Part shown: positions 1 to 64,000 of the stretch, in pieces
Numbering within the stretch: position 1 is the stretch's first letter
Layout: every line of letters starts with the position of its first letter
Source: Candidatus Methanophagaceae archaeon
Lineage (GTDB): Archaea; Halobacteriota; Syntropharchaeia; Alkanophagales; Methanospirareceae
Direction of reading: 5' to 3'
Assembly (NCBI GenBank): GCA_003194435.1
Contig: PQXC01000006.1
Span: 3,981 to 67,980 of the forward strand
Length of the DNA stretch: 64,000 nt
Program-made: the position numbers and the translations under genes
Notes under the pieces: model-generated
What the model was told of the DNA's origin: nothing
Databases searched by the model: none
Seen by the model: the letters and a program-made list of their open reading frames with translations, nothing else

Positions 1-1110
1 AGCATTGAGAGCGATTACATACATTGCATGTGCCCATACAAGTGGGCATACCGATTTCTGCAACCTGTTGGCAAATATCTGCTCAGGGATATAAGGCTTT
101 TCCAATCGGTTCAGGACCCAATCATGGTACATCTTTGCTTTTCCAGGCTCTCCCTTCCTCTTATAATATATTGCCATCCAGAAGTTCAATAAAGGCCATG
201 CACCTGCACCCTTACGTCTTACATCGCCGTTCACCATCCACCCATCATATACATCGTTTTCATATCTGTGGACACCTGCACCGTCATGCACTATTCTCCG
301 TTCCATTGCTCTCACTGTGTTCACCATCCGCTCGTCCTGAGCAGAACATACCTCAAATGGATATACCAGTCCAAGTAGAGAGGCATCAACCACATAATCA
401 TTTATCTCGCCAAAAGTGCGGAGGAAATAGCCATGTGAAGGGTCGGGGTCATATGCTCTTTTCAGACTGTTTTCCATCTGTGAAGCGCACAGCAGCCACT
501 TTTTATTCTTATTCTTATTGTTATTATTCTTATCCCCGTTCATCAGCTCGTTTGCGTATCTGAGCCCACACATACAGGCAGCTATCGAATACGTGTGGTT
601 GTCCCCGATATCAGGGTATGTACTTCGCTCTTCCCAGAGGTCGAATGTCGGGATGAGAAAGTGGTTCCTGTACCAGTGTTTGCAGATACCATCTGCCACT
701 TTCGATATCAGTTCTTTGAAGTCCTTCATCGCTTCCTCTTGCTCTCGCTCTTGCCTGTAATTATAATGGTGCCAGATAGCCCACAATAAGGTGCCTGCCT
801 GGTCAGGCTGGAACTGTTCCCCTGCTCTTGCGCCATTTGTGTGATACCGCTGGAAGAAGATACCGTCTGGTGCTTCCGCGCGCTCCATGCACCACTGGAA
901 AAAATCTGCCTGGATATCTAATCCCAATATGTCCGCAGCCACACAGATGAAAGAAGCATCCCTGAGCCACACGTACCGATAGGACGTGACATCGCGGGGA
1001 TAGTATTTCATATCAGTGTTAGCCGCGACTATCGCGCCATTTTCCACTACCGCATCTTTTATCACCCTTCTTGATGCCTCCAACAATGCTTCTCTGGTTA
1101 CCATTTTCAT
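1..1110 (-). CDS. Glycoside hydrolase family 15 (glucoamylase-like), 3' end beyond window start
   Basis: Manual minus-strand translation from ATG at 1110 gives MKMVTREALLEASRRVIKDAVVENGAIVAANTDMKYYPRDVTSYRYVWLRDASF...FDLWEERS... with no stop to position 1. RYVWLRDAS and DLWEE are GH15 hallmarks. ATGA overlap with the stop of the upstream gene. Confidence 0.6.
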   Translation of the reverse strand, partial: MKMVTREALLEASRRVIKDAVVENGAIVAANTDMKYYPRDVTSYRYVWLRDASFICVAADILGLDIQADFFQWCMERAEAPDGIFFQRYHTNGARAGEQFQPDQAGTLLWAIWHHYNYRQEREQEEAMKDFKELISKVADGICKHWYRNHFLIPTFDLWEERSTYPDIGDNHTYSIAACMCGLRYANELMNGDKNNNNKNKNKKWLLCASQMENSLKRAYDPDPSHGYFLRTFGEINDYVVDASLLGLVYPFEVCSAQDERMVNTVRAMERRIVHDGAGVHRYENDVYDGWMVNGDVRRKGAGAWPLLNFWMAIYYKRKGEPGKAKMYHDWVLNRLEKPYIPEQIFANRLQKSVCPLVWAHAMYVIALNA

Positions 1111-2189
1111 TCAAAGACTCGACTCAAACTTAGCAGATGCTTATTACCGATATTAACATATTTGAGATGCCTCTTTGCCGCTTCATAGCAGCGCAAGACC
1201 TGTTCACGTGGCGTTACTGGCATATCGCGCATATAAAAAGCAGGATGGAAGACGAGCAGAGAATAAGGTATTCGTGGATCAATATCAGCGATGAACCGTG
1301 CGATATTCTCAACCTCCTGCGCGTCTACATAGAAAGGCACGAGTAAAGTGGTGGCGGTGAGAACAGGGGTTGAAGACGCAGACGCGGAGACTGCAAAGAA
1401 CTCATCAGCAATGAGCTTGAAGTTCTCGTATGCTCGCTCGTTAGGAACACCGCTGAGTGCGAGACTGAGGTTCGGGTTGAAGGCTTTGAGGTCGAATTTC
1501 ACTATCCCACCACTGGCTGATGACAGTTCCGCTGCCTGGCGCACCAGATTGGTGGAGCCACAGCCGTTCCATTCCCAGCATATTCGCAAGTCCCGCCCAC
1601 GCTCCCGCTCATCCAGAATCCTGCGTGTGGCATGGATAGCAAAAGGAAGCTGGGGCTCGGGACTACCACCAAAGTAACAGATACAGTATGCGTTCTCACG
1701 TCGCAGTACAGCGGACACGAAATCATATTCGCTCATCGCCCTCGCAGCAGCGAGATTCTTATGCGTTTCGTTCTGACAGAAGATGCAATTGAAATTGCAG
1801 CCATAGAAGAATACTGCGACATTCACTTTCCCGGATTGTGAAGAGCCGGGGCAGAACCAGGCGGCGCAGCAATTTGTCGGTAGTGGGTCATAATACACAT
1901 GCATGAGCGCATAGCCTTCGGGCACAGAAGAGACCAATCGCCCATTTATATTGGCTCTAAGACCGCAATAGCCCCTCTCTCCTTCACCCATCTTACATTC
2001 ATTTGCGCACAGACCACAGGTTATACCACCCTTTGTCTTTGGTGGACTGCTCACAAGTTTATATGCCGCTCTTATCTTTGCATGCGCTTCTTCAATATAC
2101 TCCATTCCCTTTCCACGGCGTATGCAATCGGCACAGACACGTAGAGTTGCTGATGCTTTTCTTTCACCACATATCGCACATCTTATCAT
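1107..2189 (-). CDS. Radical SAM protein, pyruvate-formate-lyase-activating-enzyme-like with N-terminal Zn-ribbon
   Basis: CNFNCIFCQN is a CxxxCxxC motif. N-terminal CAICGERKASATLRVCADC and CGLCANEC cysteine pairs. Translationally coupled to the downstream GH15 gene. Confidence 0.7.
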   Translation of the reverse strand: MIRCAICGERKASATLRVCADCIRRGKGMEYIEEAHAKIRAAYKLVSSPPKTKGGITCGLCANECKMGEGERGYCGLRANINGRLVSSVPEGYALMHVYYDPLPTNCCAAWFCPGSSQSGKVNVAVFFYGCNFNCIFCQNETHKNLAAARAMSEYDFVSAVLRRENAYCICYFGGSPEPQLPFAIHATRRILDERERGRDLRICWEWNGCGSTNLVRQAAELSSASGGIVKFDLKAFNPNLSLALSGVPNERAYENFKLIADEFFAVSASASSTPVLTATTLLVPFYVDAQEVENIARFIADIDPRIPYSLLVFHPAFYMRDMPVTPREQVLRCYEAAKRHLKYVNIGNKHLLSLSRVFE

Positions 2190-2399
2190 CTTTTCTTATA
2201 TTTTATGATATTGATATTGAGCAATTACAATTAAAATTAAAATGCTCGTTTGCGTTCCTGTATGTGGCTCAAAAGTTTCAACTGGTAAGTCAACACTTGC
2301 TATATATTGCCTAACTGTTTCGGTGTATGCAAAGTGCGAGATGCTATCTATTATGTGTTATACCGATTTTTGATGCCTTCTCTCTTCACCTCTCACGAT

Positions 2400-3060
2400 C
2401 ATACCCAACGAACTCTTAATATTTAAGATGTAAGCAATCAGTAAAATCTTAAGCGAAGAAAGTTTAATTGTGCAATACAACACATATCTTTTCTCCTGCT
2501 TAACGATCTTTACCTACGACAAATTTAGAACTGGAAATAAGTTACTTTCCCACTCCAGCAGTCGAACCCATAACCTTTTTAGAGGAGGTAAGAATCAGGT
2601 AATGCACCCCACTCCTTGCCGAAGTTTCACTCTCATCAGGAACTCCATCCCTCTCTTTCCAAACAGGTCACTGAATTCCGATGTCTGTATTCCCTCTATT
2701 GCCAGTAATGTGTGCACCCCAGTTCTTTATTGAAGTCCTTAAACGAACAAGACTCGCATGATGCCAAATCATAACTCTCAGGTCCCTCATCTCTTTACCC
2801 GGAACATAGCTCTCCGGCAAGTAATCCATCCTCAACAATTGCGCTAACACTCTGGCATCCACCCTGTCTGTCTTCACATGCTTCTTTGCAAATGGCTTGA
2901 GATAAACCGGATGTGCCAAATGCACTTCTATCCCCCTTTCATCCAGGTATTCATAGATGCCTCGATCGCTACTTTTGCGCCTTCAGGCAACTCACTCCCA
3001 AATTCGTCCAAACCTTCATTCAATCCTATATACATATGCACCTCCTTCTTCCCTATTTAT
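2400..3060 (-). pseudogene. IS110-family transposase remnant (frameshifted and truncated)
   Basis: The 85-aa ORF 2668..2925 contains KTDRVDARVLAQLL, the DEDD-transposase IS110 N-domain motif. An upstream out-of-frame piece MYIGLNEGLDEFGSELPEGAKVAIEASMNTW is present. No intact full-length frame. Confidence 0.4.
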
Positions 3061-3090
3061 AAGGAGGTGTTTTTCATGTAGTCATTTTTT

Positions 3091-3212
3091 CTTATTTCTT
3101 AACTTACTGTCTACTTTTAGGGGTGCACCCCAACTACTCTCAAAATTTTGTCGCTTCCCTATCTACATAGGATTTTAGGAGCTTCTGTAACCCTTTTGTA
3201 AACTCTTTTGGC
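3091..3212. repeat. Solo IS3-family terminal inverted repeat (3091-3133) fused to a 67-bp inverted duplicate of 26980-27046 (AlkD-like gene 5' region)
   Basis: 3091-3133 is the reverse complement of IS left end 27678-27720 (ttggggtgcacccctaaaagtagacagtaagttaagaaataag). 3146-3212 is the reverse complement of 26980-27046 with a few mismatches. Confidence 0.6.
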
Positions 3213-3269
3213 TTATCTGTTTTTCAAGCAGTTTCTTTGTTCTCTCTTGGATTTGTGATTTGTCCATGA

Positions 3270-3782
3270 TCATTTTACCGCACTCCCTGGGCAGATTAAT
3301 CGCATTTTACATTTTGCGCAGGATTTTTTTCTGCCGACTGTTCCGCTATAAAAAGAGATCAAAAGCAGGAGTAATAATATAACAATTTTAAAGAAAGTGA
3401 ATTTCTGAATAAGAGAAATGCTGATTAAGATAAGAGGAATTAAACTTAATAAGCCATAAGTCAAGGGCGCAATTTTTAAACCTAAAGTGTTAGGAAATTT
3501 CTCAATCTCGCCCTTTTTGAAAAATAGAGCAGATAATTTTCCCCAACCTATGCAACACCACTTATCATAATAATAACAATCGGTGCAGACCAATTTTCGT
3601 AGAACAACAAATACCATTACTATTGCAAAGACAAGATAAATCCAAGCAACCACTGGATGAAAAAACCAACAACAAAGAGTTCCTAAAACAATCCAGAGAA
3701 GCATTAGGACATTGCCCAGGATTATGCTACTCTTTGGATATTCTTCTAATCCCTGCTTATAGATTTTTATTTTGTTTTCCAT
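3270..3782 (-). CDS. Cys-rich multi-pass membrane protein, unknown function
   Basis: Four to five hydrophobic helices plus CTDCYYYDKWCC and CAKCKMRLIC clusters. Probable start MENKIKIY (M7 of the track ORF). Confidence 0.4.
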   Translation of the reverse strand: MENKIKIYKQGLEEYPKSSIILGNVLMLLWIVLGTLCCWFFHPVVAWIYLVFAIVMVFVVLRKLVCTDCYYYDKWCCIGWGKLSALFFKKGEIEKFPNTLGLKIAPLTYGLLSLIPLILISISLIQKFTFFKIVILLLLLLISFYSGTVGRKKSCAKCKMRLICPGSAVK

Positions 3783-3844
3783 AGCAGTTTTTCCTTTCAT
3801 AAGTTAAATTAAATCTGGATAAATACCTTTTGTTTTTAAAGGCT

Positions 3845-4086
3845 GGGTTCGGAATTTCATATAACTTCGGTATATCCGCATTGCTGATATATCACATATT
3901 GCACATATACATCCCTCTGGATGAAACTCCTATCTCCTCGATTCTCTTTCCTTTCATCCTTTTGCGCCTCCACCATTCTCTTTCTTAAACAAACTATCTA
4001 ATGGACTTTTTCCTTTTAAATAATTTTCTTTTTTAAGCAGGGCGGAGTGAATTTCGGACAACGGTTTGTGGGTATGCTACTGAGTC
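3845..4086. repeat. Direct repeat copy 1 (about 230 bp) of 5026-5312
   Basis: Aligned by eye: ccggtatatccgcatt...catccctctggatgaaactcctatctcctcgatt...cttaaacaaactatctaatggacttttt...aaataattttcttttttaagc.gggc.gagtgaatttcggacaacg, then a degenerate gggtatgctactgagtcc motif. Confidence 0.6.
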
Positions 4087-4377
4087 CAAATCATTTGAAC
4101 TTGATAAACTTGTCTTAAATTTCAGTGGATAATACCTTGGATTAATATCTTTGTCTTCAATTCTTTCCGTGTTGATAACTTTTATCCTTAGCTCGCTTAA
4201 AAAGGGTGTTTCTGGATAAGGACCAAATGATAAAACCCCCCATTTGCAGGATGCCATTCATCATTAGAGATTTGCTTATATATAGGAACCATCTTAAACT
4301 TATACCCATAGCACAATGTCGCCTAACGTACGGTGGGTATCTGAAGTCCGAGCCGATAGGCGACCGTTGGGCATTCA

Positions 4378-4986
4378 TTATGTGAATATTGATAGTAATC
4401 CAAACACCACCGTTAGAATCATGCCGACAACCGCTAATGGAACAGCCCATTTATTTGTACTTTTTATCTTATTCAGGTCGTCGTTCCTTGCTTGAATTAT
4501 ACTAGCTATTTCAGATAGTTTTCGTTCAACTGCGTCTCTGTTGCCATTCTCAAGATAAGTAGATATATCTATTAAAATACTTCTTTCGATGTCGGGTAGG
4601 TCCGAGTAAGGTGATACTTCTTCAATTTTTTGAATGAAACCTGATATTTTTTCTTTCCACTCTATAAGTGTTTTATCCTCGATAGATTTCTCTATTTCTT
4701 TTGAAATTAATGCGACCATAAATTCTCTAAGCCATCTACTTAAGCGATACCTATAACTTACCTCCTCGCTACTTAAAACACCTATCCCCCTATACACGTT
4801 CTCAATATCGTCTATAGTATTTATCGCCCCAATTTTTAACCCCTCTAAAAGAGCTTTGAAAAATTTCTTTTTGGCTTCATCTCTTTCACCGATTCTTTTC
4901 TTCAATAACAATTGCATTACAAAAGAAGCATATATTGCTGCAAATAGTGCAGTCAAAATATTTATAAAAACATCATACTCCATCAT
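4378..4986 (-). CDS. Hypothetical protein, N- and C-terminal TM helices flanking a coiled-coil region
   Basis: 202-aa ORF with a hydrophobic N-terminus (FINILTALFAAIYASFVMQLLL) and C-terminus (WAVPLAVVGMILTVVFGLLSIF). ATGA overlap with upstream small ORF 4983..5207. Same strand as the OLD-family gene. Confidence 0.5.
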   Translation of the reverse strand: MMEYDVFINILTALFAAIYASFVMQLLLKKRIGERDEAKKKFFKALLEGLKIGAINTIDDIENVYRGIGVLSSEEVSYRYRLSRWLREFMVALISKEIEKSIEDKTLIEWKEKISGFIQKIEEVSPYSDLPDIERSILIDISTYLENGNRDAVERKLSEIASIIQARNDDLNKIKSTNKWAVPLAVVGMILTVVFGLLSIFT

Positions 4987-5207
4987 ATCATCTCCTTAGT
5001 TTTAAGCCCAATGTCGCCTAACTCCGGTATATCCGCATTACTGCATATATCACTCCCATTTGGTATTATATCTGCAATGCGTATATACATCCCTCTGGAT
5101 GAAACTCCTATCTCCTCGATTTTCCTTCCTTTCATCCTTTTGCCATTCTTTTTCTTAAACAAACTATCTAATGGACTTTTTATCTCCCCTATATCTTTAT
5201 TACTCAC
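4983..5207 (-). CDS. Small hypothetical protein (74 aa), translationally coupled to 4378..4986
   Basis: ORF MSNKDIGEIKSPLDSLFKKKNGKRMKGRKIEEIGVSSRG... with stop/start overlap ATGA. Its 5' part and leader are duplicated (degenerate) at 3845-4075. Confidence 0.3.
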   Translation of the reverse strand: MSNKDIGEIKSPLDSLFKKKNGKRMKGRKIEEIGVSSRGMYIRIADIIPNGSDICSNADIPELGDIGLKTKEMI

Positions 5208-5312
5208 ATGTGTATATATTTTATTACCTCCTTTTCCTTTAAATAATTTTCTTTTTTAAGCGGGGCAGAGTGAATTTCGGACAACGCTCCGGGCGTATCT
5301 GAAGTTCCCCGA
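5026..5312. repeat. Direct repeat copy 2 (with internal insertions) of 3845-4086
   Basis: Same alignment as copy 1. Ends in the gggcgtatctgaagttcc motif, which is the left arm of structured repeat B. Confidence 0.6.
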
Positions 5313-5375
5313 AGGGGAATTTTGGCAGAGGTGCGAAGCACTGTAGCCAGATACGCTCTGTTATACGCCGTGCCT
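5279..5375 (-). repeat. Structured repeat B (inverted orientation), family AGGCAYGGCGTATAAC...GAGCGTATCTG...CAGATACGCYC...GTTRTC
   Basis: The reverse complement aligns almost base-for-base with 25473-25565. Contains an 11-bp inverted repeat gagcgtatctg / cagatacgc.c and UUCG-type hairpins (ccccttcgggg, gtgcttcgcac). The core gttatacgccgtgcct (5360-5375) abuts the OLD gene stop. Confidence 0.6.
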
Positions 5376-5376
5376 T

Positions 5377-7173
5377 TCATTCACTCACCAAGTTAAGAAG
5401 TTTTTCAACAATTTCTTTAAGCTCGTGATGCGTAGCGCCGTTCTCTTCATATTTATCCATCTCTAAAATCTCATCTACCCTCATATCCTCAATAATTTTA
5501 ATAACATTTTCTCCAAATAACTTTTTCATATCTGTAAACTCATCATATTGTTGTAAAGTCCTACCAGATCTTTGAATGACGTTAGGGTGAAGATAATTCT
5601 CTATTTCACGCTTTCGAAGAATAAAGAAAACACCTCCTTCTCGTTTGCACTGTTCTTTCCAATTAAGTTTCCTTTGAGGAATGCTGTCAGTTTGGCTTTT
5701 ACGGTCGCTATCCACAACAACGGCAAAACGCCGATTTAATCTCTTCATAGCTCTAAGGTCTATCCAATACTTTAAGTTGCTTCCACCTACAGGGATAAAC
5801 CCGATGTCTTTTTCATCAAAATTAGCTTCTATATGCCCCGCTTCTTTTAATTTGGATGCCACTGTTTTCCAAAATATAATGTCGTCATTACCTTCCACAA
5901 AAACACATGCTTTATACCCAGTTATCTGATCTGAAGGTTCGACGCCAAGCTCTTCTGCAATTTTACTTGTATTAAGGTCTGGAGACCGAATAGACCTTGC
6001 TACGCCGCCTTCGCGTACAATCAATGTCAAATCCTCTATTGGCGAGGCTCCCGCAAAGACGGGAGAGTGCGATGTAATAATGATTTGATACCCCATATCT
6101 GCAAGTTGCCTAAAAGAATACGCCAACTCTCTTTGAAGTCCCGGATGTAGATTATTTTCAGGCTCTTCAACCCCAAAAATAAAATTTGATGTATTTTCAT
6201 CTCGTTTTTCAGCTAAATATTGAAAGAAAGCTACCATTAAAAGTCGTCTTATTCCACTACCACGTTTATCAAGGGGCTTTTCAATTCCGCTATTATCCTT
6301 TGCCAGAATATCTATACTTACAGCTTTATCCCACGAAAAAGTCGGTTTAACTCTGAGAGTTGTTAGATCGCTAGTATGCCTTTTGAGTCGTTCAAATATT
6401 TCATCAACTTCTCTCTGAAGTGCCTCTTCTATGGCGCCGGTAAAGTTGCTTCTCACATCTGCAACTTCTTGTTGTTCGGCAGCCATTTTAATTATCGGAC
6501 GAAATGGACTCTGAAACGATGTTTCGCTTACATTGATTTTTGTTTCGGCTTCAAATAATTGAAAATCTGAAAGGTGTGACTTAATGCATTTCCACAGATC
6601 TCCTTTTGGAGAAACAACGAGTTCGAATTCTCCAAGTGGGATCCCTGCTTCATTTGCCTTAGCTCGAAGTTTTTCTCTTTTACTTTTATTAGTTAACCCA
6701 CGTCCTGCTTTTGAGACATCAATACCGGCTTGTTGGCACCGGCTGTTAAGTTCACGTTCTTTTAAGTTTACTAGACCTGCAAAATGTTCATTCTGAAAGT
6801 CCCAAGTAATAAAAGAAATTTTGACTTTAGTAAGGTCATTGCGTGGATATGTTTTCCGAATCCTAAGACGCCCTTCTTGATCGAGTAACATTTCCTCTTG
6901 AAATGATGTTTCAATTCCCTCCTCTATTTGGATCGTTTCTGGGATATCTGTAAAAGCAATTTCAATAATTACATCTTCATCAGGGTTGGCCATGTCATGG
7001 GTATCCTCACTTTCAATTTTAGGTTTATCTTCAAAAAATAATTGAATTGCTCGTAGAATGCTTGATTTCCCGGCATCATTTTTCCCAACTATTGTTGACA
7101 ATGGACCTAAACGTGTCTCTCCTAACACCTTAAACGGGCGATAGTTTCTAATGCTGATGCTATAAATTCTCAT
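5377..7173 (-). CDS. OLD-family ATP-dependent endonuclease (ABC ATPase + TOPRIM), class-1-like stand-alone
   Basis: Walker A GKNDAGKSS; signature-like LDKRGSGIRRLL; Walker B/D-loop IFGVEEPENNLHP; H-loop ITSHSP. C-terminal TOPRIM ACVFVEGNDD and VVVDSD (E...DxD). Start set at ATG 7173 (MRIYSISIRNYRPF), preceded by GGAGGTGA. The track ORF began on TTG at 7188. Confidence 0.8.
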   Translation of the reverse strand: MRIYSISIRNYRPFKVLGETRLGPLSTIVGKNDAGKSSILRAIQLFFEDKPKIESEDTHDMANPDEDVIIEIAFTDIPETIQIEEGIETSFQEEMLLDQEGRLRIRKTYPRNDLTKVKISFITWDFQNEHFAGLVNLKERELNSRCQQAGIDVSKAGRGLTNKSKREKLRAKANEAGIPLGEFELVVSPKGDLWKCIKSHLSDFQLFEAETKINVSETSFQSPFRPIIKMAAEQQEVADVRSNFTGAIEEALQREVDEIFERLKRHTSDLTTLRVKPTFSWDKAVSIDILAKDNSGIEKPLDKRGSGIRRLLMVAFFQYLAEKRDENTSNFIFGVEEPENNLHPGLQRELAYSFRQLADMGYQIIITSHSPVFAGASPIEDLTLIVREGGVARSIRSPDLNTSKIAEELGVEPSDQITGYKACVFVEGNDDIIFWKTVASKLKEAGHIEANFDEKDIGFIPVGGSNLKYWIDLRAMKRLNRRFAVVVDSDRKSQTDSIPQRKLNWKEQCKREGGVFFILRKREIENYLHPNVIQRSGRTLQQYDEFTDMKKLFGENVIKIIEDMRVDEILEMDKYEENGATHHELKEIVEKLLNLVSE

Positions 7174-7198
7174 TCTTTTCACCTCCAAAAAGATTTTT

Positions 7199-7214
7199 AG
7201 GCATGGCGTATAGC
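7199..7214 (+). repeat. Core-only copy (aggcatggcgtatagc) of the structured repeat family, inverted relative to 5360-5375
   Basis: 16-bp match to the conserved core. Together with 5360-5375 it forms 16-bp terminal inverted repeats bracketing the OLD-family gene (5360..7214, 1855 bp). Confidence 0.5.
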
Positions 7215-7242
7215 GTAGTATATTTGTTTTTCCACATCGGTC

Positions 7243-8835
7243 TCATTCAAGATAATTCTGGAAATACAACTCACTGACGAACTTCTCCATAAAATCCTGT
7301 TCCTCTTCCAGTTTTATATGCTCTATCCGCTTCGCCACTTCTTCCGCTTCGTTTCGCTTCCGTTTCGAGACCAGAGCCTGCCTGGCGCCTTCCAGTGCGG
7401 CATTACCCACCTTCTTCACCTTCTCTCGGGCGATCGGTGGCAGTAGTCCTATACGTATCGCATTATCCGTATTTGCGAAATTAACGAATCCACCTGCGAG
7501 TAATAACAGCTCTATATCATCGAAACTTATGCCATATTTCTCCAACAATACTCTTACACCAACGGCAATAGCCGTTTTAGCAAGGTTCAACTGGTCTATA
7601 TCAGTCTCCAATAGCTTGATACCATCGGCTATCCTCAGTTCCTTTCCCTCATCGCCCGTGAAAGTGAATTTACCCCTGCCATCTATCATTCCATGCTCCA
7701 GTAGCTCAGCCAGAACATCTATCAGTCCGGAACCGCAGATACCAACAGGAGGAGCATCTCCTATCGTCTTATATTTGATGCTACCATCCACTATTCGCAC
7801 CTCCTTTATCGCACCCTGCACGGCACCAACCCCACAGGAGATGCTGGCGCCCTCAAATGCCGGTCCCGAAGCGGCTGAAGTCGCAATTAACCGCTCCCTG
7901 TTGCCGAGCACAATCTCAGTGTTAGTTCCGACATCCAGCGCTAAGCATATCCCTTTACTCAGATACATCTCCGTTGCCAGCACCACTGCGAGCGCATCAG
8001 CGCCGACGAAACTGCCTATCAGTGGTAGCCCATAAACCCGCGCTTCAGGGTTAGCCGTGAGCTGGAGCTCCTTTGCTGTGGTGAGTGCCGGCTCAGTGCT
8101 CTCAGGCTCGTAAGGACTCTTACCCAGCGACTCTACGGAGAAGCCAAAGAACAGGTCTCGCATCACCGGGTTGCCCACAATCACGAGCTCATAGATATTT
8201 TCCTTAGTCTTTGCCACTTCGCTCATATTAGCAATCATCTCATTCACTGCGGTTCTTATCTCCCTCACCAGTATATCATGCCCCTGCCTCGCGTATTCTA
8301 TCCTGCTGATCACATTATTCCCGTATTTCGTCTGCGGGTTCTGCCTTGAACTCACTGAAACCACCTTCCCGGTCTCCAGATCAACCAGATAGGCAGCAAG
8401 CGTGGTGGTACCGATGTCAATGGCGATACCGTACAGCGCTCCCGTATACTCACCTATATATGTGGAGTTGTAAAATACCCGCTCGCCTTCACGGTGTACA
8501 AAGGGCTCTATTGGTATCCATCTATATTCGCCAGACTCCAGTATGTAATATCCACTCTTCGGTACTCTGACATATATCTGCTCGTCGGTTCGCAATATCC
8601 GCGCCTGACATGCGAGTCGCTGGTTTTCTGCTTTGATAAACTTCCTCTCTGAGTCGGTTACAGCGGAGAGCGCATCAGGTGGAGCATCCACCTCAACTAT
8701 GCACTGACCACATTTGCCCTCACCGGCACATGAAGCATCTATTTCTATTCCCAGTTCCTGTAGATAAGATAATATTGTCCGACCCGCAACGAGTTCCGCC
8801 TCTCTGGTCTGTCCATCCCTGAATATTATCTTCAT
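7243..8835 (-). CDS. Corrinoid activation/regeneration protein (RACo/RamA-like): 2Fe-2S ferredoxin + ASKHA ATPase domain
   Basis: N-terminal plant-type ferredoxin motif CAGEGKCGQC...C followed by a long DUF4445/ASKHA-like domain (GIAIDIGTTT, ALDVGTNTE, GICGSG). Start set at ATG 8835 (MKIIFRDG). The track ORF started at TTG 8859. Confidence 0.7.
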   Translation of the reverse strand: MKIIFRDGQTREAELVAGRTILSYLQELGIEIDASCAGEGKCGQCIVEVDAPPDALSAVTDSERKFIKAENQRLACQARILRTDEQIYVRVPKSGYYILESGEYRWIPIEPFVHREGERVFYNSTYIGEYTGALYGIAIDIGTTTLAAYLVDLETGKVVSVSSRQNPQTKYGNNVISRIEYARQGHDILVREIRTAVNEMIANMSEVAKTKENIYELVIVGNPVMRDLFFGFSVESLGKSPYEPESTEPALTTAKELQLTANPEARVYGLPLIGSFVGADALAVVLATEMYLSKGICLALDVGTNTEIVLGNRERLIATSAASGPAFEGASISCGVGAVQGAIKEVRIVDGSIKYKTIGDAPPVGICGSGLIDVLAELLEHGMIDGRGKFTFTGDEGKELRIADGIKLLETDIDQLNLAKTAIAVGVRVLLEKYGISFDDIELLLLAGGFVNFANTDNAIRIGLLPPIAREKVKKVGNAALEGARQALVSKRKRNEAEEVAKRIEHIKLEEEQDFMEKFVSELYFQNYLE

Positions 8836-8926
8836 CGTGCTAAAAAACCTTTCTTTCAAAAAGAAAGCTTTACCAAGATTATATTTATTTTATGTACCAA
8901 AATAAAAAAGAAAAAAATGGATTCGA

Positions 8927-9562
8927 TTATTCGAGCGATATTGTGGTCTTCTCTCCCCCTTCCTTCTTCTTTATCTTCACACTGAGCACACCGTTCTTAT
9001 ATGTCGCCTTCGCCGATTCCGGATCCACAGGTACATCAAAATTCACTTCTTTGTAGTATTTCCGCTCGTTCTCTGTCTTTATCTCAAGTGAATTCTCCGT
9101 TGCATGCAATTTTATATCCTTCTTCTCAACACCTGGCAGTTCCGCAACCACCTCGTAAGAATCTTTCTGCTCCACGAGATCAACTAATGGCTCACGCTCC
9201 GGGAACGGTTCTATACGTCTGAATGACGGTCTTATATTCCCAAACTCCTTTATCTCCGGCTCCTTACCCGGCTCCTTCGTGAAGGTGAACCCGTAGATGA
9301 AAGGTCCATATCTCTTTATCTTGCCTCGTGGCGTCTCCTCCTCAGTCACGAAATTCTTGAACTCCTCAGGCAATTCCTCCTCTAAGCGCTCCATCAAATC
9401 CTCAAACGGGTCTTTGAACCAATCCTCGATATCCAGCGACTCTCTCCTCCGTCTTCTGAACTCCTCCTCAAAAGGCAGTGGTAAACTCCGCATCTCCTCG
9501 AACATCCGCTCCATATACCGCTCCATCAAATCAAATATAGACGGTCTCCTTCTTTTCTCCAT
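8927..9562 (-). CDS. hsp20: Small heat shock protein (Hsp20/alpha-crystallin family)
   Basis: Alpha-crystallin domain SYEVVAELPGVEKKDIKLHATENSLEIKTE...ATYKNGVLSVKIKKKE. Confidence 0.85.
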   Translation of the reverse strand: MEKRRRPSIFDLMERYMERMFEEMRSLPLPFEEEFRRRRRESLDIEDWFKDPFEDLMERLEEELPEEFKNFVTEEETPRGKIKRYGPFIYGFTFTKEPGKEPEIKEFGNIRPSFRRIEPFPEREPLVDLVEQKDSYEVVAELPGVEKKDIKLHATENSLEIKTENERKYYKEVNFDVPVDPESAKATYKNGVLSVKIKKKEGGEKTTISLE

Positions 9563-9642
9563 CTTCCCTCACTCCTTATCTTTAATCACATAAAAAGGTT
9601 TGCATATGTAAAAAATAATTTACAATTAATTACAATCTACAA

Positions 9643-11556
9643 TCATCTCTTCTTTTCTTCTTTTACATCATAATCCACATCCACGTAATCGCCGCTTTCG
9701 CTTTCGCTCTCTTTTTTAGTGCCTTCCTCGCCCTTGCCCTTAGCCTGCTCCTTAGTCTGCCCCTGCCCCTGAGCTTGTGCCTGTTCCTGTGCCTTCTTCG
9801 CCGCTTCCTGATACACCACCGCCGAAATCTCGTGTAGCGCCTTCGTCAGTGCATCCATATCCTCCTTTATCTTCGCTATGTCTTTACCCTCTAACGACTT
9901 CTTTAGCTTCTCTCGCGCCTGCTCCACCTTCTCCCGCTGGTCTTTGCTTATCTTGTCACCAAGCTCGTTTATCGTCTTCTCTGAGGTATAAACGAGCGAG
10001 TCTGCCTGATTTCGGAGTTCCACCTCCTCTTTTCGCTTCTTATCCGCCTCACGGTACTTCTCCGCTTCCTTCACCATCCGGTCTATCTCCTCTCTTGAGA
10101 GCTTGGTTGAGGCGGTTATTCTTATAGAAGCGGCTTTGCCCGTGCCCAGGTCCTTCGCCGTTACGTTCAAAATGCCATTTGCATCAATATCAAATGTGAC
10201 TTCAATCTGGGGAACGCCCCTCGGTGCTGGCGGAATGCCATCCAGATGAAACCTCCCAAGCGAGGTGTTATCGGCAGCCATCGGTCTCTCACCCTGCACG
10301 ATGTGTATCTCTACCGATGTCTGATTGTCAGCAGCAGTGGTGAATATCTGCGATTTCTTCGTTGGTATCGTGGTGTTCCGCTCTATTATCGGAGTGGCTA
10401 CGCCACCAAGTGTCTCAACACTGAGTGTGAGCGGAGTAACATCGAGCAGAACTATCTCGTCCTTCACCTGCCCTGCGATTATACCCGCCTGTATCGCCGC
10501 GCCAATTGCCACCGACTGCATTGGGTCCACTCCCCCTTCGCCTTTCTTACCCATTATGCGTTCAAAATACCCGCGCACAATTGGCGACCTTGTGGGTCCA
10601 CCGATGAATATTATCTTGTCTATATCCTCTGGGGTGAGCTTTGCATCTTCTAACGCCTGCTTTATGGGTGCTTCTACTCGCTTCAATATCGGTTCTACCA
10701 GTTCCTCCAATTTAGCCCGCGTGAGCGTGGCTTCCAGATGCTTCGGCTCATTGCCAGAGACGGCAATGAACGGCAGATTTATTGTTGTAGAGACAGAAGA
10801 GGATAACTCTATCTTCGCCTTCTCCGCTTCATCCTTTATCCGCTGCATCGCTGTAAGGTCGTTACGCAAGTCTATCCCTTCTTTCGCTTTAAAACCCTCC
10901 ACCAACCAGTCTATTATTGCAGCATCTATATCCGCACCACCGAGATGTGTATCACCAGAAGTGGATAATACCTCAAATACACCCTCCCCTATCTCCATAA
11001 TCGTGACATCAAAAGTACCACCGCCGAAGTCGAGAACCGCGACCTTATATTCACCCTCCTTGCCGAGTCCATAAGCCATCGCCGCTGCCGTCGGCTCATT
11101 TATTATCCGTTTCACATCAAAGCCCGCAATCTCACCCGCATCCTTCGTCGCCTGCCGCTGGTTATCATTGAAATACGCCGGCACGGTGATCACCGCAGCA
11201 TCTACCTTCTCACCCAAATACGCTTCGGCATCCGTCTTTATCTTCTCCAGTATCATTGCTGATATCTCCTGTGGTGTGAACTCCTTATCTATGGTCTTCA
11301 CATATACCTTCTCTGCAGTTCCCATCTTCCGCTTTACTTCCATTATTGTACCCTCTGGATTGATAACCGCCTGCCGTTTCGCCGCCACTCCAACCAACCG
11401 CTGTCCATCCTTCGTGAATGCTACCACTGACGGAAACATCTTTCCACCGTATGCACTGCCTTCCGCACTGGGTATTATCTTCGGCTCACCACTTTCGTCT
11501 ATATACGCGGCTTCCGAGTTCGTGGTTCCAAGGTCAATACCTATTATTCTCCCCAT
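9643..11556 (-). CDS. dnaK: Molecular chaperone DnaK (Hsp70)
   Basis: [28 protein letters not shown]-type motifs along the full Hsp70 length. Acidic C-terminus. Confidence 0.95.
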
Positions 11557-11656
11557 TTTCTTCCCCTATATCATATCAACATCATACGTCATCAACAGAA
11601 GTAGATAACAATAAATGAGCTTGAGTGTAAAATAATAAAAAGAGAGAAAGAAGAAG

Positions 11657-13297
11657 TTAGTATTCCTCTCCCATTCCTTCCATTCCTGGTCCACCACCAC
11701 CTCCTGGTGGTGTCGATGGCTTCTTCTCAGCACCTGCGGCAATTACATCGTCTATCCGCAGAATCATCGTCGCCGCTTCCGTAGCTGAGCTTATAGCCTG
11801 TGTCTTTATCCTCAGCGGCTCGATTACATTCGCATCCAGCATGTTCGTTGGCTCACCCTTGTACACGTCCAGACCATCGTATTTATTGCCCTTCTCATGT
11901 GCCGAGCGAAGACTGACGAGCGTATCAATGGGGTCTAAACCGGCATTTTCAGCCAGTGCTCTCGGTATCACCTCCACAGCATCTGCAAAAGCCTGTATCG
12001 CCAGTTGTTCCCTACCTCCCACGGTCGCGGCATAATCACGCAGTTTGAGTGCCAGTTCTATCTCCGTCGCTCCACCACCTGCTACATACTTACCATCTTC
12101 CAGCGCACATGCGAGCACACGCAATGCATCCGTCATCCCCCTCTCTAACTCATCCACTACGTGCTCTGTACCACCACGCAGTAGTATGGTCACGGCTTTC
12201 GGATTCTTGCAGTCCTCAACGAATATCATCTCGTCGCCTCCTATCTTACGCTCCTCTACCAATCCCGCAGTTCCCAGGTCTTCCGGCTTTATCTCCTCCA
12301 GCGTCGTCAATATCCTGCCACCCGTTGCGCTCGCAAGCTTCTTCATGTCACTCTCCTTCACCCGTCTCACTGCCAGTATGCCCTCCTTCGCCAGGAAGTG
12401 CTGTGCAAGGTCGTCAATGCCCTTCTGACAGAAGAGTACATTCGCACCACTCGCTTTTATCTTGTCCACCATATCCTTCAGCATCGCTTCTTCCTCATCC
12501 AGGAACGCTTTCATCTGGTCTGGTGAGGTAATCTCTATCTTCGCATCCACCTCCGTCTTCTCTATCTCCAGTGCCGAGTTCACCAGTGCTATCTTCGCAT
12601 TCTCCACAAGCTTCGGCATCCCTGGATGCACCCTCTCCTTGTCTATGACCATCCCCTTTATCAGGACTGTATCCTCCTTGCTCCCACCGGTCTTCTTCTC
12701 CAGCTTTACCTGGTCTGTGTCTATCTTCTTACCTTTCTCTGCTATCGTCTTCATCGCCTCCACAGCAAGCTCGGTCAGCATCTCCTTCGCTACCTCTGCT
12801 CCTTTACCGGTCATGGAAGTCATCGCTATCTTCTTCAGCGTCTCTGTATCCTCAGGGTCTATGTCCAGTGCCAGGTCATTCAATATCTCATACGCCTTCT
12901 CGGCTGCTAATCGGTAGCCTGAGACGATTAATGTGGGATGTACCTCCTGCTCCAGGAGCTCCTCCGCCTTCTTCAATAATTCACCGCCTATGACTACCGC
13001 ACTGGTCGTCCCATCTCCAACTTCGTTATCCTGCGTCTTCGCAATCTCCACCATCATCTTCGCCGCCGGGTGTTCTATGTCCATTTCCTTCAATATCGTC
13101 GCGCCGTCATTCGTTATGACCACGTCACCCATGGAATCCACCAGCATCTTATCCATACCTTTGGGTCCCAATGTAGACTTCACTGCGGCTGCAATAGTCT
13201 TTGCGGCGAGTATATTCCTGCTCTGCGCGTCTTTACCCCTCGTTCGTTCACTACCCTCCTTCAATATCAATATCGGCGTACCACCCAATTGTGCCAT
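11657..13297 (-). CDS. ths: Thermosome subunit (group II chaperonin)
   Basis: 546 aa; [26 protein letters not shown]-terminal GGM-like tail [15 protein letters not shown]. Confidence 0.95.
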
Positions 13298-13329
13298 CCT
13301 TCATCACCTCTAATTTTCTATATCTATGG

Positions 13330-13345
13330 TTCTATATAAATATTG
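13330..13345 (-). promoter_or_regulatory. Candidate TATA box (tttatata on minus strand) about 40 nt upstream of the thermosome ATG, with SD-like GAGGTGA at -8
   Basis: AT-rich intergenic region; pattern only, no experimental support. Confidence 0.25.
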
Positions 13346-13411
13346 CTATACTCAACCTATATAAAAATGTATTATATCCCTTATATATCCCTCATTGATT
13401 CACCGCGCTGT

Positions 13412-13483
13412 GCCCTGGTAGCATAGTGGCAATGCGCCACCTTGGTAAGGTGGAGACCGCGGGTTCAAATCCCGCCCAGGGCT
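13412..13483 (+). tRNA. tRNA-Thr (anticodon GGT)
   Basis: Manual cloverleaf: acceptor gccctgg/ccagggc; anticodon arm ccacc-ttGGTaa-ggtgg; T-arm gcggg-ttcaaat-cccgc; discriminator t. Confidence 0.8.
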
Positions 13484-13535
13484 CTTATGGCTCTTATCCC
13501 GTACGATGATAAGATAGTAAGATAGAGATAGTAAG

Positions 13536-14930
13536 ATGATAGCGAAGAGAATTGTCACCATTGGTGGCTCAGATAGCAGTGGCGGTGCGGGGATACAGGC
13601 TGATATAAAGACGTTCTCCGTTCTTGGCGTTTATAGCACTTCTGTAATCACCGCTGTTACTGCACAGAATTCTAAGGGCGTGCAGGATAAACTGGAGATA
13701 CCGGTTGAATTGGTGAACTCACAGGTTCGGTCTATAATTGACGACATTGGCGTGGATTATGCGAAGACAGGGATGCTCTCTTCTTCTAAGATGATAATGG
13801 CAGTATCAGCACTGCTGAAAGAATATACGGTGCCGTTCGTCCTTGACCCGGTGATGAAGGCAGGTTCGGGCGGCACACTGATGGATTCCGCAGCCGTGGA
13901 TGCGCTCGTGGAGTATCTGTTGCCGCTGTGCAGGGTTGTAACACCGAATATAATGGAGGCATCGGCTATCTCTGGTCAGGAGATAAGAACACTCTCGGAT
14001 ATGAAAGAAGCAGCCATTGCGATACACGAAAAGGGCGCTCCCGCAGTTATCATAACGGGCGGGCATCTCGAGTGCGAGACAGGAGCAGGTAGAGCAACGG
14101 ATTTGATATACGATGGCGATGGGTTCAGGGAATTAACACTGGAGTATATAAGACCAGGGCCAGGACTCGCACCCGCACATGGTAAGGGTAAGATACTGCA
14201 CGGCAGTGGCTGTTCATTCTCCGCTGCTCTAACCGCGGAACTGGCGAAAGGGTATGATTTATACACGGCAGCCGCAAAAGCAAAAGCATTCGTTCATGAT
14301 GGTATCATGGACGGTGATACAATCTCCAATTTTATGGTTGTGAATCCCGCACGCAGGATGCGAATAGATGCGGACAGATACAGTGTGCTGGAGAACCTCA
14401 AAGAGGCATTAAGGCTATTGAAGCGCACAAGGGGCTTTAAAGAGGTAATACCCGAAGTGGGAACGAACATAGGTATGGCGATAGAAGGAGCCACAGGTAT
14501 AGAGGATGTAGCAGCGGTGGACGGCAGGATACATCCCACCCATGACGGCATACATTCGGGCTGTGTCGAGTTCGGCGTGAGCAGTCACATAGCGCGGATG
14601 ATACTGACGATGATGAGACACGAACCAGATAAGAGGAGTGCTATCAACATCAAATATACACCGGAACTGGTTTCAGCATGTGAAGATGCGGGGTTGCAGG
14701 TAGCCTATTTTGAGCGTGAAAAAGAGCCCACAGGTGTGGAGACGATGGTATGGGGCACGGAAGAAGCACTGAAGCATGGGGGTGGAAGCAGAGGCAGAGC
14801 TCCCGATGTCATCTTCGACCGCGGTGCATACGGTAAAGAGGCAATGATAAGAATCTTTGATACTACCGCCGTTGACGTGGTGAAGCGATTGCGAAAGTTG
14901 CTGAACGGAGGAACTGAAGAAGATGAATAA
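13536..14930 (+). CDS. thiDN: Bifunctional ThiD-ThiN: hydroxymethylpyrimidine/phosphomethylpyrimidine kinase fused to archaeal thiamine-phosphate synthase ThiN
   Basis: N-terminal ThiD motifs (IGGSDSSGGAGIQADIKT, VLDPVM). About 200-aa C-terminal ThiN-like extension. 464 aa, typical of archaeal ThiDN. Confidence 0.8.
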   Translation: MIAKRIVTIGGSDSSGGAGIQADIKTFSVLGVYSTSVITAVTAQNSKGVQDKLEIPVELVNSQVRSIIDDIGVDYAKTGMLSSSKMIMAVSALLKEYTVPFVLDPVMKAGSGGTLMDSAAVDALVEYLLPLCRVVTPNIMEASAISGQEIRTLSDMKEAAIAIHEKGAPAVIITGGHLECETGAGRATDLIYDGDGFRELTLEYIRPGPGLAPAHGKGKILHGSGCSFSAALTAELAKGYDLYTAAAKAKAFVHDGIMDGDTISNFMVVNPARRMRIDADRYSVLENLKEALRLLKRTRGFKEVIPEVGTNIGMAIEGATGIEDVAAVDGRIHPTHDGIHSGCVEFGVSSHIARMILTMMRHEPDKRSAINIKYTPELVSACEDAGLQVAYFEREKEPTGVETMVWGTEEALKHGGGSRGRAPDVIFDRGAYGKEAMIRIFDTTAVDVVKRLRKLLNGGTEEDE

Positions 14931-15798
14931 GATGAAGGAGAGTAAGAGGATTAAATTCACGAAGATGCATGGCTGTGGCAATGATTTCATAGTGATAGAC
15001 GAGCATGAGACGGAGGTGATACCAGAGCCTCATAAGGAGGAACTCAGCAGGGAATTGTGCACGAGAAAGCTGTCAATAGGTGCAGATGGCGTCATCTTTG
15101 TCTGCAAGCCCGACCCCGGCTCAGGCTGTGACACGCGAATGCGGATATTCAATGCCGATGGAACAGAGGCGGAGATGAGTGGGAACGGTATGCGATGCTT
15201 TGCCAAATATGTATATGAGCGAGGGCTGGTTCACGAGCGACGGATAAAGGTGGAGACACTGGGCGGGCTGGTGGTGCCGGAGGTGAAAGACCTTATTGAT
15301 GGACGGGTTGCCACGGTAAGGGTGTTTATGGGCAAACCCAGGTTTGAGTGGTTGAATGAGCCTTTATACGTGAACGGGATAGGTGAGATAAAATTGACAT
15401 CCCTGAATCTTGGAAACCCACATGCCGTCGTCATTCTCAACTCATTTAGCGATCTTGATGTGGGTATGGTGGGTAAGCGCATTGAGACGCATCCCGCTTT
15501 TCCTAACAGGACGAACGTGAATTTCGTGCTATTGGGAGCGGAGGATAGGAATGAGATAACAGTGAGGACTTATGAGCGAGGAGTGGGTGAGACGCTGTCA
15601 TGCGGGACAGGTTCAACAGCTTCTGTGGTTGTATTGGAGGAACTCGGTCTTATCAATGCTTCCACACCCGTGACGGTGCATACGCGGGGTGGTGATTTGA
15701 GCGTGGAAGTGAAAGAGGAGGGTGCATACCTTACAGGACCGGCGGAGGAGGTATTCGAGGGTGTATTCACTATTCACACTACATTACATTATGATTAG
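14923..15798 (+). CDS. dapF: Diaminopimelate epimerase
   Basis: FTKMHGCGNDFIVID and second catalytic Cys region LSCGTGSTA. Overlaps thiDN by 8 nt. Confidence 0.85.
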   Translation: MNKMKESKRIKFTKMHGCGNDFIVIDEHETEVIPEPHKEELSRELCTRKLSIGADGVIFVCKPDPGSGCDTRMRIFNADGTEAEMSGNGMRCFAKYVYERGLVHERRIKVETLGGLVVPEVKDLIDGRVATVRVFMGKPRFEWLNEPLYVNGIGEIKLTSLNLGNPHAVVILNSFSDLDVGMVGKRIETHPAFPNRTNVNFVLLGAEDRNEITVRTYERGVGETLSCGTGSTASVVVLEELGLINASTPVTVHTRGGDLSVEVKEEGAYLTGPAEEVFEGVFTIHTTLHYD

Positions 15799-15807
15799 AA
15801 TCAGATT

Positions 15808-16371
15808 ATGAGGTTGATAATAGGGATAACAGGAGCGAGCGGTGCGATATATGCGAAGAGATTACTGGAGATGCTTCATGAGCGAGGAGTGGAGATTGAT
15901 TTGATTATCACTCCGTATGGGCGCTACATAATAGAGTATGAACTCGGGATAGGGGTGAAGGAGATAGAGAAGTTCGCAACACGCCTCTGGGACATTGATG
16001 ATATGGCTGCTGACATTGCAAGTGGCACACAATTGTGTGACGGGATGGTGGTAATACCATGCACGATGAACACAGTGGCAAAGATGGCGCACGGGATAGC
16101 AGATAATCTGCTCTTACGCGCATTTGATGTGATGCTGAAGAGCAGGAGCAGGAACAGGGGGATAATCATCGTGCCCAGAGAGACACCGCTGAATGAGAAC
16201 CACTTAGAGAATCTACTGAGGCTAAAGCGAATGGGTGTGACGATTATACCACCGGTGCCCGCCTTTTATTACCATCCAAAGTCAATTCAGGACATGGTGG
16301 ACTTCATTGTGGCGCTTATCCTTCGCGAGTTCGGTATAGCGCATACAGTGCCGAGATGGAAGAAGCCATGA
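15808..16371 (+). CDS. ubiX: UbiX-family flavin prenyltransferase
   Basis: MRLIIGITGASGAIYAKRLLE, a flavoprotein fold of 187 aa. CTMNTVAKMAHGIADNLLLRA. Confidence 0.85.
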   Translation: MRLIIGITGASGAIYAKRLLEMLHERGVEIDLIITPYGRYIIEYELGIGVKEIEKFATRLWDIDDMAADIASGTQLCDGMVVIPCTMNTVAKMAHGIADNLLLRAFDVMLKSRSRNRGIIIVPRETPLNENHLENLLRLKRMGVTIIPPVPAFYYHPKSIQDMVDFIVALILREFGIAHTVPRWKKP

Positions 16372-17795
16372 CGATGATGGATATAGATATACCAAGGGTG
16401 GTGATTGCGGGCGATAGGAGTTCGGCAGGTAAGACCACCGTCTGCATCGGGCTGTTGAGCCTGTTACGCGAACGTGGCTTACAGGTTCAGGGCTTCAAAG
16501 TCGGGCTTGACTACATAGACCCCGGATTTCATACACTCGTCTCCGGCAGACGCTCAAGGAATCTTGATGGCTTTCTTATGTCGCCGGAGGTGGTGAAGGA
16601 GCTATTTGTGAGGGCTTGTGAAGATGCGGATATAGCAGTTATAGAAGGAGTGAGAGGGCTTTACGAGGGTTTGAACTATTACGATGACGTGGGCAGTACC
16701 GCCCAGATAGCGAAGATTCTCCGGTGCCCGGTCATAATGGTGGTGGATGCTGCGAGCATAACGAGGAGTGCTGCCGCACTGGTCAATGGATACAGGAGTT
16801 TTGACCCCGAAGTCAACCTATCGGGTGTTATTCTGAATAATATCGGGAGTTCAAGGCATGGAGAGAAGGCGGAGCGTGCGGTGGAGGAGTATTGCGGGCT
16901 TAAAGTGATAGGGAAGATACCAAGGAGGAGCGACCTGGCAATCTCCATGCGCCATCTCGGCTTGATTACCGCAGAGGAATGTAAAAGCAGATGGGATGAT
17001 TTCAATAACGTTCTGAATAGGATAAAAGAGGCGGTAGAGTCTAATCTGGATATATCCGCACTACTGGAGATAGCAGATAGCGCGCCCGCATTGAACCTGC
17101 CGGAGCCGAGACTATTCCAGCATCAGCATCATGCTCACACACCCCCTCGAGTAACGATTGGAGTCGCATTTGATGAGGCTTTCAATTTCTACTATCACGA
17201 TACGCTCGATTTACTCAGGCATGAAGGAGCGGAGATTGTTTATTTCAGTCCAATAAGGGCGAGCAGGCTGCCGGAAGGACTTGATGCCTTGTATATCGGC
17301 GGTGGCTTCCCCGAGATCTATGCTCGCGAGCTGGCTGCGAATAAGCAGATGCGACGGGCTATCAGGGATTTCCACGATGCTCATGGCGTTATGTATGCTG
17401 AATGTGGCGGATTGATGTATCTCCTGGATGAGCTTGAGTATGGTGGCGATGCCTTTGAGATGTGTGGTGTGATAGAGGGCAGGGTGAAGTTCAGGGAACG
17501 GCGATTGGTGAACTATGTGGAGGGGGAATTTAGAAGGGGATGCATTATCGGCAGTCGCGGCACACGGTTCAAAGGGCATGAGTTTCACCGGTCGGTGATA
17601 GAGCTCGGGAATGAGAATAAAAATAAAGACCGGTTTGCGTATCGGATGCTGAGAGGCGAGGGCATCTATGAAGGACTGGATGGGATAATAACGAACAACT
17701 GTCTCGCTTCCTATACACATCTGCATGCAGCCTCGTATAGAGAATTTGCACCGAACTTCGTTGCGAGTGCAAGGAGAGGGAGTGTTGTGAAATAA
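16356..17795 (+). CDS. cbiA: Cobyrinic acid a,c-diamide synthase family (CbiA; could alternatively be the F430-pathway paralogue CfbB)
   Basis: N-terminal CobQ/CobB/MinD ATPase (AGDRSSAGKTTVCIGL) plus C-terminal glutamine amidotransferase (YAECGGLMYL, HEFH). Confidence 0.75.
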   Translation: MEEAMTMMDIDIPRVVIAGDRSSAGKTTVCIGLLSLLRERGLQVQGFKVGLDYIDPGFHTLVSGRRSRNLDGFLMSPEVVKELFVRACEDADIAVIEGVRGLYEGLNYYDDVGSTAQIAKILRCPVIMVVDAASITRSAAALVNGYRSFDPEVNLSGVILNNIGSSRHGEKAERAVEEYCGLKVIGKIPRRSDLAISMRHLGLITAEECKSRWDDFNNVLNRIKEAVESNLDISALLEIADSAPALNLPEPRLFQHQHHAHTPPRVTIGVAFDEAFNFYYHDTLDLLRHEGAEIVYFSPIRASRLPEGLDALYIGGGFPEIYARELAANKQMRRAIRDFHDAHGVMYAECGGLMYLLDELEYGGDAFEMCGVIEGRVKFRERRLVNYVEGEFRRGCIIGSRGTRFKGHEFHRSVIELGNENKNKDRFAYRMLRGEGIYEGLDGIITNNCLASYTHLHAASYREFAPNFVASARRGSVVK

Positions 17796-17905
17796 TAGCC
17801 AGCGACTCATCAGAATTAAAGGCTAAAAGGGATAAAGAGGATGAAAAGAGAGCAATAGCATTTCACTTAACGTTCCCGTGCCAGCATAAAAGAAGTTTTT
17901 GCAAA

Positions 17906-17979
17906 TGGGGTCGGTGCGATTTGAACGCACGATCGGCGAGTCTGGAGCCCGCTGCCCTACCGGACTAGGCCACGACCCC
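17906..17979 (-). tRNA. tRNA-Trp (anticodon CCA), no intron
   Basis: Minus-strand cloverleaf: acceptor ggggtcg/cgacccc; anticodon arm gcggg-ctCCAga-ctcgc; T-arm gtgcg-ttcaaat-cgcac; discriminator a. Confidence 0.8.
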
Positions 17980-18053
17980 TACCTCTACTACTCTTATTTT
18001 TTATAATAAAATAAAAATCTTCTGTATTGTATATTGTATTGTATCATTCAAAT

Positions 18054-18542
18054 TCAATTTTGTATGATTTCACGAAGTGGGAGGCATTCTATGAGTTGGT
18101 CCATATGCTGGTCATCATCGGGCTCCCTATCAGTTCTTTGTGTAGATATAACCTTATATTTCCTCTGTGCTCTGCTCCCTTTCCTGATTAAAACACCCTC
18201 AGAATGCAGACTCGCCAGATAGGTTGATAAAGTACTGAGTCGAATATCCACCCCATATACTTCTTCATATATTCGTTTTAACTCTGAAGAAGTGAACCAA
18301 TCACGGGGTGCCTTCTTATCGTAACGGAGGAAATACTCCAATCTGCCCTTTATCGTGAGGTCCTCATTGTCCATATCATAAGGGTCAATAGCCGAAGGAG
18401 AAGGTATCTGGTCCTCCAGGAACCGCACAATACTCCTTATTGTGGTAGATTTGAACGCTTCATTCATTAAATCGCCCTCTCGCTCCATAGAAGTCTTCAC
18501 GCCCTCTTCGTTCGTCACTTCCACGCGCACCTTCAGTACCAT
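18054..18542 (-). CDS. Hypothetical winged-helix DNA-binding protein, divergent from dnaJ
   Basis: 162 aa; wHTH-like STLSTYLASLHSEGVLIRKGSRAQRKYKV near the N-terminus of the minus-strand product. Confidence 0.4.
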   Translation of the reverse strand: MVLKVRVEVTNEEGVKTSMEREGDLMNEAFKSTTIRSIVRFLEDQIPSPSAIDPYDMDNEDLTIKGRLEYFLRYDKKAPRDWFTSSELKRIYEEVYGVDIRLSTLSTYLASLHSEGVLIRKGSRAQRKYKVISTQRTDREPDDDQHMDQLIECLPLREIIQN

Positions 18543-18728
18543 CGCTATCTGTTCACGTGTTCAATGAATATATGAAAGATAGACCCATGCTATATATAAA
18601 GGATATGGTAGAAGGGGTGGGGTGACCATACATTTCCACTGGAGTGAATGTGAGAATAGGTGAAGAGACGGAAAAAATATTTACATTGATAAAAGGAAAA
18701 AATCATAGGAGAAGCGGAGGACTGAGAA

Positions 18729-19931
18729 TTGGCACAGAATAAGGATTATTACGAGATCCTGGGTGTTGATAGAGGAGCATCAGAAGAGGAGATAAAACGC
18801 GCTTATCGCAGATTGGCGAAGAAATATCATCCTGACCTGAATAAGGATAATCCGAAAGAGGCGGAAGAGAAGTTTAAGGAGATCTCTGAGGCTTATGAGG
18901 TCCTGTCAGACCCTCAGAAGCGGGCAAATTATGACAGATTTGGGCATGCCGGCGTTGACTTTGGTCCCGGTGGATTCGATTGGTCGAAGTTCACAAGGTT
19001 CAGTGATATAGAGGATATATTCAGGGATATATTCGGCACTGACTTTGGCTTTGGAGGCGCGGGTAGAGGGGGGACCAGTAGCATATTTGAGGACCTCTTT
19101 GGTGCCGGTAGACACCGGGGTGCTGAGTACCAGTACCCGGAGAGGGGCAGGGATATCAGGTATGACATGGAGATAGAGTTAGAGGATGCAGCGAGGGGTA
19201 TAGAGAAGGAGATAGAGGTGAGCAAAGAAGAGACCTGTCCGGATTGTAAGGGCACCGGAGCGTCAAGTGGTGGCTTACAGACCTGCCCTGCATGCGGTGG
19301 AACGGGGCAGATAAAGCGGGTCCAGAGGCAGGGTTTTGCTCAGTTCGTCTCCATTACCACCTGTCCGCGATGTGGGGGCAGGGGTAAAGTGATAGAAAAG
19401 CCTTGCAATACCTGCGGTGGAAGTGGTAAAATAACCGTGAACAAGCGTTTATCAGTGCGAATACCGCCTGGAGTGGATACCGGTAGTAGATTACGGATAC
19501 CGGGAGAGGGAGAGGCGGGTGAAAGAGGCGGTCCGCCTGGTGATTTATACATAGTGATACATATAAGAGAGCATGAAATCTTCAGGAGGGAAGGGAAAGA
19601 CCTCTATTGTGACGTCCCTGTAAGATTCGCTCAGGCGGCTCTCGGTGATGAAATACGGGTGAAGAACATATATGGTGATGAAGTGAGGTTGAAAATTCCT
19701 CCCGGTACACAATCGGGTACCATCTTCCGATTAAGAAATCAGGGCATGCCGGATTTAAAGGGACATGGACGGGGTAACATGATGGTCAGGGTAAAGGTAG
19801 TAACGCCGAAGAAATTGAGTAAAAGGCAGAAGGAACTGCTAAAGGAGTTTGATAAGGAGGAAGAGAAGCAGAGTAAGAGTAAAAGGGATACTTATTCTGC
19901 TTTCTGGAAGAGAAGAGGAAAGATTAATTAA
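18729..19931 (+). CDS. dnaJ: Chaperone DnaJ (J-domain, G/F-rich, four CxxCxGxG zinc repeats)
   Basis: DYYEILGV...HPD J-domain; [35 protein letters not shown] start with upstream GGAGG. Confidence 0.9.
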
Positions 19932-19990
19932 CTTTATATAGGTGAAAAGAAAGATTAAAGTAGAAATAGAAAAGATGCGAGGGGGAAGTC

Positions 19991-21769
19991 ATGGAAGGAC
20001 TGCTAAGGACACCGATTCTCTCTGTACTGGGACATATAGACCATGGGAAGACCACTTTACTCGATAGTATCAGAGGTACAGCAGTAGCAGCGAAGGAAGC
20101 GGGTGGCGTAACGCAGCATATAGGTGCTACGGAGATACCGATTCGGGTGATAAAGGAGATTTGTGAACCCTTAAAGAGCGATTGGACTGGAATTGAAATT
20201 CCAGGATTATTATTTATTGATACTCCAGGGCATTACGCTTTCGCATCACTGAGGAAGCGGGGAAGCGCTCTGGCAGATGTCGCGGTACTTGTGGTGGATG
20301 TGATGGAGGGTTTTCAACCCCAGACTTACGAATCGTTGAGCATTCTGAGATTATTGAAGACCCCTTTTGTTGTGGCATTGAATAAGATAGATAGAATAAA
20401 GGGCTGGCAGTCATCGAGGAAGCCATTTGTTATAAATTACCGGTCACAACCGGAGTTTGCGAGCAGGGAGCTGAATACAAGGATATACGAGATAGTGGGC
20501 GACTTATATGACAAGGGCTTCTCCGCTGACCGATATGACCGGATCAGTGACTTCTCAAGGACTGTGAGTATCGTGCCGGTGAGTGCGAAGACAGGAGAGG
20601 GGATAGCGGATTTGCTTCTTGTTCTTATAGGTCTGGCGCAGAAGTACTTTGAGAGGAACCTGCGACTGCATCTGGAGGGTCCAGGTGTGGGTACGATACT
20701 GGAGAAGAAGGAGGAGCGAGGGCTTGGAACCACGATTGATGTTATATTGTACGATGGTAAGCTCAGCGTAGGAGACACGATAGTGGTGGGGAGCGTGAAA
20801 GAAGAGCCGATAGTGACGAAGATAAGGGCATTATTGAAGCCGAGAGCACTCCAGGAGATAAGAACGGAGCAGAGATTCAGGCGTGTAAAATCCGTGAGTG
20901 CCGCTGCAGGGGTGAAGATAATGGCGCCGAATATAGAAGATGCGCTCCCTGGCTCTCGTGTTCGTGCTGTCCCCGCTACGGGTAATGTAGACGCAGATAT
21001 AGAGCGTGTAATTAAAGAGATGAAGGATGAGATAGCGGAGATGAAGCTGGACACATCATCCGAGGGGCTGATTATAAAGGCAGACACGATGGGTTCTCTG
21101 GAAGCATTAGCTCTGGAATTGAGAAGCGAGAAGATAGAGCAGATAAAGAAGGCGGAAGTGGGGAATATCTCGAGGCGGGATGTAGTTGATGCCATCATGG
21201 TCAGTGACCGTTATTTGAGAGCTATTCTGGGCTTTAATGTTGATGTTCTACCCGATGCGAGAGAAGTAGCCATGCAAAATGACATCCCTATCTTCGTGAG
21301 CGATGTCATTTACAGGGTGATAGAGGATTATGAGAACTGGGTCAAGGAGGAGAAGGAACGAGAGAGACAGGAGAAGATAGACAGGCTGACAACACCAGCG
21401 AAGATAAAGGTACTACCGGGTTGTGTATTCAGGCAGAGCAAACCTGCTATATTTGGAATTGAAGTATTGTGTGGCAGGATAAAGACTGGTGTGGAATTAA
21501 TAAAGTCAGATGGCACAAATATCGGCAGTATAAATGAGATACAGAACAGAGGAGAGAGCATAGCCACGGCAGATGAAGGCATGCAGGTGGCTATCTCAAT
21601 GAAGAAGCCCATCTTCGGACGGCATATAAAAGAGAATGATATCTTATATGTAGATGTGGATGTAGGCGTAGCGGAAGGAGCTGAGAAGGAGCTGAGAGGT
21701 TTACTCTCACCGTGTGAGGAGGAGTTACTGAGGGAAGTGTATGAAATAAAATTGAGGAGGCGAAGATGA
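19991..21769 (+). CDS. infB: Translation initiation factor aIF5B (IF2 homologue)
   Basis: GTPase G1 VLGHIDHGKTTLLD; G3 DTPGH; G4 NKID. 592 aa with C-terminal beta-barrel domains. Confidence 0.9.
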   Translation: MEGLLRTPILSVLGHIDHGKTTLLDSIRGTAVAAKEAGGVTQHIGATEIPIRVIKEICEPLKSDWTGIEIPGLLFIDTPGHYAFASLRKRGSALADVAVLVVDVMEGFQPQTYESLSILRLLKTPFVVALNKIDRIKGWQSSRKPFVINYRSQPEFASRELNTRIYEIVGDLYDKGFSADRYDRISDFSRTVSIVPVSAKTGEGIADLLLVLIGLAQKYFERNLRLHLEGPGVGTILEKKEERGLGTTIDVILYDGKLSVGDTIVVGSVKEEPIVTKIRALLKPRALQEIRTEQRFRRVKSVSAAAGVKIMAPNIEDALPGSRVRAVPATGNVDADIERVIKEMKDEIAEMKLDTSSEGLIIKADTMGSLEALALELRSEKIEQIKKAEVGNISRRDVVDAIMVSDRYLRAILGFNVDVLPDAREVAMQNDIPIFVSDVIYRVIEDYENWVKEEKERERQEKIDRLTTPAKIKVLPGCVFRQSKPAIFGIEVLCGRIKTGVELIKSDGTNIGSINEIQNRGESIATADEGMQVAISMKKPIFGRHIKENDILYVDVDVGVAEGAEKELRGLLSPCEEELLREVYEIKLRRRR

Positions 21770-21770
21770 G

Positions 21771-22166
21771 ATGCAGGTCGTGATTAGTGATCCAAAGACG
21801 GGTAAGGCATACAAGCTGGAAGGTAAGGATACGGAAGTGAGTGCCTTATTCGTGGGTAAGCGGATAGGGGATTTAGTGGATGGAGACATTCTGGGGCTAA
21901 GTGGCTATATGCTGGAAGTAAGGGGTGGCTCAGACCGTGATGGAGTGCCAATGCGGGCTGATGTACCAGGGGCAGGGAGGAGGAGAATCCTGATCGCTTC
22001 ACCGCCCGGTTACAGACCCCGGGAAAAGGGCAAGAGGAGGAGGAAGTATGTCCGTGGTAATGAAATTTCAACTGATATATCGCAGATAAACGTGAAGATA
22101 AGAATGTATGGTCACCAGCCGATAGAGAAGATATTTGGTGAGGTGAAAGAGGGAGGGGAGGCGTAG
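21771..22166 (+). CDS. rps6e: 30S ribosomal protein S6e
   Basis: MQVVISDPKTGKAYKLE...GKRIGDLVDG...RRRKYVRGNEIS, S6e family. Starts 2 nt after the infB stop. Confidence 0.85.
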   Translation: MQVVISDPKTGKAYKLEGKDTEVSALFVGKRIGDLVDGDILGLSGYMLEVRGGSDRDGVPMRADVPGAGRRRILIASPPGYRPREKGKRRRKYVRGNEISTDISQINVKIRMYGHQPIEKIFGEVKEGGEA

Positions 22167-22218
22167 GCGTGGTTGAGTTCTTTGTTCCCTGTTCCTTGAT
22201 TGAGAGCATGTTAATGTT

Positions 22219-22515
22219 ATGCGAAGAGCAACCTCTTTTCATCCAAATGCATATTTGAAACACAGGAGGAATGTCGTGAGTGGCTTAAAGGCGAGGACAA
22301 AGATAATCAAGATGATGGAGAATGTGGATACGGAAACGGGAGCTGGAAAGGAAACGACGGCAAGGATGATATCGCAGTTCCTTAGCTTGAGTTATCGGGC
22401 ATCTTTACACCATTTACACCTGCTGGAGGAGGAGAAGATAGTGAAACGAAGCGGTAAGAGACCCTATAAGTGGGCATTGACCGGTAAAGGGCAAAAGGGC
22501 GTCGTCGAAGAATGA
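22219..22515 (+). CDS. Small winged-helix protein (probable start at the internal MMENV)
   Basis: ARMISQFLSLSYRASLHHLHLLEEEKIVKRSGKRPYKWALTGKG resembles a wHTH. Start uncertain. Confidence 0.35.
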   Translation: MRRATSFHPNAYLKHRRNVVSGLKARTKIIKMMENVDTETGAGKETTARMISQFLSLSYRASLHHLHLLEEEKIVKRSGKRPYKWALTGKGQKGVVEE

Positions 22516-22525
22516 TGAATGATGA

Positions 22526-23629
22526 ATGATGAATGAAGAATTGCTCATGATTCCAGGACCGGTGCCGGTACTACCTCGCATTCGTAATGCGATGTCAAAG
22601 CCGATGATATACCACCGGGGAGAGGAATTCAGGGCGATGTATGAGGAGATAGTAGCAACGCTGAAGTGGATATTTCAGACGAGGAACGACCTCTTCGTGC
22701 TCTCAGGCTCAGGCACATGTGCAATGGAAGCGGCGATAGGCAACCTCGTTCGTAAGGATACCCCGGTGGTGAGCATAGCCAATGGCAAATTTGGCGAGCG
22801 GTTAGTTGAGATAGGAAACAGGTATAGCGATAATGTCACCCCGGTTAACTTCGAATGGGGCAGTCCAATCGAACTGGAGGAAGTGAAGGCGGCTATGGAG
22901 GAGAAGCATCCTCAGGTTGTTACAATGGTGCATAACGAGACATCAACAGGTATACTCAATCCAGCAGAGGCTATTGCAAGACTCACACGTAAGTACAATG
23001 CACTGTTCGTGCTGGATTGCATCACCTCAATTGGGGGCTACGAAGTGCCGGTAGACGATTGGGGGGTGGACATTGCCATTGTCGGCTCACAGAAATGCCT
23101 CGGTGCACCACCCGGGCTGTCGGCAATCTCGGTAAGTGAGCGTGCATGGAAGATGATGCTGGGTGATAATGATAATAGTGAGAGTAGGGAGAGACCATAT
23201 TATATGGACCTCATCGCTTACAGAGATAGTTTTGAGAAGGGACAAACACCCTATACACCTGCTTTACCTCTGTTCTTTGCATTGCGAGAGGCACTGGAGG
23301 TGATAAAGGAGGAAGGGATGGCAAAGCGAGTAGAACGTCACAGGCGACTCGCAGATACTCTCCGCTCTGCTGTCACAAATCTGGGATTGAGTTTATTTCC
23401 GAGACTGAACGATGTGAGTGCATACTCCAACACGGTGACCGCAATAAAGGTACCTGAGTGGCTCGATGATGCGCACTTGAGGGGTGGTATGCGAGAGAGG
23501 GGGGTGATGGTCGCAGGTGGTCAGGGTAAGCTGAAGGGCAAGATATTTCGGATAGCCACAATGGGGAATATAACAGAGGGTGAAGTCTCGAGAACCATAC
23601 AGGCACTGGAAAGTGCACTCAGGGGGTGA
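22526..23629 (+). CDS. PLP-dependent aminotransferase class V (serine-pyruvate/alanine-glyoxylate/phosphoserine aminotransferase family)
   Basis: 367 aa; [12 protein letters not shown]...; PLP-lysine region [11 protein letters not shown]. Confidence 0.8.
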
Positions 23630-24099
23630 AGGAGAGAGGAATGAAGAAGGAGTTGAAGGTAGTTCCTATAAAAAATGGCACCGTTATTGACCACATCTCT
23701 GCCGGTCAGGCACTGAATGTGCTTCACATATTGGGTATCAATGGTAAGACTGATGCGGTTGTGAGTGTGGTGATGAACGTACGGAGTGGAAAGATGGGGA
23801 GGAAGGATATAGTGAAGGTAGAGGACAGGGAACTAAAGCCGGAGGAGGTGGATAAAATCGCTTTGATTGCGCCAAATGCCACTATAAATATAATACGCGA
23901 CTCGGAAGTGATAGAGAAGCATAAGGTATATTTACCTGAGTTTATAGAGGGTATAATAAGATGTTCGAATCCCAATTGCATATCTAATGCGGAGCGTGAG
24001 CCGGTTGTACCGAGATTTGTGACTTTAAGCACGAATCCTCCGAGGTTCCGGTGTTTCTACTGTGAGCGGATAATGGAGGATGTATCAGGGTATATATAG
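23626..24099 (+). CDS. pyrI: Aspartate carbamoyltransferase regulatory subunit
   Basis: [16 protein letters not shown]-domain and C-terminal Zn domain CSNPNCIS...FRCFYCE. No pyrB adjacent. Confidence 0.85.
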
Positions 24100-24117
24100 T
24101 ATATAAAAGAGGATATA

Positions 24118-24687
24118 ATGAGTAGGAATGCGCGAGTGAAGCGGGAGACGAAGGAGACGAGTGTGGAGGTGGAACTTGAACTTGATGGTAACGGTGCCAC
24201 CAGGATAGACACCGGAATTAAATTCTTTGACCATATCCTCACTGCTTTCGCCACTCACGGGTTCTTTGACCTCGTTGTGGATGCGGAAGGTGACCTGAGC
24301 CATCATATCATTGAGGACACTGCTATCACGCTCGGTAAAGCGTTCAAAGATGCAATTGCAGCCGATAGGACGAAGACCGTGCGGTATGGTCTCGCTGCGG
24401 TGCCCATGGATGAATCCATTGCGAGATGTGCAGTAGATATAGGCAGTATAGGTGGAGAGGGTAGAAGTTATACGGTCCTGGAACTGGGCTTGGCAAGGGA
24501 GCGGGTTGAGGACGTCAGCACCGAGGACATACCCCATTTCCTAAATTCTTTCGCATCTCATGCAAATCTCACACTCCACATATATGCACGGGGCGGTAAC
24601 GAGCACCACAAGATAGAAGCGATATTTAAGGCGCTTGGAATTGCACTGGATAAGGCAACGAGGGTAGAAGAGAGGAGGGTAAAGTAA
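24118..24687 (+). CDS. hisB: Imidazoleglycerol-phosphate dehydratase
   Basis: RETKETSVEVELELDG, FFDHILTAFATHG, HHIIED motifs. Confidence 0.9.
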   Translation: MSRNARVKRETKETSVEVELELDGNGATRIDTGIKFFDHILTAFATHGFFDLVVDAEGDLSHHIIEDTAITLGKAFKDAIAADRTKTVRYGLAAVPMDESIARCAVDIGSIGGEGRSYTVLELGLARERVEDVSTEDIPHFLNSFASHANLTLHIYARGGNEHHKIEAIFKALGIALDKATRVEERRVK

Positions 24688-24769
24688 TACAGTAACGCGA
24701 ACACGTATACTATACCCATTTCTTGAATAAAACCAATTTACGGGGTAGTAAACATAGAGCTCAAGGGGC

Positions 24770-24839
24770 GATCCGCTAATCTTGATGACCCAAACCCTTA
24801 CGGGCTTCGCATACCCGCAAAGCGTTATACGCCATGCCT
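24770..24839 (-). repeat. Diverged, inverted copy (D) of the structured repeat family; core gcgttatacgccatgcct at 24822-24839
   Basis: Reverse complement reads ttaggcatggcgtataacgctttgcgggtatgcgaagcccgtaaggg. Shares the 16-18-bp core with 7199-7214, 5360-5375 and 25473-25488. Confidence 0.5.
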
Positions 24840-24848
24840 AAGAGGTAG

Positions 24849-25278
24849 ATGAAGATGAGAAGAAAGATAAGAGTATACTTGGTCACTTCGGTAATTTCAG
24901 CGCTATTTGATGAAAGGAATCCAGAGAGGAAATCACTCACAGAAGCTTTTTTCGCGGAAATAGATAATTTTGAGACTTTCATCCCGCACTCCCGACATGG
25001 AACTCCAAAGCAAATTGAAGGATGCAGTATCGCGATTTTCAGTGCTCTCTTTAACCGATGACGTTGAATGGGTAGCGCGCGAGTATATCCCAGTTCCAGA
25101 GAGTTACTCTGAGGATGCCTACCATATTGCCATCGCTGTTATAAACGAGGTAGACTATCTTTTGAGTTGGAACTTCAAGCACATAGTGAGGAGGAAAACG
25201 AGAGACATAGTGAGGATGGTAAATACTTTAAATAACCTGAGACAAATAGAAATTATGGCACCTGCAGAATTGCTATAG
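24849..25278 (+). pseudogene. PIN-domain (VapC-like) toxin gene split by a +1 frameshift; first catalytic Asp replaced (RVYLVTSVISAL)
   Basis: ORF 24849..25061 carries the N-terminal PIN strand (vyLDTsvi-like). ORF 24970..25278 in the +1 frame carries the C-terminal PIN half (DAYHIAIAVINEVDYLLSWNFKHI). Confidence 0.55.
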
Positions 25279-25287
25279 GAGGCAGAT

Positions 25288-25614
25288 ATGAGCAAGATTA
25301 AGGAAGAAGATATTGAGAACATAAGAAAAGCCATAGAAAAGGAGTTTCCAGAAGACCCTGCTTTACAACAGGTTCACATCGCGAGGAAAATCATTGCTAA
25401 AGAAGCGCAACTTGAAGGATTAAGTTTCTTTGAATACGTCAAATTGTTGGGGAAGCGAGTAGTTAACAATGAAGGCACGGCGTATAACAGAGCGTATCTG
25501 GCTTCGGTTATAGCCTTCGCCAAAATTCCCACGCGGGGAACTTCAGATACGCTCGGAACGTTATCTGCAATTGCTTGGCTTATAGTGAGGTGTGAAAATG
25601 GGACGTCTTATTAA
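25288..25614 (+). CDS. Hypothetical protein (108-aa ORF whose C-terminal 45 codons run through structured repeat A)
   Basis: ORF only. The 3' third is encoded by the repeat, so the native stop is probably lost. Confidence 0.3.
   Translation: MSKIKEEDIENIRKAIEKEFPEDPALQQVHIARKIIAKEAQLEGLSFFEYVKLLGKRVVNNEGTAYNRAYLASVIAFAKIPTRGTSDTLGTLSAIAWLIVRCENGTSY
25473..25565 (+). repeat. Structured repeat A (reference copy): AGGCACGGCGTATAAC-aga-GCGTATCTG-[two hairpins]-CAGATACGC-tcggaac-GTTATC
   Basis: Seen directly. 9-11-bp perfect inverted repeat, internal GGCTTCGG...AGCC and TTCCCacgcGGGGAA hairpins, ATAAC/GTTAT outer inverted boxes. Confidence 0.6.
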
Positions 25615-26950
25615 AATACACGATATAGACGAGTTTTCAGAAGTCAAAACTATCCCAGATGCAACTATAAATAACGAAATACTGACTAACATCAGAAATT
25701 TAGATGAAAAAAAGGAACTGGAGCGTTTTCTTCGAGAAATTTTATATGATCCAAATGAAACTCCTCATGGTCCTACGGAAATAGCAGATATATTGACAAA
25801 TGTACATGTTAGAGGAGATAAGCGATTAACTGCTTTTGTTTTGAAAGGAAAAAGCTTCCAAAGAGTTTCAAGTAGACATGTAACTCATCAATTCGCTAAA
25901 CTCCGGCAAATCTCAGAACTCGGTTTGATGGTTTTTGGAGCAGTCGGGAATATCCAAGATGATGCTCAGAGAGATTTTGTGCAAATAGCTATTGATGCAG
26001 GATGTGACTATCTTATCATGGATGCTCAGGACTTGGCACGCTTGTTTATTGCCTATGAAAAAATCTGTCCAAAAGATGGGACACCTTATGATGATACAGG
26101 CACATGTAAAAAAGGGCATGTGCGAGATAAGGGTTTGCCTTTAGAAATGGAAGTAAGAGAAAAAATACGATACACCATTGTAAATCAAAAAGACGTAAGC
26201 CACGCTGGAGCCAAACGTTACTCTGCTACTATTCTTTTAGACAGGCATTATCCTAAGGATGTAATTAGAACAATTATTCAAGAAGCAACAGAGAAGCTGA
26301 AATATAGCAGTTATTACCGTAGTGAACGACTGAAAGCACGCTGGGGGAAAAATCCTGCTCATGTAGTGTGGCTATTCATAGCTTATGACTTAGAGGATAT
26401 TCAAAATGCAAATTGGGTCTGTCGTACTTGTTGGATAGATCCATCGTTAACAAAAGATATGCGTCCTGTTGATTTAAATGGTAATGAAAAACTCGGAGAT
26501 ATAGAAATCCTTTGGAACGATGACTATAAACCATATAAGAACTTCTTTGAAACTTTCTCTGGCACGAAGGAGGAATTTTTGGGAGCCATTCAGCCCATAT
26601 TGAATGAAATGATAGAGTTTGCTAAACGAGCAATTGAGTATTTTGAAGAATACCGCCGAGGGAACATTCCTGAAGAGGAGTTGATCTTGAGGATGCAAAA
26701 GATGGAACCAAGGGTCACGGAATTTTACTTGCAATCAGGAAATATCCCTATGCCTCCCGAAGACTGTAAGGACTATGACCAAGCTTGCCAGAATATTTTT
26801 GCTACTATCCACGATATGTTTCTCTATTTTTCTAAAAGAGGGTTAGAAACATGGCCTAAACGAAATAGAGATTGGTTAATGCAGGACACTATAAAGCGAT
26901 TTTATAATGATATGAATAGGATTAGATTTGAAGAGACTAAGATACATTGA
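25592..26950 (+). CDS. Hypothetical 452-aa protein, island cargo (possible nuclease-like N-domain)
   Basis: Long intact ORF with no recognisable motif beyond a possible alpha/beta N-domain. Bounded by repeat A upstream and half-repeat C starting at its stop codon. Confidence 0.55.
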   Translation: MKMGRLIKIHDIDEFSEVKTIPDATINNEILTNIRNLDEKKELERFLREILYDPNETPHGPTEIADILTNVHVRGDKRLTAFVLKGKSFQRVSSRHVTHQFAKLRQISELGLMVFGAVGNIQDDAQRDFVQIAIDAGCDYLIMDAQDLARLFIAYEKICPKDGTPYDDTGTCKKGHVRDKGLPLEMEVREKIRYTIVNQKDVSHAGAKRYSATILLDRHYPKDVIRTIIQEATEKLKYSSYYRSERLKARWGKNPAHVVWLFIAYDLEDIQNANWVCRTCWIDPSLTKDMRPVDLNGNEKLGDIEILWNDDYKPYKNFFETFSGTKEEFLGAIQPILNEMIEFAKRAIEYFEEYRRGNIPEEELILRMQKMEPRVTEFYLQSGNIPMPPEDCKDYDQACQNIFATIHDMFLYFSKRGLETWPKRNRDWLMQDTIKRFYNDMNRIRFEETKIH

Positions 26951-26951
26951 T

Positions 26952-26976
26952 ACTTCAGATACGCTCGAAACGCTAA
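26952..26976 (+). repeat. Half copy (right arm, cttcagatacgctcgaaacg) of the structured repeat family
   Basis: Matches the right arm of repeat A in the same orientation. Begins immediately after the TGA of the 452-aa gene. Confidence 0.5.
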
Positions 26977-26977
26977 G

Positions 26978-27739
26978 TGGCAAAAAGAGTTTACAAGAGG
27001 GTTACAGGAGCTCCTAAAATCCTATGTAGATAGGGAAGCGACAAAAAATTATCAAAGGATTATCCCAGATACTGGAAAATTTTATGGAGTTCCACTTCCT
27101 GTTTTGAGAATAATATCTGCCGAAATAGGAAAGTTTATCCAGAAAGAACCAACAAAAGCTACGACATTGTTAGAAACTATCTGGGATGAAGGTTCCTTTG
27201 AATCAAGACAGATAGCAGGGAAATGCTTAGAGAAGTTTGGTCCAAAGAATCCAAAAATTTGTTTAGATTTTGTCTCTTCAGTATTACCTGATCTTGATAA
27301 TTGGGCTGTTTGTGATAATCTTGCCATGTGTGGAGTAGAACCAATAGTTTATTCCAATCCGGAACTCGTTTTACCTCTCTCTGAAAGATGGATTAAGAGC
27401 GAGAACAAATGGATCAGGCGGTTTGGAGTGGTAAGTTTACGAGGATACAAGAGAATCCAAATAACAGATAAAGCTTTCGAGATTCTTGATCTGGTCATGG
27501 AAGACAAAGACAAAGATATAAAAAAGGCGGTATCGTGGGTTTTGAGAGAAATAACAAAGAAGAATCCAGATGGGGTGGCAGAGTTTTTAACACGATGGGC
27601 AGAGGCAAAGCCAGATAAGAATGCGAGATGGATCATAAAGGATGGGATGAAAAAGCTGCCAAAAGAAATGCAGACTGAAATCTTAACTTGGGGTGCACCC
27701 CTAAAAGTAGACAGTAAGTTAAGAAATAAGAAAAAATGA
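26978..27739 (+). pseudogene. AlkD-like DNA alkylation repair (HEAT-repeat DNA glycosylase) gene, start codon lost at 5' end and 3' end reading into the IS3 inverted repeat
   Basis: Open frame from 26951 with no ATG/GTG until TTG 27104, yet the upstream codons encode the conserved AlkD N-terminal region (LQELLKSYVDREATKNYQRIIPDTGKFYGVPLPVLRIISAEIGK). Same frame as the 452-aa ORF, separated by one TGA. The last 17 codons (WGAPLKVDSKLRNKKK) are IS terminal-repeat sequence. Confidence 0.55.
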
Positions 27740-28071
27740 AAAAGGGGTGCAAGATGAAAAGAAGGAGGCAATATACACGGGATTTCAAAATTGGTGTAAT
27801 TAGAGAGGTCGAGAGTGGAAAAACGCTTGCCCAGGTGTCACGTGAGAACGAGATACATCCATCTCTCGTGGTGAAATGGAAGAAGGAATACTTTAGGGAC
27901 CCGGAAAATGCCTTTCGTGGCAACGGGAAGGCATATAAAGAGCAAGCAAGGATGGCAGAGCTTGAAAGGCTGGTTGGGCAGTTATACGCAGAAAACGAGT
28001 TTTTAAAAAAAGCATTGACCAGATTGGAAGTCAAAATCAAGGAAGAGGAGGTAAAAGAAGCACGGGGGTGA
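27736..28071 (+). CDS. IS3-family transposase OrfA (HTH)
   Basis: RRQYTRDFKIGVIREVESGKTLAQVSRENEIHPSLVVKWKKEY, leucine-zipper-like C-terminus. Confidence 0.85.
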   Translation: MKKGCKMKRRRQYTRDFKIGVIREVESGKTLAQVSRENEIHPSLVVKWKKEYFRDPENAFRGNGKAYKEQARMAELERLVGQLYAENEFLKKALTRLEVKIKEEEVKEARG

Positions 28072-29003
28072 AATACATGCTCATAAAAGAGAGTCTCGAA
28101 TCTGGAAGCCAAATATCAGTAAATCGAGCCACGCAATTATTGGGCGTAAGCAGATGCGGGTTCTATAAGTGGCTCGGGCAATCGAAGACCGGACAGGTGA
28201 ACGCCATACCGGACATGGACGTTAGAAACGAAATACAGAAGATCGCCGTGGAGTTCCCCGCATACGGATACAGACGGATAACCGCCGAACTCCGGAATCG
28301 TGGTTATTCGGTGAACCATAAACGTGTACTCAGGCTCATGAGAGAAGACAATCTCCTTTGCGTTCGTAAGGATTTTAAGCCAAAAACCACCGATTCCAGG
28401 CACGATCTCAGGGTCTATCCCAATCTTGTGAAGGGGTTGAAGATAACCCGATTGAATCAGGTATGGGCTTCCGATATCACTTATATCCGTCTATCGGGCG
28501 AATTCGTCTACCTGGCGGTAATCCTGGACCTCTTCAGCAGGAAATGCATCGGATGGAATCTGGATAGAAGCCTTCACACAGAACTGGCGTTAAAAGCTCT
28601 GGCTATGGCAATAGAAACACGCTGGAATGAGAACCTGCGGGGACTGATTCACCACTCAGATCAGGGAGTTCAATATGCCTCGGAAGAATATATCGGATGT
28701 CTCAAAGCGCATGGAATCCTGATCAGCATGTCAGCGCGTGGCAACCCCTACGATAATGCATTCGTAGAGAGCTTCATCCGGACATTGAAGTATGAAGAGG
28801 TCTATCTCAATGAATATGAGACCTTCTCCGACGCCTTAGATAATATCGCTCATTTCATAGAGGACGTATACAACAAAAAGAGGCTGCATTCTGCCATAGG
28901 GTACCGCTCTCCCATAGACTTCGAGAAGGAAATGGAGATGGAGATGGAGATGGAAATGGAAAAGGGGGTGAAAGCATCGAAAGTTTTAAATACTGTTTCT
29001 TAA
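28068..29003 (+). CDS. IS3-family transposase OrfB (rve integrase core, DDE)
   Basis: WASDITYIR...HHSDQGVQYAS...NAFVESF (D, D, E triad region). In the -1 frame relative to orfA. Confidence 0.85.
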   Translation: MKYMLIKESLESGSQISVNRATQLLGVSRCGFYKWLGQSKTGQVNAIPDMDVRNEIQKIAVEFPAYGYRRITAELRNRGYSVNHKRVLRLMREDNLLCVRKDFKPKTTDSRHDLRVYPNLVKGLKITRLNQVWASDITYIRLSGEFVYLAVILDLFSRKCIGWNLDRSLHTELALKALAMAIETRWNENLRGLIHHSDQGVQYASEEYIGCLKAHGILISMSARGNPYDNAFVESFIRTLKYEEVYLNEYETFSDALDNIAHFIEDVYNKKRLHSAIGYRSPIDFEKEMEMEMEMEMEKGVKASKVLNTVS

Positions 29004-29052
29004 CTAGTTGTATACTAACAGGGGTGCACCCCAACTCTTTTAGATTGAGAAT

Positions 29053-30183
29053 ATGACAAAATTCATCGAAATCGAAGCGAAGAGTATTTTACAGAAGTAT
29101 AAGTTTAGAGATGATTGGTTCTGGAATCGTTACGGGGTTAACCCTTATCGTGGCTGCCAGTTCGCATGCAACTATTGCGATGCGATAACAGAGAAATATC
29201 TTGTGCATGAATCCTACAAGGATTTCTCAAGGATAATTTATGTAAAGAAGAACGCTCCCGAAATCTTAGGAAAAGAGGTTAAAAAGTTGAAGCCAGATGT
29301 TGTTGCTATGTCCGGCGTTACTGACCCCTATCAGCCCGCTGAGAAGAAATATGAGTTAACAAGGAAAATGTTAGAGATTTTAGCAGAGCATAGGTTTCCG
29401 GTTCATATTATCACGAAGAGCGATTTGGTCTTAAGAGACGTTGATTTACTGCGAGAGATAGCAAAACAGACCTGGTGTACGGTTTCCTTAACAATTATAA
29501 CCTTCAATAAGGAGTTGTTGCCCTACCTGGAACCGTTTGCACCTTCGCCGGAAAGGAGGTTAGATGCAGTTGATAAGTTAAATAAGGAAGGAATACCGGC
29601 AGGTGTTGACTTTACACCCATTGTACCATATCTTTTGGATGGTCCAGAAAATATTGAAGAAGTGATCAAAAGGGCATCTGAATGTGCACAATATATTCTA
29701 ATCGGTGCAGCAATGACTCTGAGAAGTAATCAACGCATAAGATTCTTTGAATTATTAAAAACAAATTTTCCTGAACTCGTGGAAAAATATAAGAATTTAT
29801 ATGGAGAGAAAGAGAATCCTCCACAAGATTATATTGTGAGGCTAAATGGTCTTGCATTTGAGTTTTGCAAGGAATACGGGATAAAGAATTATATTGAGCC
29901 GCCGAGCTTTGAAAGACCTCTCAAAGAGAATTTTGATGTGGCAAATCATTTATTGTTGATAGCGTTTTTCAAAGAATTCAAATCAGCAAATCCTTATTCC
30001 GCGTGGGCTTATCATAGGGCATCTCAAAATATAGAAAACTTAGATGAGAGCATAAAGGAGATTTATAAAAAAGGAGAATTAAAAAAGATTCAAGGTGTAG
30101 GGAAGAGTATCGTTAAGATTATTGAAGATTATTTAACAAATGGGAGCAGTGAAAGATTGGATAAGGAGATTAAGACATGGTAA
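29053..30183 (+). CDS. Radical SAM DNA-repair photolyase family protein (spore-photoproduct-lyase-like, COG1533) with C-terminal helix-hairpin-helix
   Basis: CQFACNYC (CxxxCxxC); overall SplB-like length; C-terminal KIQGVGKSIVKIIEDY HhH motif. Confidence 0.7.
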   Translation: MTKFIEIEAKSILQKYKFRDDWFWNRYGVNPYRGCQFACNYCDAITEKYLVHESYKDFSRIIYVKKNAPEILGKEVKKLKPDVVAMSGVTDPYQPAEKKYELTRKMLEILAEHRFPVHIITKSDLVLRDVDLLREIAKQTWCTVSLTIITFNKELLPYLEPFAPSPERRLDAVDKLNKEGIPAGVDFTPIVPYLLDGPENIEEVIKRASECAQYILIGAAMTLRSNQRIRFFELLKTNFPELVEKYKNLYGEKENPPQDYIVRLNGLAFEFCKEYGIKNYIEPPSFERPLKENFDVANHLLLIAFFKEFKSANPYSAWAYHRASQNIENLDESIKEIYKKGELKKIQGVGKSIVKIIEDYLTNGSSERLDKEIKTW

Positions 30184-30268
30184 ATATAAATAAAAATCAA
30201 CTCACTACGAAAGAGAAAAACAGGAATAAATTTGCTTATTTCTGGATAAGTTTTTATATCTCGCAATA

Positions 30269-30792
30269 GTGATAGTCTCGGCCATTTGGACATGGCGGCA
30301 GCCTTTTCAAGATAATATACTATATCCACATCTGCACGATGTATCAAATATGCTTGGTGGAATTTTATTAGGAATATTGGCTGCTTATTGGCTTTCAAGC
30401 CAGGAGAAGTTAATAAGTTTTCTGATACCAATCGCTATAATAGATTTCATCAGTTTTACACGGTTTGGAAGGTGGACTCCTAATCGGAAATTGATTGAGA
30501 ATAAAACATTTGCAAAAAGCTATCGGTTTGCATGCCCATTCCAGGTTTCTCAGGATTCTATCAAATAACTGGCATTGGAGATATGTTTGTTTTTGCCCTT
30601 ATTGAGGGGGCCACTCTAAAAATTTGGGGAATACATGCTATTTGGATGGCTATCAGTGCTATCATTGTTGGGCAGATTCCGAACGTTATTGGTATGCTAT
30701 CTTTTAAGAACAAGCCGTGGTACCGTGGAATTCCAGCAACTTCGTTCCCTGTTTTGATTTTTGTTACAATCGTTTTAGGGTATAGCTTATGA
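30269..30792 (+). pseudogene. Membrane protein gene split by a frameshift (ORFs 30269..30568 and 30532..30792)
   Basis: Two overlapping hydrophobic ORFs in different frames. Confidence 0.35.
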
Positions 30793-30817
30793 GATTAACA
30801 AGAGAGGGGTAAAAAGC

Positions 30818-31177
30818 ATGGATAAAATAATGAGCACAGGAAACTCAAAAGCTGCAAATCCATGGCGGTTTTTTGCCCTTGCTCCTGGCATTTCGTGTTT
30901 TTTTCTGGATGTGGGTTGTATTGTTGGCGTTCTTGCAGGCTCACCGTGGCCAGAGTTTGAAACAGCCAGAAATCTGCTGTCTGAACCCTGGAGAATTCTT
31001 CCTTTTGCCGTTTTTATCCTGCTCTATGGTCCATTACCGGAAGAGCTGGGCTGGCGCGGTTATGCTCTGGATGGGCTGCAGGTGAGATATAATGCACTAT
31101 TCTCAAGTCTGATACTGGGCGTGGTAAAATGCTTGAAAAAGCACATTGGAAGCCCAGATACGAGAAAGAAGGCATAG
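30818..31177 (+). pseudogene. Truncated CPBP-family (CAAX/Abi) intramembrane metalloprotease
   Basis: Motif 1 EELGWRGY (EExxxR) present, but the ORF stops at 119 aa before the FxxxH / HxxxN motifs. Confidence 0.5.
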
Positions 31178-31490
31178 AGGTCTTCGTAAGCCGAGGAACC
31201 ATGCTGCGCATAATCCTCACACCATTGACCCTGAGATAGTGAAACAACACCTTCCTGGCTCTACCCTCTTTCGGATAGCCCGCTAACATGTTTAAAGAGG
31301 CGATGTGCGCTCGGAACTCCATAGTTCCGGAACTACTGGATAAAAATAAAGAAACCTCCATGACCCCCAAGGGGGACACCCATGAACATGAAAATAAGAA
31401 AGTATTTTCATACCAAATAATAAGTTATAAATCAGGATGTGTATAGGTAAAGTAGGTTGAGGTGTTTTTTTCAGAGATGATAGAGGATAG

Positions 31491-32720
31491 ATGATAGAGG
31501 ATAGCAGACTGTATGGGCATCGTATGTCCGAATGGCAGCAGGTGCGGCAATTAGCGCAGTTCCACGTCTATCTCGATCCAGAGACGGGGATGGCTTATAC
31601 ACATCCTGAGTTCCTGCCACCGATCATTCGAAACAGGCTATTACCAAAGCTCGGGTTTGAATCACATAGCCAGAGAGCGTTCTTCATCATCACAGATAGC
31701 CACCAGCTTGTGGAGTACAAGGGGCTTGTCTATCCCTATTCCAATGACAATGATATAGAGATAGTGCCGGCAAGTGGACAGCCCTGGGGCATGCTCTTGA
31801 AGGAGCATGGTGAACGTGAAGCAATGGCATTGAATGCAATTGCAAGGCGAATCGGTGGTGTCTATGGTGAGTATCACGATGCGGGAGTGGCAATACAGAA
31901 CCGAGAAAGAGAAGGTGGTGAGATAATACATTACGGCGTTCTCAGGCGCTGGAGTGATGATTACGATTATGCTTATGCTTACATACCTTTTATTAGGCTT
32001 GACCTCTTTGATGCTGTGAGGCGACTTGCCACGCTGGAGGGCACGTCACATATCGAACTGCTGAAGAGTGCAATGGCGCGATTGGGCTTGATATTGAGGA
32101 CTGCACATGAAATTGGGATTTATCACTGCTTCACGCATCCGGGTAATATAGATGCACATGGCAACCTTGTGGATTTCGAGCATGCAATCTGCAGTGCAGA
32201 GATTCCGGTGCTGAAAAGACTATGCCTGAATGGAAGTGAGTTACTGGATGATGCACATCTGCGATATCGAGACATTGACCTCTTCTTTGCTGGCGCTCGT
32301 GAGATTCTGCACAGATGTCAGACATGCTTTAAACTCTCTCGTGATGAGTTAATGAAGAAGATAAGGTTTCTGCGTGAGAATATATCCATCACAGTGGGTA
32401 TACCTGTTTTTGAGGTTCTTGCACATCTGAATATCGGGTTTTACGAGGATACACTGAAGAGACTCCCGTTCTGCTACCAAGAAGACGTAATAGGAGCGTT
32501 TGTTGATAGCTATTGTGAATCTGGGTCAGGGTCGGAAGTGAAGCGTGGTATCTTCTCAGAACTGCTCAGACATGGCAAATGGACACCGAAGGCGAGTGGA
32601 TACATCATCAATGCCGGGAATCCACTACCAATGCAGCAGATACCAAATGAGCTCATATTAAAGCTCTGGAATATGGCGCCACTCAAGAAGAAAGAGAAAG
32701 TGTTCAGCCCCCTCCACTAA
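31491..32720 (+). CDS. Protein-kinase-like fold protein (APH/RIO-like), possibly a pseudokinase
   Basis: IYHCFTHPGNIDAHGNLVDFEHA resembles the catalytic-loop/DFG region hGDlHpgNi...iDFg, but with Phe in place of the catalytic Asp. 409 aa, otherwise no recognisable motifs. Confidence 0.45.
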   Translation: MIEDSRLYGHRMSEWQQVRQLAQFHVYLDPETGMAYTHPEFLPPIIRNRLLPKLGFESHSQRAFFIITDSHQLVEYKGLVYPYSNDNDIEIVPASGQPWGMLLKEHGEREAMALNAIARRIGGVYGEYHDAGVAIQNREREGGEIIHYGVLRRWSDDYDYAYAYIPFIRLDLFDAVRRLATLEGTSHIELLKSAMARLGLILRTAHEIGIYHCFTHPGNIDAHGNLVDFEHAICSAEIPVLKRLCLNGSELLDDAHLRYRDIDLFFAGAREILHRCQTCFKLSRDELMKKIRFLRENISITVGIPVFEVLAHLNIGFYEDTLKRLPFCYQEDVIGAFVDSYCESGSGSEVKRGIFSELLRHGKWTPKASGYIINAGNPLPMQQIPNELILKLWNMAPLKKKEKVFSPLH

Positions 32721-32952
32721 CTACCATTCGGCAATCTATGAGTAGAAATAACACCTATAACAGCACTGAAAAGAAGGTCCAAAAATTCTTCTTTTAAGAT
32801 ATTTTTGGTGTATCCATGGAATCTGAATTCTATAAGGTAATGTGGCATTTTTATCTGTTGTAGGTCTTTACTTAAACTGGAATACAAATAGTCAATTATA
32901 GAATACAAATCACCTAAATTGTTTGGATTTACAGGAGGAAGTGAATGACTTG

Positions 32953-33010
32953 CGAAATGGCGTATAACAGCGGATAAAAGGCTTCGATGCTTCACACCTT
33001 CGCCCAAGTG
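32953..33010 (+). repeat. Copy E of the structured repeat family (ggcgtataacagcgg...ggcttcgatgcttcacaccttcgcc), right half diverged
   Basis: Shares the GGCGTATAACAG core and the ggcttcg..ccttcgcc central part with repeats A and B. Lies at the boundary between the accessory island and cofH. Confidence 0.45.
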
Positions 33011-33164
33011 GTGTTCAAATATCGTCTTCTATATTTTTGCTGTGTATCTGTAACGACTCTTTCATAATGATATTTTTACAAGGAGGGTATGTAAAGGCTA
33101 ATGTTTTGGTAGACAGTTGTTCGAAGATTTTTGTGAGGGAATGTTAATAAAATAATCCTAAATC

Positions 33165-34226
33165 CTATATCAGTTTATACAGTGTGTTCCTCCTCCTTGG
33201 TGTCCTACCCGCATCCTTTATCAGCCGTTCAAACTCCTCCGGGCTCAGGTATTCTCCAGCTGAAGAGCCCGATAGCCGTGATATATTCTCTTCCATCAAT
33301 GTGCCTCCAAGGTCATTCACACCGAAATATAGCATCCTCTGTGCATACCCTACCCCGAGCTTCACCCACGACGCCTGTATATTCACACAATATGGATGAA
33401 GAATGACCCTTGCGAGTGCGTGTACTATTGCATTCTCCTCAAAGCTGACATCGCGCTTCACCAGCTTTCCCAATTCATTATTCTTATGCATGAACTTCAG
33501 GAGCACGAACTCGGTAAACCCTCCTGTCTCTTTCTGCAGCTCTCTTATCCTGAAAATGTGGTTTATCCTCTCCTTCCACGTCTCTATGTGTCCATACATG
33601 ATAGTGGCAGTGGATGGAATCCCCATGCGATGTGCACTCCTTATTATACTCTCCCATTTAGCTGTATTTAGCTTCCGGGGGCATATTATCGCTCTTATAG
33701 AATCATCCAGTATCTCTGCTGCCGTGCCAGGAATAGAGCCCAAACCTGCGCTCTTCAGCTCCTTCAATACCTCTTCCACTTCCAACCCCGTATTCCTTGC
33801 TACATGATATATCTCCATAGGTGAGAAAGCATGGATATGCACATCAAACTGCGATTTTATAGTCTCAACGAGTCTGCAATAGTCGTCCAACCGCAGGTCA
33901 GGATGCAATCCACCCTGAATGCATATCTCGGTCGCCTCATTTTTCACCGCCTCTTCCACCTTCTCCAGAACCTCATCCATAGTCAGCATATAGCCCCGCT
34001 TCTTATCCTCCCTGAATGCACAGAACTTGCAATTCCCGATGCAAACATTCGTGAAATTTATGTTCCTGTTCACCACGTAGGTGACAATATCACCCTTCGT
34101 ATCCTTCCGCAGCTCATCCGCGAAGCGAAATAAAAGAGGGGGGTGATTCACAAGAAAGAAGGCATCTGCACGCTCTATCCCTCCCCTCCTTATTCGCTCA
34201 TATAACTCATCGAAATCGTCTTTCAT
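33165..34226 (-). CDS. cofH: Radical SAM enzyme of the CofH/MqnC/MqnE family, most likely F420 (FO) synthase subunit CofH
   Basis: VVNRNINFTNVCIGNCKFCAF is the family signature around the CxxxCxxC motif. 353 aa. F420-utilising host context. Confidence 0.65.
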   Translation of the reverse strand: MKDDFDELYERIRRGGIERADAFFLVNHPPLLFRFADELRKDTKGDIVTYVVNRNINFTNVCIGNCKFCAFREDKKRGYMLTMDEVLEKVEEAVKNEATEICIQGGLHPDLRLDDYCRLVETIKSQFDVHIHAFSPMEIYHVARNTGLEVEEVLKELKSAGLGSIPGTAAEILDDSIRAIICPRKLNTAKWESIIRSAHRMGIPSTATIMYGHIETWKERINHIFRIRELQKETGGFTEFVLLKFMHKNNELGKLVKRDVSFEENAIVHALARVILHPYCVNIQASWVKLGVGYAQRMLYFGVNDLGGTLMEENISRLSGSSAGEYLSPEEFERLIKDAGRTPRRRNTLYKLI

Positions 34227-34261
34227 CCATCTGAATCTGATATTTCCTTCTCTTACTTCAC

Positions 34262-35260
34262 TTACTTTATCCCTGTTATTATCTCCTTGCTGAGGTCAAA
34301 TATCATTGCCTTCTCCGCACCATCTTCTATCACCAATTTCATACTCGCATCTATCTCCCCGACCATAGAGGCTGTTATACCCGCATCCTCGAATATATTT
34401 ATGCATTCCGCGCCCCTCTCCGCATCCTCCACCGTTAATACAAATCCTGTACCTGGATACATCTTTAGCCACTGTGCAATAGAAATCGGCACTTCTTCCG
34501 TATCAGGTCTCGGTATCTTCTCCAGCTCCACTCGCGCTCCCACACCCGAGGACTCAAGTAACATACCCAGGGTACCAAGCGTGCCGGGATTGCTTATGTC
34601 CTTACCGGCAGTTGCCAGCCTCTTCTCCCCTATCTCCACCATGGTATTCAATTGCCTCTTTATCGCAGTTGCTGACTTCCTTGTCGTGTTGTCCCATGCA
34701 AGGTTGTATTTCGGATATACTCTACCATCGAGGTCAATTGCCACAACTATTTTATCACCCGGCTTCGCTCCACTTGAGAATATCACACTGTCCCGCTTCA
34801 CAGTTCCAACAATCCCGACATCAAGCGCATTGTATGAAGTATCGGGATGTAGATGCCCGCCCACCATAGGCACGCCGAACTTCTTCACGCCATCCTGCAT
34901 CCCCCTGCCCAATTCCGCACATATATGCCTCTTCTGTGTTGAGGTCAGATTCACCATCGCCAGTGCAGTACCGCCCATCGCCGCTATATCATTCACATTC
35001 ACGAGTACTGCGCAATAACCTGCCCACCATGGGTCTGCATTCAATAATTTACCCCATATCCCATCCACCGCAAGCAGAATAAAATTGTCATCGTCCACTC
35101 TGAGCACCGCCGCATCCTCTCCAAATCCCGCTATTGTCTTATTACCCACCCTATCTGCATCTCCGAGTGTCTTCACGAGGTCCCTTATCGCCCCCTTACG
35201 CTTCACTCCTTCAAAGTTCCTGAGCTCCGCAGCCAGAGACTCCAGATTCATGCCCCACAT
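34262..35260 (-). CDS. AIR-synthase-related (PurM-like) protein
   Basis: PurM-type N-domain (GEDAAVL..., DGIWG) and C-domain. 332 aa. Operon-like overlap with the downstream HAD gene. Confidence 0.65.
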   Translation of the reverse strand: MWGMNLESLAAELRNFEGVKRKGAIRDLVKTLGDADRVGNKTIAGFGEDAAVLRVDDDNFILLAVDGIWGKLLNADPWWAGYCAVLVNVNDIAAMGGTALAMVNLTSTQKRHICAELGRGMQDGVKKFGVPMVGGHLHPDTSYNALDVGIVGTVKRDSVIFSSGAKPGDKIVVAIDLDGRVYPKYNLAWDNTTRKSATAIKRQLNTMVEIGEKRLATAGKDISNPGTLGTLGMLLESSGVGARVELEKIPRPDTEEVPISIAQWLKMYPGTGFVLTVEDAERGAECINIFEDAGITASMVGEIDASMKLVIEDGAEKAMIFDLSKEIITGIK

Positions 35261-36069
35261 TTGTACGCCTCCATCTCCTCTATTATCTCTTTTACCTCTT
35301 CTATATCCTTTATTCTGAAATCAGCAACCTCAAAAATCTCGCTCGGCCTATCCGTAGCCTCATGTAAGGACAATACTGCTATATCAGATTCACAAAATGC
35401 GAGATAATCGTTCCTGTCATCACCAACCATTATCACCTTATACCGGTCTTTCAACTTCCTCACCAAATCACGCTTGTCCTCCGGGGTCATCATACCAAAG
35501 ATATTCTCCGTAGGCACCTCTGGTAGATATACTGATATCTCCTCAGGTTCTATCCTATCTCCTGATGCTACAAATACTGCACAACCCATCTGACTCAATT
35601 CCTTCAGGAGCTTGCGAGTCCCAGGGAAGAACTTTATACCTCCCGCTATTAAATATCTTATCGTTTTGCTCGCCATCTCCACTATCAAAGCTATCCCTAC
35701 TACCGGTAAAATGTCACACCTCCTTAAAAAACCCATCGTTTCATGCACGTCCCTCAACTTGATGCGCCTATCGCTCAATATCGCCTCCAGCACTTCTTTA
35801 TCATCTATCCCTTCTCTCTTATATACCACCCCAATTTCTATTTTCTTATCCTTCATCACTTCTGACAGCAACTTTGAATCCTCTTCTTTCGCTAATGTCT
35901 CATCGTATCGCGTCTTCAATATCGCCATTGCGCCCCTCTCCAACCTGTCCGTACAGCTCAACCCCGACACCCTGCTCCGCTTCGTTATCCCCCTATCCAT
36001 ATTTTTTATTATTCTGAACGGCGCATAAAGAACACCTGCACCGTCAAATACTACTGCTAAATCCCTCAT
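35248..36069 (-). CDS. HAD-superfamily hydrolase
   Basis: 273 aa. FDGAGVL N-terminal motif I variant; GDDRNDYLAF motif IV (GDxxND). Confidence 0.6.
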   Translation of the reverse strand: MRDLAVVFDGAGVLYAPFRIIKNMDRGITKRSRVSGLSCTDRLERGAMAILKTRYDETLAKEEDSKLLSEVMKDKKIEIGVVYKREGIDDKEVLEAILSDRRIKLRDVHETMGFLRRCDILPVVGIALIVEMASKTIRYLIAGGIKFFPGTRKLLKELSQMGCAVFVASGDRIEPEEISVYLPEVPTENIFGMMTPEDKRDLVRKLKDRYKVIMVGDDRNDYLAFCESDIAVLSLHEATDRPSEIFEVADFRIKDIEEVKEIIEEMEAYKCGA

Positions 36070-36154
36070 TTGAGCATCATCTCCAAATTAATTTTATGAG
36101 TGAAGCTATAACTATAAGAATAAAGAGGGTTTAATATATGGTTATGGGGTGTGA

Positions 36155-38269
36155 GTGATGGCTCAAAACCTTGACCTTACAACAGAGAGGTGGGAGGACT
36201 TCCTGAAGCGATATTGCTGGGATGAGCTTGTAGAGCTCTCAAATTACTATCCGGAGAAGCGGAGTTTATTTGTTAAGTTCACTGACATGGACCTTTACGA
36301 TCCGAATCTCGCAGATATGGTACTGGAAAGTCCCGATGTTGCTATTAATGCGGCAACAAGGGCATTACGAGCTATTGATACCCCAACCGGGGTCACACTG
36401 GATGAGGCAAACTTCCGCATAATAAAGGTACCGAGAAGGCTAAAAATCCGTGATATCAGGAGCGAGGATATAGGAAAGCTTGTGAGTATAGAAGGATTGG
36501 TGACAAAAGCTACCGAGGTGCGTCCGAAGGTGGTGGAAGCGGTATTTGAATGCCCCTTCTGTCATCATGTGTTCTCAGTGGAGCAGAGTGGACGGCAGTT
36601 CAAAGAGCCGGTGGAGTGCGATCAGGAGAGTGGCGGCTGTGGTAGGAAGTCTCAGCATTTCAAACTCCTACTCGAGCAGTGTAAATTTGCAAATGCGCAG
36701 AAGATACAACTTCAGGAGTCGCCGGAGGAACTGCGTGGTGGTGAATTGCCACAGGCAATAGATGTCTATCTTGAGGATGACATCACCGGTGGTGTCACAC
36801 CGGGTGACCGTGTCATTATTACCGGCATTCTCAGGTCTTATCAGCGGACTACCAGGTTCGGAAAGACGCCTTTCTTTGATATCTATCTTGAGGGTAATTC
36901 ATTGGAGCATAAGGAGGAGGAGTTTGAGGAGATAAAGATAACGGAGGAGGATGAACAGCGGATAATGGAGCTGAAGAATCAGCCAGACGTTTACGAGAAG
37001 CTGATAATGAGTATTGCACCCTCTATTTATGGCTATGAGGAGATAAAAGAGGCTATGGTACTCCAATTGTTCGCGGGTGTACCGAAGGAGCTGCCGGACG
37101 AGACGCGAATACGTGGCGATATACATGTACTGCTCGTTGGTGACCCGGGTGTGGCGAAGAGTCAATTACTGACATACCTTGTGAAGTTAGCACCCAGGGG
37201 CCTGTATACCGGTGGTAAGAGTAGCACTTCTGCTGGACTGACCGCAGCGGCAGTGAAAGATGAGTTCGGCGAAGGGCGATGGACCTTAGAGGCGGGAGCG
37301 CTGGTACTCGCAGACAAGGGTATAGCAGCGGTGGATGAGATAGACAAAATGAGGAAGGAGGATAGGGACGCACTTCACGAAGCGATGGAGCAGCAAACGG
37401 TATCAGTAGCGAAAGCGGGCATAATGGCGCGTTTGAACTCTCGCTGTGGGCTGTTAGCTGCTGCGAACCCCAAATATGGACGATTTGATAAGTACACTCC
37501 TATTGCGGAACAGATAAATATGCCGCCCACGCTCCTATCGCGGTTCGACCTCATATTCACCATGATGGATAGACCAAACGAGGAGGCAGACACGAAGACT
37601 GCTGAACATATAATCGAGACACATTATGCAGGCGAGCTACTCGCACGGGCTAAGAATGTGAGCAAAATAAATAGAGCCGAGCGAGAGCATTTCGAGCGTG
37701 CAGTGGCGGTTATGAAACCCCCTATTGAGAGTGACCTGCTAAGAAAATACGTAGCATGGAGCAAACGGAATGTATTCCCGGTGATGAGCGAAGGAGCGAG
37801 GCGGAGATTCCTTGAGTTCTATATCGGGCTACGCAGGCAGGGTTATGAAGATGAGGATGCCCCGGTTCCCGTAACTGCGCGGCAATTAGAGGCACTGATT
37901 CGACTCGGTGAGGCGAGGGCGAGGGCGCGATTGAGCGATGAAATAACGGAGGAGGACGCCGACCGCGTGATTAATATCGTCACTTACTGCCTGAAGCGTG
38001 TCTTCGTTGACCCTGAGACCGGCAGGCTTGATACTGATTGGGTCACTGTGGGCATAACGAAGACCAAAAGAGACCGGGCGAGGTCAATAAGGGAGATAAT
38101 AAAGGACCTGGAACGCGAGTATGGTGATGAAGTACCGCTGGAGGAGGTGCTTGACCTCGCAGAGGAGGAGGGAATGGAGCGAGAGAAGGCAGAAGAGATA
38201 ATAGAGGTGATGAAACGGGATGGTATCCTCTTCTCACCTTCAAGTGGTATTGTTAAGTTTGTACGTTAG
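36155..38269 (+). CDS. mcm: Minichromosome maintenance helicase MCM
   Basis: Zn finger CPFCHH...C..C; Walker A GDPGVAKS; Walker B/arginine finger DEIDKM...SRFDL; C-terminal wH. 704 aa. Confidence 0.95.
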   Translation: MMAQNLDLTTERWEDFLKRYCWDELVELSNYYPEKRSLFVKFTDMDLYDPNLADMVLESPDVAINAATRALRAIDTPTGVTLDEANFRIIKVPRRLKIRDIRSEDIGKLVSIEGLVTKATEVRPKVVEAVFECPFCHHVFSVEQSGRQFKEPVECDQESGGCGRKSQHFKLLLEQCKFANAQKIQLQESPEELRGGELPQAIDVYLEDDITGGVTPGDRVIITGILRSYQRTTRFGKTPFFDIYLEGNSLEHKEEEFEEIKITEEDEQRIMELKNQPDVYEKLIMSIAPSIYGYEEIKEAMVLQLFAGVPKELPDETRIRGDIHVLLVGDPGVAKSQLLTYLVKLAPRGLYTGGKSSTSAGLTAAAVKDEFGEGRWTLEAGALVLADKGIAAVDEIDKMRKEDRDALHEAMEQQTVSVAKAGIMARLNSRCGLLAAANPKYGRFDKYTPIAEQINMPPTLLSRFDLIFTMMDRPNEEADTKTAEHIIETHYAGELLARAKNVSKINRAEREHFERAVAVMKPPIESDLLRKYVAWSKRNVFPVMSEGARRRFLEFYIGLRRQGYEDEDAPVPVTARQLEALIRLGEARARARLSDEITEEDADRVINIVTYCLKRVFVDPETGRLDTDWVTVGITKTKRDRARSIREIIKDLEREYGDEVPLEEVLDLAEEEGMEREKAEEIIEVMKRDGILFSPSSGIVKFVR

Positions 38270-38657
38270 CGGGCACGAACTTCGTACCGTAATAGATTAT
38301 CCCTCTCTCACCTTCTTCCCCCAATCTCCTGAACACCGCCTGGACACGCATCCCTGTATGCATCTCCTCAGGCTTGCATATCACTTCAGAAAGTAGCTGT
38401 GCACCCTCATCAAGCTTAATTATCGCTAAGTTGTATGGTATCTGCCGATTGAGATTCCGCGGAGCCTGGTGTACGGTCGTGTAAGTAACCACCTCTCCTG
38501 TGCCTTTAAACTTATAAGGTACAATCTCGCCTCTTCGCCTGCACTTCGGGCATAGAGTTCGGGGCGGGAAGAAGAAGCTGCCGCAGTTCAAGCACCGTGT
38601 ACCCTCTAAATTATAACGCGCTGCCTGCTCACGCCAGAATTTCGCCGTTGATGCCAT
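38253..38657 (-). CDS. DUF35 Zn-ribbon/OB-fold protein (thiolase-associated family)
   Basis: CLNCGSFFFPPRTLCPKC Zn ribbon followed by an OB-fold. 134 aa. Confidence 0.7.
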   Translation of the reverse strand: MASTAKFWREQAARYNLEGTRCLNCGSFFFPPRTLCPKCRRRGEIVPYKFKGTGEVVTYTTVHQAPRNLNRQIPYNLAIIKLDEGAQLLSEVICKPEEMHTGMRVQAVFRRLGEEGERGIIYYGTKFVPANVQT

Positions 38658-38786
38658 CTCTCTTTGCTCCTTATATTATACCTATATTAGTTAGTTTAGA
38701 TGTAGATTTTGTTTTAATTTAAATACATTTAAGTTTGCTTTTGTACGGTTGAGGCAATGTTCAAAGGCAAAGGCGGTCCCCGACTT

Positions 38787-39860
38787 TTACTTTTCATCTT
38801 TTCCCGTTCGAGAAAAGCTCCCCAATATTTCACCACTGCCATCGAACACATAAACGTCAGCATCGGTTTTCTGTGCTAACCTCTCTGCAAGGGTGCCGAA
38901 GAAGGTCTTCAGTCGTTCATAATCTATTTTCTTCAATCGTTCAACAAGCTCGCTGACACTGCTGAACTCAAAATTGAAATGGTTGTGAGCATTAATATCT
39001 AACATATCGCAAATCTTCGCGGGCATCGTGAATATCACCTTCCTCTTCGCTTTTGACTTCTCTATCGCGTAGCACACGAAATTACCGGCAACAATAATCT
39101 TCTCCGCCGGGAAATTCAGTTTTTCGGTAGCGAACCTCTTGCTTGCAGCACCTGTGCTTACCCCGATAACGTCCTTTATATCTCTTACGAGGAAGTCTAT
39201 AACGTGCTTATAGCCATTCCTGGTGTATGGCTCAACGAATCCAGTAGCGCCGAAGATGGGTATTCCTCCTTCTATTCCCACCGCTGGAAGAACTGTGTTT
39301 TTCGCTATCTTCTCACCCTCGGGCACGAAAATCTCTATTTCTACACCACCGGACAGTACTTCCTTCACGTTCGCTTCTATGTTCCTCAAGATGTGCGGGT
39401 ATATATCGGGTGCTCCGACTTTACCCAAACCCGGTCTTTTTATTATCCCTATACCCTTGCCCGCTCTTATAGAGAACACAGGAAAACGTCTCGCCTTTGC
39501 ACATATAAGCATTCCACTGAATGTGTCACCTTTGTAATCGCCGGAATCTACACGAACACAGGCGGTACAACTGGCTTTATCCAAACTCGCTACGTTCATC
39601 TCCGCTTTCACACCAATCGGGGTTGTAACTTCTACTTTTTTCACTTCTTTACCTGCGAGCAGAAGAGCAGCAGCTTTTGAAGCCGCAGTAGCGCAAGTTC
39701 CTGTTGTATAGCCTCGTTTGAGGATTCTCCCATTCTCGAGCAGGACCACTCTGCCCTTTTTTATATGCTCGATTAAGGCATCATAACCGATATTATTCAT
39801 CTTTGCAGCTCTTTTTATTAGTTCTTCCGGGTATTCCCTTCCTGATACAGGGTCTATCAT
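38787..39860 (-). CDS. cbiD: Cobalt-precorrin-5B C1-methyltransferase
   Basis: RGYTTGTCATAASKAA signature of CbiD. 357 aa. Confidence 0.85.
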   Translation of the reverse strand: MIDPVSGREYPEELIKRAAKMNNIGYDALIEHIKKGRVVLLENGRILKRGYTTGTCATAASKAAALLLAGKEVKKVEVTTPIGVKAEMNVASLDKASCTACVRVDSGDYKGDTFSGMLICAKARRFPVFSIRAGKGIGIIKRPGLGKVGAPDIYPHILRNIEANVKEVLSGGVEIEIFVPEGEKIAKNTVLPAVGIEGGIPIFGATGFVEPYTRNGYKHVIDFLVRDIKDVIGVSTGAASKRFATEKLNFPAEKIIVAGNFVCYAIEKSKAKRKVIFTMPAKICDMLDINAHNHFNFEFSSVSELVERLKKIDYERLKTFFGTLAERLAQKTDADVYVFDGSGEILGSFSRTGKDEK

Positions 39861-40034
39861 TTTTTCATCCCGTGCTTCTATAATTCATTGTAAGTAACGT
39901 GCTTAAAGGAATGTTAAAAAGATGACCTTGAGAGGGAGAAATGCGTCATCGCTGTTGTCGTATATTTGCTGAGAGGCATAATTATAAAGGATAAATGAGA
40001 GCATAAAGCACAGGAACTGGAATTCCTCAAGCAA

Positions 40035-41480
40035 TCACCCATTTTTATTTTTGCGTTTCCTCTTATCCCTCTCTAACAGCACATACCCCACCAGTGCGAG
40101 CAAGCCAGAGGCGAACAGGATGAGCGTTGACAGTTCGGGAATTGGATAGCCGGGGTCAGTAGAAGGGCTTTCGATATAAGAGTCGCTGCCGGCTTCGGCT
40201 TTATAGTATATCTGGAGTTCATCCGTTGGGCAATCCCATGATAATCTAACAGCGAGCCAATCGCCAGTACTGAAATCCTGTGTTGTTGATACGTTGTCTT
40301 CACAGGTTATGTCCCATAGATGTTTAGTTTCCGCTGCTGTTAACTGCTCGGTGTGGCTGGCAATAACGGTTACATCTCCGGTGCCTTTTTCCAGCCTGCA
40401 AATCTCAACCGTGAGGTTGTGCCCTATTTCATCATCTTCTATCGCTTCTGTCCGAATATGCGCTTTCCACGGGTTATCGCCAAATCCGAGTCCGCATTCC
40501 GCTCCGGTATCCGCATAGAACCATGCCACTCCGGTATAACTCAGGTTGAAATATTCGCCTGTGCCGCTTCCTGAACCTTTGTGCATCAGGTTGTCCTTCG
40601 CGTGCGTCTTACTATCGTTCGCGTTTGGTGCATCATCGGGTTTAGCTTCAGGGGTAAGATACCATGTCTGCTGCTTTGGAACCGGAAGCGTAATGTTGGA
40701 ATCGAATCTCCCGCCTTCGTTGACCTCTTCTGATGATACCTTGAACTCAACAATCTTTGACTGACTTCCATCCGGACTTCTGACATCGAGCTGCAGTGTC
40801 TCGCCTGTAACTATATCAATGCCATGTCTAAGCACGAGCTGGTAGTAGTTAGAAGTGGGTGAAGTCTCAGCCTGCCATTCCTCGCTCGTGTTCAGGTTTG
40901 TTATGTTAACTCTGGGATTATTGCATTCACTGCCGTTTTCGTAAGAAACATATCCATATACGAGGAACGGACTTGAGGGCTGTATAATTTCTACACTTCC
41001 ATTCTTTACGTTGGCAGGGATAGGATAACCATCAGGGTCGCTTAAAATGACGCCCTCCAGGTCGCTAAGGTGAAGCCCACTGAGTCCACGTTCAGCAATC
41101 GCTTGAAATGTAATTGTTGTAAGCACACCTGAAGTGTTCACGCCGCTCGTTGTTTTCTTCCGTGATTCAGCATACTCGACCTTGCCAAGGGTATTATTTA
41201 TTTCGTCTATCAATAGATATGTCTCAGCACCATCCTGACTGAGAAATGTGCCTTGGGTAAGTCCAGTTGCGTTCAACAGCGTATTATTAAAATACAGCGT
41301 GTAGCTGGCACCAAATACTTCACTTCCTTCCGGATAAACTGTAATATTAACTGTGAATATCTCCCCTGATGCGACTTTTTGACATGAAGGCTCAACGCTT
41401 ATCGTCGCAGCAGAAGCAGTCTGAGAAATAGCCAGAATTACCACCATTATTATCATTATCGCTGCAATTGTATATTTCAT
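40035..41480 (-). CDS. Secreted cohesin-domain surface protein with NITNLNTSE..NYYQ module and C-terminal TM/basic anchor
   Basis: Signal peptide. Cohesin domain FTVNITVYPEGSEVFGASYTLYFNNTLLNATGL.... C-terminal LILFASGLLALVGYVLLERDKRKRK. Confidence 0.8.
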   Translation of the reverse strand: MKYTIAAIMIIMVVILAISQTASAATISVEPSCQKVASGEIFTVNITVYPEGSEVFGASYTLYFNNTLLNATGLTQGTFLSQDGAETYLLIDEINNTLGKVEYAESRKKTTSGVNTSGVLTTITFQAIAERGLSGLHLSDLEGVILSDPDGYPIPANVKNGSVEIIQPSSPFLVYGYVSYENGSECNNPRVNITNLNTSEEWQAETSPTSNYYQLVLRHGIDIVTGETLQLDVRSPDGSQSKIVEFKVSSEEVNEGGRFDSNITLPVPKQQTWYLTPEAKPDDAPNANDSKTHAKDNLMHKGSGSGTGEYFNLSYTGVAWFYADTGAECGLGFGDNPWKAHIRTEAIEDDEIGHNLTVEICRLEKGTGDVTVIASHTEQLTAAETKHLWDITCEDNVSTTQDFSTGDWLAVRLSWDCPTDELQIYYKAEAGSDSYIESPSTDPGYPIPELSTLILFASGLLALVGYVLLERDKRKRKNKNG

Positions 41481-41543
41481 CTTTTATTTTGCCACCTCCT
41501 GAATTTCTTACTTATAGCACTTCTCATCGGCGATTTTTCAGTT

Positions 41544-42821
41544 TCATTCCTCTTCCCTCCACAACTTTATTGCAGGTATCCAGCCTGTGTATTCTTTCCC
41601 GTTCGCATCTGTGAACTCGTCACATATTATTTTACCGCCTGTTGCGTTGTATTCCCCGGGATGATGGATAATCTGCGGATACGAGCCTGTGCGAATGGTG
41701 TAGTTGTATTCTTTACATGGTTCAAGCGTGAAACTTGTGTTGAACGTAAGGTTATGCCAGTCGTCTGAATATCCACTCCAGTTTGCGTGTGCATCCACGC
41801 CGTTGCCCCATATCCTCGCATATTCAGTGTGCCCGCCAGTGCCAGGGCATGCATAAGTGTATATCCTGTTCACTTCTATCTCATGGGCAGGTATTATTGT
41901 TCCGTTATGCACGCCCATTATGCTTGGATACGGGCTATCTGGCGCACCGGTGTCAAAGATACCAAGTTTTGCTTCAAGTGTGATATTGAAGTTGAAGAGC
42001 CCGCCGTTGTTGATATCATTTTGGGTTACCATGTAGTTTGTAATATTTGACAGTTTTCCATCCGGGCTTGTAACGTTGAACTGCAATATCTCGCCTGCAA
42101 CTATGTCAGTGCAAGGTGTAAGCACGAGCTGATAGTAGTTATAATCAGGATGTGTCTCAGCTTTCCATTCCTTGCTTGTGTTCAGACTTGTGTTCAGGTT
42201 AGTTATGTTAACCTTTGGATTATTGCATTCGGTGTCATTTCTGTAATAAACATATCCAAATATCAAGAATGAGCTGGATGGCTGTGCGATTTCTACGCTT
42301 CCATTGCTAACATTGGTCAAGATAGGATAACCATCAGGGTCGCTTAAGATGACGCCCTCCAGGTCGCTAAGGTGAAGCCCACTGAGTCCACGTTCAGCAA
42401 TCGCTTGAAATGTAATTGTTGTAAGCACACCTGAAGTGTTCACGCCGCTCGTTGTTTTCTTCCGTGATTCAGCATACTCGACCTTGCCAAGGGTATTATT
42501 TATTTCGTCTACCCATAGATATGTCTCAGCACCATCCTGACTGAGAAATGTGCCTTGGGTAAGTCCAGTTGCGTTCAACAGCGTATTATTAAAATACAGC
42601 GTGTAGCTGGCACCATATACTTCACTTCCTTCCGGATAAACTGTAATATTAACTGTAAATATCTCCCCAGATGCGACTTTTTGACATGAAGGCTCAACAC
42701 TCACTACTGGACTTGCCTGTGATTCAATCGCTGTTGGCACGGCAAAGCCAATTTGTGCAAATATAAATATAAATAAAGCTATAATGCCAGTTCCAATTGC
42801 GGTGGTCAAAACTCTTTTCAT
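41544..42821 (-). CDS. Secreted cohesin-domain protein (paralogue, 110-aa stretch identical to 55025..55813)
   Basis: Signal peptide plus cohesin domain. C-terminal beta-rich domain. Confidence 0.8.
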   Translation of the reverse strand: MKRVLTTAIGTGIIALFIFIFAQIGFAVPTAIESQASPVVSVEPSCQKVASGEIFTVNITVYPEGSEVYGASYTLYFNNTLLNATGLTQGTFLSQDGAETYLWVDEINNTLGKVEYAESRKKTTSGVNTSGVLTTITFQAIAERGLSGLHLSDLEGVILSDPDGYPILTNVSNGSVEIAQPSSSFLIFGYVYYRNDTECNNPKVNITNLNTSLNTSKEWKAETHPDYNYYQLVLTPCTDIVAGEILQFNVTSPDGKLSNITNYMVTQNDINNGGLFNFNITLEAKLGIFDTGAPDSPYPSIMGVHNGTIIPAHEIEVNRIYTYACPGTGGHTEYARIWGNGVDAHANWSGYSDDWHNLTFNTSFTLEPCKEYNYTIRTGSYPQIIHHPGEYNATGGKIICDEFTDANGKEYTGWIPAIKLWREEE

Positions 42822-42839
42822 TTTTTATTTTTTTACCCC

Positions 42840-43697
42840 CTATTTTTCTTTTTTAAATATCAAATACGACGCTATCACGAACAATCCCGCTGTTACAAAC
42901 ACAGCCTCAAATCCCGGTATTTCCTGTCCCTTATTCTCTTTTTCCCCTGACATAGGCAATGAAACGATTGAAGCCGGCGACGACGTGGCTATGGTTGGAG
43001 TTGGATATGGTGATGGATATGGTGATGGTGAGGGAACAGAGTTTATAGTGGATGTCTGCATTGGTGTAGAATCCGGTGTCTCCGTAGGTGAGGATATAGA
43101 TGCAGGCGTTGATGTTGGTGTTGACGTTACAGATGCGTCTCCACTGTTGCTATCCCCACTTTCCGAAGTTGGTGTTGGCGTAGACGTGGGCGTATGAGTA
43201 GGTGTTGGTGTAGTTCCTATATTGCATGTTCCATCACCGATTAAAACGCCTGCGATCTCAAAACCGTAAGGGTCGCTTAATATTACTTCACTCAAATTTA
43301 GACTGCTCGTTCCGGGTTTCGTTGCATTAAAGGTAATGGTTGCAAGCACACCGGGGTTAGTCACTCCACCGCTACCTATTCTGTATTCGCTGAAATTGAC
43401 CTTGCCGTTGGAATTATCAATCTCATTTACCATCACATTGCCTCCGAGAAAGGGTCCTTGGTTTTGACTCAGCGCCTGTAATAAACTATTATCAAAGAAT
43501 AAGGTGTATTGAGCACCGAATATCTCCTCGCCTTCAGGATATATGGTTATGTTCACTGTGAACTTCTCCCCGGGTGAAACTTGTAGATATGGCGGTTCAA
43601 CACTTATTTTTGGTCCTGGCATTCCAAGGCTCGTTTGTATGAGTGAAGAGACAAATAGGGGAGCAATGGCAATCGCTGCGACCATAGCTTTGTTCAT
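42840..43697 (-). CDS. Cohesin-domain protein with Thr/Pro-rich linker and PGF-CTERM archaeosortase sorting signal
   Basis: Cohesin FTVNITIYPEGEEIFGAQYTLFFDNSLL. TPTPTHTPTSTPTPT linker. IPGFEAVFVTAGLFVIASYLIFKKEK. Confidence 0.8.
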   Translation of the reverse strand: MNKAMVAAIAIAPLFVSSLIQTSLGMPGPKISVEPPYLQVSPGEKFTVNITIYPEGEEIFGAQYTLFFDNSLLQALSQNQGPFLGGNVMVNEIDNSNGKVNFSEYRIGSGGVTNPGVLATITFNATKPGTSSLNLSEVILSDPYGFEIAGVLIGDGTCNIGTTPTPTHTPTSTPTPTSESGDSNSGDASVTSTPTSTPASISSPTETPDSTPMQTSTINSVPSPSPYPSPYPTPTIATSSPASIVSLPMSGEKENKGQEIPGFEAVFVTAGLFVIASYLIFKKEK

Positions 43698-43703
43698 TTT
43701 TTA

Positions 43704-44720
43704 TCATCTCCTCCTTTTTCTTTTTATGATAAAATATGACATTGCAAGCAAGCCAATTGTTGCTGTGATAGCTCCAAATCCTGATGTAGGTGAAGCTGCT
43801 GGTGAAGCAGCAGGGGTGAGAGAAGGTGGAGGTGACAATGCAGGAGGTGAAGGGGTTACTGTTATTGGAGGTGTGGGTGTGAGCAATGAGGTTACGGGGA
43901 AGTAAATCTTCCATTCTTCTATACCACCAAGCATATTATAAACATGTTCAAAACCATGCTGGACAAGTATTTCGCTTGCTGTTCTGCTTCTGCTACCGGT
44001 TTTACAATAAACAATGATTTTTTTAGATTTGTCCAATTCGCCAATTCTGTTTCCCAATTCAGGTAAAGGTATAAGTTTAGCTTCAGGTATATGCTCACTA
44101 TCGTATTCCTTTTTCGTTCTGACATCCAGCAAAATGATTTCTTCCGGCTCTTCTTCCAACATCTCGTGTGCTTTTTCAACTGTGATATCAATAACAGCGG
44201 GCTCACCTGTAACTCCTCCTACGGTACATGTTCCACCGCCAATTTCACTCTCAAAAACTTTCCCATTTATGTCGCTTAATATCACATCGCCCAATGTTAA
44301 ATCGCTCGTTCCGGAGGTTCCAATTACCTCAAAGCTAATAGATGCTAATACACCAGAGTCTGATATGCCTCTCTCAGCAGTTCGTGTCTCGCCATATTCG
44401 ATCTTGCCAATTGTATTGTTTATTTTGTTTATCACTTCGATTGCATTCGTGCCATCCTGACTTAGAAAAGTCCCCTTGGTTTGCGATGTTGCATTGAGCA
44501 AATTGGGGTCGAAATATAAATCATATTGAGCGGCATATATCTCCTCTCCTTTTGGGTCCACCACGATTTCGATTGTGAATGTCTCCCCCTGCGATACCTC
44601 AACACTTGCTGGCGACACGCTTATACTTGGTCCGGGTGCGGCTTGCACCAGCGAGCTAAACGCCAGATTTAGTAGCACAAAAAATACCAAACCCATACAT
44701 ATTGCCCTTCTTATTTCCAT
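43704..44720 (-). CDS. Cohesin domain - rhodanese (sulfurtransferase) domain - Pro/Thr linker - PGF-CTERM-like anchor fusion protein
   Basis: Cohesin FTIEIVVDPKGEEIYAAQYDLYFDPNLL. Rhodanese with active-site loop VYCKTGSRS. C-terminal SGFGAITATIGLLAMSYFIIKRKRRR. Confidence 0.8.
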   Translation of the reverse strand: MEIRRAICMGLVFFVLLNLAFSSLVQAAPGPSISVSPASVEVSQGETFTIEIVVDPKGEEIYAAQYDLYFDPNLLNATSQTKGTFLSQDGTNAIEVINKINNTIGKIEYGETRTAERGISDSGVLASISFEVIGTSGTSDLTLGDVILSDINGKVFESEIGGGTCTVGGVTGEPAVIDITVEKAHEMLEEEPEEIILLDVRTKKEYDSEHIPEAKLIPLPELGNRIGELDKSKKIIVYCKTGSRSRTASEILVQHGFEHVYNMLGGIEEWKIYFPVTSLLTPTPPITVTPSPPALSPPPSLTPAASPAASPTSGFGAITATIGLLAMSYFIIKRKRRR

Positions 44721-44919
44721 TTTTTATCACTTTTTCATTTTTTATATTTTTATCTATTTAAAAGCTTTTCGATTTTTTTCTTTATTGTTGTTAGGATTAT
44801 GAAAGAATAACCCTATATATAGCTATAAGGAAAAGGGGAGGGGAAGAGTGGGGGGAGTATATCGGTCGGTGGACGCCCGCTAAAAATAGTGCATGAATGT
44901 TCAGCGATTCCCCTTTTAA

Positions 44920-45144
44920 CTTTTTATTTTATTCTCTGCTTTCGGTTTAGCATATCCATCGGATTTCGGGAGCAAGGTGATAGGGCTCATATTTGGACTC
45001 CCGGCTCTTTTCCTCGTGAATGCTTTCCGGCTTTTCTTCCTTTCTCTTATCCTTCTTTATTATCCCGGGATTTTTGATTATGCGCATACATATCTGTGGC
45101 AGACGGTCATCTTGATAATGATATTTGTGGCATGTCTGGTGTAG
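44920..45144 (+). pseudogene. Exosortase/archaeosortase-like fragment (NxxR motif region) without start codon
   Basis: Frame +1 reads ...GLIFGLPALFLVNAFRLFFLSLILLYYPGIFDYAHTYLWQTVILIMIFVACLV, resembling the conserved aNgxR...H transmembrane core of exosortases. Neighbouring frames (44889..45077, 45236..45652) are also hydrophobic. Confidence 0.3.
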
Positions 45145-45235
45145 TTGGAATTTGTAGTGAAGGTGAGGGTGAAGGATACGGCTTCTTCCTTTTTTCTCCG
45201 TTTCATGGCTATTTCTGAACTATGATTATAGCTTA

Positions 45236-45652
45236 TTGATTGCGAAGGTCGCGGAACCAATCGTGAATATGGTGCTTCCGGAATCAAGTTTAGCAAATTT
45301 AAAAGAGATGAGATACACTGGTGTAGAAGTGATAATAACACCGGAATTGATGACCGCTACTTTCAATTTCGTTCCTTTTATCGGGCTTATTTTCGCAACG
45401 AGAGCAATTAGTTTTAAGAATAAGATGAAGGCTATGGGAATAGGTTTGCCTATAATAGTAATTGCACATATCTTTTTCCTTGTGTATAAATCTCTTACGG
45501 ATCCGAACCTTGGAGTCCCTTATGCTTTTAAAGCCATGCTCACAGTGCAATTGATAGGACAATATTTCCTCCCTTTTGGCATCTGGCTTGCATTTGCATG
45601 TAGTGGGGATAGAGGAGCATGTGAGGAAGAAGCATGGGAAGAAAGGCGTTGA
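45236..45652 (+). CDS. Hydrophobic hypothetical protein (possibly the C-terminal part of the degraded archaeosortase-like gene)
   Basis: ORF with three predicted TM segments. Confidence 0.3.
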   Translation: MIAKVAEPIVNMVLPESSLANLKEMRYTGVEVIITPELMTATFNFVPFIGLIFATRAISFKNKMKAMGIGLPIIVIAHIFFLVYKSLTDPNLGVPYAFKAMLTVQLIGQYFLPFGIWLAFACSGDRGACEEEAWEERR

Positions 45653-45881
45653 AGAAGGAAGAAGTTAAGGCAGTGTTAGAGTTGGAGGCGGAGAAAGCCG
45701 ATTTCGTCTCTATGATGTTAGAGAAATTGCATTTAGGTAAGGTTATGGAGCGGATAAGGAATGTGCTTAAGAGAATAAAAGAGAAGGAAAAGTAAAGGAG
45801 ATGCGACTCCTGAGTCTCTAAATTCTTCAGTTCAAGTTCAAAGAGAAGTTTTTATATGCGCATTGCCAATATTATTCACGA

Positions 45882-46244
45882 GTGGTAGAAATGGAACATT
45901 CGTGGATAGAAGTTGAAATATCAGACCTTGAGAGGAAGAAATCCGCAAAGCTAAACGCATTGGTTGATACTGGAGCGAGCTTGGCAGTTTTGCCAGAAAA
46001 AATAGCTGAGGAGCTTGGGATAGAACCTATAAGCGAGGAGAAAGTTTCGACAGGAGCAGGAGAGATAAAGGTAAAGAGGGGTAGAGCCTGGATAAAGCTG
46101 AAGGGGAAGGAAGATGCCTTTCCCATCTGGATTTCGGGTTTTATAGACAAGGTTTTGCTTGGAGTGGTTGTTTTAGAATCCTTTGGCTTTGATGTAGATC
46201 CTGCAACCGGAACATTGAAGGAAAGACCACTGCTTTTATATTGA
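45882..46244 (+). CDS. Retropepsin-like (clan AA) aspartic protease
   Basis: ALVDTGASLAVLP matches the D-T/S-G-A catalytic motif and hydrophobic flanks of the retropepsin fold. 120 aa. Confidence 0.6.
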   Translation: MVEMEHSWIEVEISDLERKKSAKLNALVDTGASLAVLPEKIAEELGIEPISEEKVSTGAGEIKVKRGRAWIKLKGKEDAFPIWISGFIDKVLLGVVVLESFGFDVDPATGTLKERPLLLY

Positions 46245-46489
46245 CGGATAGATTGACTTGCATCTCGCTCTTGGATTAGTTAGTTTGGCGATTGCTAAAA
46301 GGCTTCTTGAGAAGTGATTCGAGTTTACAGAATTTTCTAAAGAAGAGTTCATACGGGTTTTTTTCCTTCATTAAGAAAGAACTCGAGCTAATTCCTCTTG
46401 AAACCTAAGAGAAAAAAAGGAATTTTTTAAAGTTTACTATTTTCCACTTTTCCCTATTGCCTATTGCCTATTGCCCATTTCGCTTATTT

Positions 46490-47494
46490 TTACCATGCAA
46501 TATTCCCCCAATTTGCTCCTATTATCACTGCATCAAGTATGTTCACGATACAATCATTGTTAAGGTCTCCCCTGTCAGCCCTGTCTTGTCCTTCCCAGCA
46601 GAAATTACCGCACGTGCATTTTTCGCCCCATTCACGCCCTACTATTACTGCATCAAGGATATTCACCCTGCCGTCCCCGGTTGCGTCTCCCGCAATATAG
46701 ACGTTAACTTGTATAATAGCCGTGTTTGCGAGACCACCATCATCCTTTACTGTTAAACTGACATTAAATGGTTCGTAGCCTGTTCCATTCCATTTACAGC
46801 TCGAATAAGCATGCTCTATCGCCGGACCTTCGCCAGAATGTGTGTCTCCGAAGTCCCATGTATAGCTTGTGATGGCATCGCCATCCGGGTCATAAGAAGC
46901 GGAAGCGTTAAAGATGGTTTGGCATGGATAATAGGAGCCAACGTTATTGTAGCGGTGCGCAGAGAATGCGATTGCAACAGGGGGGAAGTTTATAAATGCA
47001 GTGCCATTATCTACTGCCGCCGGTATGGTAGTTTCATCAGGACCAGCTTCCTTCAGCACATTGATGCTTAGGTTCAATGCACTTGTCTCTCCATGATTGC
47101 CAACCGCTTTTAATGTGATGTCTGCGAATTTGACATCGCCGTATAATCCATCGCCAAAATCTGCCCCCACTGCTTTGACACTACCTGTCGAATTGTCAAT
47201 AACTGCATCAAATAAATCGAAATCGCTGTTCGCTGCCGATACCACATGAACCACAGATGGGTCGAAAGCGAGGCTTATATCGGCAGCACCCAAATATGAT
47301 ACATTGTTGATCATGATACTCGTGACTGCAGTTTCGTCAGGCTTCATAAAGGCATCGCTTATTGATACAGTAGTTTCAGAAGCAGAAGCTGAAGCTGAAG
47401 CAGACAGAGTGAGGAATGAGACAAAGAGCAGAAATAGTGCAGTATACAACACTGCTACTCCCGGTCTTTTCTTCTTCCACATATCGTTCTTCAT
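46490..47494 (-). CDS. Secreted protein: cohesin-like N-domain + PKD domain + C-terminal double dockerin
   Basis: PKD YDPDGDAITSYTWDFGD. Dockerin repeats GDATGDGRVNILDAVIVGREWG and GDLNNDCIVNILDAVIIGANWG. Start set near MKNDMWKKKRPG (signal peptide). Confidence 0.75.
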   Translation of the reverse strand: MKNDMWKKKRPGVAVLYTALFLLFVSFLTLSASASASASETTVSISDAFMKPDETAVTSIMINNVSYLGAADISLAFDPSVVHVVSAANSDFDLFDAVIDNSTGSVKAVGADFGDGLYGDVKFADITLKAVGNHGETSALNLSINVLKEAGPDETTIPAAVDNGTAFINFPPVAIAFSAHRYNNVGSYYPCQTIFNASASYDPDGDAITSYTWDFGDTHSGEGPAIEHAYSSCKWNGTGYEPFNVSLTVKDDGGLANTAIIQVNVYIAGDATGDGRVNILDAVIVGREWGEKCTCGNFCWEGQDRADRGDLNNDCIVNILDAVIIGANWGNIAW

Positions 47495-47516
47495 TCTTAT
47501 TTTCACCTCCTTCCAT

Positions 47517-49532
47517 TTAGTGAAGCGTTTCAAAGCCCGATTCACCAAGTACGTGTTTTGAAAGATACATCGCATCATACAGTGTTACCACTCCGTTACC
47601 GCTGACTTCTCCTACGCTTTCGGTCATCGTTTCAAATCCGGGTTTTCCAAGCACGTGCTTGGCAAGATACATGGTATCATAAATATCCACCTCACCATTT
47701 TCACTCACATCCCCGTTTAGTATGACAATTAGGGGTATGTTCACCGATGCGTTTACGTTTCCAAATATGTCGGTTGCGTATACCGTGAGGTTATGTGGCA
47801 GGTAGCTCCCATTATATATCGCCGTTCCAATCGAAGCATTAACAGTTACAGTCCATATATCAGTGCCGGGGATGCGAGTCATTGGCTGGTCAGGCGAGCC
47901 ACCCAGTGATGAGAGGTTGATCGAGACACTGGCAACACCACAATCGTCTGTTACTGTAACGTTTAATTGTGATGTTTCGCCCCACCTCAGCTCAGAATCG
48001 GTATCCTCGGGAATAGATGGTGGATTTGCTGTTGGATTTGTTACCAGTGGTGGTGTAACCTCAGCGATGACAAAAGTCCCGTTGTGTGTGGTTGCAGGTA
48101 TAGGAATTTCATCGGGACCTGCATCCTTCAACTCATTGATGGTAATGTTCAGAGTAGACGATTCGCCTGCACTTCCTACCGCCTTTAGCGTGACGTCTGC
48201 GAGTTTCACATCGCCATTGAGACCCGGAGAAGAAGTCTGAAATGCACCTATTCGTGTTATGCCGGAAGAATTATCAATTGCAGACTCCAGGAAATCGAAA
48301 TCGCTATTGTTAACCGCGATGACATGAACCACTGATCGATTGTAGGATAAGAAGATATCCGCAGTGCCGACATTGGTTATATCGCTGATGATAATCGAAG
48401 TGGTAACATTTTCTCCTGATACTGCACTTGCATCACCGATACTGATAACAATATCAGCAAAAGTCTTGAATGCGCGTTCAGAGCTCTGAGCGGAGTTGTT
48501 GCTCGCGTCGGTGCTGTTCACCACGTAATAATAAGTGGTATTTGAGATGAGATCGGCAATTGAGATGCAGTGATAAGTCACGAGAGATGCATTATAAACG
48601 ATTTTCGTGTAATTCCCGGGTTCTGTGCCGTATTTGAGCATGCTGTCACTCGGCTCATCAGTTTCCCAGGTTATGATTGCAGAATCTTTCGCTGTTGGTA
48701 TTGCACTGATATTGGTGATGACAGGCGGAGAAACATCTGGCGGATATAAAGTGATGTTCTGCATGAAACCACCGGCATTCATCTCCTGTTGCGTCACTAT
48801 ATGGTCGAAGACAGAGAAGTTGCCCAGATTATCACTGGCGTTAAAATGAAGTATGTTTCCTTCGCTTATATGAGCGAAGTTTGTTAATACCTGATAATAA
48901 TTAGAGTTTTCGTTTGTCTCTGCTATGAATATTTCTGAGGTGTTCACATTTTCTATCGTAACGTTTGGATTGTATACCGGAGAGCCGTCGTCATAATTAA
49001 CGAAACCAGAGATGTTAAAGTGTGTCGCATTAATTTCTACTGTTCCATTATTGACCGAAATGCCAGAAATTTCATAACCGAGAGGGTCGCTTAATACAAT
49101 ATTGCTCAGATTTAAACTGCACGTTCCGGGTTCCATCGCCTTAAAGGTAATCGTTGCAAGTACACCGGGATTGAACACACCGTACTCAACACCCGTTCTC
49201 ATTTCACCATACTCCGCTTTGCCGATGGTGTTGTTGATTACATTCGTTATGTCCATTGTTGATGCGCCGTCTTGACTGAGAAATGGACCCTTGACCTGTT
49301 CAATCCCTTTTAGAAGCGTATTATTGAAATACAAATCATATTGTGCACCCATTACCTCAACACCTGCTGGATTTACTGTTATATTCACTGTAAAGAGATC
49401 ACCCTGCAGGACGTTTTGATAAGATGGTTCAACGCTTACTACTGGTGCTGCATGAGCCGATGTAACACAGCAAATTAGAATGAATAGAGATACTGTTGTT
49501 ATTCTAACAATGTCTTTGATAGTATTTCTCAT
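47517..49532 (-). CDS. Secreted cohesin - NITxNxT/NYYQ module - fibronectin-III - cohesin-like - dockerin protein
   Basis: Start set at SD-ATG (MRNTIKDIV..., signal peptide). Cohesin LFTVNITVNPAGVEVMGAQYDLYFNNTLL. FN3 ITWETDEPSDSMLKYG. C-terminal dockerin repeats NGDVSENGEVDIYDTMYLAKHVLG. Confidence 0.8.
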   Translation of the reverse strand: MRNTIKDIVRITTVSLFILICCVTSAHAAPVVSVEPSYQNVLQGDLFTVNITVNPAGVEVMGAQYDLYFNNTLLKGIEQVKGPFLSQDGASTMDITNVINNTIGKAEYGEMRTGVEYGVFNPGVLATITFKAMEPGTCSLNLSNIVLSDPLGYEISGISVNNGTVEINATHFNISGFVNYDDGSPVYNPNVTIENVNTSEIFIAETNENSNYYQVLTNFAHISEGNILHFNASDNLGNFSVFDHIVTQQEMNAGGFMQNITLYPPDVSPPVITNISAIPTAKDSAIITWETDEPSDSMLKYGTEPGNYTKIVYNASLVTYHCISIADLISNTTYYYVVNSTDASNNSAQSSERAFKTFADIVISIGDASAVSGENVTTSIIISDITNVGTADIFLSYNRSVVHVIAVNNSDFDFLESAIDNSSGITRIGAFQTSSPGLNGDVKLADVTLKAVGSAGESSTLNITINELKDAGPDEIPIPATTHNGTFVIAEVTPPLVTNPTANPPSIPEDTDSELRWGETSQLNVTVTDDCGVASVSINLSSLGGSPDQPMTRIPGTDIWTVTVNASIGTAIYNGSYLPHNLTVYATDIFGNVNASVNIPLIVILNGDVSENGEVDIYDTMYLAKHVLGKPGFETMTESVGEVSGNGVVTLYDAMYLSKHVLGESGFETLH

Positions 49533-49589
49533 TTCCCATTTCTCACCTCCTTTCAAACTTTTTCGTTTGTTTTTTACCCCCGTCTTTTA

Positions 49590-49659
49590 TCTTTTTTTAC
49601 AAGTTCCCCCAAAAAAGAAAAAGGGAAAAATTTTATTTTTTGTTGTCTATTCCCTATTC
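49590..49659 (-). terminator. Conserved 3' element (GGGGG-A/T-rich-CCCCC hairpin plus T-tract) downstream of a dockerin gene
   Basis: Paralogous to 56413-56494, 60680-60772 and 61930-61993. Confidence 0.35.
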
Positions 49660-52600
49660 TTACCATGCTACATGCCCCCAGTTTGCTCCTATTATAACGG
49701 CGTCGAGGATGTTTATCACGCAATCGTTGTTCAGGTCTGCTTTGTCTTTCTGCAGGTCATCCCACAGATAACCCTCACAGTTGTCACAAGGGTTCGTTGT
49801 AGAACAATGTTCACCCCAGTGCTTTCCTACGTACACTGCATCCAGGATATTCACCCTGCCGTCTCCGTTCGCATCCCCTGCTATGTAAACGGTAACATCA
49901 AAGGAAGTTGAGTTGCTCATTTCCGGGCATCCGTCATCTGTCACCGTTAATACCGCACTGAATAGCACGTAATCTCCATTTGGGTTACCGAATGGTTCCC
50001 ACTGCCATGACTTATATTTGTGCTCTTTGCAAGCGCATCCGTTTAGGTTACCACCTTCACTGGTTCCATACTGCCCGTCACCGAACGCGAACCGGATATA
50101 CGAGATGTTGCCACCTTTATTACCGAAATCCGGGTCCCATGAGCACGAGCATATAGTCGTGTTGCACGGATATTTCTTTGCCACGTTGTTGTACCGGTGC
50201 TTTGATACTGCAATTGCAATTGGTGGTGTGTTGTGGGAAATTGTGACGGTGCCATTAAAGATGTTTATTTGGTCGTACGATTCGTCTGTGTCAGGATTGA
50301 CAATGATCACATCACTGAGGTTGAGGTTAGCGAGTGATTCGCGTTCCCCAATTGCGGTGAACTGAATAGTTGCCACGGTGCCCTTTTCATTTACACCGCT
50401 CTCCCCTATTCTCGTCTCTGCGTATGAAATCTCGCCCGTGGCATGGTCTATGCTATTGGTGACCACGATTGTCTCACCGGAAAGACCGAGGAAAGGTCCT
50501 TTTGTCTGCGTCTCTGCTCTTACTACACTGGTGTTATAATGGAGATAATACTGGACACCATAGACCGAGTTCCCGTGAGGGTCAACCGTTATGTTCACGT
50601 CAAACTGGTCTTGTGGTTGAACAGTAACATTATTTGGTTCAACACTTATTTCAACGAGTACTCCTCTCACGGTTATAGTGATATTCTCGAAGTCAGTTAG
50701 TTCGCCATCGGTGACCTCGAAATGCACATCGTGATAGATACCTGCCTGTCCGAAAGTGGGCGTCCATGCGAATCTTCTCGTGCTCGGGTCAAAAGTTGCC
50801 CCAGGGGGCAGGTTGGATGCGGAGTATATCAGTGCATCGCCATCAGGGTCGGTAGCATGGATAGTAAATGCGAGCAAAGAATTCTCGTTAGCGAGCTTGT
50901 CTCCTATTTCTTCGAGCACCGGAGCACGGTTGACGTTATTCACTGTAATCCGCACGGTCTCATTATCAGTTCCACCTTTGCCATCGTTAACGCCAAAATC
51001 CACGTGATAAACACCGGCATCGTCATATGAAGGCATCCAGTGCCCGATACCAGTTGAAGGATTGAAATCAGCGAACAAATCCGTGCGGTTGCAATAATAG
51101 GTGAGCGTGTCACCATCCAGGTCGGTTGCATTAAGAGCAATCATGAGAGTTTCATTCTCGTTTATTCCTGTATCGCCAATGGGAGCGAGTTCAGGCGGTC
51201 TGTTCACATCGTTCACCGTTATCTTAATAGTTTTGTTATCAATCCCGCCTTTAGCGTCGCTAACGCCGAACTCAATGTAGTAAATGCCTGCGTCGTCATA
51301 ATCGGTAATCCAGTGCCCGATACCTGTTGAAGGCTTGAAATCGGCGAATAAATCCGTGCGATTGCATGAATATGTAAGCGTATCACGGTCGAGGTCGGTT
51401 GCATTCACATCTATCGTTAGCGTTTCACATTCATTTATTTCTCGGTCTCCTACGGGTTCGAGTTCCGGTGGTCTATTTTCATTTTTCACGGTTATCTTCA
51501 CCGTCTCGTTATCAATCCCGCCTTTGCCGTCTGAAACACCGAAATCAACGCAGTAAGTGCCTGCATCGTCGTAGTCGGTAGTCCAGTGTCCGATGCCCGT
51601 TTCCACGTTGAAATCAGTGAACAGGTCCGTGCGGTTGCATGAATAAGTGAGTGAATCACCGTCAGGGTCGGTTGCATTAACGTCAATCGTTAGCATTTCC
51701 GTTTCATTCAGTTCCACATCTGCAACAGGTTCAAGTTCAGGTGCCCGGTTCACGTTATTTACCACAATCGTGATGTCTTCGTAATCGGTTAATTCACCGT
51801 CGCTGACCTCGAAGTGGACATCGTGATATGTCTCCGACTGTTCAAAAGAAGGAGTCCACGAGAATGTCCTCGTGTCCGGGTTGAAGGTTGCACCATCAGG
51901 TAGATTCGATGCTGAATATGTCAGTGTGTCGCCATCAGGGTCGGTGGCGTTTATCGTGAATTCGAGCAGTTCGCTCTCGTTCACCGCTTTGTCGCCTATC
52001 TGCTCAAGAACAGGCGGTCTGTTCGTGCCACCTACCACGATTGTAATGTTCTCCCAGTCGCACAATTCGCCGTCGCTGACCTCGAAGTGCACGTCATGAT
52101 ATATCCCCTCCTGCTCAAAAGAAGGAGTCCACGAGAATGTTCTCGTGTTGGGGTCGAAACTCGCTCCCTCTGGGAGATTCGATGCTGAATATGTCAGTGT
52201 GTCGCCATCAGGGTCAGTGGCGTTTATCATGAATTCGAGCAGTTCGCTTTCATTTACCATCTTATCGCCTATTGGTTCAAGAACAGGTGGTCGGTTCTTG
52301 TTATGAACGATTATTTTTACTGTCTCGTTATCAATTCCGCCTTTACCATCAGAAACACCGAAATCAACGTAATAGGTACCTGCATCATCATAATCAGCAG
52401 TCCAGTGTCCAATGCCGATAGCAGTATCGAAATCAATGAACAGGTCTGTACGGTTGCATGAATAGGTGAGCGTATCATGGTCGGGGTCGGTAGCATCAAC
52501 ATCAATCATAAGCGTTTCGCTTTCGTTTAGTTCTCTGTCGCCAACGGGTTTAAGCACTGGCGGTCTGTTCACATCGTTTACCGTTATCTTAATGGTCTCG

Positions 52601-54591
52601 TTATCAATCCCACCTTTACCATCAGAGACGCCAAAGTCAACATAGTATGTGCCTGCGTCGTTATAATCAGGGGTCCAGTGCCCGATACCAGTTGAAGGGT
52701 TAAAATCAGTGAATAAATCTGTTCGATTGCAGGAATAAACAAGCACATCATTGTCGGGGTCGGTTGCATTCACATCTACCGTGAGCGTTTCATTCTCATC
52801 AATTGTTCTATCACCTACTGATTCAAGCACTGGCGGTCTGTTCACATCTTTCACCATTATCTTAATGGTCTCGTTATCAGTCCCACCTTTACCATCAGAG
52901 ACGCCAAAGTCAACATAGTATGTGCCTGCATCGTTATAATCAGGGGTCCAGTGCCCGATGCCCGTTAAGGAGTCAAAATCAGTGAATAAATCGGTTCGAT
53001 TGCAGGAATAAACAAGCACATCGTTGTCGGGGTCGGTTGCATTCACATCCACCGTGAGTGTTTCATTCTCATCAATTGTTCTATCACCTATTGATTCAAG
53101 CACCGGCGGTCTGTTCACATCATTCACCGTTATCTTCACGGTCTCATTGTCGCTGAATTCACCATCAGAAACGCCGAAATCCACATGATAAACACCAGCA
53201 TCGTCATAGGAGGGTGTCCAGCTCCAGAGAGTGGCAGTGCCGTTGATGGGTGTAAAAGCGCCAAATGAGGCGTTACTGCTGAATGTTAGCACGTCTCCAT
53301 CGGGGTCGGATGCGGTAATCGTTATATTAAGGGCAAAGCCCTCGTCAACGGTTCTGGGACCGATGGGATTGAGCACTGGCGGCATATTAACATCAAAAGC
53401 ATATAGCTTACCGCCACAGGTTCCGATATAGAGAGTGCCATCGGATGCTATTGCGGGCGAAGAATAACAGATTATCCCGGTGTTATATCTCCACAGAAGC
53501 GAGCCATCAGGGTTTATTGCATAAACATACCCATCTTGTGAGCCTACATAGATGATACCGGAGGCATCAATTGCAGGTGATGAGCTTATGCCGCCGTCAG
53601 TGGTATAAGTCCATTTAAGCGAGCCATCGGGATTTATTGCATATAATTTCCTGTCGCACGAGCCGACGTAAATAGTGCCGTCAGAACCAATAGCAGGTGA
53701 CGATACAATCCAGCAGCCTGTTGGATATGTCCACTTAAGTGTGCCATCGGGATTTATTGCATATAATTTCCTGTCATACGAGCCGACGTAAATAGTGCCG
53801 TCAGAGCCGATGGCAGGCGAGGACTTTGTCATCCCGACGGTATATTTCCATTTGAGCGAGCCGTCAGGATTTATTGCATATAGTTTTCTATCAAACGAAC
53901 CTATATAGATGGTGCCGTCAGAGCCAACAGCTGGTGAGGATTGGATTGAACATCCTGTCTGATAACTCCATTTAAGACTGCCATCAGGGTTTATTGCGTA
54001 CAGTTTTCCATTGTTATTGCCTATATAAATAGTGCCATCAGGGGCTATAGCAGGCGATGTGAGGACGAAGCCCCTGGATTTTTTCCACTTAGAGTCATAG
54101 AACTCCCATTTCTCCGTGCCGTTCGGATACAGAGCATATAATCTGCGATTCCAGCATCCTACGTATATCGTGCCATCCGAAGCTACCGCTGGTGTGGAAT
54201 CAATGTAATCAACCAGGCCATGATAAAAATAAAGAGGGGGCGACCAGTGCCATTTCTCCGTGCCATCCGGGTTAATAGCATACAATCTCGAGCGAGTATA
54301 CCAGTGCCAGCCGCTTGTGCCTATGTATATTGTCTCGTCTGGAGCTATTGTTGCAGAACTAAATATCCCTCTACCTCCTCCGGTATAAAATGTCCATTTC
54401 ACCGTTGCCGTGTTTGGTCCGTAATAGGGACTTAACCCTGTGTGGCTCAGGTCATGATGGAACATGGGCCATGGCGAAGAGGCGAGTTGAGCAGTAGCTG
54501 CTGGAGTTACTGACCACAAGATTACACAGATTGCCAGGAGATTACCAAAAGAACTTTTTCTCGCGAAATCTCGTGGTTTTTTATCTCTCAT
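49660..54591 (-). CDS. Giant secreted protein (1643 aa): 8-bladed PQQ-like beta-propeller + about 11 tandem cadherin/Ig-like repeats + cohesin domain + PKD-like + C-terminal double dockerin
   Basis: Propeller repeats DGTIYIGS..KLYAINPDGSLKW. 92-aa repeats NRPPVLE.IGD....E.L...VNATDPDGD.L.YS...DLF.DF. Cohesin FDVNITVDPHGNSVYGVQYYLHYNTSVV. Dockerin GDANGDGRVNILDAVYVGKHWG and ADLNNDCVINILDAVIIGANWGHVAW. Confidence 0.85.
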   Translation of the reverse strand: MRDKKPRDFARKSSFGNLLAICVILWSVTPAATAQLASSPWPMFHHDLSHTGLSPYYGPNTATVKWTFYTGGGRGIFSSATIAPDETIYIGTSGWHWYTRSRLYAINPDGTEKWHWSPPLYFYHGLVDYIDSTPAVASDGTIYVGCWNRRLYALYPNGTEKWEFYDSKWKKSRGFVLTSPAIAPDGTIYIGNNNGKLYAINPDGSLKWSYQTGCSIQSSPAVGSDGTIYIGSFDRKLYAINPDGSLKWKYTVGMTKSSPAIGSDGTIYVGSYDRKLYAINPDGTLKWTYPTGCWIVSSPAIGSDGTIYVGSCDRKLYAINPDGSLKWTYTTDGGISSSPAIDASGIIYVGSQDGYVYAINPDGSLLWRYNTGIICYSSPAIASDGTLYIGTCGGKLYAFDVNMPPVLNPIGPRTVDEGFALNITITASDPDGDVLTFSSNASFGAFTPINGTATLWSWTPSYDDAGVYHVDFGVSDGEFSDNETVKITVNDVNRPPVLESIGDRTIDENETLTVDVNATDPDNDVLVYSCNRTDLFTDFDSLTGIGHWTPDYNDAGTYYVDFGVSDGKGGTDNETIKIMVKDVNRPPVLESVGDRTIDENETLTVDVNATDPDNDVLVYSCNRTDLFTDFNPSTGIGHWTPDYNDAGTYYVDFGVSDGKGGIDNETIKITVNDVNRPPVLKPVGDRELNESETLMIDVDATDPDHDTLTYSCNRTDLFIDFDTAIGIGHWTADYDDAGTYYVDFGVSDGKGGIDNETVKIIVHNKNRPPVLEPIGDKMVNESELLEFMINATDPDGDTLTYSASNLPEGASFDPNTRTFSWTPSFEQEGIYHDVHFEVSDGELCDWENITIVVGGTNRPPVLEQIGDKAVNESELLEFTINATDPDGDTLTYSASNLPDGATFNPDTRTFSWTPSFEQSETYHDVHFEVSDGELTDYEDITIVVNNVNRAPELEPVADVELNETEMLTIDVNATDPDGDSLTYSCNRTDLFTDFNVETGIGHWTTDYDDAGTYCVDFGVSDGKGGIDNETVKITVKNENRPPELEPVGDREINECETLTIDVNATDLDRDTLTYSCNRTDLFADFKPSTGIGHWITDYDDAGIYYIEFGVSDAKGGIDNKTIKITVNDVNRPPELAPIGDTGINENETLMIALNATDLDGDTLTYYCNRTDLFADFNPSTGIGHWMPSYDDAGVYHVDFGVNDGKGGTDNETVRITVNNVNRAPVLEEIGDKLANENSLLAFTIHATDPDGDALIYSASNLPPGATFDPSTRRFAWTPTFGQAGIYHDVHFEVTDGELTDFENITITVRGVLVEISVEPNNVTVQPQDQFDVNITVDPHGNSVYGVQYYLHYNTSVVRAETQTKGPFLGLSGETIVVTNSIDHATGEISYAETRIGESGVNEKGTVATIQFTAIGERESLANLNLSDVIIVNPDTDESYDQINIFNGTVTISHNTPPIAIAVSKHRYNNVAKKYPCNTTICSCSWDPDFGNKGGNISYIRFAFGDGQYGTSEGGNLNGCACKEHKYKSWQWEPFGNPNGDYVLFSAVLTVTDDGCPEMSNSTSFDVTVYIAGDANGDGRVNILDAVYVGKHWGEHCSTTNPCDNCEGYLWDDLQKDKADLNNDCVINILDAVIIGANWGHVAW
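50330..53400 (-). repeat. Intragenic tandem repeat array, period about 276 bp (92 codons), about 11 copies of two alternating subtypes
   Basis: Consecutive protein repeats, some identical over more than 45 residues (NRPPVLES.GDRTIDENETLTVDVNATDPDNDVLVYSCNRTDLFTDF occurs twice). Confidence 0.7.
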
Positions 54592-55052
54592 TCTTCACCC
54601 TCCCATTCATCAACCACTGCGGTTATGGTTTCCACCTCCTCACTCAATCCGGTTGTTTGCGAAGTAGCATTCACGAGCACGGAATAGGGACCTGTAATAA
54701 AGTCATCAGTGACGTTCAGTATTACCGTTCCGCTCTGTCCAGCATCAAGGGTTATTTCTGATTGACTCAGCGAGGCAACACTGGCATTATCGGGATTAAT
54801 TGCAGAGAGATTGAAAGTGTCAGTTTCATTTCCGATATTCTTAATTGTAATCAGGTAGGTTGCATTGCTTCCTAAAGTTGTGGTCTGCGTGATAGTATTT
54901 ACCGTGAGAAAATCATCGGATGCAAACTCCCCAATAATCGCTGGTATTGCTACTGCTATTGTGCATACCATTGCAATGCACACCAATGCGAGGATGCTTT
55001 TTTTTCTTTTTTTCATTTTTCCTTTCATCCGCAGCAGCAATTTAACCCCCAA
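54588..55052 (-). CDS. Small secreted CARDB/DUF11-like beta-sandwich protein
   Basis: Signal/TM followed by LGSNATYLITIKNIGNETDTFNLS...GQSGTVILNVTDD. ATGA overlap with the giant gene start. Confidence 0.5.
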   Translation of the reverse strand: MGVKLLLRMKGKMKKRKKSILALVCIAMVCTIAVAIPAIIGEFASDDFLTVNTITQTTTLGSNATYLITIKNIGNETDTFNLSAINPDNASVASLSQSEITLDAGQSGTVILNVTDDFITGPYSVLVNATSQTTGLSEEVETITAVVDEWEGEE

Positions 55053-55813
55053 CCCGGAGCCCCAACTATGTAAGCACGAAGTGTTACGTAATCCATAGAA
55101 TCTATTTTTGTATTGCAGTCAACGTCCGCTGCCCATTCACTGGTTATTGTCCAACCCGGAGCTCCAACTACGTAAGCACGAAGTGTTACGTAATCCATAG
55201 AGTCTACTTTTCCATTTCCATCTACATCACCGCACATACCTATTCTCACGCTTCCATTGCTAACATTGGTCAAGATAGGATAACCATCAGGGTCGCTTAA
55301 GATGACGCCCTCCAGGTCGCTAAGGTGAAGCCCACTGAGTCCACGTTCAGCAATCGCTTGAAATGTAATTGTTGTAAGCACACCTGAAGTGTTCACGCCG
55401 CTCGTTGTTTTCTTCCGTGATTCAGCATACTCGACCTTGCCAAGGGTATTATTTATTTCGTCTACCCATAGATATGTCTCAGCACCATCCTGACTGAGAA
55501 ATGTGCCTTGGGTAAGTCCAGTTGCGTTCAACAGCGTATTATTAAAATACAGCGTGTAGCTGGCACCATATACTTCACTTCCTTCCGGATAGACGATAAT
55601 ATCAACGGTAAAATTCTCACCCGGGGGAACCTCTAAATACGCTGGTTCAACACTTATCTGCGCTGCCAATGCCGACTGCGCAAAGACACACAATGTCAAT
55701 GCTATCGCAGCAATAATTAAGCCTGTTCCTGTTCTTACTCCTGCTCCTTCTACACTACGCGTACAATTTTCCACTCCTTTTTTTCTTCTTTCTTCTTCCT
55801 TTTTTTCTTTCAT
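55025..55813 (-). CDS. Secreted cohesin-domain protein with C-terminal Cys-terminated double dockerin-like module (…GWGLNCCCG)
   Basis: Cohesin identical over 110 aa to 41544..42821. GDVDGNGKVDSMDYVTLRAYVVGAPGW repeated twice. Confidence 0.75.
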   Translation of the reverse strand: MKEKKEEERRKKGVENCTRSVEGAGVRTGTGLIIAAIALTLCVFAQSALAAQISVEPAYLEVPPGENFTVDIIVYPEGSEVYGASYTLYFNNTLLNATGLTQGTFLSQDGAETYLWVDEINNTLGKVEYAESRKKTTSGVNTSGVLTTITFQAIAERGLSGLHLSDLEGVILSDPDGYPILTNVSNGSVRIGMCGDVDGNGKVDSMDYVTLRAYVVGAPGWTITSEWAADVDCNTKIDSMDYVTLRAYIVGAPGWGLNCCCG

Positions 55814-55875
55814 TTTTTCTACTTTTCACCTCCTAACAAGCATTTAAAGAATTTGACTCACAACTTCGGCTGCTC

Positions 55876-56094
55876 ATGCCAAAACTGAATGAGTCCAGTG
55901 GCGAAATAAAAGCCATACACACTCGCATAGAAGGTGTGGAGAAGGAAATCGGGGGTTTGAGGAGAGAAATGATGACAAAGTTTGAAGCGGTGGATTCAAG
56001 GTTCGACACGCCGGAAGCGAAGATACCAGTGATGGAGAAGATGGCAGAGTTTAAAGTCCGTCTTGCTGAGCTTGAGAAGAAAGTAACTGCATAG
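55876..56094 (+). CDS. Small coiled-coil protein (72 aa), uncertain
   Basis: Heptad-rich IEGVEKEIGGLRREMMTKFEAVD...KVRLAELEKKV. Preferred over the antisense low-complexity ORF 55833..56342. Confidence 0.3.
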   Translation: MPKLNESSGEIKAIHTRIEGVEKEIGGLRREMMTKFEAVDSRFDTPEAKIPVMEKMAEFKVRLAELEKKVTA

Positions 56095-56412
56095 TGCTTA
56101 GGATTTGGCAGTTGGGATTTAGAAATTACGCCAATAGGCGTTTGACGGATGCAGGATGCCGGATACATGATACATGTTTGACTTGCATCTTCACAACTTG
56201 TGGAATTTGAAGTCGAAAGCGAAGAGAAACTGTCCCCAGTTAAAGTTCTATCGCCCAGAGAAGTTTTAAAACTACTATAAGAATTATTTCCTTTGGCGCG
56301 TTTTTCCTTCAGATCCCCGCTTTTTTTCCCGTTCTTCTTCATACTTTAGTCCTACTCCTTTGCATTTTACGTTTTATATTTTGCTCTTTGCATTTTTTAT
56401 TGTTTATCGTGT

Positions 56413-56494
56413 CCCCGAAAAAAGAAAAAAGGGGGAAAAAATTTTTTATTTTTGTTTCTTTATTCCCTATTGGCTATTGCCTATTCACTAATCG
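56413..56494 (-). terminator. Conserved 3' element downstream of a dockerin gene
   Basis: ccccgaaaaaagaaaaaagggggaaaaaatttttt. Same family as 49590-49659, 60680-60772 and 61930-61993. Confidence 0.35.
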
Positions 56495-59400
56495 CTACCA
56501 GGCGACGTGTCCCCAGTTCGCACCGATGATTACCGCATCCAGGATGTTTATCACGCAATCGTTGTTCAGGTCCGCTCCATCCTGCTGCTCACGGTCTCCA
56601 GTCCAGTAATAACAACATCGTCCAGGTTCTGGATATCCTGGGTCATCACACCTCTTGCCCCAGTGTTTTCCTACCCATACTGCATCGAGGATGTTCACCC
56701 TGCCATCTCCATTCGCATCTCCTGCGATGTAAACAGTTACATCCAGGAAGCTCGAGTTGGTCTCCTCCGGGCATCCGTCGTCTGTCAGTGTTAAGGTGGC
56801 ATTGAATGGCACGTAGTGTCCACCTTCATTATATGGAACGCCCCATGGCTCCCACTGCCATGACTCATACTTATGCTCTTTCTGGCAGCCCTCGCATTCT
56901 GCTCCTGTGCAGTTCTCAATAAACTCGCCTTCGCTCGTTCCGTATTGACCGTCACCGAAGTCCCATCTGACATAAGAGATATTGCCGCCTTTGCCCTCAT
57001 CCGGGTCATAAGACTTGCAAGCGCATAGTTTTGTAATGCACGGATATTTCTTTGCCACGTTGTTCACACGATGCTTTGAGGTTGGAATTGGAACTGGTGG
57101 TCTGTTGTCATTTATCTTGACTGTGCCATCTTCGACACAGACATTGCATACCTCTTGCTTATCTTCGTCAACAATGATTATGTCAAGATCAAGCAGGTCT
57201 AACGGACTTACTGCGCCACGTGCACCGATTGCGGTAAACTGAATGGTTGCGACTGTGCCTTCTCCTTTTACACCGCCATCAACCTTTCTCGTCTCAGCAT
57301 AAGAAACTTTGCCGTTCGCCTGGTCTATGTCGTTTATGACCACGATTGTATCGCTGTAATTACCGAGGAAAGGACCTTTGTTCTGCGTCTCCGCTCTTAC
57401 CACGCTCGTGTTATACGTCAAGTAATACTCGACACCATATATTGGCCAGCCGGAAGAAACGTTTATCATTACATCGAACTGGTCCTGAGGCTGGACAATC
57501 GTTGCGTTGGGTTCAACGCTTATCGTCGCAGTGCATTTCGTATCCTTCTCAACAATCAGGATTGCATTGGTCGCCATGAAGCCGTTGCCATAGGGTCTGC
57601 CGTATGCCCAATAGTACGAGTCCCTCTCCTGGAACTCCGCCACCTCTGGATTGCATGGGTCATTCGCCTGTAGTTCACTTGTTACATTCCACGAATCTGT
57701 GCCTATCTCATAATTGGGTGCCGTAGGCCACACTGGTGACTTACTCGCGCCGTTGAAATAAAGGGTTTCTTCTTTGGATTCTGGTGGTTTATACGGTGGT
57801 TCTGGATTTGCGTATAGCGTGGCAGTGAACAGTGTAGCGTTCATTATCTCTTCTGGTGGATTGTCTATACATGGGAATGTTGCAGTCGTGGTTGCATTAT
57901 CAGGGTGGACATAGTACTGCCAGTAGTGACCTCCTGAGTCCTTGTAGTAGAAGGTAGCAAGATAATCAGCTCCTTCATCTATGTAGTATTCGATGTGCGG
58001 CACGCTTGGATCCTCGTACACGATCAGCAGAGCCATTCCAGCAGTTTTTCCTTTTCCCCATGCGTATGGGATAGTCCTATTTGCAGTGTAAACCCCCGCT
58101 CCCGGGTTCACATACTCTGTCACATCGAACGCGAGCATTCCGTTTTGATATTCGTCCATTGTGGTAAATCCTTTCGTATCTGCATAAGAAGCGTCTACCG
58201 AAATTGGATTGCCGTTAAATGTCATCCCAAAGTCAGGTACTGCACCATAGTCCTTCCACTTGTACCAATCGTAGTACACGTACAGCCTTGCCAGCTTTAT
58301 AGTTGCAGTATCCGGAATGTTTGCCGTAGTATTGGTAATCCTGTTGAGGTCTCCTGGAAGAGTAAAGTGCACTGTGTCGTTGCCGCGTTTGTAGTCTCCT
58401 GTTGTGTAGATGAGACTTCTGTTGCATGCACCTTTTATCACTGTATCCATTGGGTGCTGTCCTTGATACCCGTAGCATGTATGCGGCAGCATATCGTCAA
58501 CTATGCAATCTCCTGTTGTGTTCCTAGTCTCATTCCTCATGTTGTTAGTCTCGTCCATCTCGTCAATGTCATCATCACAGTCTGCGGTTGCAGTCAGTGT
58601 GACGTTCTCTAACACCGTAGGATGCCACCAACCCATTCTCACCTCTACTTCTTCGCCTTTTGCTATTGGGAGACTGGTTGTATTCTTTGCGATAAAGCCA
58701 CCGCCACCCGTTATACTTAAGCTCGTATTACCCGTAAAACCATCGTTTTGACCTACGTTCTTTACCCAGACGGTCATCATGTTATGCTTGGATTCAAATA
58801 CATACCTGGGGTCTATTCGAGTCACTATCAAGTCCGGAGCACCCACAATTACAGATGCTTCGTCTTCATCAGAAACCACGACTCCCGTTTCCTCGCATAT
58901 CCCCGTTGCATTCTGAACATTGCAATCCCTGCCAGTATCTACGATTGTGGCATTGAATATGAGGGTTATAGTGTTGCATGGCGGAAGAGGACCTGCGAAG
59001 TTCCATCTGACACTTCTGTTGTCGGGGCTTACATAATTCGGAGCAGGACCTGCTACCATTCCACTGAAGTTCAAGCCTGTCATGTTGTCCCAGATAACGA
59101 GATTAGTAAGGTTGCAGCATTTTACATGGACTGTTGTCTTAAAGGTCACGTTGGTGCCTATTTCAGTTATATCTTTGCTAATCTCTTTTACCCATGCCCC
59201 TGTTTCGTTCTTCACATACTTGGTAACTTCAATGGGGTTGCCGCAGGTGAACGTTCCGTTGTCTACTCCAAATGGTACTGGACCACTGACATTATACAGA
59301 CTCATTGTTCCTACATCGAAGAGCAGGTTGCTTACGCAGCAGCCATCGGTGTCGCAGCAGTGAACTGTGAAGTCGCCGAGATGGTAAACACCCGCTGGTT

Positions 59401-59791
59401 GGTTAGTGGGAACAGGTGGAGAACCTGACCAATGAGCGAATATGACTGTCAACCGCCCCGGAGTCTGCGCAACGGGAGCCCACGATTGGTCCTCAAAGTG
59501 TGTAAGGTCTGGTGTGTAACTGGTTATATTCGCACAGCAATGGGTATATGTAATGTTTACAACACCATTCTGTATGGGAACATCAGATTTAACCCACACC
59601 CCTACAGTTGTCGTGTTGCAGTAGTCTGGCACAGTGCTATTGTCCGGCTCCAGGTAATATATGGCATCTTTTCCTGTAGGCACTGGAGGCTGTGCAATTG
59701 AGGCAGGTGCAATCATTGCAAAGATGGAACCGAGCATTATCGCTGCCATCGCCATTCCCATCGCTATCTTACCGCTTTTCTTATTTTCCAT
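56495..59791 (-). CDS. Large secreted surface protein: N-terminal beta-rich region + CARDB-like + cohesin + PKD-like + C-terminal double dockerin
   Basis: Start set at the ATG preceded by AGGAGGTGA (MENKKSGKIAMGMAMAAIMLG signal). Cohesin FDVMINVSSGWPIYGVEYYLTYNTSVV. Dockerin GDANGDGRVNILDAVWVGKHWG...ADLNNDCVINILDAVIIGANWGHVAW. Confidence 0.8.
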   Translation of the reverse strand: MENKKSGKIAMGMAMAAIMLGSIFAMIAPASIAQPPVPTGKDAIYYLEPDNSTVPDYCNTTTVGVWVKSDVPIQNGVVNITYTHCCANITSYTPDLTHFEDQSWAPVAQTPGRLTVIFAHWSGSPPVPTNQPAGVYHLGDFTVHCCDTDGCCVSNLLFDVGTMSLYNVSGPVPFGVDNGTFTCGNPIEVTKYVKNETGAWVKEISKDITEIGTNVTFKTTVHVKCCNLTNLVIWDNMTGLNFSGMVAGPAPNYVSPDNRSVRWNFAGPLPPCNTITLIFNATIVDTGRDCNVQNATGICEETGVVVSDEDEASVIVGAPDLIVTRIDPRYVFESKHNMMTVWVKNVGQNDGFTGNTSLSITGGGGFIAKNTTSLPIAKGEEVEVRMGWWHPTVLENVTLTATADCDDDIDEMDETNNMRNETRNTTGDCIVDDMLPHTCYGYQGQHPMDTVIKGACNRSLIYTTGDYKRGNDTVHFTLPGDLNRITNTTANIPDTATIKLARLYVYYDWYKWKDYGAVPDFGMTFNGNPISVDASYADTKGFTTMDEYQNGMLAFDVTEYVNPGAGVYTANRTIPYAWGKGKTAGMALLIVYEDPSVPHIEYYIDEGADYLATFYYKDSGGHYWQYYVHPDNATTTATFPCIDNPPEEIMNATLFTATLYANPEPPYKPPESKEETLYFNGASKSPVWPTAPNYEIGTDSWNVTSELQANDPCNPEVAEFQERDSYYWAYGRPYGNGFMATNAILIVEKDTKCTATISVEPNATIVQPQDQFDVMINVSSGWPIYGVEYYLTYNTSVVRAETQNKGPFLGNYSDTIVVINDIDQANGKVSYAETRKVDGGVKGEGTVATIQFTAIGARGAVSPLDLLDLDIIIVDEDKQEVCNVCVEDGTVKINDNRPPVPIPTSKHRVNNVAKKYPCITKLCACKSYDPDEGKGGNISYVRWDFGDGQYGTSEGEFIENCTGAECEGCQKEHKYESWQWEPWGVPYNEGGHYVPFNATLTLTDDGCPEETNSSFLDVTVYIAGDANGDGRVNILDAVWVGKHWGKRCDDPGYPEPGRCCYYWTGDREQQDGADLNNDCVINILDAVIIGANWGHVAW

Positions 59792-60033
59792 TTTTTCTTT
59801 TTCACCTCCTAAGGGGTTATTTATATAGCGCCCCTCCTTGCGCTTTCTTTTTTCTTTCAGCCCCCTCATGGATTTGCACCATGTCAAACGCTTTGCAAGG
59901 GGGCATCCATTTTCTCTCATTTCCTCTCCCGCTTTTCATTTTCTTTTCCCATTTCCTACTTTCTCTGTTCTTCCACTTTCATCTTCTAAAAAGAAATAGG
60001 CAGCTTTGCGCTGCCTGACATTATTTTTCATTA

Positions 60034-60627
60034 TTAGCAACAGTTCAGTGTCCAACCCGGAGCTCCGACTATGTAAGCACGAAGTGTTACGTAATCCATA
60101 GAATCTATTTTTCCATTGCAGTCAACGTCTGCCGCCCATTCACTGGTTATTGTCCAACCTGGTGCCCCAACCACGTAAGCACGAAGTGTTACGTAATCCA
60201 TAGAATCTACTTTTTCATTGCCATCTACATCACCGCATATCCCTACTTGTGGAACGGGTATCGTAAGATTCTGCTCGAACAACCCGCCGTCGGTCATGTT
60301 CTGTGATGTGACCGTAATCGTGCGGTTAGTTGAATTGCCATTATCGCTTGCACTGAAGTACAGCACATCGCCCTCGCTAACGTCACACGACGAAGTTATA
60401 ACCTGATAGTAGTTAGAAGATGCATTCGTCTCCACCGTATAATTCTCACTGGTGTTGAGGTTCGTTATGTTCACATTCGGACCGAGCACTGCGGTTCCAT
60501 TGCTGTATTTCACCCAGCCGTATGCATGGAACGGAGTTGGCGGTTCTGTCGCTGTTGCTACCATCGCTGTTGCTGTGAACATCACTAAAACAGCCAGTAC
60601 CAAAATTATGCTTTTTACCTTTCCCAT
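60034..60627 (-). CDS. Small secreted protein: NITNLNTSE/NYYQ module + Cys-terminated double dockerin-like module (…GWTLNCC)
   Basis: Signal peptide. NVNITNLNTSENYTVETNASSNYYQV. C-terminal 190 bp near-identical to the 3' end of 55025..55813. Confidence 0.7.
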   Translation of the reverse strand: MGKVKSIILVLAVLVMFTATAMVATATEPPTPFHAYGWVKYSNGTAVLGPNVNITNLNTSENYTVETNASSNYYQVITSSCDVSEGDVLYFSASDNGNSTNRTITVTSQNMTDGGLFEQNLTIPVPQVGICGDVDGNEKVDSMDYVTLRAYVVGAPGWTITSEWAADVDCNGKIDSMDYVTLRAYIVGAPGWTLNCC

Positions 60628-60679
60628 CTTATTATATCATCACCTCCTTCTTGTTCTTGTTCTTCCTTTATACGCTTTT

Positions 60680-60772
60680 TTTAGCTTCTCATTCCCCAAA
60701 AAAATAAAAAAGGGGAAAAAATTTTACATTTTTTCTTTTAGCCCCAGATTTTCTTTTTTCCTGTGAAGTGTG
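60680..60772 (-). terminator. Conserved 3' element downstream of a dockerin-like gene
   Basis: ccccaaaaaaataaaaaaggggaaaaaatttt family. Confidence 0.3.
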
Positions 60773-61786
60773 TTAGCAGCTCGCGGTCAGCGTTTCAGCG
60801 CTCTTCATGCTTATGAAGTAGCCCTCGCCTCGCTCCATCGTATCGAAGTCATTAAACCCATTTGGCGCAACAGGGTTATAGACCTCAAATTTCTGTGCGG
60901 TGGCGTTCCACCTCGCGACATACCAGTAGTCGCCAGCAATTGAAGGCAACGCATCGTCTATCGGCTTGGAGCAGTTCAGCCAGCCTATCATGTTCAAGCC
61001 CGGCTCCAGCGAAACGTTCATCTGCTTGTATGCCATGCCGGTGTATGTCCACGTGTCAGCGGATGTCATGTGGATAAAGTATCCAACGCCGTTCTCCATC
61101 GTATCTGAGGAACTCAGTGGTACGAAGTTGTGTGCGGAAGCATCGTATTTGTAGAGTGCATCGTATGAGCCGCTCAATGATGCATCTATTATGTTCGCTA
61201 CCGTCATGTCAGTATCGTTGGTCAAAGGCAGTGAAATCAGGTTCCAGCCCTCAACGAGGTCTTTGGTGAATGTCTCTGGTGTTGGGCACGGGCAATTGAA
61301 GGTGCCGTCTATCCACACTTGATTTGGAACGCTATTCCCATATTCGTCATACAATTTTGCTGCTGGAAAGTCGGCGTGGTTTAATGCGCCCGTTCCAGGA
61401 CCGATTGCCTCCAGTGTGACGTTGGCAAGGATCAAGTGTCCAGTGTGATCGTGGAAATCAGGACTGTCACCGCCGAATCTTATGAAATTTTCCTCGTAGT
61501 AAGGTATGACCATCCAATAACTGGTATAAAAACCGGGTTGGACATCGGTTATATTAACTACATTTGGATCGAAGTATAGGTCATCCTGAAAACCCTCAAC
61601 ACCATCGGTCGCATTAACCCACATTGTCACCGTGATTGTCTCGCCGGGTGCTGCGCAGCTGGGGTCCGGATCGAAGTACACCACATTGTCTGCCGTCGCA
61701 GATGTCGTAAGCACTACTAATACTGCCAGCGCTATTCCTATTCCGAATGCTATTCTTCCCGTTTTGTTCATTTTTTTCTTTTTCAC
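60773..61786 (-). CDS. Secreted protein with N-terminal cohesin-like domain and C-terminal unknown beta-rich domain
   Basis: Signal peptide. ITVTMWVNATDGVEGFQDDLYFDPNVVNITDV is a cohesin-like pattern. Confidence 0.65.
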   Translation of the reverse strand: MKKKKMNKTGRIAFGIGIALAVLVVLTTSATADNVVYFDPDPSCAAPGETITVTMWVNATDGVEGFQDDLYFDPNVVNITDVQPGFYTSYWMVIPYYEENFIRFGGDSPDFHDHTGHLILANVTLEAIGPGTGALNHADFPAAKLYDEYGNSVPNQVWIDGTFNCPCPTPETFTKDLVEGWNLISLPLTNDTDMTVANIIDASLSGSYDALYKYDASAHNFVPLSSSDTMENGVGYFIHMTSADTWTYTGMAYKQMNVSLEPGLNMIGWLNCSKPIDDALPSIAGDYWYVARWNATAQKFEVYNPVAPNGFNDFDTMERGEGYFISMKSAETLTASC

Positions 61787-61929
61787 CTCCTAAGCAACTT
61801 TTTACCTTCGTAAAAAAGCTTGACTTAAAAACTTTTCTTCTCCCATTCTTTCTGTTTTACCTACTTTTCCTTAGAGCCTATTTTTTCATCTCTTTTTAGT
61901 TTCTATTTCCACCCTCTGTCTTTTTATTT

Positions 61930-61993
61930 GCCCCCGAAAAATAAAAAGGGCAAAAACCCAAATTTTTTATTTTGTTCTCGTTCAAGGTTGTTG
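61930..61993 (-). terminator. Conserved 3' element downstream of a dockerin-like gene
   Basis: cccccgaaaaataaaaagggcaaaaacccaaatttttt. Confidence 0.3.
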
Positions 61994-64000
61994 TTAACAA
62001 TCTTTGCAACAGTTCAGCGGGTATCCAAAGCCCCAATGATTTCTTATCGCCGATGCATCTGCCCTGTCCACAAAGCCATCACAGTAATTCACATCTGCTG
62101 CCCACAGGTTGCAAATTGCGTATCCAAAGCCCCAATGGTTTCTTACCGCCGCGGCATCTCCTCTATCAACAGAGCCATCACGATTCACATCCCCACATAG
62201 CCGCCACTGCACGACCAGCGGATAGTTGTCTGCTGCCCCCGCTCCACCATCAAGTGCATAAGGAGCATCCGCAATCCCATCACCGTTTGAATCGGGTGCC
62301 GTCCACTTATCCCAGTAGTTGCCCGTGTAGTTCGTGTAGGTTCCACCGTTGTAGCAGTAACTAACTTGCGTGGAAGTGCTCCAGTGGTTGGTCCCGCGGT
62401 TGTCGTATGCCTGCACTCCACCGCCGTTATTGTTTGTAAGGTCATTCCAGTACACATAGTTCCCTGAACTGTTATACAGCTTTATCCCGTAGTTGCCGTT
62501 GTTCTCTATCGTGTTGTTGTATATCACGCTGTCGTTACCATACACGTACACGCCATATATCATATTGTTCCGGGCGAGATTACCCTTTACGGTGCAGTTG
62601 AAGCCTATCAGCTCGATGCCGTATCTGTTATTATATAACGTATTGCACGTCACGTTGATGAATTTCGTCTCTTCAGGGAAGTCTACTTTTCCCACTTCTA
62701 TACCGTATGAGGTTATTGGACGTTCTGTATGGTTACTTATGGTGTTGTTCGTTATATCAATGTGCGTTGATTTTACTACGCTTATCCCTATATCTGAGTT
62801 GTTATATACCGCGCTATTCGTGACCTTTCCGTTAGTGACGTTTTCCATGCATATACCGCTGAAGTAATCGATAAATTTACTATCGTTGTAGCCACAGTGA
62901 TGAACTGTGCACTTGTTGATCACGAAAGGAACAGTTGTGTTCTCTATGGTGATGCCAGCACCTCCACAGTTCGTTATCGTCAGGTCTTCTATGTAGTAAG
63001 TATCGCCCACTTTCGTGGCAAGACCCTCGTTTTCGAGATCGTTAAAGTCGCTGTTGCTCCTCACCACAATCACATACCCCACTTGATGGAACTCTGATTT
63101 TGCATTGCTCTCATCTGACTCACCCACGTTGTCGTCGCAGTCTGCAACCACGGTGAAGTTGTGGCAATCCTCCCCAAGGTTCACATTCGTAAAGCTCACG
63201 GTTGTGCTTTTACCTGCGTCCAGTGGTCCAACACCTGTCACTTTATCATGGAAGCTACCGTCAATCCATAAACTCACATTGAACGCCACTCCTGTCCCTG
63301 CATTGCCCTGATTGAGAATCGTTGCATTTACCGTGAAGTTCTGGTGTGGTCTCGGTGTTTCTGGCTGGAACTCGATGTCAGAGACCACAAGGTCAGGATT
63401 TCCTCCCGAGACTTCTTCTGCAAGCATCGCAGCCCATACGAAGAAACCCTCATAACCACCTCCACACCCACTACAATCATTCCACCAGGTCAAGTTTTGC
63501 GACATGCCACTGTTTATGTTACTTACGGATTTTTGCCACACATCGAACCAGCCATCAGCACAGCCATCAAAAACTTTCGCACCATTGAAGAATAACTTCG
63601 CATACTCGTGGTGGGACTGAGCAGCCCATACAGTGTGGTTCGCGTTCGTATTTATAGAACCATTGAACCAGGTGGTATACGAGGCAACACAATCCTCCTC
63701 TTTCCATAAACCCTGGTTCAGCCACCAGCGTCCATTATGTGTCGCAGGTTCGGTAGTATTGTCAACAACGATGTCCACGAACTTCCACATGCAGTCACAG
63801 TTGGTAATACCACTTAACGTGTTGATGCCCGGAGTTGCATTCACCGTCCAATAATTATGGCTGGTTCCGAAACCGCATTCCCAGTGTCCGTAAGTATCAG
63901 TTTGTGTATTCATGGGAATCGTTATTTGCTGCTGCTGACCCTGAGAATTGGTAAAGGTTGCGGAGCTATCTCCGCTCTGCATCCAGCAATGCCAGTGCAC
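61994..64000 (-). CDS. Secreted right-handed parallel beta-helix (NosD/PbH1-like) + CARDB + Cys-rich dockerin-like C-terminus protein, N-terminus beyond window end
   Basis: PbH1 repeats (NNTISNHTE..., YNNRYGIELIG, NNMIYGVYVYGNDSVIYNNTIENNGNYGIKLYNSSGN). CARDB DLVVSDIEFQPETPRPHQNFTVNATILNQG. C-terminal GDVNRDGSVDRGD...NCCKDC. No start within the window. Confidence 0.75.
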   Translation of the reverse strand: MHWHCWMQSGDSSATFTNSQGQQQQITIPMNTQTDTYGHWECGFGTSHNYWTVNATPGINTLSGITNCDCMWKFVDIVVDNTTEPATHNGRWWLNQGLWKEEDCVASYTTWFNGSINTNANHTVWAAQSHHEYAKLFFNGAKVFDGCADGWFDVWQKSVSNINSGMSQNLTWWNDCSGCGGGYEGFFVWAAMLAEEVSGGNPDLVVSDIEFQPETPRPHQNFTVNATILNQGNAGTGVAFNVSLWIDGSFHDKVTGVGPLDAGKSTTVSFTNVNLGEDCHNFTVVADCDDNVGESDESNAKSEFHQVGYVIVVRSNSDFNDLENEGLATKVGDTYYIEDLTITNCGGAGITIENTTVPFVINKCTVHHCGYNDSKFIDYFSGICMENVTNGKVTNSAVYNNSDIGISVVKSTHIDITNNTISNHTERPITSYGIEVGKVDFPEETKFINVTCNTLYNNRYGIELIGFNCTVKGNLARNNMIYGVYVYGNDSVIYNNTIENNGNYGIKLYNSSGNYVYWNDLTNNNGGGVQAYDNRGTNHWSTSTQVSYCYNGGTYTNYTGNYWDKWTAPDSNGDGIADAPYALDGGAGAADNYPLVVQWRLCGDVNRDGSVDRGDAAAVRNHWGFGYAICNLWAADVNYCDGFVDRADASAIRNHWGFGYPLNCCKDC

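Follow-up and report, generated by a model that had tools for sequence, protein, structure and literature searches.

A widespread two-module protein, possibly antiviral, is carried as an integron cassette in an ANME-1 chromosome

Why does a long gene remain intact in an archaeal chromosomal region whose other genes are broken, how did it arrive there and what might its product do? These questions are raised by an open reading frame in a 64-kb window, i.e., the whole stretch of DNA analysed here, which comes from a methane-oxidising ANME-1 archaeon. The sequence-only reading of this DNA had described the frame as an orphan cargo gene lying between a full and a half copy of a structured repeat, and had proposed its product, with a nuclease-like N-terminus, as a candidate defence or toxin protein.

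Gene integrity and selection

The open frame (25592..26950, + strand), listed as encoding 452 aa from a GTG start, is real and intact. Database copies begin at ATG 25598, the GTG at 25592 adding 2 codons, and give a 450-aa protein encoded at 25598..26950 (+) with a TGA stop at 26948-26950; this product is identical to PXF52778.1 from an ANME-1 MAG. Comparison with 9 cassette homologues revealed purifying selection (dN/dS 0.10-0.15), while the neighbours are damaged on both sides. Upstream, a PIN-domain gene (24849-25278) is frameshifted. Downstream, an AlkD-like DNA_alkylation gene (26980-27739, +) lacks its 5' end and is cut at its 3' end by an IS3-family insertion sequence (27688..29034, +) with 39-nt inverted repeats and HTH_Tnp_1 and rve ORFs. 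The earlier impression of an intact frame under selection amid broken genes is thereby borne out. The term orphan has to be abandoned: 354 homologues, mostly ~451 aa long and 57-86% identical, were found at E<1e-3, and an exhaustive profile search recovered 909 relatives. The accessory island at 24.7-33.1 kb of the window has a low GC content.

Cassette anatomy

A 24-nt direct repeat (25540-25563 and 26952-26975) flanks the gene, its copies being 92% identical, with none expected in 100 shuffles. Upstream, the copy belongs to a complete structured element of ~95 nt (25477-25571; 99 bits with our covariance model R1) whereas downstream no more than the 3' third of this element is present, and it has no fold. 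A full copy and a 3' remnant (26952-26979) do bound the gene, as first described from the sequence. The structured element is an integron attC site (25477..25571, +) composed of R'' GTATAAC, L'' GAGCGTATCTG, two variable hairpins, L' CAGATACGCTC, the spacer GGAAC and R' GTTATCT. Since this site is complete upstream and has left a 3' remnant downstream, the gene is an integron cassette of 1412 bp (25561..26972, +), which gives the repeat-flanked cargo its precise nature. The upstream attC forms the 3' end of the preceding PIN cassette, and its crossover, G25560|T25561, provides the first base of the cassette of interest. The latter opens with a 5' leader (TTATCTGCAATTGCTTGGCTTATAGTGAGGTGTGAAA), in which the Shine-Dalgarno sequence is GAGGTG, and continues with the ORF and a truncated attC; homologous cassettes from other genomes keep this leader.

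In the truncated site, delta-attC (26952..26979, +), only L', spacer and R' are left (ACTTCAGATACGCTCGAAACGCTAAGTG) and the core is mutated from GTT to GCT. Compared with cassettes 98% and 95% identical at loci L129 and L130, which hold the intact version of this site, ~90 nt comprising R'', L'' and the hairpins are gone, and the AlkD-like gene is fused to what remains. We propose that site-specific recombination at the G|TT of an attC brought the cassette to its present position, where it was subsequently immobilised; it would be frozen there by the deletion of the first two-thirds (5' side) of its attC and by the change of the core to GCT.

The array in the window is decayed, with 2 intact sites, 1 degenerate site and 2 half sites over 64 kb. 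Its start, directly after hisB, is marked by a degenerate attC-like remnant (24730..24828, +; a weak match of 11.6 bits, E 1.7). The upstream cassette (24829..25560, +) contains the frameshifted PIN gene and a small ORF, and its start (TTATACGCCAT) is complementary to R'' of its own attC (ACGGCGTATAAC). A degenerate attC (32957..33054, +; 33 bits, E 1e-5) marks the other end of the low-GC island, and the second intact attC (5274..5371, -) directly follows an OLD/GajA-like ATPase-nuclease gene (7188-5377, -).

Two other interpretations of these sequences were rejected. The 24-nt repeat is not a target-site duplication or the att site of an inserted element, as loci L010 and L128 diverge right past the half repeat and L008 has full structured copies on both sides. 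A 108-aa upstream ORF is not an antitoxin of the gene: it is part of the PIN cassette, crosses the attC and is missing from other loci.

attC sites and cassette arrays in other genomes

An alignment of 70 copies of the repeat gave the order R'' (..TAAC), L'', two hairpins, L' and R' (GTTA..), with TAAC and GTTA near-invariant. The repeat classes include GCCTAAC/GTTAGGC, and the cores are of the RYYYAAC/GTTRRRY type characteristic of attC. Hairpin 2 carries 27-29 compensatory double changes per pair in this alignment, and the bottom strand, the recombinogenic one in attC sites, folds better (-16.1, z -3.1) than the top strand (-13.9, z -2.0), the L''/L' arms being conserved in sequence. The 5' end of a cassette was complementary to R'' of its own attC at 5.45/8 positions (n=58), the corresponding values being 3.78/8 within one site (n=102) and 3.86 with pairs drawn at random. 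The difference (Mann-Whitney p = 5e-12) is as expected for a crossover at G|TT. At many loci, same-strand copies are 0.3-2 kb apart, and tandem arrays of ORF plus attC in a single orientation were found at L027, L008, L017, L091, L011 and L213. Arrays with this attC class are found in over 20 phyla of Bacteria and Archaea. A literature search for the repeat sequence found nothing.

We regard it as very improbable that the structured repeat is rather a MITE, an insertion sequence end or a structured small RNA gene that flanks the ORF by coincidence. Such a conservation, with the same L''/L' arms at more than 117 loci, is admittedly unusual for attC, and the window has only two intact copies in its 64 kb and gave two tRNAs only, with no match for the repeat, when scanned with Rfam. 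Yet the copies always lie on the same strand, immediately 3' of ORFs and in arrays, and they end in the AAC...GTT cores described above. They are associated with cassette ends complementary across G|TT, with a tyrosine recombinase and with an attI-like site, and terminal inverted repeats with target-site duplications are absent. Furthermore, MAGs in which IntegronFinder calls attC sites overlap our loci (JAFNKG01 is L081).

An attC adjoins the gene on the same strand at 19 of the 32 homologue loci at least 71% identical (R1 search; L128-L160, L170, L190, L200, L203 and L205), most of the attC-less ones being short contigs with little flank. This association bears on whether the protein could be a housekeeping or DNA-repair nuclease that lies near repeats by chance, a reading which seems hardly credible and is already largely refuted. 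It would draw on the AlkD-like and radical-SAM/HhH genes that neighbour the gene in the window and on the radical-SAM/HhH and DUF4130 pair beside its Methanothrix homologue, but the adjacent AlkD-like gene is a truncated pseudogene, the gene resides in the low-GC island and the neighbourhood differs in every genome examined. Moreover, the homologues are patchily distributed among Thermoplasmatales, Methanosarcinales, Methanothrix, Thermotogae and Planctomycetes at 57-86% identity.

ANME-1, Methanosarcinales and Thermoplasmatota share near-identical defence cassettes and attC sites with bacteria of many phyla from anoxic sediments. The integron transfer between domains proposed by Ghaly et al. 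(PMC9668308) is here made concrete for one specific gene.

Recombinase, attI and comparison with archaeal integrons

A tyrosine recombinase recurs beside the arrays, scoring 230 bits on NF040815 ('site-specific tyrosine recombinase/integron integrase'). On TIGR02249, the array-side recombinase of L026 (175-1341) scored 216, below the cutoff of 265 and in two stretches. Its alignment with VchIntIA (2a3v) skips residues 174-239 whereas its alignment with XerA (4a8e) runs end to end. The additional IntI-specific domain around patch III is absent from the array-side recombinase; consequently, the arrays do not fully qualify as integrons in the strict sense. Past the stop codon of the recombinase gene, a conserved region of ~110-170 nt ending in ..GATATACCGRAG|TTA was detected at 15 loci, and its sequence and GTT insertion point suggest an attI-like site. 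It occurs twice in the window, where the recombinase gene is represented only by 3' remnants: one (..IYTHVSNKDIGEIKSPLDSLF..) lies with a putative attI-like site ending in GCGGATATACCGGAG|TT at 5022..5215 (-), and a second copy of both at ~3865-4010 (-).

Ghaly 2022 (PMC9668308) already reported integrons and CALINs from ANME-1 and placed attI directly after intI. The arrays described here share with archaeal integrons and CALINs the R''-L''-L'-R' organization, the AAC/GTT cores and, by prediction, the single-strand fold. Also common to both are arrays in one orientation, short and mostly single-ORF cassettes rich in toxin-antitoxin (TA) and restriction genes, an attI, putative here, directly downstream of the recombinase gene and an occurrence in ANME-1 MAGs, which figure in the published list. 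The present system differs in that its attC sites are conserved in sequence, and not in structure alone, across more than 20 phyla, in that its array-side recombinase lacks the IntI-specific domain, and in that the array of the window is decayed, one attC being truncated and the recombinase gene being reduced to 3' remnants. The pyrI gene of one verified ANME-1 integron contig (PMC9668308) has among its BLAST matches PXF52773.1, the pyrI product of the window (~80% identity), which suggests a similar location. For integron biology, the question is whether a recombinase lacking the IntI domain recombines these attC sites or whether the arrays need an IntI in trans.

Domain organization of the protein family

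The full-length protein has no match in Pfam, PADLOC, PHROGs, NCBIfam or PDB sequences, and PADLOC-DB v2 returned 0 families at E<=0.1 with the 450-aa protein, which does not belong to any known defence system of that collection. Judged from sequence, it is a member of a widespread, uncharacterised and modular family in which a nuclease-like head is followed by a conserved tail.

The N-terminal domain (aa 1-178; 25598..26131, +) is predicted to adopt a restriction-endonuclease-like (REase) alpha/beta fold followed by a Cys/His zinc-ribbon-like knuckle pair (C157..C170..H174). Its AF2 model is of high confidence (pLDDT 95.1, pTM 0.90), and the best Foldseek matches all have the REase fold: EcoT38I, MspJI, the Avs4 nuclease, the Rpb5 N-domain, XPF/ERCC1/MUS81, FokI and phage 'restriction endonuclease' proteins. 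These matches are weak (E 7e-4 to 1e-2, about 1e-3; TMq 0.35-0.43), and a search of PDB sequences with the domain profile found nothing. Residues E61, D64, K83, Q98, R148, C157 and C170 are invariant across architectures. D64 opens strand 65-71 and K83 ends strand 74-83, and no canonical PD-(D/E)xK triad can be drawn because position 81, two residues before the invariant K83, is V/I and not D/E/Q. Invariant E61, Q98 and D121 could substitute for the missing acid. The nuclease-like N-terminus of the sequence-only reading therefore stands as a predicted fold, supported by a confident model, and not as a catalytic D...(D/E/Q)xK motif. Of the profile-profile and fold searches suggested at the time, the latter gave the REase matches while a comparison of the N-domain by hhalign with the heads of DUF4365- and Mrr-type sisters detected no similarity, which excludes a merely divergent DUF4365/Mrr member.

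The C-terminal domain (aa ~186-450; 26153..26947, +) is constant within the family and comprises an alpha/beta subdomain (192-306) and a helical bundle (310-449), with conserved DxSHxxAKRYS and D..NWxC motifs. A Pfam scan of 19 such domains gave chance matches only and no known family, and the domain profile retrieved only coiled-coil noise from PDB sequences. Sister proteins of ~410-520 aa carry the same C-domain behind DUF4365, TIR_2, Mrr_cat, caspase or Toprim-like heads, and the PADLOC matches of these sisters are confined to their heads (TIR, REase, caspase or Toprim). As nothing of known function is detectably related to the C-domain, only the architecture argues for designating it a sensor.

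Swappable TIR, DUF4365 and Mrr heads on a constant C-terminal module of ~260 aa, within ~410-450 aa in total, recall the partners of short prokaryotic Argonautes (TIR-APAZ of SPARTA, DUF4365/DREN-APAZ of SPARDA and Mrr-APAZ), and the PADLOC 'Aga_REase-/Aga_TIR-' models match the sister heads. In the literature, this effector trio is described exclusively with short pAgo, no other named system having been found. However, the PADLOC matches do not extend past the head (profile positions ~4-160 of ~430), no SPARTA/SPARDA chain in PDB is matched in sequence by the C-domain profile, no APAZ chain is found among the top 50 Foldseek matches of the full-length model, and none of the 12 loci examined encodes an Argonaute or Piwi protein. 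Likewise, Avs4-type immune proteins combine an N-terminal, Mrr-like effector of the REase fold and a sensor in a single polypeptide, and the Avs4 nuclease (8dgf_B) is among the best fold matches, but they reach ~1500 aa against 450 aa here, have a STAND NTPase domain lacking here and bear an unrelated sensor domain.

The best structural matches of the N-domain, MspJI and EcoT38I (type IIM/IV), raise the possibility of a solitary modification-dependent, type IV-like restriction enzyme, in which the C-domain would read a DNA feature (modified base or structure) and the N-domain cut nearby without any abortive-infection logic. The N-domain is also fused to ResIII helicases, a KaiC-like ATPase and a HEAT-repeat protein, and the helicases so headed match type IV restriction enzymes (PADLOC mREase_IV, 174 bits); such an enzyme needs no methyltransferase partner, and none was found at the homologue loci. 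We nevertheless consider this reading unlikely: the C-domain is also paired with TIR, caspase and Toprim heads, which do not act at a bound DNA site, and it has no similarity to known DNA-reader domains. The resemblance to MspJI and EcoT38I comes with marginal E-values and no sequence similarity, and here the nuclease is N-terminal and its partner domain unrelated.

Genomic context and putative function

A survey of genomic context, as advocated in the sequence-only reading, located homologues and sister architectures in defence islands and cassette arrays. Around the L008 homologue are an MmeI-type RM system, VapBC, ThsB-TIR, HNH and helicase genes. The Bacillus TIR sister adjoins FokI-like RM, Vsr and KAP genes, the Thermoplasmata TIR sister another TIR gene and a MORC-like ATPase gene, and the Mrr sister, itself carried as a cassette flanked by attC, has a PLD-SNF2 gene on one side and an OLD nuclease gene on the other; for P0186, the context is a 1.5-kb contig only. 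Several homologues have housekeeping genes on both sides and few defence genes, if any, nearby, and no conserved partner gene was found among the homologue loci examined. The association with defence genes (RM, OLD, TIR, HNH, VapBC) holds, the antiviral role itself being putative.

A toxin/addiction module that stabilises the cassette array in the manner of TA cassettes of large integrons, with the C-domain as a fused antitoxin, appears slightly less plausible still than a type IV-like enzyme. TA systems represent 10.5% of annotated archaeal cassettes (Ghaly 2022, PMC9668308). They are common in the arrays, as exemplified by VapBC in L008 and the PIN cassette immediately upstream of the gene, and TIR and nuclease heads are toxic when unleashed. 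Nonetheless, no separate antitoxin is present, the upstream small ORF belonging to another cassette and not being conserved with the gene, and many homologues and sisters lie outside arrays, in defence islands. In practice, a fused toxin-antitoxin is indistinguishable from a sensor-effector immune protein, as with CapRel.

We favour, with a probability of roughly 60%, an integron-cassette cargo in the ANME-1 chromosome that most likely encodes a stand-alone antiviral protein of two modules and of the abortive-infection type. The C-terminal ~265 aa would act as a constant sensor or regulator, and the N-terminal ~178 aa as a REase-fold nuclease effector with a zinc ribbon, released or activated upon sensing of infection; nuclease activity, sensing by the C-domain, its trigger and the antiviral phenotype are what we infer for the 450-aa protein. 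If so, head and tail should behave as killer and sensor, respectively, in a compact (~450 aa) modular defence family lacking coverage in Pfam, NCBIfam, PADLOC and PDB.

More tentatively, the C-domain may define an unnamed, widespread family of single-gene immune sensors with at least six heads (REase-like, TIR, DUF4365, Mrr, caspase and Toprim) spread as integron cassettes between Archaea and Bacteria, and the arrays, jointly, a distinct integron lineage. In such a lineage, sequence-conserved attC sites in more than 20 phyla would be serviced by a XerA-like recombinase without the IntI-specific domain, considered a prerequisite for the recombination of attC sites.

The phage-defence integron cassettes named BRiCs (bioRxiv 10.1101/2024.07.02.601719) likewise bring compact defence genes, each as a single cassette. 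The content of the present arrays is comparable, with OLD nucleases, MmeI-type RM, ThsB-TIR, HNH and VapBC. BRiCs belong to bacterial mobile or sedentary integrons and their defence is reported to be demonstrated by experiment, whereas the present family was not found in PADLOC and is known from sequence. The TIR-headed Bacillus sister noted above is encoded on a 3.37-Mb contig of Bacillus sp. FSL W8-0116, a strain that may be culturable.

An intact ORF inside a degraded island

The intact ORF at 25592..26950 (+) lies in an island with a GC content of 0.38-0.40, versus 0.47-0.49 on either side. Database copies begin at the ATG at 25598, two codons in, which gives a protein of 450 aa; the exact protein, PXF52778.1, is annotated "hypothetical protein" in a Candidatus Methanophagaceae (ANME-1) MAG. 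Since the window's thermosome and aIF5B genes also match this 88.5-kb contig exactly, the host is an ANME-1 archaeon. Compared with nine cassette homologues, the ORF has a dN/dS of 0.10-0.15. Nearby, a PIN gene carries a frameshift, and an AlkD-like gene has lost ~20 codons from its start and been cut at its 3' end by an IS3-family element, confirming the sequence-only reading of an intact ORF amid broken genes. A 24-nt direct repeat stands on both sides of the ORF (25540-25563 and 26952-26975, 92% identical), such a repeat being expected 0 times in shuffled sequence. The delimitation by a full and a partial repeat copy also held, as a ~95-nt element upstream and a remnant downstream, and only the word "orphan" in that description has to be given up: a word-indexed search returned 354 homologues and an exhaustive profile search 909 matches, 532 of them at E<1e-10.

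The IS3-family element (27688-29034 (+), 39-nt inverted repeats) splits the AlkD-like gene. A 100% identical copy of the element's 52-nt left end occurs at 3133-3082 (-), with a further AlkD fragment (3229-3146) and a piece of an IS110-family transposase gene (region 2668-2925 (-)) beside it.

The repeat is an integron attC site

The upstream repeat copy forms the 3' portion of an element of ~95 nt (25477-25571), and a second intact copy of this element is found on the opposite strand (5371-5274). On an unrelated contig (locus L008), where the gene is 82% identical, full copies flank it on both sides, one of them with a different arm sequence and its self-complementarity kept. An alignment of 70 copies reads xxxxTAAC-A-GAGCGTATCTG-[hairpin 1]-CAAAT-[hairpin 2]-A-CTTCAGATACGCTC-GGAAC-GTTAxxxx, with 27-29 compensatory double substitutions per pair in hairpin 2 and outer boxes of the RYYYAAC / GTTRRRY type, e.g., GCCTAAC / GTTAGGC. 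R1, the covariance model of the repeat, detects same-strand arrays with a spacing of 0.3-2 kb, among them L027 (six sites), L008, L017, L091, L011 and L213. For the crossover point, the eight bases following GTT at cassette starts were compared with R'' boxes read as reverse complement. Cassette starts matched the R'' of their own attC at 5.45/8 positions (n=58), compared with 3.78/8 for R'' and R' inside one site (n=102) and 3.86/8 for random pairs, a significant difference (p = 5e-12). This cassette-end complementarity is the signature of G|TT crossover in integron attC sites.

When 185,579 species genomes were scanned for the exact pattern, the element turned up in at least 117 stretches; the matches listed include ANME-1, Methanosarcinales, Methanoperedenaceae, Methanothrix, Nitrosotalea, Hadarchaeia, Thermoplasmata and Methanocellales among the Archaea, as well as many bacterial phyla. 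Conservation of attC sites is usually one of structure only, not of sequence. One attC class with identical L''/L' arms is present on at least 117 contigs (L011-L127), which represent over 20 phyla of Bacteria and Archaea and belong mostly to anoxic sediment and seep MAGs.

The cassette and its damaged attC

The cassette of interest starts at the crossover point G25560|T25561 with a 37-nt leader, TTATCTGCAATTGCTTGGCTTATAGTGAGGTGTGAAA, which contains a GAGGTG ribosome-binding site and accompanies the gene in other genomes. Among 32 homologue loci from the metagenome scan at least 71% identical, R1 places an attC directly beside the gene and in its orientation in 19; most of the others are short contigs that offer little flanking sequence. 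Next to homologues of 67% identity or less, attCs of this class went undetected. Where attC sites flank the gene, the upstream one stops ~25 nt short of the ATG, and ~20 nt separate the stop codon from the downstream one. Two close homologues (L129, 98% identical; L130, 95%) retain an intact 98-nt attC after the stop, whereas the window and loci L128, L170 and L205 have in common a deletion of ~90 nt that removed R'', L'' and both hairpins, together with a GTT to GCT change in the core. As the window's remnant also shows no fold, the cassette (25561-26972, 1412 bp) is immobilised. In the window and L170 the sequence past the remnant is the 5'-truncated AlkD-like gene; in L128, L205, L129 and L130 it is another cassette. 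The upstream PIN cassette (24829-25560) keeps the cassette-end rule (TTATACGCCAT against ACGGCGTATAAC), and a degenerate attC at 32957-33054 closes the island. Just before that site, a 409-aa ORF without Pfam match (31491-32720 (+)) may be further cassette cargo.

What had been described as repeat-flanked cargo is an integron cassette, part of a decayed CALIN of ANME-1. Elements of this kind are already described: integrons and CALINs are reported in Archaea by Ghaly et al. 2022 (PMC9668308), with attCs 95-100% identical to bacterial attCs and with TA and restriction genes abundant among the cassettes. ANME-1 MAGs appear in their tables, one of them being JAFNKG01, the source MAG of locus L081. 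Since the BLAST matches of the pyrI on one of their verified ANME-1 integron contigs include PXF52773.1, the pyrI of the window's contig (~80% identity), the pyrI/hisB-adjacent position (pyrI, hisB 23626-24687; island 24.7-33.1 kb) seems to be a conserved ANME-1 integron location. The match suggests that their contig and the window's array occupy similar locations.

An associated recombinase and attI-like site

Clustering of the ORFs flanking attC sites yielded a tyrosine recombinase as joint-largest recurrent family. It passes the threshold of NCBIfam NF040815, "site-specific tyrosine recombinase/integron integrase". Downstream of its gene comes a conserved stretch with the end ...GATATACCGRAG|TTA, an attI-like site; archaeal attI sites lie immediately downstream of intI (Ghaly et al. 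2022, PMC9668308). The window holds two 3' remnants of the recombinase gene (..YTHVSNKDIGEIKSPLDSLF..) with the attI-like site ending GATATACCGRAG|TT, at ~5215-5022 (-) and ~4010-3865 (-), each followed by a small membrane-protein cassette; the first encodes a 202-aa XhlA/holin-like protein (4986-4378 (-)), the second a 176-aa protein (3800-3270 (-)). Such 3' ends with attI occur as isolated fragments in 8 loci.

The recombinase aligns end to end with XerA and in two pieces with VchIntIA, skipping IntI4 residues 174-239, the IntI-specific additional domain. Judged by alignment, the recombinase lacks this domain, one of the defining integron features. Genes of this form were seen at L026 (175-1341), L012, L027, L088, L117 and L120; the protein has a ~100-aa N-terminal extension and an IntI-like C-terminal SPLD tail, and is oriented the same way as the cassettes.

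A modular protein family

The cargo protein belongs to an undescribed modular family. Its named members, from MAGs of Thermoplasmatales, Methanosarcinales, Methanothrix, Thermotogae and Planctomycetes, are all annotated as hypothetical. The exhaustive profile search revealed that its two modules recombine independently. The C-domain (~186-450) is found behind DUF4365, TIR_2, Mrr_cat and caspase heads and behind a Toprim-like head related to retron RT-Toprim proteins, while the N-domain (1-178) is found behind a KaiC-like ATPase, behind a 1348-aa HEAT-repeat protein, and in front of ResIII/DEAD helicases matching type IV restriction enzymes; a type IV-like restriction enzyme is accordingly a rival reading of the gene product. 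These helicases (P0240, P0228, P0356, P0360, P0361, P0363, P0364, P0380, P0387), with the N-domain at their N-terminus, match PADLOC type IV methyl-directed restriction enzymes and are a second uncharacterised architecture headed by this domain.

AF2 modelled the full protein at pLDDT 88.7 and the N-domain alone at pLDDT 95.1 (pTM 0.90). The best Foldseek matches of the N-domain, with modest statistics, are EcoT38I, MspJI, the Rpb5 N-domain, the Avs4 nuclease domain, ERCC1/XPF/MUS81 and FokI, along with phage "restriction endonuclease" and Mrr proteins. Residues E61, D64, K83, Q98 and R148 and the zinc-knuckle cysteines C157 and C170 are invariant in all architectures. D64 begins one strand of a hairpin and K83 ends the other, the arrangement of PD-(D/E)xK sites, but with a hydrophobic residue two positions ahead of K83 the canonical triad is absent. 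The nuclease-like N-terminus proposed earlier stands as a fold resemblance, not as a canonical active site. The C-domain consists of an alpha/beta subdomain and a helical bundle, with motifs DxSHxxAKRYS and D..NWxC, and no relatives were found in Pfam or PDB.

Genomic context and proposed function

No conserved partner gene was found in the neighbourhoods of the homologue loci. In L008/L009 the gene lies between MmeI-type RM, VapBC, ThsB-TIR, HNH and large helicase genes, the last three separated by attC sites. P0273, the sister with an Mrr head, is a cassette flanked by attC sites, and its array (L213) also holds an OLD-family nuclease cassette, with PLD-SNF2 and sacsin-like genes adjoining. 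TIR-headed sisters are found in the Bacillus sp. FSL W8-0116 genome (3.37-Mb contig), among transposases, FokI-like RM, Vsr and KAP, and in a Thermoplasmata MAG, beside another TIR protein and a MORC-like ATPase. The window itself encodes an OLD/GajA/AriA-like ATPase-Toprim nuclease (AAA_15 and OLD-like Toprim; 7188-5377 (-)), which looks like a cassette too because the intact attC at 5274-5371 (-) directly follows it. These neighbours lend the suggested defence role strong but circumstantial support.

The best-supported reading is that of a candidate single-polypeptide immune protein, in which the C-terminal constant module would act as a putative sensor or regulator restraining the N-domain, and the putative REase-fold nuclease would be freed once infection is sensed. 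Rival readings are a fused toxin-antitoxin that would stabilise the array and, largely refuted, a repair nuclease. The architecture swapping in the family follows the logic of Avs, CBASS effectors and short-pAgo partner proteins. Short-pAgo APAZ proteins bear the same TIR/DUF4365/Mrr trio of effector heads as the sisters, and the literature treats this trio elsewhere only for them; the C-domain is not APAZ by the available tests, and no Argonaute gene was found near family loci. The main potential of the finding lies in a putative sensor domain without known relatives and a recombinase without the IntI-specific domain.

A radical-SAM and helix-hairpin-helix gene (29053-30183 (+)) lies at most 2 kb downstream of the family member in the window, and likewise, with DUF4130, in Methanothrix (L005-L007, 10020-11207); this proximity may be coincidence or a common insertion hotspot. 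Further along, genes for large proteins that are secreted or on the surface and have cohesin-like N-termini cluster at 40035-64000 (-), e.g., 50675-53221, and a 1643-aa ORF (49660-54591) contains highly regular 273-nt tandem repeats.

Follow-up and report, generated by a model that had tools for sequence, protein, structure and literature searches.

The cohesin-dockerin proteins encoded by the region 40035-64000 of the 64,000-nucleotide stretch of DNA analysed here (the window) probably form a non-cellulolytic assembly at the surface of an archaeal cell of the ANME-1 lineage (Methanophagaceae). Cohesin and dockerin are "plug and socket" modules, from which bacteria build cellulosomes. Thirteen co-directional ORFs were found on the minus strand, and 12 of these encode cohesin and/or dockerin modules, giving 18 modules in 12 adjacent genes. 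A single N-terminal signal-like hydrophobic segment was detected by a hydropathy heuristic in each of the 12 complete genes, and the minus-strand cluster of at least 12 secreted module proteins proposed in the first-pass annotation was upheld.

Source genome and organization of the cluster

The genes carry locus tags C4B56_044xx-045xx in a public Candidatus Methanophagaceae MAG (ANME-1) and are all annotated as "hypothetical protein". The product of g56495 is 100% identical to PXF52802.1 (Candidatus Methanophagaceae archaeon), and the identity of MCM is 79-90% to Methanophagales-type MAGs versus 56% to ANME-2. On these identities, the source genome is ANME-1, not ANME-2. The C4B56 genome is that of a thermophilic Ca. 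Methanophagales ANME (PMC10702137). An initial match to the ANME-2 repertoire was correct as to an anaerobic methanotroph, a group for which such expansion is published, and wrong as to the lineage.

The gene row is interrupted by the plus strand only twice, at 44721-46489 and by a 72-aa ORF at 55876-56094. The intergenic gaps among the four 3'-most genes are 6-63 nt, and 4-nt overlaps were found for g55025/g54588 and g54588/g49660. The layout of the row is operon-like. The features are as follows, with bit scores from Pfam unless stated otherwise.

40035..41480, minus strand: g40035; signal-like N-terminus, class A cohesin (40986-41402; Cohesin 34.7 bits), CarboxypepD_reg-like beta-sandwich, domain without family match, transmembrane (TM) segment and basic tail (40038-40145)
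41544..42821, minus strand: g41544; signal-like N-terminus, class A cohesin (42288-42704; 36.2 bits), beta-sandwich, conserved C-terminal domain without known function
42840..43697, minus strand: g42840; signal-like N-terminus, cohesin (43218-43610; 47.1 bits), Thr/Pro/Ser linker of ~95 aa, PGF, TM and KKEK tail (42843-42929)
43704..44720, minus strand: g43704; signal-like N-terminus, cohesin (44220-44627; 44.9 bits), rhodanese (43908-44180; 75.6 bits), Pro/Ser/Thr linker, SGF, TM and RKRRR tail (43707-43796)
44721..46489, plus strand: block splitting the cluster between g43704 and g46490
about 44889-45144, plus strand: archaeosortase/exosortase-family pseudogene, frameshifted and 5'-truncated
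45236-45652, plus strand: multi-TM ORF, 138 aa
45634-45795, plus strand: 53-aa ORF
45882-46244, plus strand: clan AA aspartic protease (TIGR03698 57.8 bits)
46490..47578 (probable start 47494), minus strand: g46490; signal-like N-terminus, class B cohesin (46991-47371), PKD (PKD_4 43.7 bits), class a dockerin (46493-46693; Dockerin_1 28.3 bits)
47517..49532, minus strand: g47517, 671 aa as in PXF52797.1 (ORF reaches 49556); signal-like N-terminus, class A cohesin (49032-49442), CarboxypepD_reg-like sandwich, FN3-like domain (Pur_ac_phosph_N 34.6 bits), class B cohesin (48069-48452), Ig-like region, class c dockerin (47532-47717; 25.2 bits); Cohesin 47.2 bits in 2 stretches
49660..54591, minus strand: g49660, 1643 aa, with Pfam matches; signal-like segment, PQQ-type beta-propeller, about 10 tandem 91-aa Big_9/He_PIG/cadherin-like units (273 nt in DNA), class C cohesin (50236-50649), PKD, class a dockerin (49663-49881)
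54588..55028, minus strand: g54588, 146 aa from ATG at 55028 (ORF reaches 55052); N-terminal hydrophobic segment and Ig-like domain, without cohesin or dockerin
55025..55813, minus strand: g55025, 262 aa; signal-like N-terminus, class A cohesin (55241-55657; 35.9 bits), class b dockerin (55046-55234; 38.1 bits)
56495..59920, minus strand: g56495, length 1141 aa in PXF52802.1 (the signal peptide is better from a start at 59791); unassigned N-terminal region, CARDB (50.3 bits), DUF3344 (151 bits), class C cohesin (57110-57523), PKD-like region, class a dockerin (56498-56725; 29.4 bits)
60034..60627, minus strand: g60034, 197 aa; signal-like N-terminus, CarboxypepD_reg-like sandwich, class b dockerin (60052-60237; 41.3 bits)
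60773..61786, minus strand: g60773, 337 aa; signal-like N-terminus, divergent class D cohesin (61292-61687), conserved beta-rich C-terminal domain without known function
61994..64000, minus strand: g61994, 5' end beyond the window; CARDB (56.7 bits), right-handed NosD-like beta-helix (Beta_helix 72 bits, NosD 55.9 bits), class d dockerin (62015-62197; 34 bits)

Within the plus-strand block, a 55-aa ORF of the pseudogene matched TIGR04144 (E 6e-11). After stitching across the frameshift, TIGR04178 was matched at 47.3 bits (cut-off 23), spanning ArtB model positions 65-146 of 156. The block is missing in loci L085 and L100-L104, where a g46490-like gene abuts a g43704-like gene; as judged from this comparison, it is lineage-specific and outside the conserved core.

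Cohesin and dockerin modules

The cohesin and dockerin assignments were borne out by Pfam HMM scan, profile-profile comparison and predicted fold, and the counts changed. Cohesins were detected in 10 genes (11 modules) instead of seven. Pfam Cohesin (PF00963) reached its gathering cut-off for g40035, g41544, g42840, g43704, g47517 (two modules), g49660 and g55025; three genes missed by Pfam or below its cut-off (g46490, g56495 and g60773) were linked via BLASTP and hhalign. The cohesin of g46490 scored 19.9 bits, below the cut-off, and shares 49% identity with the second one of g47517. That of g56495, identified via BLASTP to g49660 and g42840, matched the other cohesins of the cluster at 1e-11 to 1e-20, and the match of g56495 to g49660 (8e-116) spans cohesin, PKD and dockerin. 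The N-terminal region of g56495 was also considered as a cohesin and was not detectable as one. AF2 models gave pLDDT of 87 and 90, with cohesins, including the archaeal 2XDH, as the top solved-structure matches. For g55025 (pLDDT 87, pTM 0.72; 246 homologues at E<=1e-5), the Foldseek matches are cohesins, among them A. fulgidus 2XDH (E 1e-10), and its dockerin matches solved dockerins at the sequence level.

Dockerins at or above the Dockerin_1 cut-off were found in seven genes (g46490, g47517, g49660, g55025, g56495, g60034 and g61994). Each has a single dockerin of the ordinary kind, with two Ca-loop repeats, both present in 7/7, in place of the double dockerins first described for eight genes. 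Both module types stand on one chain in five genes (g46490, g47517, g49660, g55025 and g56495), where three had been counted. No chain holds more than two cohesins (g47517), so that scaffoldins are less central here than in a cellulosome.

Four cohesin classes were distinguished: A (g40035, g41544, g47517 first, g55025), B (g46490, g47517 second), C (g49660, g56495) and D (g60773). The dockerins likewise form four classes: a (g46490, g49660, g56495), b (g55025, g60034), c (g47517) and d (g61994). The canonical recognition positions 10/11 differ among the dockerin classes (I-L, S-M, I/L-Y and R-G/A), and each class is internally symmetric, like dual-binding-mode dockerins. Together with cohesin classes A-D, these differences suggest, as a logical inference, four orthogonal cohesin-dockerin pairings. 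The best candidate pair is formed by the always adjacent g61994 (dockerin d) and g60773 (cohesin D); in 7/7 loci, a g61994-like gene is the immediate upstream neighbour of a g60773-like gene. The cohesin DNA of g41544 and g55025 is about 96-97.6% identical, and the dockerins of g60034 and g55025 share 91.5% amino-acid and 88-92% DNA identity; by such identities, modules of both types are judged to have been homogenised recently between genes of the cluster.

Candidate anchors

A C-terminal TM segment with a basic tail was found only in g40035, g42840 and g43704, the latter two with a T/P/S-rich linker and (P/S)GF. The tail of g40035 (...IPELSTLILFASGLLALVGYVLLERDKRKRK) stayed below every sorting-signal HMM tried; its orthologue in L085 is full-length, 51% identical, and conserves the IPEL tail. 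The g42840 tail scored 13.3 bits against PF18204 PGF-CTERM (cut-off 18.8), and its orthologues end in LPGFEA, a TM segment and basic residues. The g43704 tail scored 22.3 bits against Heimdall-CTERM (cut-off 24), and its L085 orthologue has a precomputed Pfam PGF-CTERM match. Canonical LPGFEA was seen among the orthologues of the two (P/S)GF proteins. We regard g40035 and g42840 as candidate membrane anchors and g43704 as a candidate anchor bearing an enzyme-like domain. Neither anchor nor dockerin was found in g41544, the C-terminal domain of which is 48-76% identical among orthologues.

PGF-CTERM substrates of archaeosortase A reportedly include the S-layer glycoprotein of Haloferax volcanii (Haft et al. 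2012; Abdul Halim et al. 2013). The tails described here share with such substrates the T/P/S-rich linker, PGF (or SGF), hydrophobic helix and basic tail at the C-terminus of a secreted protein; unlike them, they do not reach the HMM cut-offs (TIGR04126 gave no match among the cluster products, and PF18204 stayed below threshold), and the window holds no intact archaeosortase, the pseudogene being its sole member of that family. Of the PGF-CTERM anchors with Thr/Pro linkers proposed at first, three candidate TM anchors, two of them with linkers, stand, without a formal PGF-CTERM match. The motif and the orthologue tails make archaeosortase processing plausible, and the anchors are probably processed by a PGF-CTERM-type archaeosortase.

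Adaptors and accessory domains

The five chains with both module types are adaptors; among them, g47517 has two cohesins and g55025 is a minimal adaptor. The orthologues of g46490 are 52-99% identical. Only weak domain matches were obtained for g54588 (NF033506 S-layer-like, E 7e-7; FixG_C, E 0.0065), with orthologues 59-98% identical. Its 4-nt overlap with each neighbour, seen also in the gene calls of L081, suggests translational coupling to both. The accessory PKD, FN3-like, CARDB, beta-helix/NosD and PQQ-type beta-propeller domains reported previously were confirmed, and rhodanese and DUF3344 were added.

Conservation of the locus

More than 30 independent loci of related archaea, a complete ANME-1c genome among them, share the gene order. 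L085, L086/87, L088, L089 and L090 (Ca. Methanospirare jalkutatii, complete genome) show the same order and strand, as do 27 metagenomic loci; amino-acid identity over the conserved loci is 31-99%. The L090 orthologue of g61994 is 38% identical and starts with DUF3344. The cluster is absent at the equivalent position of the closest GTDB representative by MCM (L001, 90%), indicating that its genomic location is not fixed. Among orthologous loci in which both g55025- and g47517-like genes were seen, g49660 plus g54588 form an optional cassette, present in 7 and absent in 10. Toxin-antitoxin insertions occur in relatives at the same intergenic site.

Proposed function and alternatives

The cluster most likely specifies a membrane-anchored, hierarchical protein assembly on the cell surface, as read from its domain architecture. 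Anchored cohesins would hold dockerin-bearing adaptors in a Ca2+-dependent manner, and the cohesins of the adaptors would recruit further dockerin proteins, to give a branched, multi-layered coat or matrix. Besides the modules, the chains carry domains of adhesin-like or enzyme-like type (PKD, Big_9/cadherin-like repeats, CARDB, DUF3344, beta-helix, beta-propeller and rhodanese).

Chains with both modules were taken at first to imply networks rather than enzyme recruitment. This layout is that of bacterial adaptor scaffoldins and gives no argument against cargo recruitment. It is possible, but less likely, that recruitment and not self-assembly is the main purpose. The cluster would then mainly supply anchors and adaptors, and genes elsewhere in the genome would supply the dockerin-tagged enzymes or substrate-binding proteins that the free cohesins capture; this reading overlaps the preferred one and differs only in emphasis. 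The cohesin excess of the cluster (11 modules versus 7 dockerins) is in its favour, as are the possible cargoes: the rhodanese on anchor g43704, with its active-site loop CKTGSRS intact (Cys239), and, in L085, a papain-like Peptidase_C1-lectin protein bearing a dockerin end homologous to the C-terminus of g60034. Two surveys also list 112-149 dockerin versus 77-80 cohesin domains in ANME-1 genomes (PMC5244752 Table 2) and dockerins on NikA/OppA/TroA-type (ABC-transporter) binding proteins in ANME (PMC9012536). Against it, the dockerin proteins of the cluster mostly carry adhesin-like, not catalytic, domains, and the rhodanese Cys is replaced by Ser in 5/11 g43704 orthologues.

We consider it unlikely that the modules mainly engage cohesin/dockerin proteins or surface polymers of SRB partners or neighbouring ANME for partner recognition. 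Conserved cohesin/dockerin proteins are indeed encoded by syntrophic SRB partners, among them HotSeep-1, which partners ANME-1 (PMC10553843), adhesin-type domains are many in the cluster (CARDB, PKD, cadherin-like, DUF3344; PMC9210967), and module turnover is fast, one strain having a g55025 orthologue only 54% identical versus 92-99% for the neighbouring genes. However, the window holds no partner sequence, cohesin and dockerin classes are equal in number within the locus, making internal pairing the simpler explanation, and the Seep-SRB2 partnering ANME-1 has only one moderately expressed fibronectin-domain adhesin (PMC10553843).

Recent module homogenisation, the optional cassette, the toxin-antitoxin insertions and dense N-glycosylation sequons in the cluster products could also fit rapidly varying surface proteins, possibly evading surface-targeting viruses, with the modules as generic beta-sandwich/EF-hand spacers without specific pairing. 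This is very doubtful: order and whole proteins are strongly conserved (47-78% identity in the g60773 family; 65-94% among 27 metagenomic orthologues of g47517, the best-conserved full-length core gene among syntenic loci), Ca-loop residues are kept in both repeats of every dockerin, and the cohesin fold is retained.

The NosD/beta-helix fold class occurs also in carbohydrate-active proteins. A true cellulosome or other polysaccharide-degrading complex, to which this domain, the modules themselves and a sub-stretch match to Sde0182_C might point, is nevertheless highly improbable in a methanotroph lineage without a many-cohesin scaffoldin, and the 13 products gave no match at E<=0.01 to any family of glycoside hydrolases, polysaccharide lyases, carbohydrate esterases or CBMs; the earlier term "cellulosome-like" holds for architecture only.

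Relation to known systems

The surface assembly favoured here shares with bacterial cellulosomes (adaptor scaffoldins of Acetivibrio cellulolyticus, ScaA/ScaB; Pseudobacteroides cellulosolvens; Ruminococcus flavefaciens, ScaA/B/C/E) the cohesin jelly-roll, the two-repeat Ca-binding dockerin, chains with both modules, several orthogonal specificities (predicted here), dedicated surface-anchoring proteins and clustered scaffoldin genes. It differs in lacking CAZymes and CBMs, in having <=2 cohesins per chain and an archaeal methanotroph host, and in relying for anchoring on a C-terminal TM or PGF-type tail, where cellulosomes use SLH domains or sortase. To our knowledge, Archaeoglobus fulgidus (PDB 2XDH) has few cohesin/dockerin modules and no large multi-gene locus, as compared with the 18 modules in 12 adjacent genes here. 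Its non-cellulosomal cohesin and dockerin are known from Bayer 1999 and Haimovitz 2008, as cited in PMC9012536.

Earlier surveys had already described cohesin/dockerin expansion for both ANME-1 and ANME-2 (Timmers et al. 2017, PMC5244752; Chadwick et al. 2022, PMC9012536), with the largest domain counts in ANME-1 (PMC5244752 Table 2; PMC9012536). These papers agree with the present locus in lineage (ANME-1), module types, CARDB, beta-helix and carbohydrate-binding-like folds, chains with a dockerin plus cohesins, and a proposed extracellular/cell-contact role. In the sections consulted, they give per-genome domain counts and lists, and contain no conserved syntenic locus, module classes, (P/S)GF anchors, cohesin-rhodanese anchor or module homogenisation; the tag 'C4B56' was not found in their supplements, the tables of which use re-annotated locus tags. 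New here are the conserved gene order, the four cohesin and four dockerin classes, and the recent module homogenisation. Candidate roles of the coat are adhesion to partner bacteria or kin, formation of a sheath or matrix, and display of rhodanese or other cargo.

Organization of the cohesin/dockerin gene cluster and its host

From position 40035 to the end of the window, 13 ORFs of 146-1643 aa are located on the minus strand, the last of which continues past the window edge. As 12 of these encode a cohesin and/or a dockerin, the single-strand cluster of surface-protein genes recognized in the first-pass annotation is real. The four 3'-most genes are separated by gaps of 6, 18, and 63 nt, and in the gene calls of an identical public contig (L081), g54588 overlaps both g55025 and g49660 by 4 nt. 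The single-strand pattern is interrupted twice, by a 1.77-kb block (44721-46489) with plus-strand ORFs and by a 681-nt gap (55814-56494).

Cluster features by window position; minus-strand genes are named by start coordinate, and cohesin classes (A-D), dockerin classes (a-d), and C-terminal tails are assigned from sequence
g40035, minus: cohesin A (DNA 40989-41366); CarboxypepD_reg-like sandwich; tail ...IPELSTLILFASGLLALVGYVLLERDKRKRK, IPEL type
g41544, minus: cohesin A (DNA 42291-42668); CarboxypepD_reg-like sandwich
g42840, minus: more distant cohesin A; ~95-aa T/P/S linker; tail ...EIPGFEAVFVTAGLFVIASYLIFKKEK with literal PGF
g43704, minus: more distant cohesin A; rhodanese (43908-44180); P/S/T linker; tail ...SGFGAITATIGLLAMSYFIIKRKRRR, SGF variant
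44889-45144, plus: archaeosortase/exosortase-family gene remnant
45236-45652, plus: 138-aa multi-TM ORF of no family
g46490, minus: cohesin B; PKD; dockerin a
g47517, minus: two cohesins, the first a more distant A and the second B; FN3-like Pur_ac_phosph_N; CarboxypepD_reg-like sandwich; dockerin c
g49660, minus: cohesin C; PKD; PQQ-type beta-propeller; Big_9/He_PIG/cadherin-like tandem repeats (50675-53108; ~9-10 units of 273 nt or 91 aa, 65-78% identity); dockerin a
g54588, minus: the sole member with neither cohesin nor dockerin
g55025, minus: cohesin A (DNA 55240-55620); dockerin b (DNA 55023-55242)
55876-56094, plus: 72-aa coiled-coil ORF
g56495, minus: cohesin C; CARDB; DUF3344; dockerin a
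g60034, minus: CarboxypepD_reg-like sandwich (~95 aa, recurring in four genes); dockerin b (DNA 60026-60245)
g60773, minus: cohesin D; C-terminal 170 aa with no domain assignment
g61994 (61994-64000), minus: CARDB; NosD-like beta-helix; dockerin d

Upstream of 40035, the window carries housekeeping genes (CbiD, MCM, thermosome, DnaK/DnaJ, aIF2, and thiamine and cobalamin enzymes), an rve-type IS, and an OLD-family nuclease, and no further cohesin or dockerin gene. The GC content of the cluster (43-48%) is ordinary for the window. A low-GC stretch at 2000-8000 (37-43%) includes the OLD-family AAA/TOPRIM nuclease (5377-7188) and an XhlA-like small protein (4378-4986), and the rve-integrase IS element is located at 28068-29003; all of these may be mobile or defence elements that have nothing to do with the cluster.

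Three products were identical to PXF52792.1, PXF52797.1, and PXF52802.1, registered as "hypothetical proteins" (C4B56_04470, _04495, and _04520) on an 88.5-kb contig of a Candidatus Methanophagaceae archaeon MAG, and the window MCM showed 79-90% identity to Methanophagales-type MAGs as against 56% to ANME-2. These similarities indicate that the host is ANME-1, and the lineage had been mistaken when the cluster was matched to ANME-2. The C4B56 genome has been described as that of a thermophilic Ca. Methanophagales ANME (PMC10702137). An exact 56-mer search gave no match among the GTDB representative genomes, and the genome is no species representative in that collection. The closest GTDB representative by MCM (L001; JAODGH010000048.1, 7300-17312; 90% identity) has MCM and ChsH2 in common with the window, but neither CbiD nor the cohesin cluster downstream, where unrelated metabolic genes are present instead, indicating that the chromosomal position of the cluster is not conserved between these relatives.

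Cohesin and dockerin modules

Pfam Cohesin (PF00963) and Dockerin_1 (PF00404) each matched seven genes above the curated cut-off (32.8-47.2 bits against 24.1 and 25.2-41.3 bits against 22.9, respectively), and the assignments made before any domain scan were thereby upheld. For PF00963, g46490 (19.9 bits) and g60773 (19.3 bits) stayed below the cut-off and g56495 was unmatched. By BLASTP, the g46490 cohesin and the second g47517 cohesin share 49% identity, and g56495 is 63% identical to g49660 across cohesin, PKD, and dockerin; by hhalign, g60773 was aligned to a profile of the window's own cohesins with a probability of 98% (E 2.5e-13). The total is 11 cohesin modules in 10 genes, and cohesin and dockerin occur on the same chain in five genes. 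An extra cohesin in the N-terminal 160 aa of mature g56495 was ruled out (hhalign E 0.34). The cohesins are predicted to adopt the flattened beta-sandwich (jelly-roll) of ~140 residues characteristic of this domain. AF2 models, built on alignments of 78 sequences for g55025 and 76 for g60773, gave pLDDT 87 with pTM 0.72 and pLDDT 90.4, respectively. The g60773 group is an unrecognized cohesin-domain family of 518 homologues (E<=1e-5; 47-78% identity), nearly all devoid of Pfam annotation.

Solved dockerins, 4uyp_B and 1ohz_B among them, were retrieved by phmmer and profile searches, and the g55025 dockerin can be aligned with such structures by sequence. In an alignment of the seven dockerins, all consist of two tandem ~22-residue segments, in each of which a helix comes after a putative Ca-binding loop (D-x-[DNS]-x-[DN]-...-D12); repeat 2 of g61994 has a one-residue insertion and that of g47517 starts with E. 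The g55025 model places the dockerin helices at 205-215 and 239-249. Each gene thus carries one dockerin, and what had been read as a "double dockerin" is the usual internal duplication.

Predicted secretion and candidate C-terminal anchors

All 12 complete products have a single hydrophobic segment near the N-terminus, with basic residues ahead of it and an AxA-like site behind, as judged by a hydropathy heuristic rather than a trained predictor. A C-terminal TM helix with a basic tail was found for three products, g42840, g43704, and g40035. The tripartite C-terminus (PGF motif, hydrophobic helix, and basic residues) after a Thr/Pro/Ser-rich linker was detected in g42840, with g43704 as the SGF variant. 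None of the PGF-CTERM, PEF-CTERM, and PEP-CTERM HMMs reached its cut-off on the three tails: PF18204 scored 13.3 bits on g42840 against 18.8, TIGR04126 matched neither g42840 nor g43704, and Heimdall-CTERM gave 22.3 bits on g43704 against 24. Among 13 distinct orthologue tails of these two genes, 10 carry PGFE or PGFG and the remainder GGFE or SGFE. Since most orthologues end in LPGFEA, a TM segment, and basic residues, and since the g43704 orthologue on contig L085 has a precomputed PF18204 match, the tails of g42840 and g43704 are regarded as diverged PGF-type tails. For g40035, the tail is of an IPEL type that its L085 orthologue shares and that fits no curated sorting-signal model. Within the window, the only archaeosortase-family sequence is a truncated, frameshifted ArtB/exosortase-like remnant. 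The proposal of PGF-CTERM anchors processed by archaeosortase is made plausible by the motif and the orthologue tails, but it was over-confident.

Conservation of gene order and lineage-specific insertions

Orthologous loci were found on a 76.8-kb ENA contig (L085), in an NCBI MAG labelled Methanosarcinaceae (L086/L087), on L088 and L089, and in the complete genome of the ANME-1c archaeon Ca. Methanospirare jalkutatii (L090). At amino-acid identities of 31-75%, these loci retain strand and order: (g61994 - g60773) ... g56495 - g55025 - [g54588 - g49660] - g47517 - g46490 - g43704 - g42840/g41544 - g40035. A metagenome scan with g47517 yielded 27 loci with orthologues of 65-94% identity, of which 21 have a g46490-like gene next and 17 a g55025-like gene upstream; a g43704-like gene follows in 10, the remaining contigs stopping short of that point. 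The g54588-g49660 pair, present in seven loci and absent from 10, thus behaves as an optional cassette. In all seven loci concerned (L086, L089, L090, and L137-L139 among them), a g61994-like CARDB-beta-helix(-dockerin) gene is located directly upstream of a g60773-like gene; on L137 the pair is separated from the other cluster genes and adjoins a type III-B CRISPR-Cas locus.

None of the orthologous loci that span the corresponding junction contains the plus-strand block of 44721-46489, which indicates a lineage-specific insertion into the cluster. The archaeosortase remnant of this block lacks the first ~64 model positions, and its catalytic-Cys motif HECSAI and Arg/His part NAFRL...AHTYLW lie in successive frames; once the two frames are joined, its TIGR04178 score is 47.3 bits (cut-off 23), with archaeosortase B as the nearest relative. 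The 138-aa ORF, considered as a degenerate archaeosortase paralogue, was rejected for its lack of similarity to the remnant and of any family match. The same part of the block (45236-46244) includes a clan AA (retropepsin-like) aspartic protease, which scores 57.8 bits on TIGR03698 (cut-off 57.35), as well as an ORF of 53 aa. In the gap between g56495 and g55025, related contigs (L083 and L088) carry RHH/ParE-like toxin-antitoxin genes, so that this gap looks like an insertion hotspot. A 169-aa minus-strand ORF in the gap (55833-56342), Ser-rich and of no family, is antisense to an ORF called as a gene in L081 and probably spurious.

Module classes and recent exchange

Specificity of clostridial dockerins is set by the residues at positions 10/11. 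At these positions the dockerins of the cluster have I-L (class a, with a long Cys-rich insert), S-M (class b), I/L-Y (class c), or R-G/A (class d). As in dual-binding-mode dockerins, the two repeats are alike in each. On the assumption that no cohesin pairs with the dockerin of its own chain, class A would exclude b and c, class B would exclude a and c, and class C would exclude a; A-a, B-b, C-c, and D-d would then be one consistent assignment. The putative D-d pairing is independently supported by the conserved adjacency of g61994 and g60773.

The cohesin DNA of g40035, g41544, and g55025 shows ~94-97.6% identity over ~380 nt, and the dockerin DNA of g55025 and g60034 88-92%. In a close strain (L092/L093/L099), identity to the window is 92-99% for g49660, g54588, and g46490, and just 54% for the g55025 orthologue. 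Taken together, the near-identical module DNA and this diverged orthologue point to binding modules lately overwritten by gene conversion in the lineage of the window.

Comparison with cellulosomes and proposed assembly

Cellulosomes include dockerin-bearing carbohydrate-active enzymes, whereas this cluster has none: no GH, PL, or CE family and no CBM family was matched in any cluster product. A many-cohesin primary scaffoldin with CBM is also absent from the cluster, the maximum being the two cohesins per chain of g47517. The three cohesin proteins with C-terminal TM and basic tails would, as candidate anchors, match the anchoring scaffoldins of cellulosomes in role, although the mechanism differs from SLH domains or sortase. 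In the rhodanese of g43704, predicted to be extracellular and membrane-anchored, the active-site loop (CKTGSRS, with Cys239) is intact. The Cys is replaced by Ser in 5 of 11 orthologues, Ca. Methanospirare among them, and thus catalysis may not be its conserved role.

Membrane-anchored cohesin proteins probably hold dockerin-bearing adaptors, whose own cohesins would recruit more dockerin proteins to give a branched coat. In favoring self-assembly over enzyme recruitment, the first-pass annotation was over-confident; the layout of the five proteins with both modules on one chain is that of bacterial adaptor scaffoldins and therefore stays compatible with cargo recruitment. A display function is likewise possible, given the excess of cohesins (11) over dockerins (7), the intact-loop rhodanese on an anchor, and a dockerin-bearing papain-like peptidase on L085. 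The earlier interpretation as a whole was right in kind, except for the lineage and for its confidence on archaeosortase anchoring and self-assembly.

Tentatively, and as a possibility that we consider rather doubtful, the cluster could exemplify a conserved surface-assembly locus that ANME-1 and some related Methanosarcinales-type archaea have maintained vertically and that would encode a closed network, in which four orthogonal cohesin-dockerin specificities would build an extracellular sheath or matrix. Its core would be a DUF3344-cohesin-dockerin protein, a minimal cohesin-dockerin adaptor, a two-cohesin adaptor, a cohesin-PKD-dockerin protein, the cohesin-rhodanese anchor, and further cohesin anchors, with the beta-helix-dockerin/cohesin-D pair as a separable part.

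Much of the methane that rises in marine sediments is consumed by ANME-1 archaea, which are uncultured. Cohesin-dockerin pairs connect proteins specifically and very tightly, and the conserved locus therefore offers a small, concrete test set. Abundance of both domains is already known: Table 2 in Timmers et al. (2017; PMC5244752) gives 80 cohesin and 149 dockerin domains in its first genome column and 77 and 112 in its second, both of which are taken from the text of that paper to be ANME-1 genomes, and a cell-contact role is proposed there. Chadwick et al. (PMC9012536) note chains that combine a dockerin with as many as five cohesins, the full protein list being in their S4 Data; no C4B56 locus tag was found in the 2022 supplements, whose tags are re-annotated. 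Partner SRB are stated by Murali et al. (2023; PMC10553843) to have cohesin/dockerin proteins. An incomplete literature search revealed no account of the conserved locus, of the module classes, or of the cohesin-rhodanese anchor; the conservation of gene order adds a modest novelty.

Should the pairings prove orthogonal, the modules would also have value as thermostable parts in synthetic protein scaffolds; otherwise, the cluster is one more example of a catalogued domain expansion. The test set of 11 cohesins, seven dockerins, and three candidate anchors bears on how ANME-1 cells build their envelope and contact their partners. If the proposal of a surface-assembly locus is true, archaea would have a defined equivalent of the cellulosome scaffold that serves structural or syntrophic rather than degradative ends.

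Follow-up and report, generated by a model that had tools for sequence, protein, structure and literature searches.

Exported rhodaneses have been described in bacteria, where PspE of E. coli is a periplasmic and active rhodanese (PMC2593051). In the ANME archaea, an extensive set of uncharacterised dockerin/cohesin proteins has been described together with PGF-CTERM anchors (Chadwick et al, 2022; PMC9012536). In the literature, we found nothing on an ANME-1 cohesin–rhodanese fusion, on an ANME-1 rhodanese, or on the combinations of rhodanese with dockerin and of rhodanese with PGF-CTERM. The cell surface of ANME is the contact site with their sulfate-reducing partners. Rhodanese domains with a six-residue active-site loop are reportedly of the sulfurtransferase type, as distinct from the CX5R loop of the phosphatase type. 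Here, a 64-kb stretch of an ANME-1 genome (the window) was analysed around a gene in which a rhodanese domain is fused to a cohesin, and its features were compared with those of the described systems.

Results

Domain architecture of the cohesin–rhodanese protein

The positions of the gene, its encoded parts and its surroundings are given in Table 1. The 338-aa product and the hypothetical protein C4B56_04470, from a Candidatus Methanophagaceae (ANME-1) MAG, share 100% identity. From the N to the C terminus, it is made of a putative Sec-type signal peptide, a cohesin, a single rhodanese domain, a Pro/Thr/Ser stalk, a hydrophobic helix and a KRKRRR tail. From an alignment of 70 sequences, AlphaFold gave a model with a mean pLDDT of 84.4 and a pTM of 0.72, with pLDDT >90 over residues ~31–278, that is, over both domains. 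The N-terminal domain matched Pfam Cohesin (PF00963) at residues 34–143 (E = 1.8e-11, 44.9 bits against a cut-off of 24.1), and Foldseek aligned it with the type I cohesin 6kgc_A (E = 8.7e-13, TM 0.80) and the Archaeoglobus fulgidus cohesin 2xdh (E = 1e-12). The second domain matched Pfam Rhodanese (PF00581) at residues 181–271 (E = 4.7e-21, 75.6 bits against a cut-off of 22.2) and was superposed by Foldseek on 3tp9_A with an rmsd of 1.1 Å over 104 columns and on 3gk5 with a TM of 0.86. The phmmer search of PDB with the rhodanese domain returned matches that included GlpE (1gmx), Sud (1qxn) and PspE (2jtq). The scores remained below the equivalog cut-offs of the NCBIfam GlpE and PspE models (NF001195, NF007627 and TIGR02981), being 56.3 vs 102 for GlpE and 46.5 vs 102 and 40.2 vs 126.3 for PspE, and below that of rhoda_near_glyco (69.8 vs 145). 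Thus, the initial annotation, which had recognised a complete rhodanese between a cohesin and a Pro/Thr linker with a C-terminal anchor, was borne out in the order of the parts, and Pfam, AlphaFold and Foldseek agreed on both folds.

Table 1. Positions of the cohesin–rhodanese gene, its encoded parts and neighbouring features in the 64-kb window
Feature	Position	Strand	Basis or remark
Complete gene, 338 aa	43704..44720	(-)	ATG start, TGA stop; ORF list, Pfam matches
Putative Sec-type signal peptide, residues 1-27, MEIRRAICMGLVFFVLLNLAFSSLVQA followed by A	44640..44720	(-)	predicted cleavage site, from sequence
Cohesin, residues 28-167	44220..44639	(-)	Pfam PF00963, translation checked
Inter-domain linker, residues 168-177	44190..44219	(-)	short
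Single rhodanese homology domain, residues 178-275	43896..44189	(-)	Pfam PF00581
Active-site loop C239-K-T-G-S-R-S	43986..44006	(-)	translation; Cys codon TGT
Pro/Thr/Ser-rich stalk, residues 276-311	43788..43895	(-)	P12 T6 S6 A5; modelled disordered, pLDDT 42-60
C-terminal anchor, residues 312-338, TSGFGAITATIGLLAMSYFIIKRKRRR	43707..43787	(-)	SGF motif, hydrophobic helix, KRKRRR tail
Downstream partner gene, 285 aa	42840..43697	(-)	signal peptide, cohesin (Pfam), stalk, PGF-type tail
Cohesin/dockerin surface-protein island	40035..64000	(-)	Pfam
TATA-like element TTTTAAATA	44755..44763	(-)	candidate, read from sequence; ~39 nt upstream of ATG
Possible Shine-Dalgarno GTGAT	44726-44730	(-)	candidate, likewise

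The protein search returned at least 336 homologues, nearly all of them annotated Cohesin+Rhodanese and many with PGF-CTERM in addition, and the conserved gene island was recovered on other ANME-1 contigs; the same fusion exists in other genomes, where the initial annotation had suggested looking for it. The taxonomic breadth of the family was taken from the source names in the homologue list, and the family counts given below for the catalytic column and the tail motif refer to the best 120 of these at least 336 homologues. A scan of GTDB genomes with the single protein as query returned two loci of ANME-1 and, as irrelevant matches, two Staphylococcus rhodaneses. The linker between cohesin and rhodanese is 9–31 residues long in the homologues and often Pro/Thr-rich, and because its length and composition vary, the two domains appear to be arranged as beads on a string. 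The same variability weakened the possibility of the rhodanese being an “X-module” that rigidly buttresses the cohesin.

Predicted export and membrane anchoring

The N terminus contains an MEIRR n-region with two Arg, a hydrophobic core with a best 12-residue Kyte–Doolittle mean of 2.98 and a putative VQA cleavage motif followed by Ala. The AQA/VQA motif ahead of Ala-Pro is conserved across the family, and AlphaFold placed a low-confidence helix at residues 2–20. At the other end, a helix was modelled at residues 318–336. In addition, the protein has two conserved N-glycosylation sequons. The signal-peptide features, the C-terminal helix with KRKRRR after it and the sequons are all consistent with the display outside the cell that had been predicted earlier. 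If the N-terminal segment were instead an uncleaved anchor, the rhodanese would be cytoplasmic. This topology is extremely unlikely as KRKRRR follows the C-terminal helix (positive-inside rule), AQA followed by Ala is conserved across the family, and the cohesin, the Pro/Thr stalk and the PGF-type tail are extracellular features, with sequons conserved and orthologue tails passing the PGF-CTERM model.

The extreme C terminus shows the tripartite PGF-CTERM layout of a Thr/Pro/Ser-rich stalk, a hydrophobic helix and a basic tail. The tail of the window copy, with SGF instead of PGF, gave no match to Pfam PGF-CTERM (PF18204) or TIGR04126, and its best model was Heimdall-CTERM with 21.5 bits, under the cut-off of 24. 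The PGF-containing tail of a homologue with 88% identity (P0003) scored above the PF18204 cut-off (21.9 bits vs 18.8), and among the best 120 homologues the motif was PGF in 83, GGF in 16 and SGF in 6. Thus, the PGF-CTERM-like anchor of the initial annotation stood as regards its layout and not as regards its motif, and it is a degenerate PGF-CTERM. No exosortase/archaeosortase domain was found among the scanned ORFs of the 64-kb window. The protein would be exported through Sec and remain attached to the outside of the membrane. Its attachment would be that of a type I membrane protein or, should an archaeosortase accept SGF, a lipid anchor, and a glycosylated Pro/Thr stalk would keep its domains away from the membrane.

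The cohesin/dockerin island and the likely direction of docking

The gene lies in a surface-protein island, in which Pfam cohesin and/or dockerin domains were found in ORFs at 40035, 41544, 46490, 47517, 49660, 55025, 56495, 60034 and 61994; all those from 46490 onwards encode candidate partner dockerins. Five other cohesins of the island are 45–50% identical to that of the rhodanese protein. The junction with the downstream cohesin gene is operon-like, with 6 nt from the TGA stop to the next ATG and AGGAGG within the last codons of the rhodanese gene, ahead of its neighbour, which suggests that the two genes are co-transcribed. The cohesin–rhodanese and cohesin gene pair was also found, spaced by 3–4 nt, in three other loci (L005, L006 and L008), and the island is kept on these other ANME-1 contigs, L005 being from Ca. 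Methanospirare, with a synteny that includes Ser-type orthologues. Rfam detected two tRNAs and no other RNA elements.

The initial annotation had the protein itself docked into a cohesin/dockerin scaffold. This direction was not upheld, as the protein has a cohesin and no dockerin. Judged from these domains, it would be a membrane anchor that receives dockerin-tagged proteins and not a protein that docks into the scaffold. Its cohesin would capture dockerin-tagged proteins of the same island, and the protein would thereby act as an anchoring scaffold, with the rhodanese as a separate bead between cohesin and stalk.

The catalytic position is variable in a conserved rhodanese fold

In an alignment with solved rhodaneses, the C239 loop fell on their catalytic loops, CRTGGRS in 3tp9 and CRAGGRS in 5ve3, and Cys239 coincided with their catalytic Cys, as had been claimed for the CKTGSRS loop. 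The loop fits the sulfurtransferase pattern, in which the active-site Cys opens six residues (C-x-x-G-x-R/T) that are followed by S/T/A. The window copy and its closest clade retain this textbook loop. Among the best 120 homologues, 50 had Cys in the catalytic column, 68 had Ser and 1 had Asp, so that Ser or Asp is present in 57%. The Cys, Ser and Asp states changed independently at least 16 times when counted on a simple neighbour-joining tree of metagenome-derived sequences. In pairs of 81–83% identity, the loop contrast was confined to C vs S, as in CKTGGRS and SKTGGRS, and the Ser codons TCG/TCC are one nucleotide from TGT/TGC. The positional orthologues within the conserved gene island carry Ser, and the mature protein is devoid of any Cys in 21 Ser-type homologues. 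In addition, R244 is often Asp, Glu or Ile even among the Cys-type members.

In spite of these changes, conservation within the protein was highest in the rhodanese, with a mean pairwise identity of 0.63 vs 0.59 for the cohesin and 0.49 for the active-site loop. When only the Ser-type proteins were considered, the values were 0.627 for the rhodanese vs 0.570 for the cohesin. The fold-core residues are near-invariant, and L198, D199, Y238, L252, G265 and G266 are invariant. The repeated loss of the catalytic Cys and the variable loop could also be taken as signs of a decaying relic that is now only an inert spacer. We regard this as very improbable because such a spacer is expected to diverge like the Pro/Thr linkers, the mean pairwise identity of which was 0.33–0.41, and the rhodanese remains the most conserved region in Ser-type members too, with its many invariant residues. 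A disulfide or relay between C165 and C239 was rejected as a family-specific feature as the same cohesin-end Cys occurs in the rhodanese-less neighbour and together with Ser239 in 29 sequences.

As Cys was repeatedly replaced by Ser while the rhodanese stayed the best-conserved region, the core function of the family appears to be Cys-independent. Most of the related genes lost the catalytic Cys and kept the module, and thus sulfur transfer is unlikely to be the core task of the protein. The earlier proposal of sulfur handling at the cell surface was undercut by the same results, with Ser even in the positional orthologues.

Exported relatives and the case for sulfur or thiol chemistry

The nearest relatives of the rhodanese domain are largely exported and include dockerin- or PGF-CTERM-tagged versions. 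The catalytic Cys was kept in 334 of 364 rhodanese domains of the exported relatives, in 11/11 dockerin-tagged modules and in 10/11 modules with an xGF-CTERM tail. Some exported modules are fused to thioredoxin or AhpC/TSA-like domains (P0223, P0248, P0239 and P0055); those in P0223, P0248 and P0239 are TlpA/thioredoxin-like CxxC domains, in some cases with PGF-type tails, and in P0055, which has a thioredoxin-like extension, the catalytic position of the rhodanese is Ser. Because the tagged modules keep Cys and some of them are fused to thioredoxin-fold domains, the exported rhodaneses of these organisms seem to be often catalytic. The statement that an extracellular sulfurtransferase would be highly unusual could not be upheld in view of the periplasmic PspE, of Sud (1qxn) and of these many exported relatives.

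In line with the initial annotation, the main function of the protein could instead be catalytic in Cys-retaining lineages such as this one, as a Sud/PspE-like surface sulfurtransferase or persulfide carrier that would pass sulfur from thiosulfate or polysulfide to a cohesin-held partner. The canonical CKTGSRS aligns with the loops of active-type rhodaneses and has the six-residue length of the sulfurtransferase type, K240 and R244 would favour anionic substrates, and the retention of Cys in exported relatives, their thioredoxin or AhpC/TSA-like fusions and the activity of periplasmic PspE (PMC2593051) point in the same direction. This possibility is nevertheless rather doubtful given the Ser or Asp in the majority of the best 120 homologues, the frequent absence of R244 from Cys-type members and the lack of a literature link between ANME-1 and rhodanese. 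Furthermore, no sulfur-metabolism genes (polysulfide reductase, Sox, Dsr and others) were found within the 64-kb window and none, including polysulfide reductase, Sox and Dsr, at the syntenic loci L005, L006 and L008. The pairing known from Sud was also absent, with no molybdopterin oxidoreductase or Psr-like gene in the window or at these three loci. A more specific version, in which the Cys239 persulfide made from polysulfide or thiosulfate would be handed over to a dockerin-tagged partner on the adjacent cohesin as a surface sulfur relay of Cys-retaining ANME-1, is improbable.

An extracytoplasmic thiol-redox role was also considered, in which Cys239 would act on surface proteins through a sulfenate, a persulfide or a mixed disulfide. 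Overexpressed PspE is said to replace DsbA in E. coli. The protein could oxidise, reduce or covalently tether Cys-containing proteins, and Cys-rich dockerins of the island are candidates, with those at 55025–55813 and 60034–60627 ending in NCCCG and LNCC, respectively; the CxxC fusions of P0223, P0248 and P0239 would fit this role. It is quite unlikely in view of the family-wide loss of Cys and the Ser of P0055 despite its thioredoxin-like extension, and no thioredoxin-fold gene was found within the island.

Discussion

Taken together, we consider it fairly likely that the gene encodes an exported, anchored surface protein of ANME-1 in which the conserved job of the rhodanese is Cys-independent, with sulfur transfer as no more than an addition in particular lineages. 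The conserved role of the rhodanese would then probably be ligand or protein binding, or structural, as suggested by the conservation pattern, and the window copy, with its full six-residue loop of the sulfurtransferase type, may still carry a persulfide on Cys239, formed from thiosulfate or polysulfide. The textbook loop kept by this copy and its closest clade, and the Cys retained in the tagged exported modules, speak against this reading.

The family is a conserved, syntenic and readily recognised part of the ANME surface system and offers an entry point for mapping the dockerin–anchor pairs. The alternation of Cys and Ser in one orthologous family with an otherwise conserved domain is a natural experiment on the passage from an enzyme fold to a binding module, and it cautions that domain annotation alone does not justify the reading “extracellular sulfurtransferase”. 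The recurrence of rhodanese modules in exported archaeal proteins, with dockerin, PGF-CTERM and thioredoxin-fold partners, suggests that an as yet unstudied sulfur or thiol chemistry takes place outside the cytoplasm. If the improbable sulfur relay were true, zero-valent sulfur would be handled on the surface of the archaeal cells within the methane-oxidising consortia, and the repeated switching from Cys to Ser, accompanied in some cases by the gain of a Cys at position 249, would track the sulfur chemistry of the habitat.

The anchor resembles the substrates of the PGF-CTERM/archaeosortase A system, such as the S-layer glycoprotein of Haloferax volcanii, in having the same stalk, short motif, helix and basic tail, and the orthologue tails pass PF18204. 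It differs from them in the SGF of the window copy, which falls short of the models. With the anchoring scaffoldins OlpA, OlpC and SdbA of Clostridium thermocellum and with the non-cellulosomal archaeal cohesins (2xdh), the protein shares a type I-like cohesin fold, a flexible linker between the cohesin and a surface anchor, and a genomic setting among genes for dockerin-bearing proteins. Unlike them, it has an archaeal PGF-CTERM-type tail in place of SLH repeats or a sortase signal, and a single cohesin with the rhodanese between cohesin and stalk. The candidate cargo encoded in the island consists of Ig/PKD, CARDB/DUF3344, NosD beta-helix and PQQ-propeller proteins without glycoside hydrolases, in contrast to cellulosomes.

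The exported modules P0196 and P0201 (rhodanese + dockerin), P0244 and P0122 (rhodanese + NosD beta-helix) and P0142 of ANME-1 GoMg1 (signal peptide + rhodanese + PGF-CTERM, annotated GlpE) share the cohesin/dockerin or PGF-anchored surface-protein setting. All five have signal peptides and a rhodanese 51–68% identical to that of the window copy, but they are without the N-terminal cohesin and nearly always keep Cys. The P0142 locus is also different as it adjoins a periplasmic binding protein and a CobN-like gene. PspE (2jtq) and Sud (1qxn) of Wolinella succinogenes are similar in sequence (E = 3e-9) and likewise have a single rhodanese with one Cys in a six-residue loop outside the cytoplasmic membrane. 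In contrast to them, the present protein is membrane-anchored, fused to a cohesin and without a Psr-type partner gene, and most of its orthologues have no Cys.

Catalytically inactive rhodanese domains reportedly occur at the N terminus of MAP-kinase phosphatases and in some ubiquitin hydrolases. In such domains, the fold is kept with Ser or Asp in place of the active-site Cys, implying a binding or regulatory role, and 69/120 members of the present family match this description. Those examples are eukaryotic and cytoplasmic, whereas here Cys and Ser alternate among close orthologues of an extracellular archaeal protein, and the window copy keeps its Cys.

Architecture and topology of the cohesin-rhodanese protein

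In a Candidatus Methanophagaceae (ANME-1) MAG, the hypothetical protein C4B56_04470 matches this protein with 100% identity. By Pfam, residues 34-143 are a cohesin (E 1.8e-11) and residues 181-271 a rhodanese domain (E 4.7e-21), each clearing its gathering threshold by a wide margin. The AlphaFold model, for which the input alignment (A1) held 70 sequences, showed a mean pLDDT of 84.4 and a pTM of 0.72, with pLDDT >90 for each of the two domains, a low-confidence N-terminal helix (residues 2-20), disorder at residues ~280-317 and a C-terminal helix at 318-336. In Foldseek searches against the PDB, matches to the first domain were type I cohesins, with 6kgc_A at E 8.7e-13 and TM 0.80, and 2xdh, a cohesin from Archaeoglobus fulgidus, and the rhodanese matched 3tp9_A (rmsd 1.1 Å, 104 columns), 3gk5, 6mxv and YgaP (5hbo). 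The phmmer search against PDB sequences, where GlpE, Sud and PspE were also among the matches, aligned C239 to the Cys with which the catalytic loops CRTGGRS and CRAGGRS begin, as the initial annotation had assigned it. The arrangement of cohesin, rhodanese, Pro/Thr stalk and C-terminal tail described there is thus real, and far beyond chance.

The N-terminus is built like a Sec signal peptide (MEIRR, a hydrophobic core and VQA↓AP), and the AQA↓A motif is kept among homologues. Two elements 5' of the first ATG, GTGAT at a distance of 5 nt and TTTTAAATA at ~39 nt, would back the long start of the ORF. At the C-terminus, a Pro/Thr/Ser stalk (P12 T6 S6) leads to SGF, 18 hydrophobic residues and KRKRRR, and two N-glycosylation sequons are conserved in 84/120 and 92/120 sequences. 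Taken together, the signal-peptide layout, the stalk, helix and basic tail, and the sequons strongly suggest that cohesin and rhodanese sit outside the membrane, in line with the proposed surface display; set against this agreement, a wrong topology was judged improbable. The anchor had been called PGF-CTERM-like, which holds for its layout but not for the models, as the window tail carries SGF and matched neither PF18204 nor TIGR04126. Tails in the family carry PGF (83), GGF (16) or SGF (6), and that of P0003, an 88% identical homologue (…WQIPGFEAIT…), passes PF18204; in the window copy, a small deletion seems to have taken out the Pro and left SGF. If archaeosortase leaves this tail unprocessed, the protein would stay a type I membrane protein with its orientation unchanged.

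The fusion family and its syntenic island

The same fusion was found in other genomes. Of 336 homologues that reached E <= 1e-3, nearly all among the best 120 carry Cohesin+Rhodanese, often with PGF-CTERM, and their sources are ANME-1/Methanophagales MAGs where named, or coarse labels. In three loci elsewhere, namely L005 (Ca. Methanospirare jalkutatii) and the metagenome contigs L006 and L008, the gene of a cohesin-only anchored protein lies 3-4 nt 3' of the cohesin-rhodanese gene. The latter is preceded by a DUF3344/CARDB/cohesin/dockerin protein gene in L005 and by PKD-dockerin and Pur_ac_phosph_N genes in L006 and L008, the PKD-dockerin having a cohesin match in L006; DUF3344/CARDB/dockerin giants are found nearby in L005 and L006. 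The window island has the same gene set. Its junction to the downstream cohesin gene (TGA, 6 nt, ATG, with AGGAGG inside the upstream gene's last codons) is operon-like, and five further cohesins of the island share 45-50% identity with that of the cohesin-rhodanese. No sulfur-metabolism genes were found within the 64-kb window, the remainder of which is housekeeping (Hsp70, thermosome, DnaJ, aIF2, MCM, CbiD, ThiDN, RACo and radical SAM genes); the integrase and OLD-family genes among these look like mobile-element or defence genes unrelated to the cohesin-rhodanese gene.

Coordinates of the cohesin-rhodanese gene and other features of the window
Feature	Position	Strand	Remarks
Cohesin-rhodanese ORF	43704-44720	-	338 aa
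Active-site loop CKTGSRS	43986-44006	-	translation
Residue 249 codon	43974-43976	-	family alignment position
C-terminal tail	43707-43787	-	translation
Hydrophobic ORF in 44721-46489 stretch	45236-45652	+	138 aa; matches no family
Clan AA aspartic protease ORF in 44721-46489 stretch	45882-46244	+	120 aa; TIGR03698 57.8 bits (cut-off 57.35)
Small island ORF	54588-55052	-	154 aa; weak S-layer/'choice-of-anchor' likeness (PACE-CTERM-PROT 28.2 bits, cut-off 110)
IS-type integrase (rve + HTH_21)	28068-29003	+	among housekeeping genes
OLD-family AAA_15/TOPRIM protein	5377-7188	-	among housekeeping genes

Several other features of the island were noticed. The cohesin-rhodanese gene and the upstream cohesin-PKD-dockerin gene are separated by ~1.7 kb (44721-46489), as against ~57 nt in L006 and L008, and this extra stretch may be an insertion. 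The adjacent cohesin proteins at 40035-41480 and 41544-42821 (-) share a near-identical cohesin region of ~170 residues at the N-terminus (SVEPSCQKVASGEIFTVNITVYPEGSEV…), pointing to a tandem duplication of recent date. The C-terminal halves of the two are unlike each other, the former ending in another sorting-signal-like tail (PIPELSTLILFASGLLALVGYVLLERDKRKRKNKNG; weak PEP-CTERM match only, 11.6 bits) and the latter being without anchor. Dockerin proteins at 55025-55813 and 60034-60627 (-) have Cys-rich ends right behind the dockerin (…APGWGLNCCCG and …APGWTLNCC), and a second subtype ends in …DLNNDC[IV]VNILDAVIIGANWG[HN][IV]AW, which points to at least two specificity classes. The listed ORFs 46490-47578 and 47517-49556 (-) overlap by 62 nt; because the former has a long, non-signal-like N-terminal extension before MKNDMWKKKRPGVAVLY…, its translation probably begins at a Met further downstream.

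Cys/Ser alternation at the catalytic position

In a MAFFT alignment of the best 120 of the 336 homologues, the catalytic column contains Cys in 50, Ser in 68 and Asp in 1, and the R244 column is also variable (R 43, D 33, I 21). Fitch parsimony on a neighbour-joining tree gave at least 16 state changes. Pairs 81-83% identical differ in this residue with loops otherwise the same (e.g. CKTGGRS and SKTGGRS), the Cys codons TGT/TGC and the Ser codons TCG/TCC being one nucleotide apart, and Ser-type positional orthologues occupy the same syntenic slot (P0100, SQSGKIS; P0084, SKNGADS). The functional sulfurtransferase reading of the initial annotation was overstated. A Cys239 persulfide in the window copy is chemically plausible, as the loop is intact and Lys240 and Arg244 would suit anions; that catalysis is the main function in the Cys-type lineages is nevertheless unlikely in our estimate.

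The rhodanese was found to be the best-conserved region of the protein (mean pairwise identity 0.63 vs 0.59 for the cohesin), also in the Ser-type proteins alone (0.627 vs 0.570). Its fold-core residues are invariant or near-invariant, while the active-site loop is its least conserved part (0.49). We conclude from these comparisons that selection would keep the domain but not persulfide chemistry, and that across the family the module probably works independently of the Cys. The cohesin-rhodanese linker, often Pro/Thr-rich, can be as short as 9 or as long as 31 residues, and the two domains thus appear to be independent beads; that the rhodanese, with its fold so conserved, is an inert spacer has low probability.

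Cys249 lies one helix turn below the invariant S245 and is confined to homologues with Ser239 (21/68 vs 0/50; raw Fisher p 2.7e-6, not corrected for phylogeny), in four separate clades; it could be a relocated thiol. In 21 Ser-type proteins the mature region is without any Cys. A thiol-redox role of the module was given little credence; P0055, a Ser-type cohesin-rhodanese, has a WCAPC thioredoxin-like extension.

Exported rhodaneses among relatives

The rhodanese domain alone gave 39,305 phmmer matches at E <= 1e-3 among 1.84 billion representative proteins, and the best non-family matches, which include tandem multi-rhodanese proteins, mostly have signal or lipoprotein-type N-termini. P0142, a paralogue in ANME-1 GoMg1 (68% identical, annotated GlpE), combines signal peptide, rhodanese and PGF-CTERM without cohesin, at a different locus adjoining Peripla_BP_2 and CobN genes. 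The rhodanese is joined to dockerin in P0196 (within its own dockerin island), P0201, P0216 and P0236, to NosD/beta-helix regions in P0244, P0260 and P0122 (3538 aa), to both cohesin and dockerin in P0180, and to thioredoxin folds (TlpA/AhpC-TSA-like, CxxC) in P0223, which has a PGF-type tail, P0248, P0239 and P0055. Domains 51-68% identical to that of the window recur in exported dockerin, NosD/beta-helix and PGF-CTERM proteins (loci L009 and L010 included), and the 3538-aa giant has three.

The Cys is kept in 334/364 rhodanese domains of these relatives, including 11/11 dockerin-tagged and 10/11 xGF-CTERM-anchored ones. Exported, apparently catalytic rhodaneses are thus common in the cohesin/dockerin/PGF-anchored setting, with the cohesin-fused family as the one tolerating Cys loss. 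The view that an extracellular sulfurtransferase is highly unusual did not hold, periplasmic PspE also being a documented active rhodanese (PMC2593051).

Proposed role and comparison with known systems

We propose a secreted protein that would be tethered, on a glycosylated stalk, to the membrane's outer face and whose cohesin may catch dockerin-tagged island proteins, making it an anchoring scaffold beside its cohesin-only operon partner. The rhodanese would have a conserved, Cys-independent binding or structural role, sulfur transfer in the window copy being perhaps a lineage-specific addition. This composite reading is favoured with moderate confidence.

Dockerin/cohesin proteins are abundant in ANME and binding experiments have been called for (Chadwick et al, 2022, PMC9012536). 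Rhodanese is absent from the text of that study, yet in its S4 Data one cohesin protein has residues 180-273 listed as a rhodanese domain, so the fusion is already in public annotation but undiscussed; our literature search for a cohesin-rhodanese fusion found no description. Its interest lies mainly in the recurrent Cys/Ser alternation within a strongly conserved exported module, and the protein offers an entry point to the ANME-1 cohesin-dockerin surface system. It is not an equivalog of GlpE or PspE and, unlike PGF-CTERM proteins, fails the PGF-CTERM models; it resembles an anchoring scaffoldin, but with an archaeal PGF-type anchor and a fused PspE/GlpE-like single-domain rhodanese.
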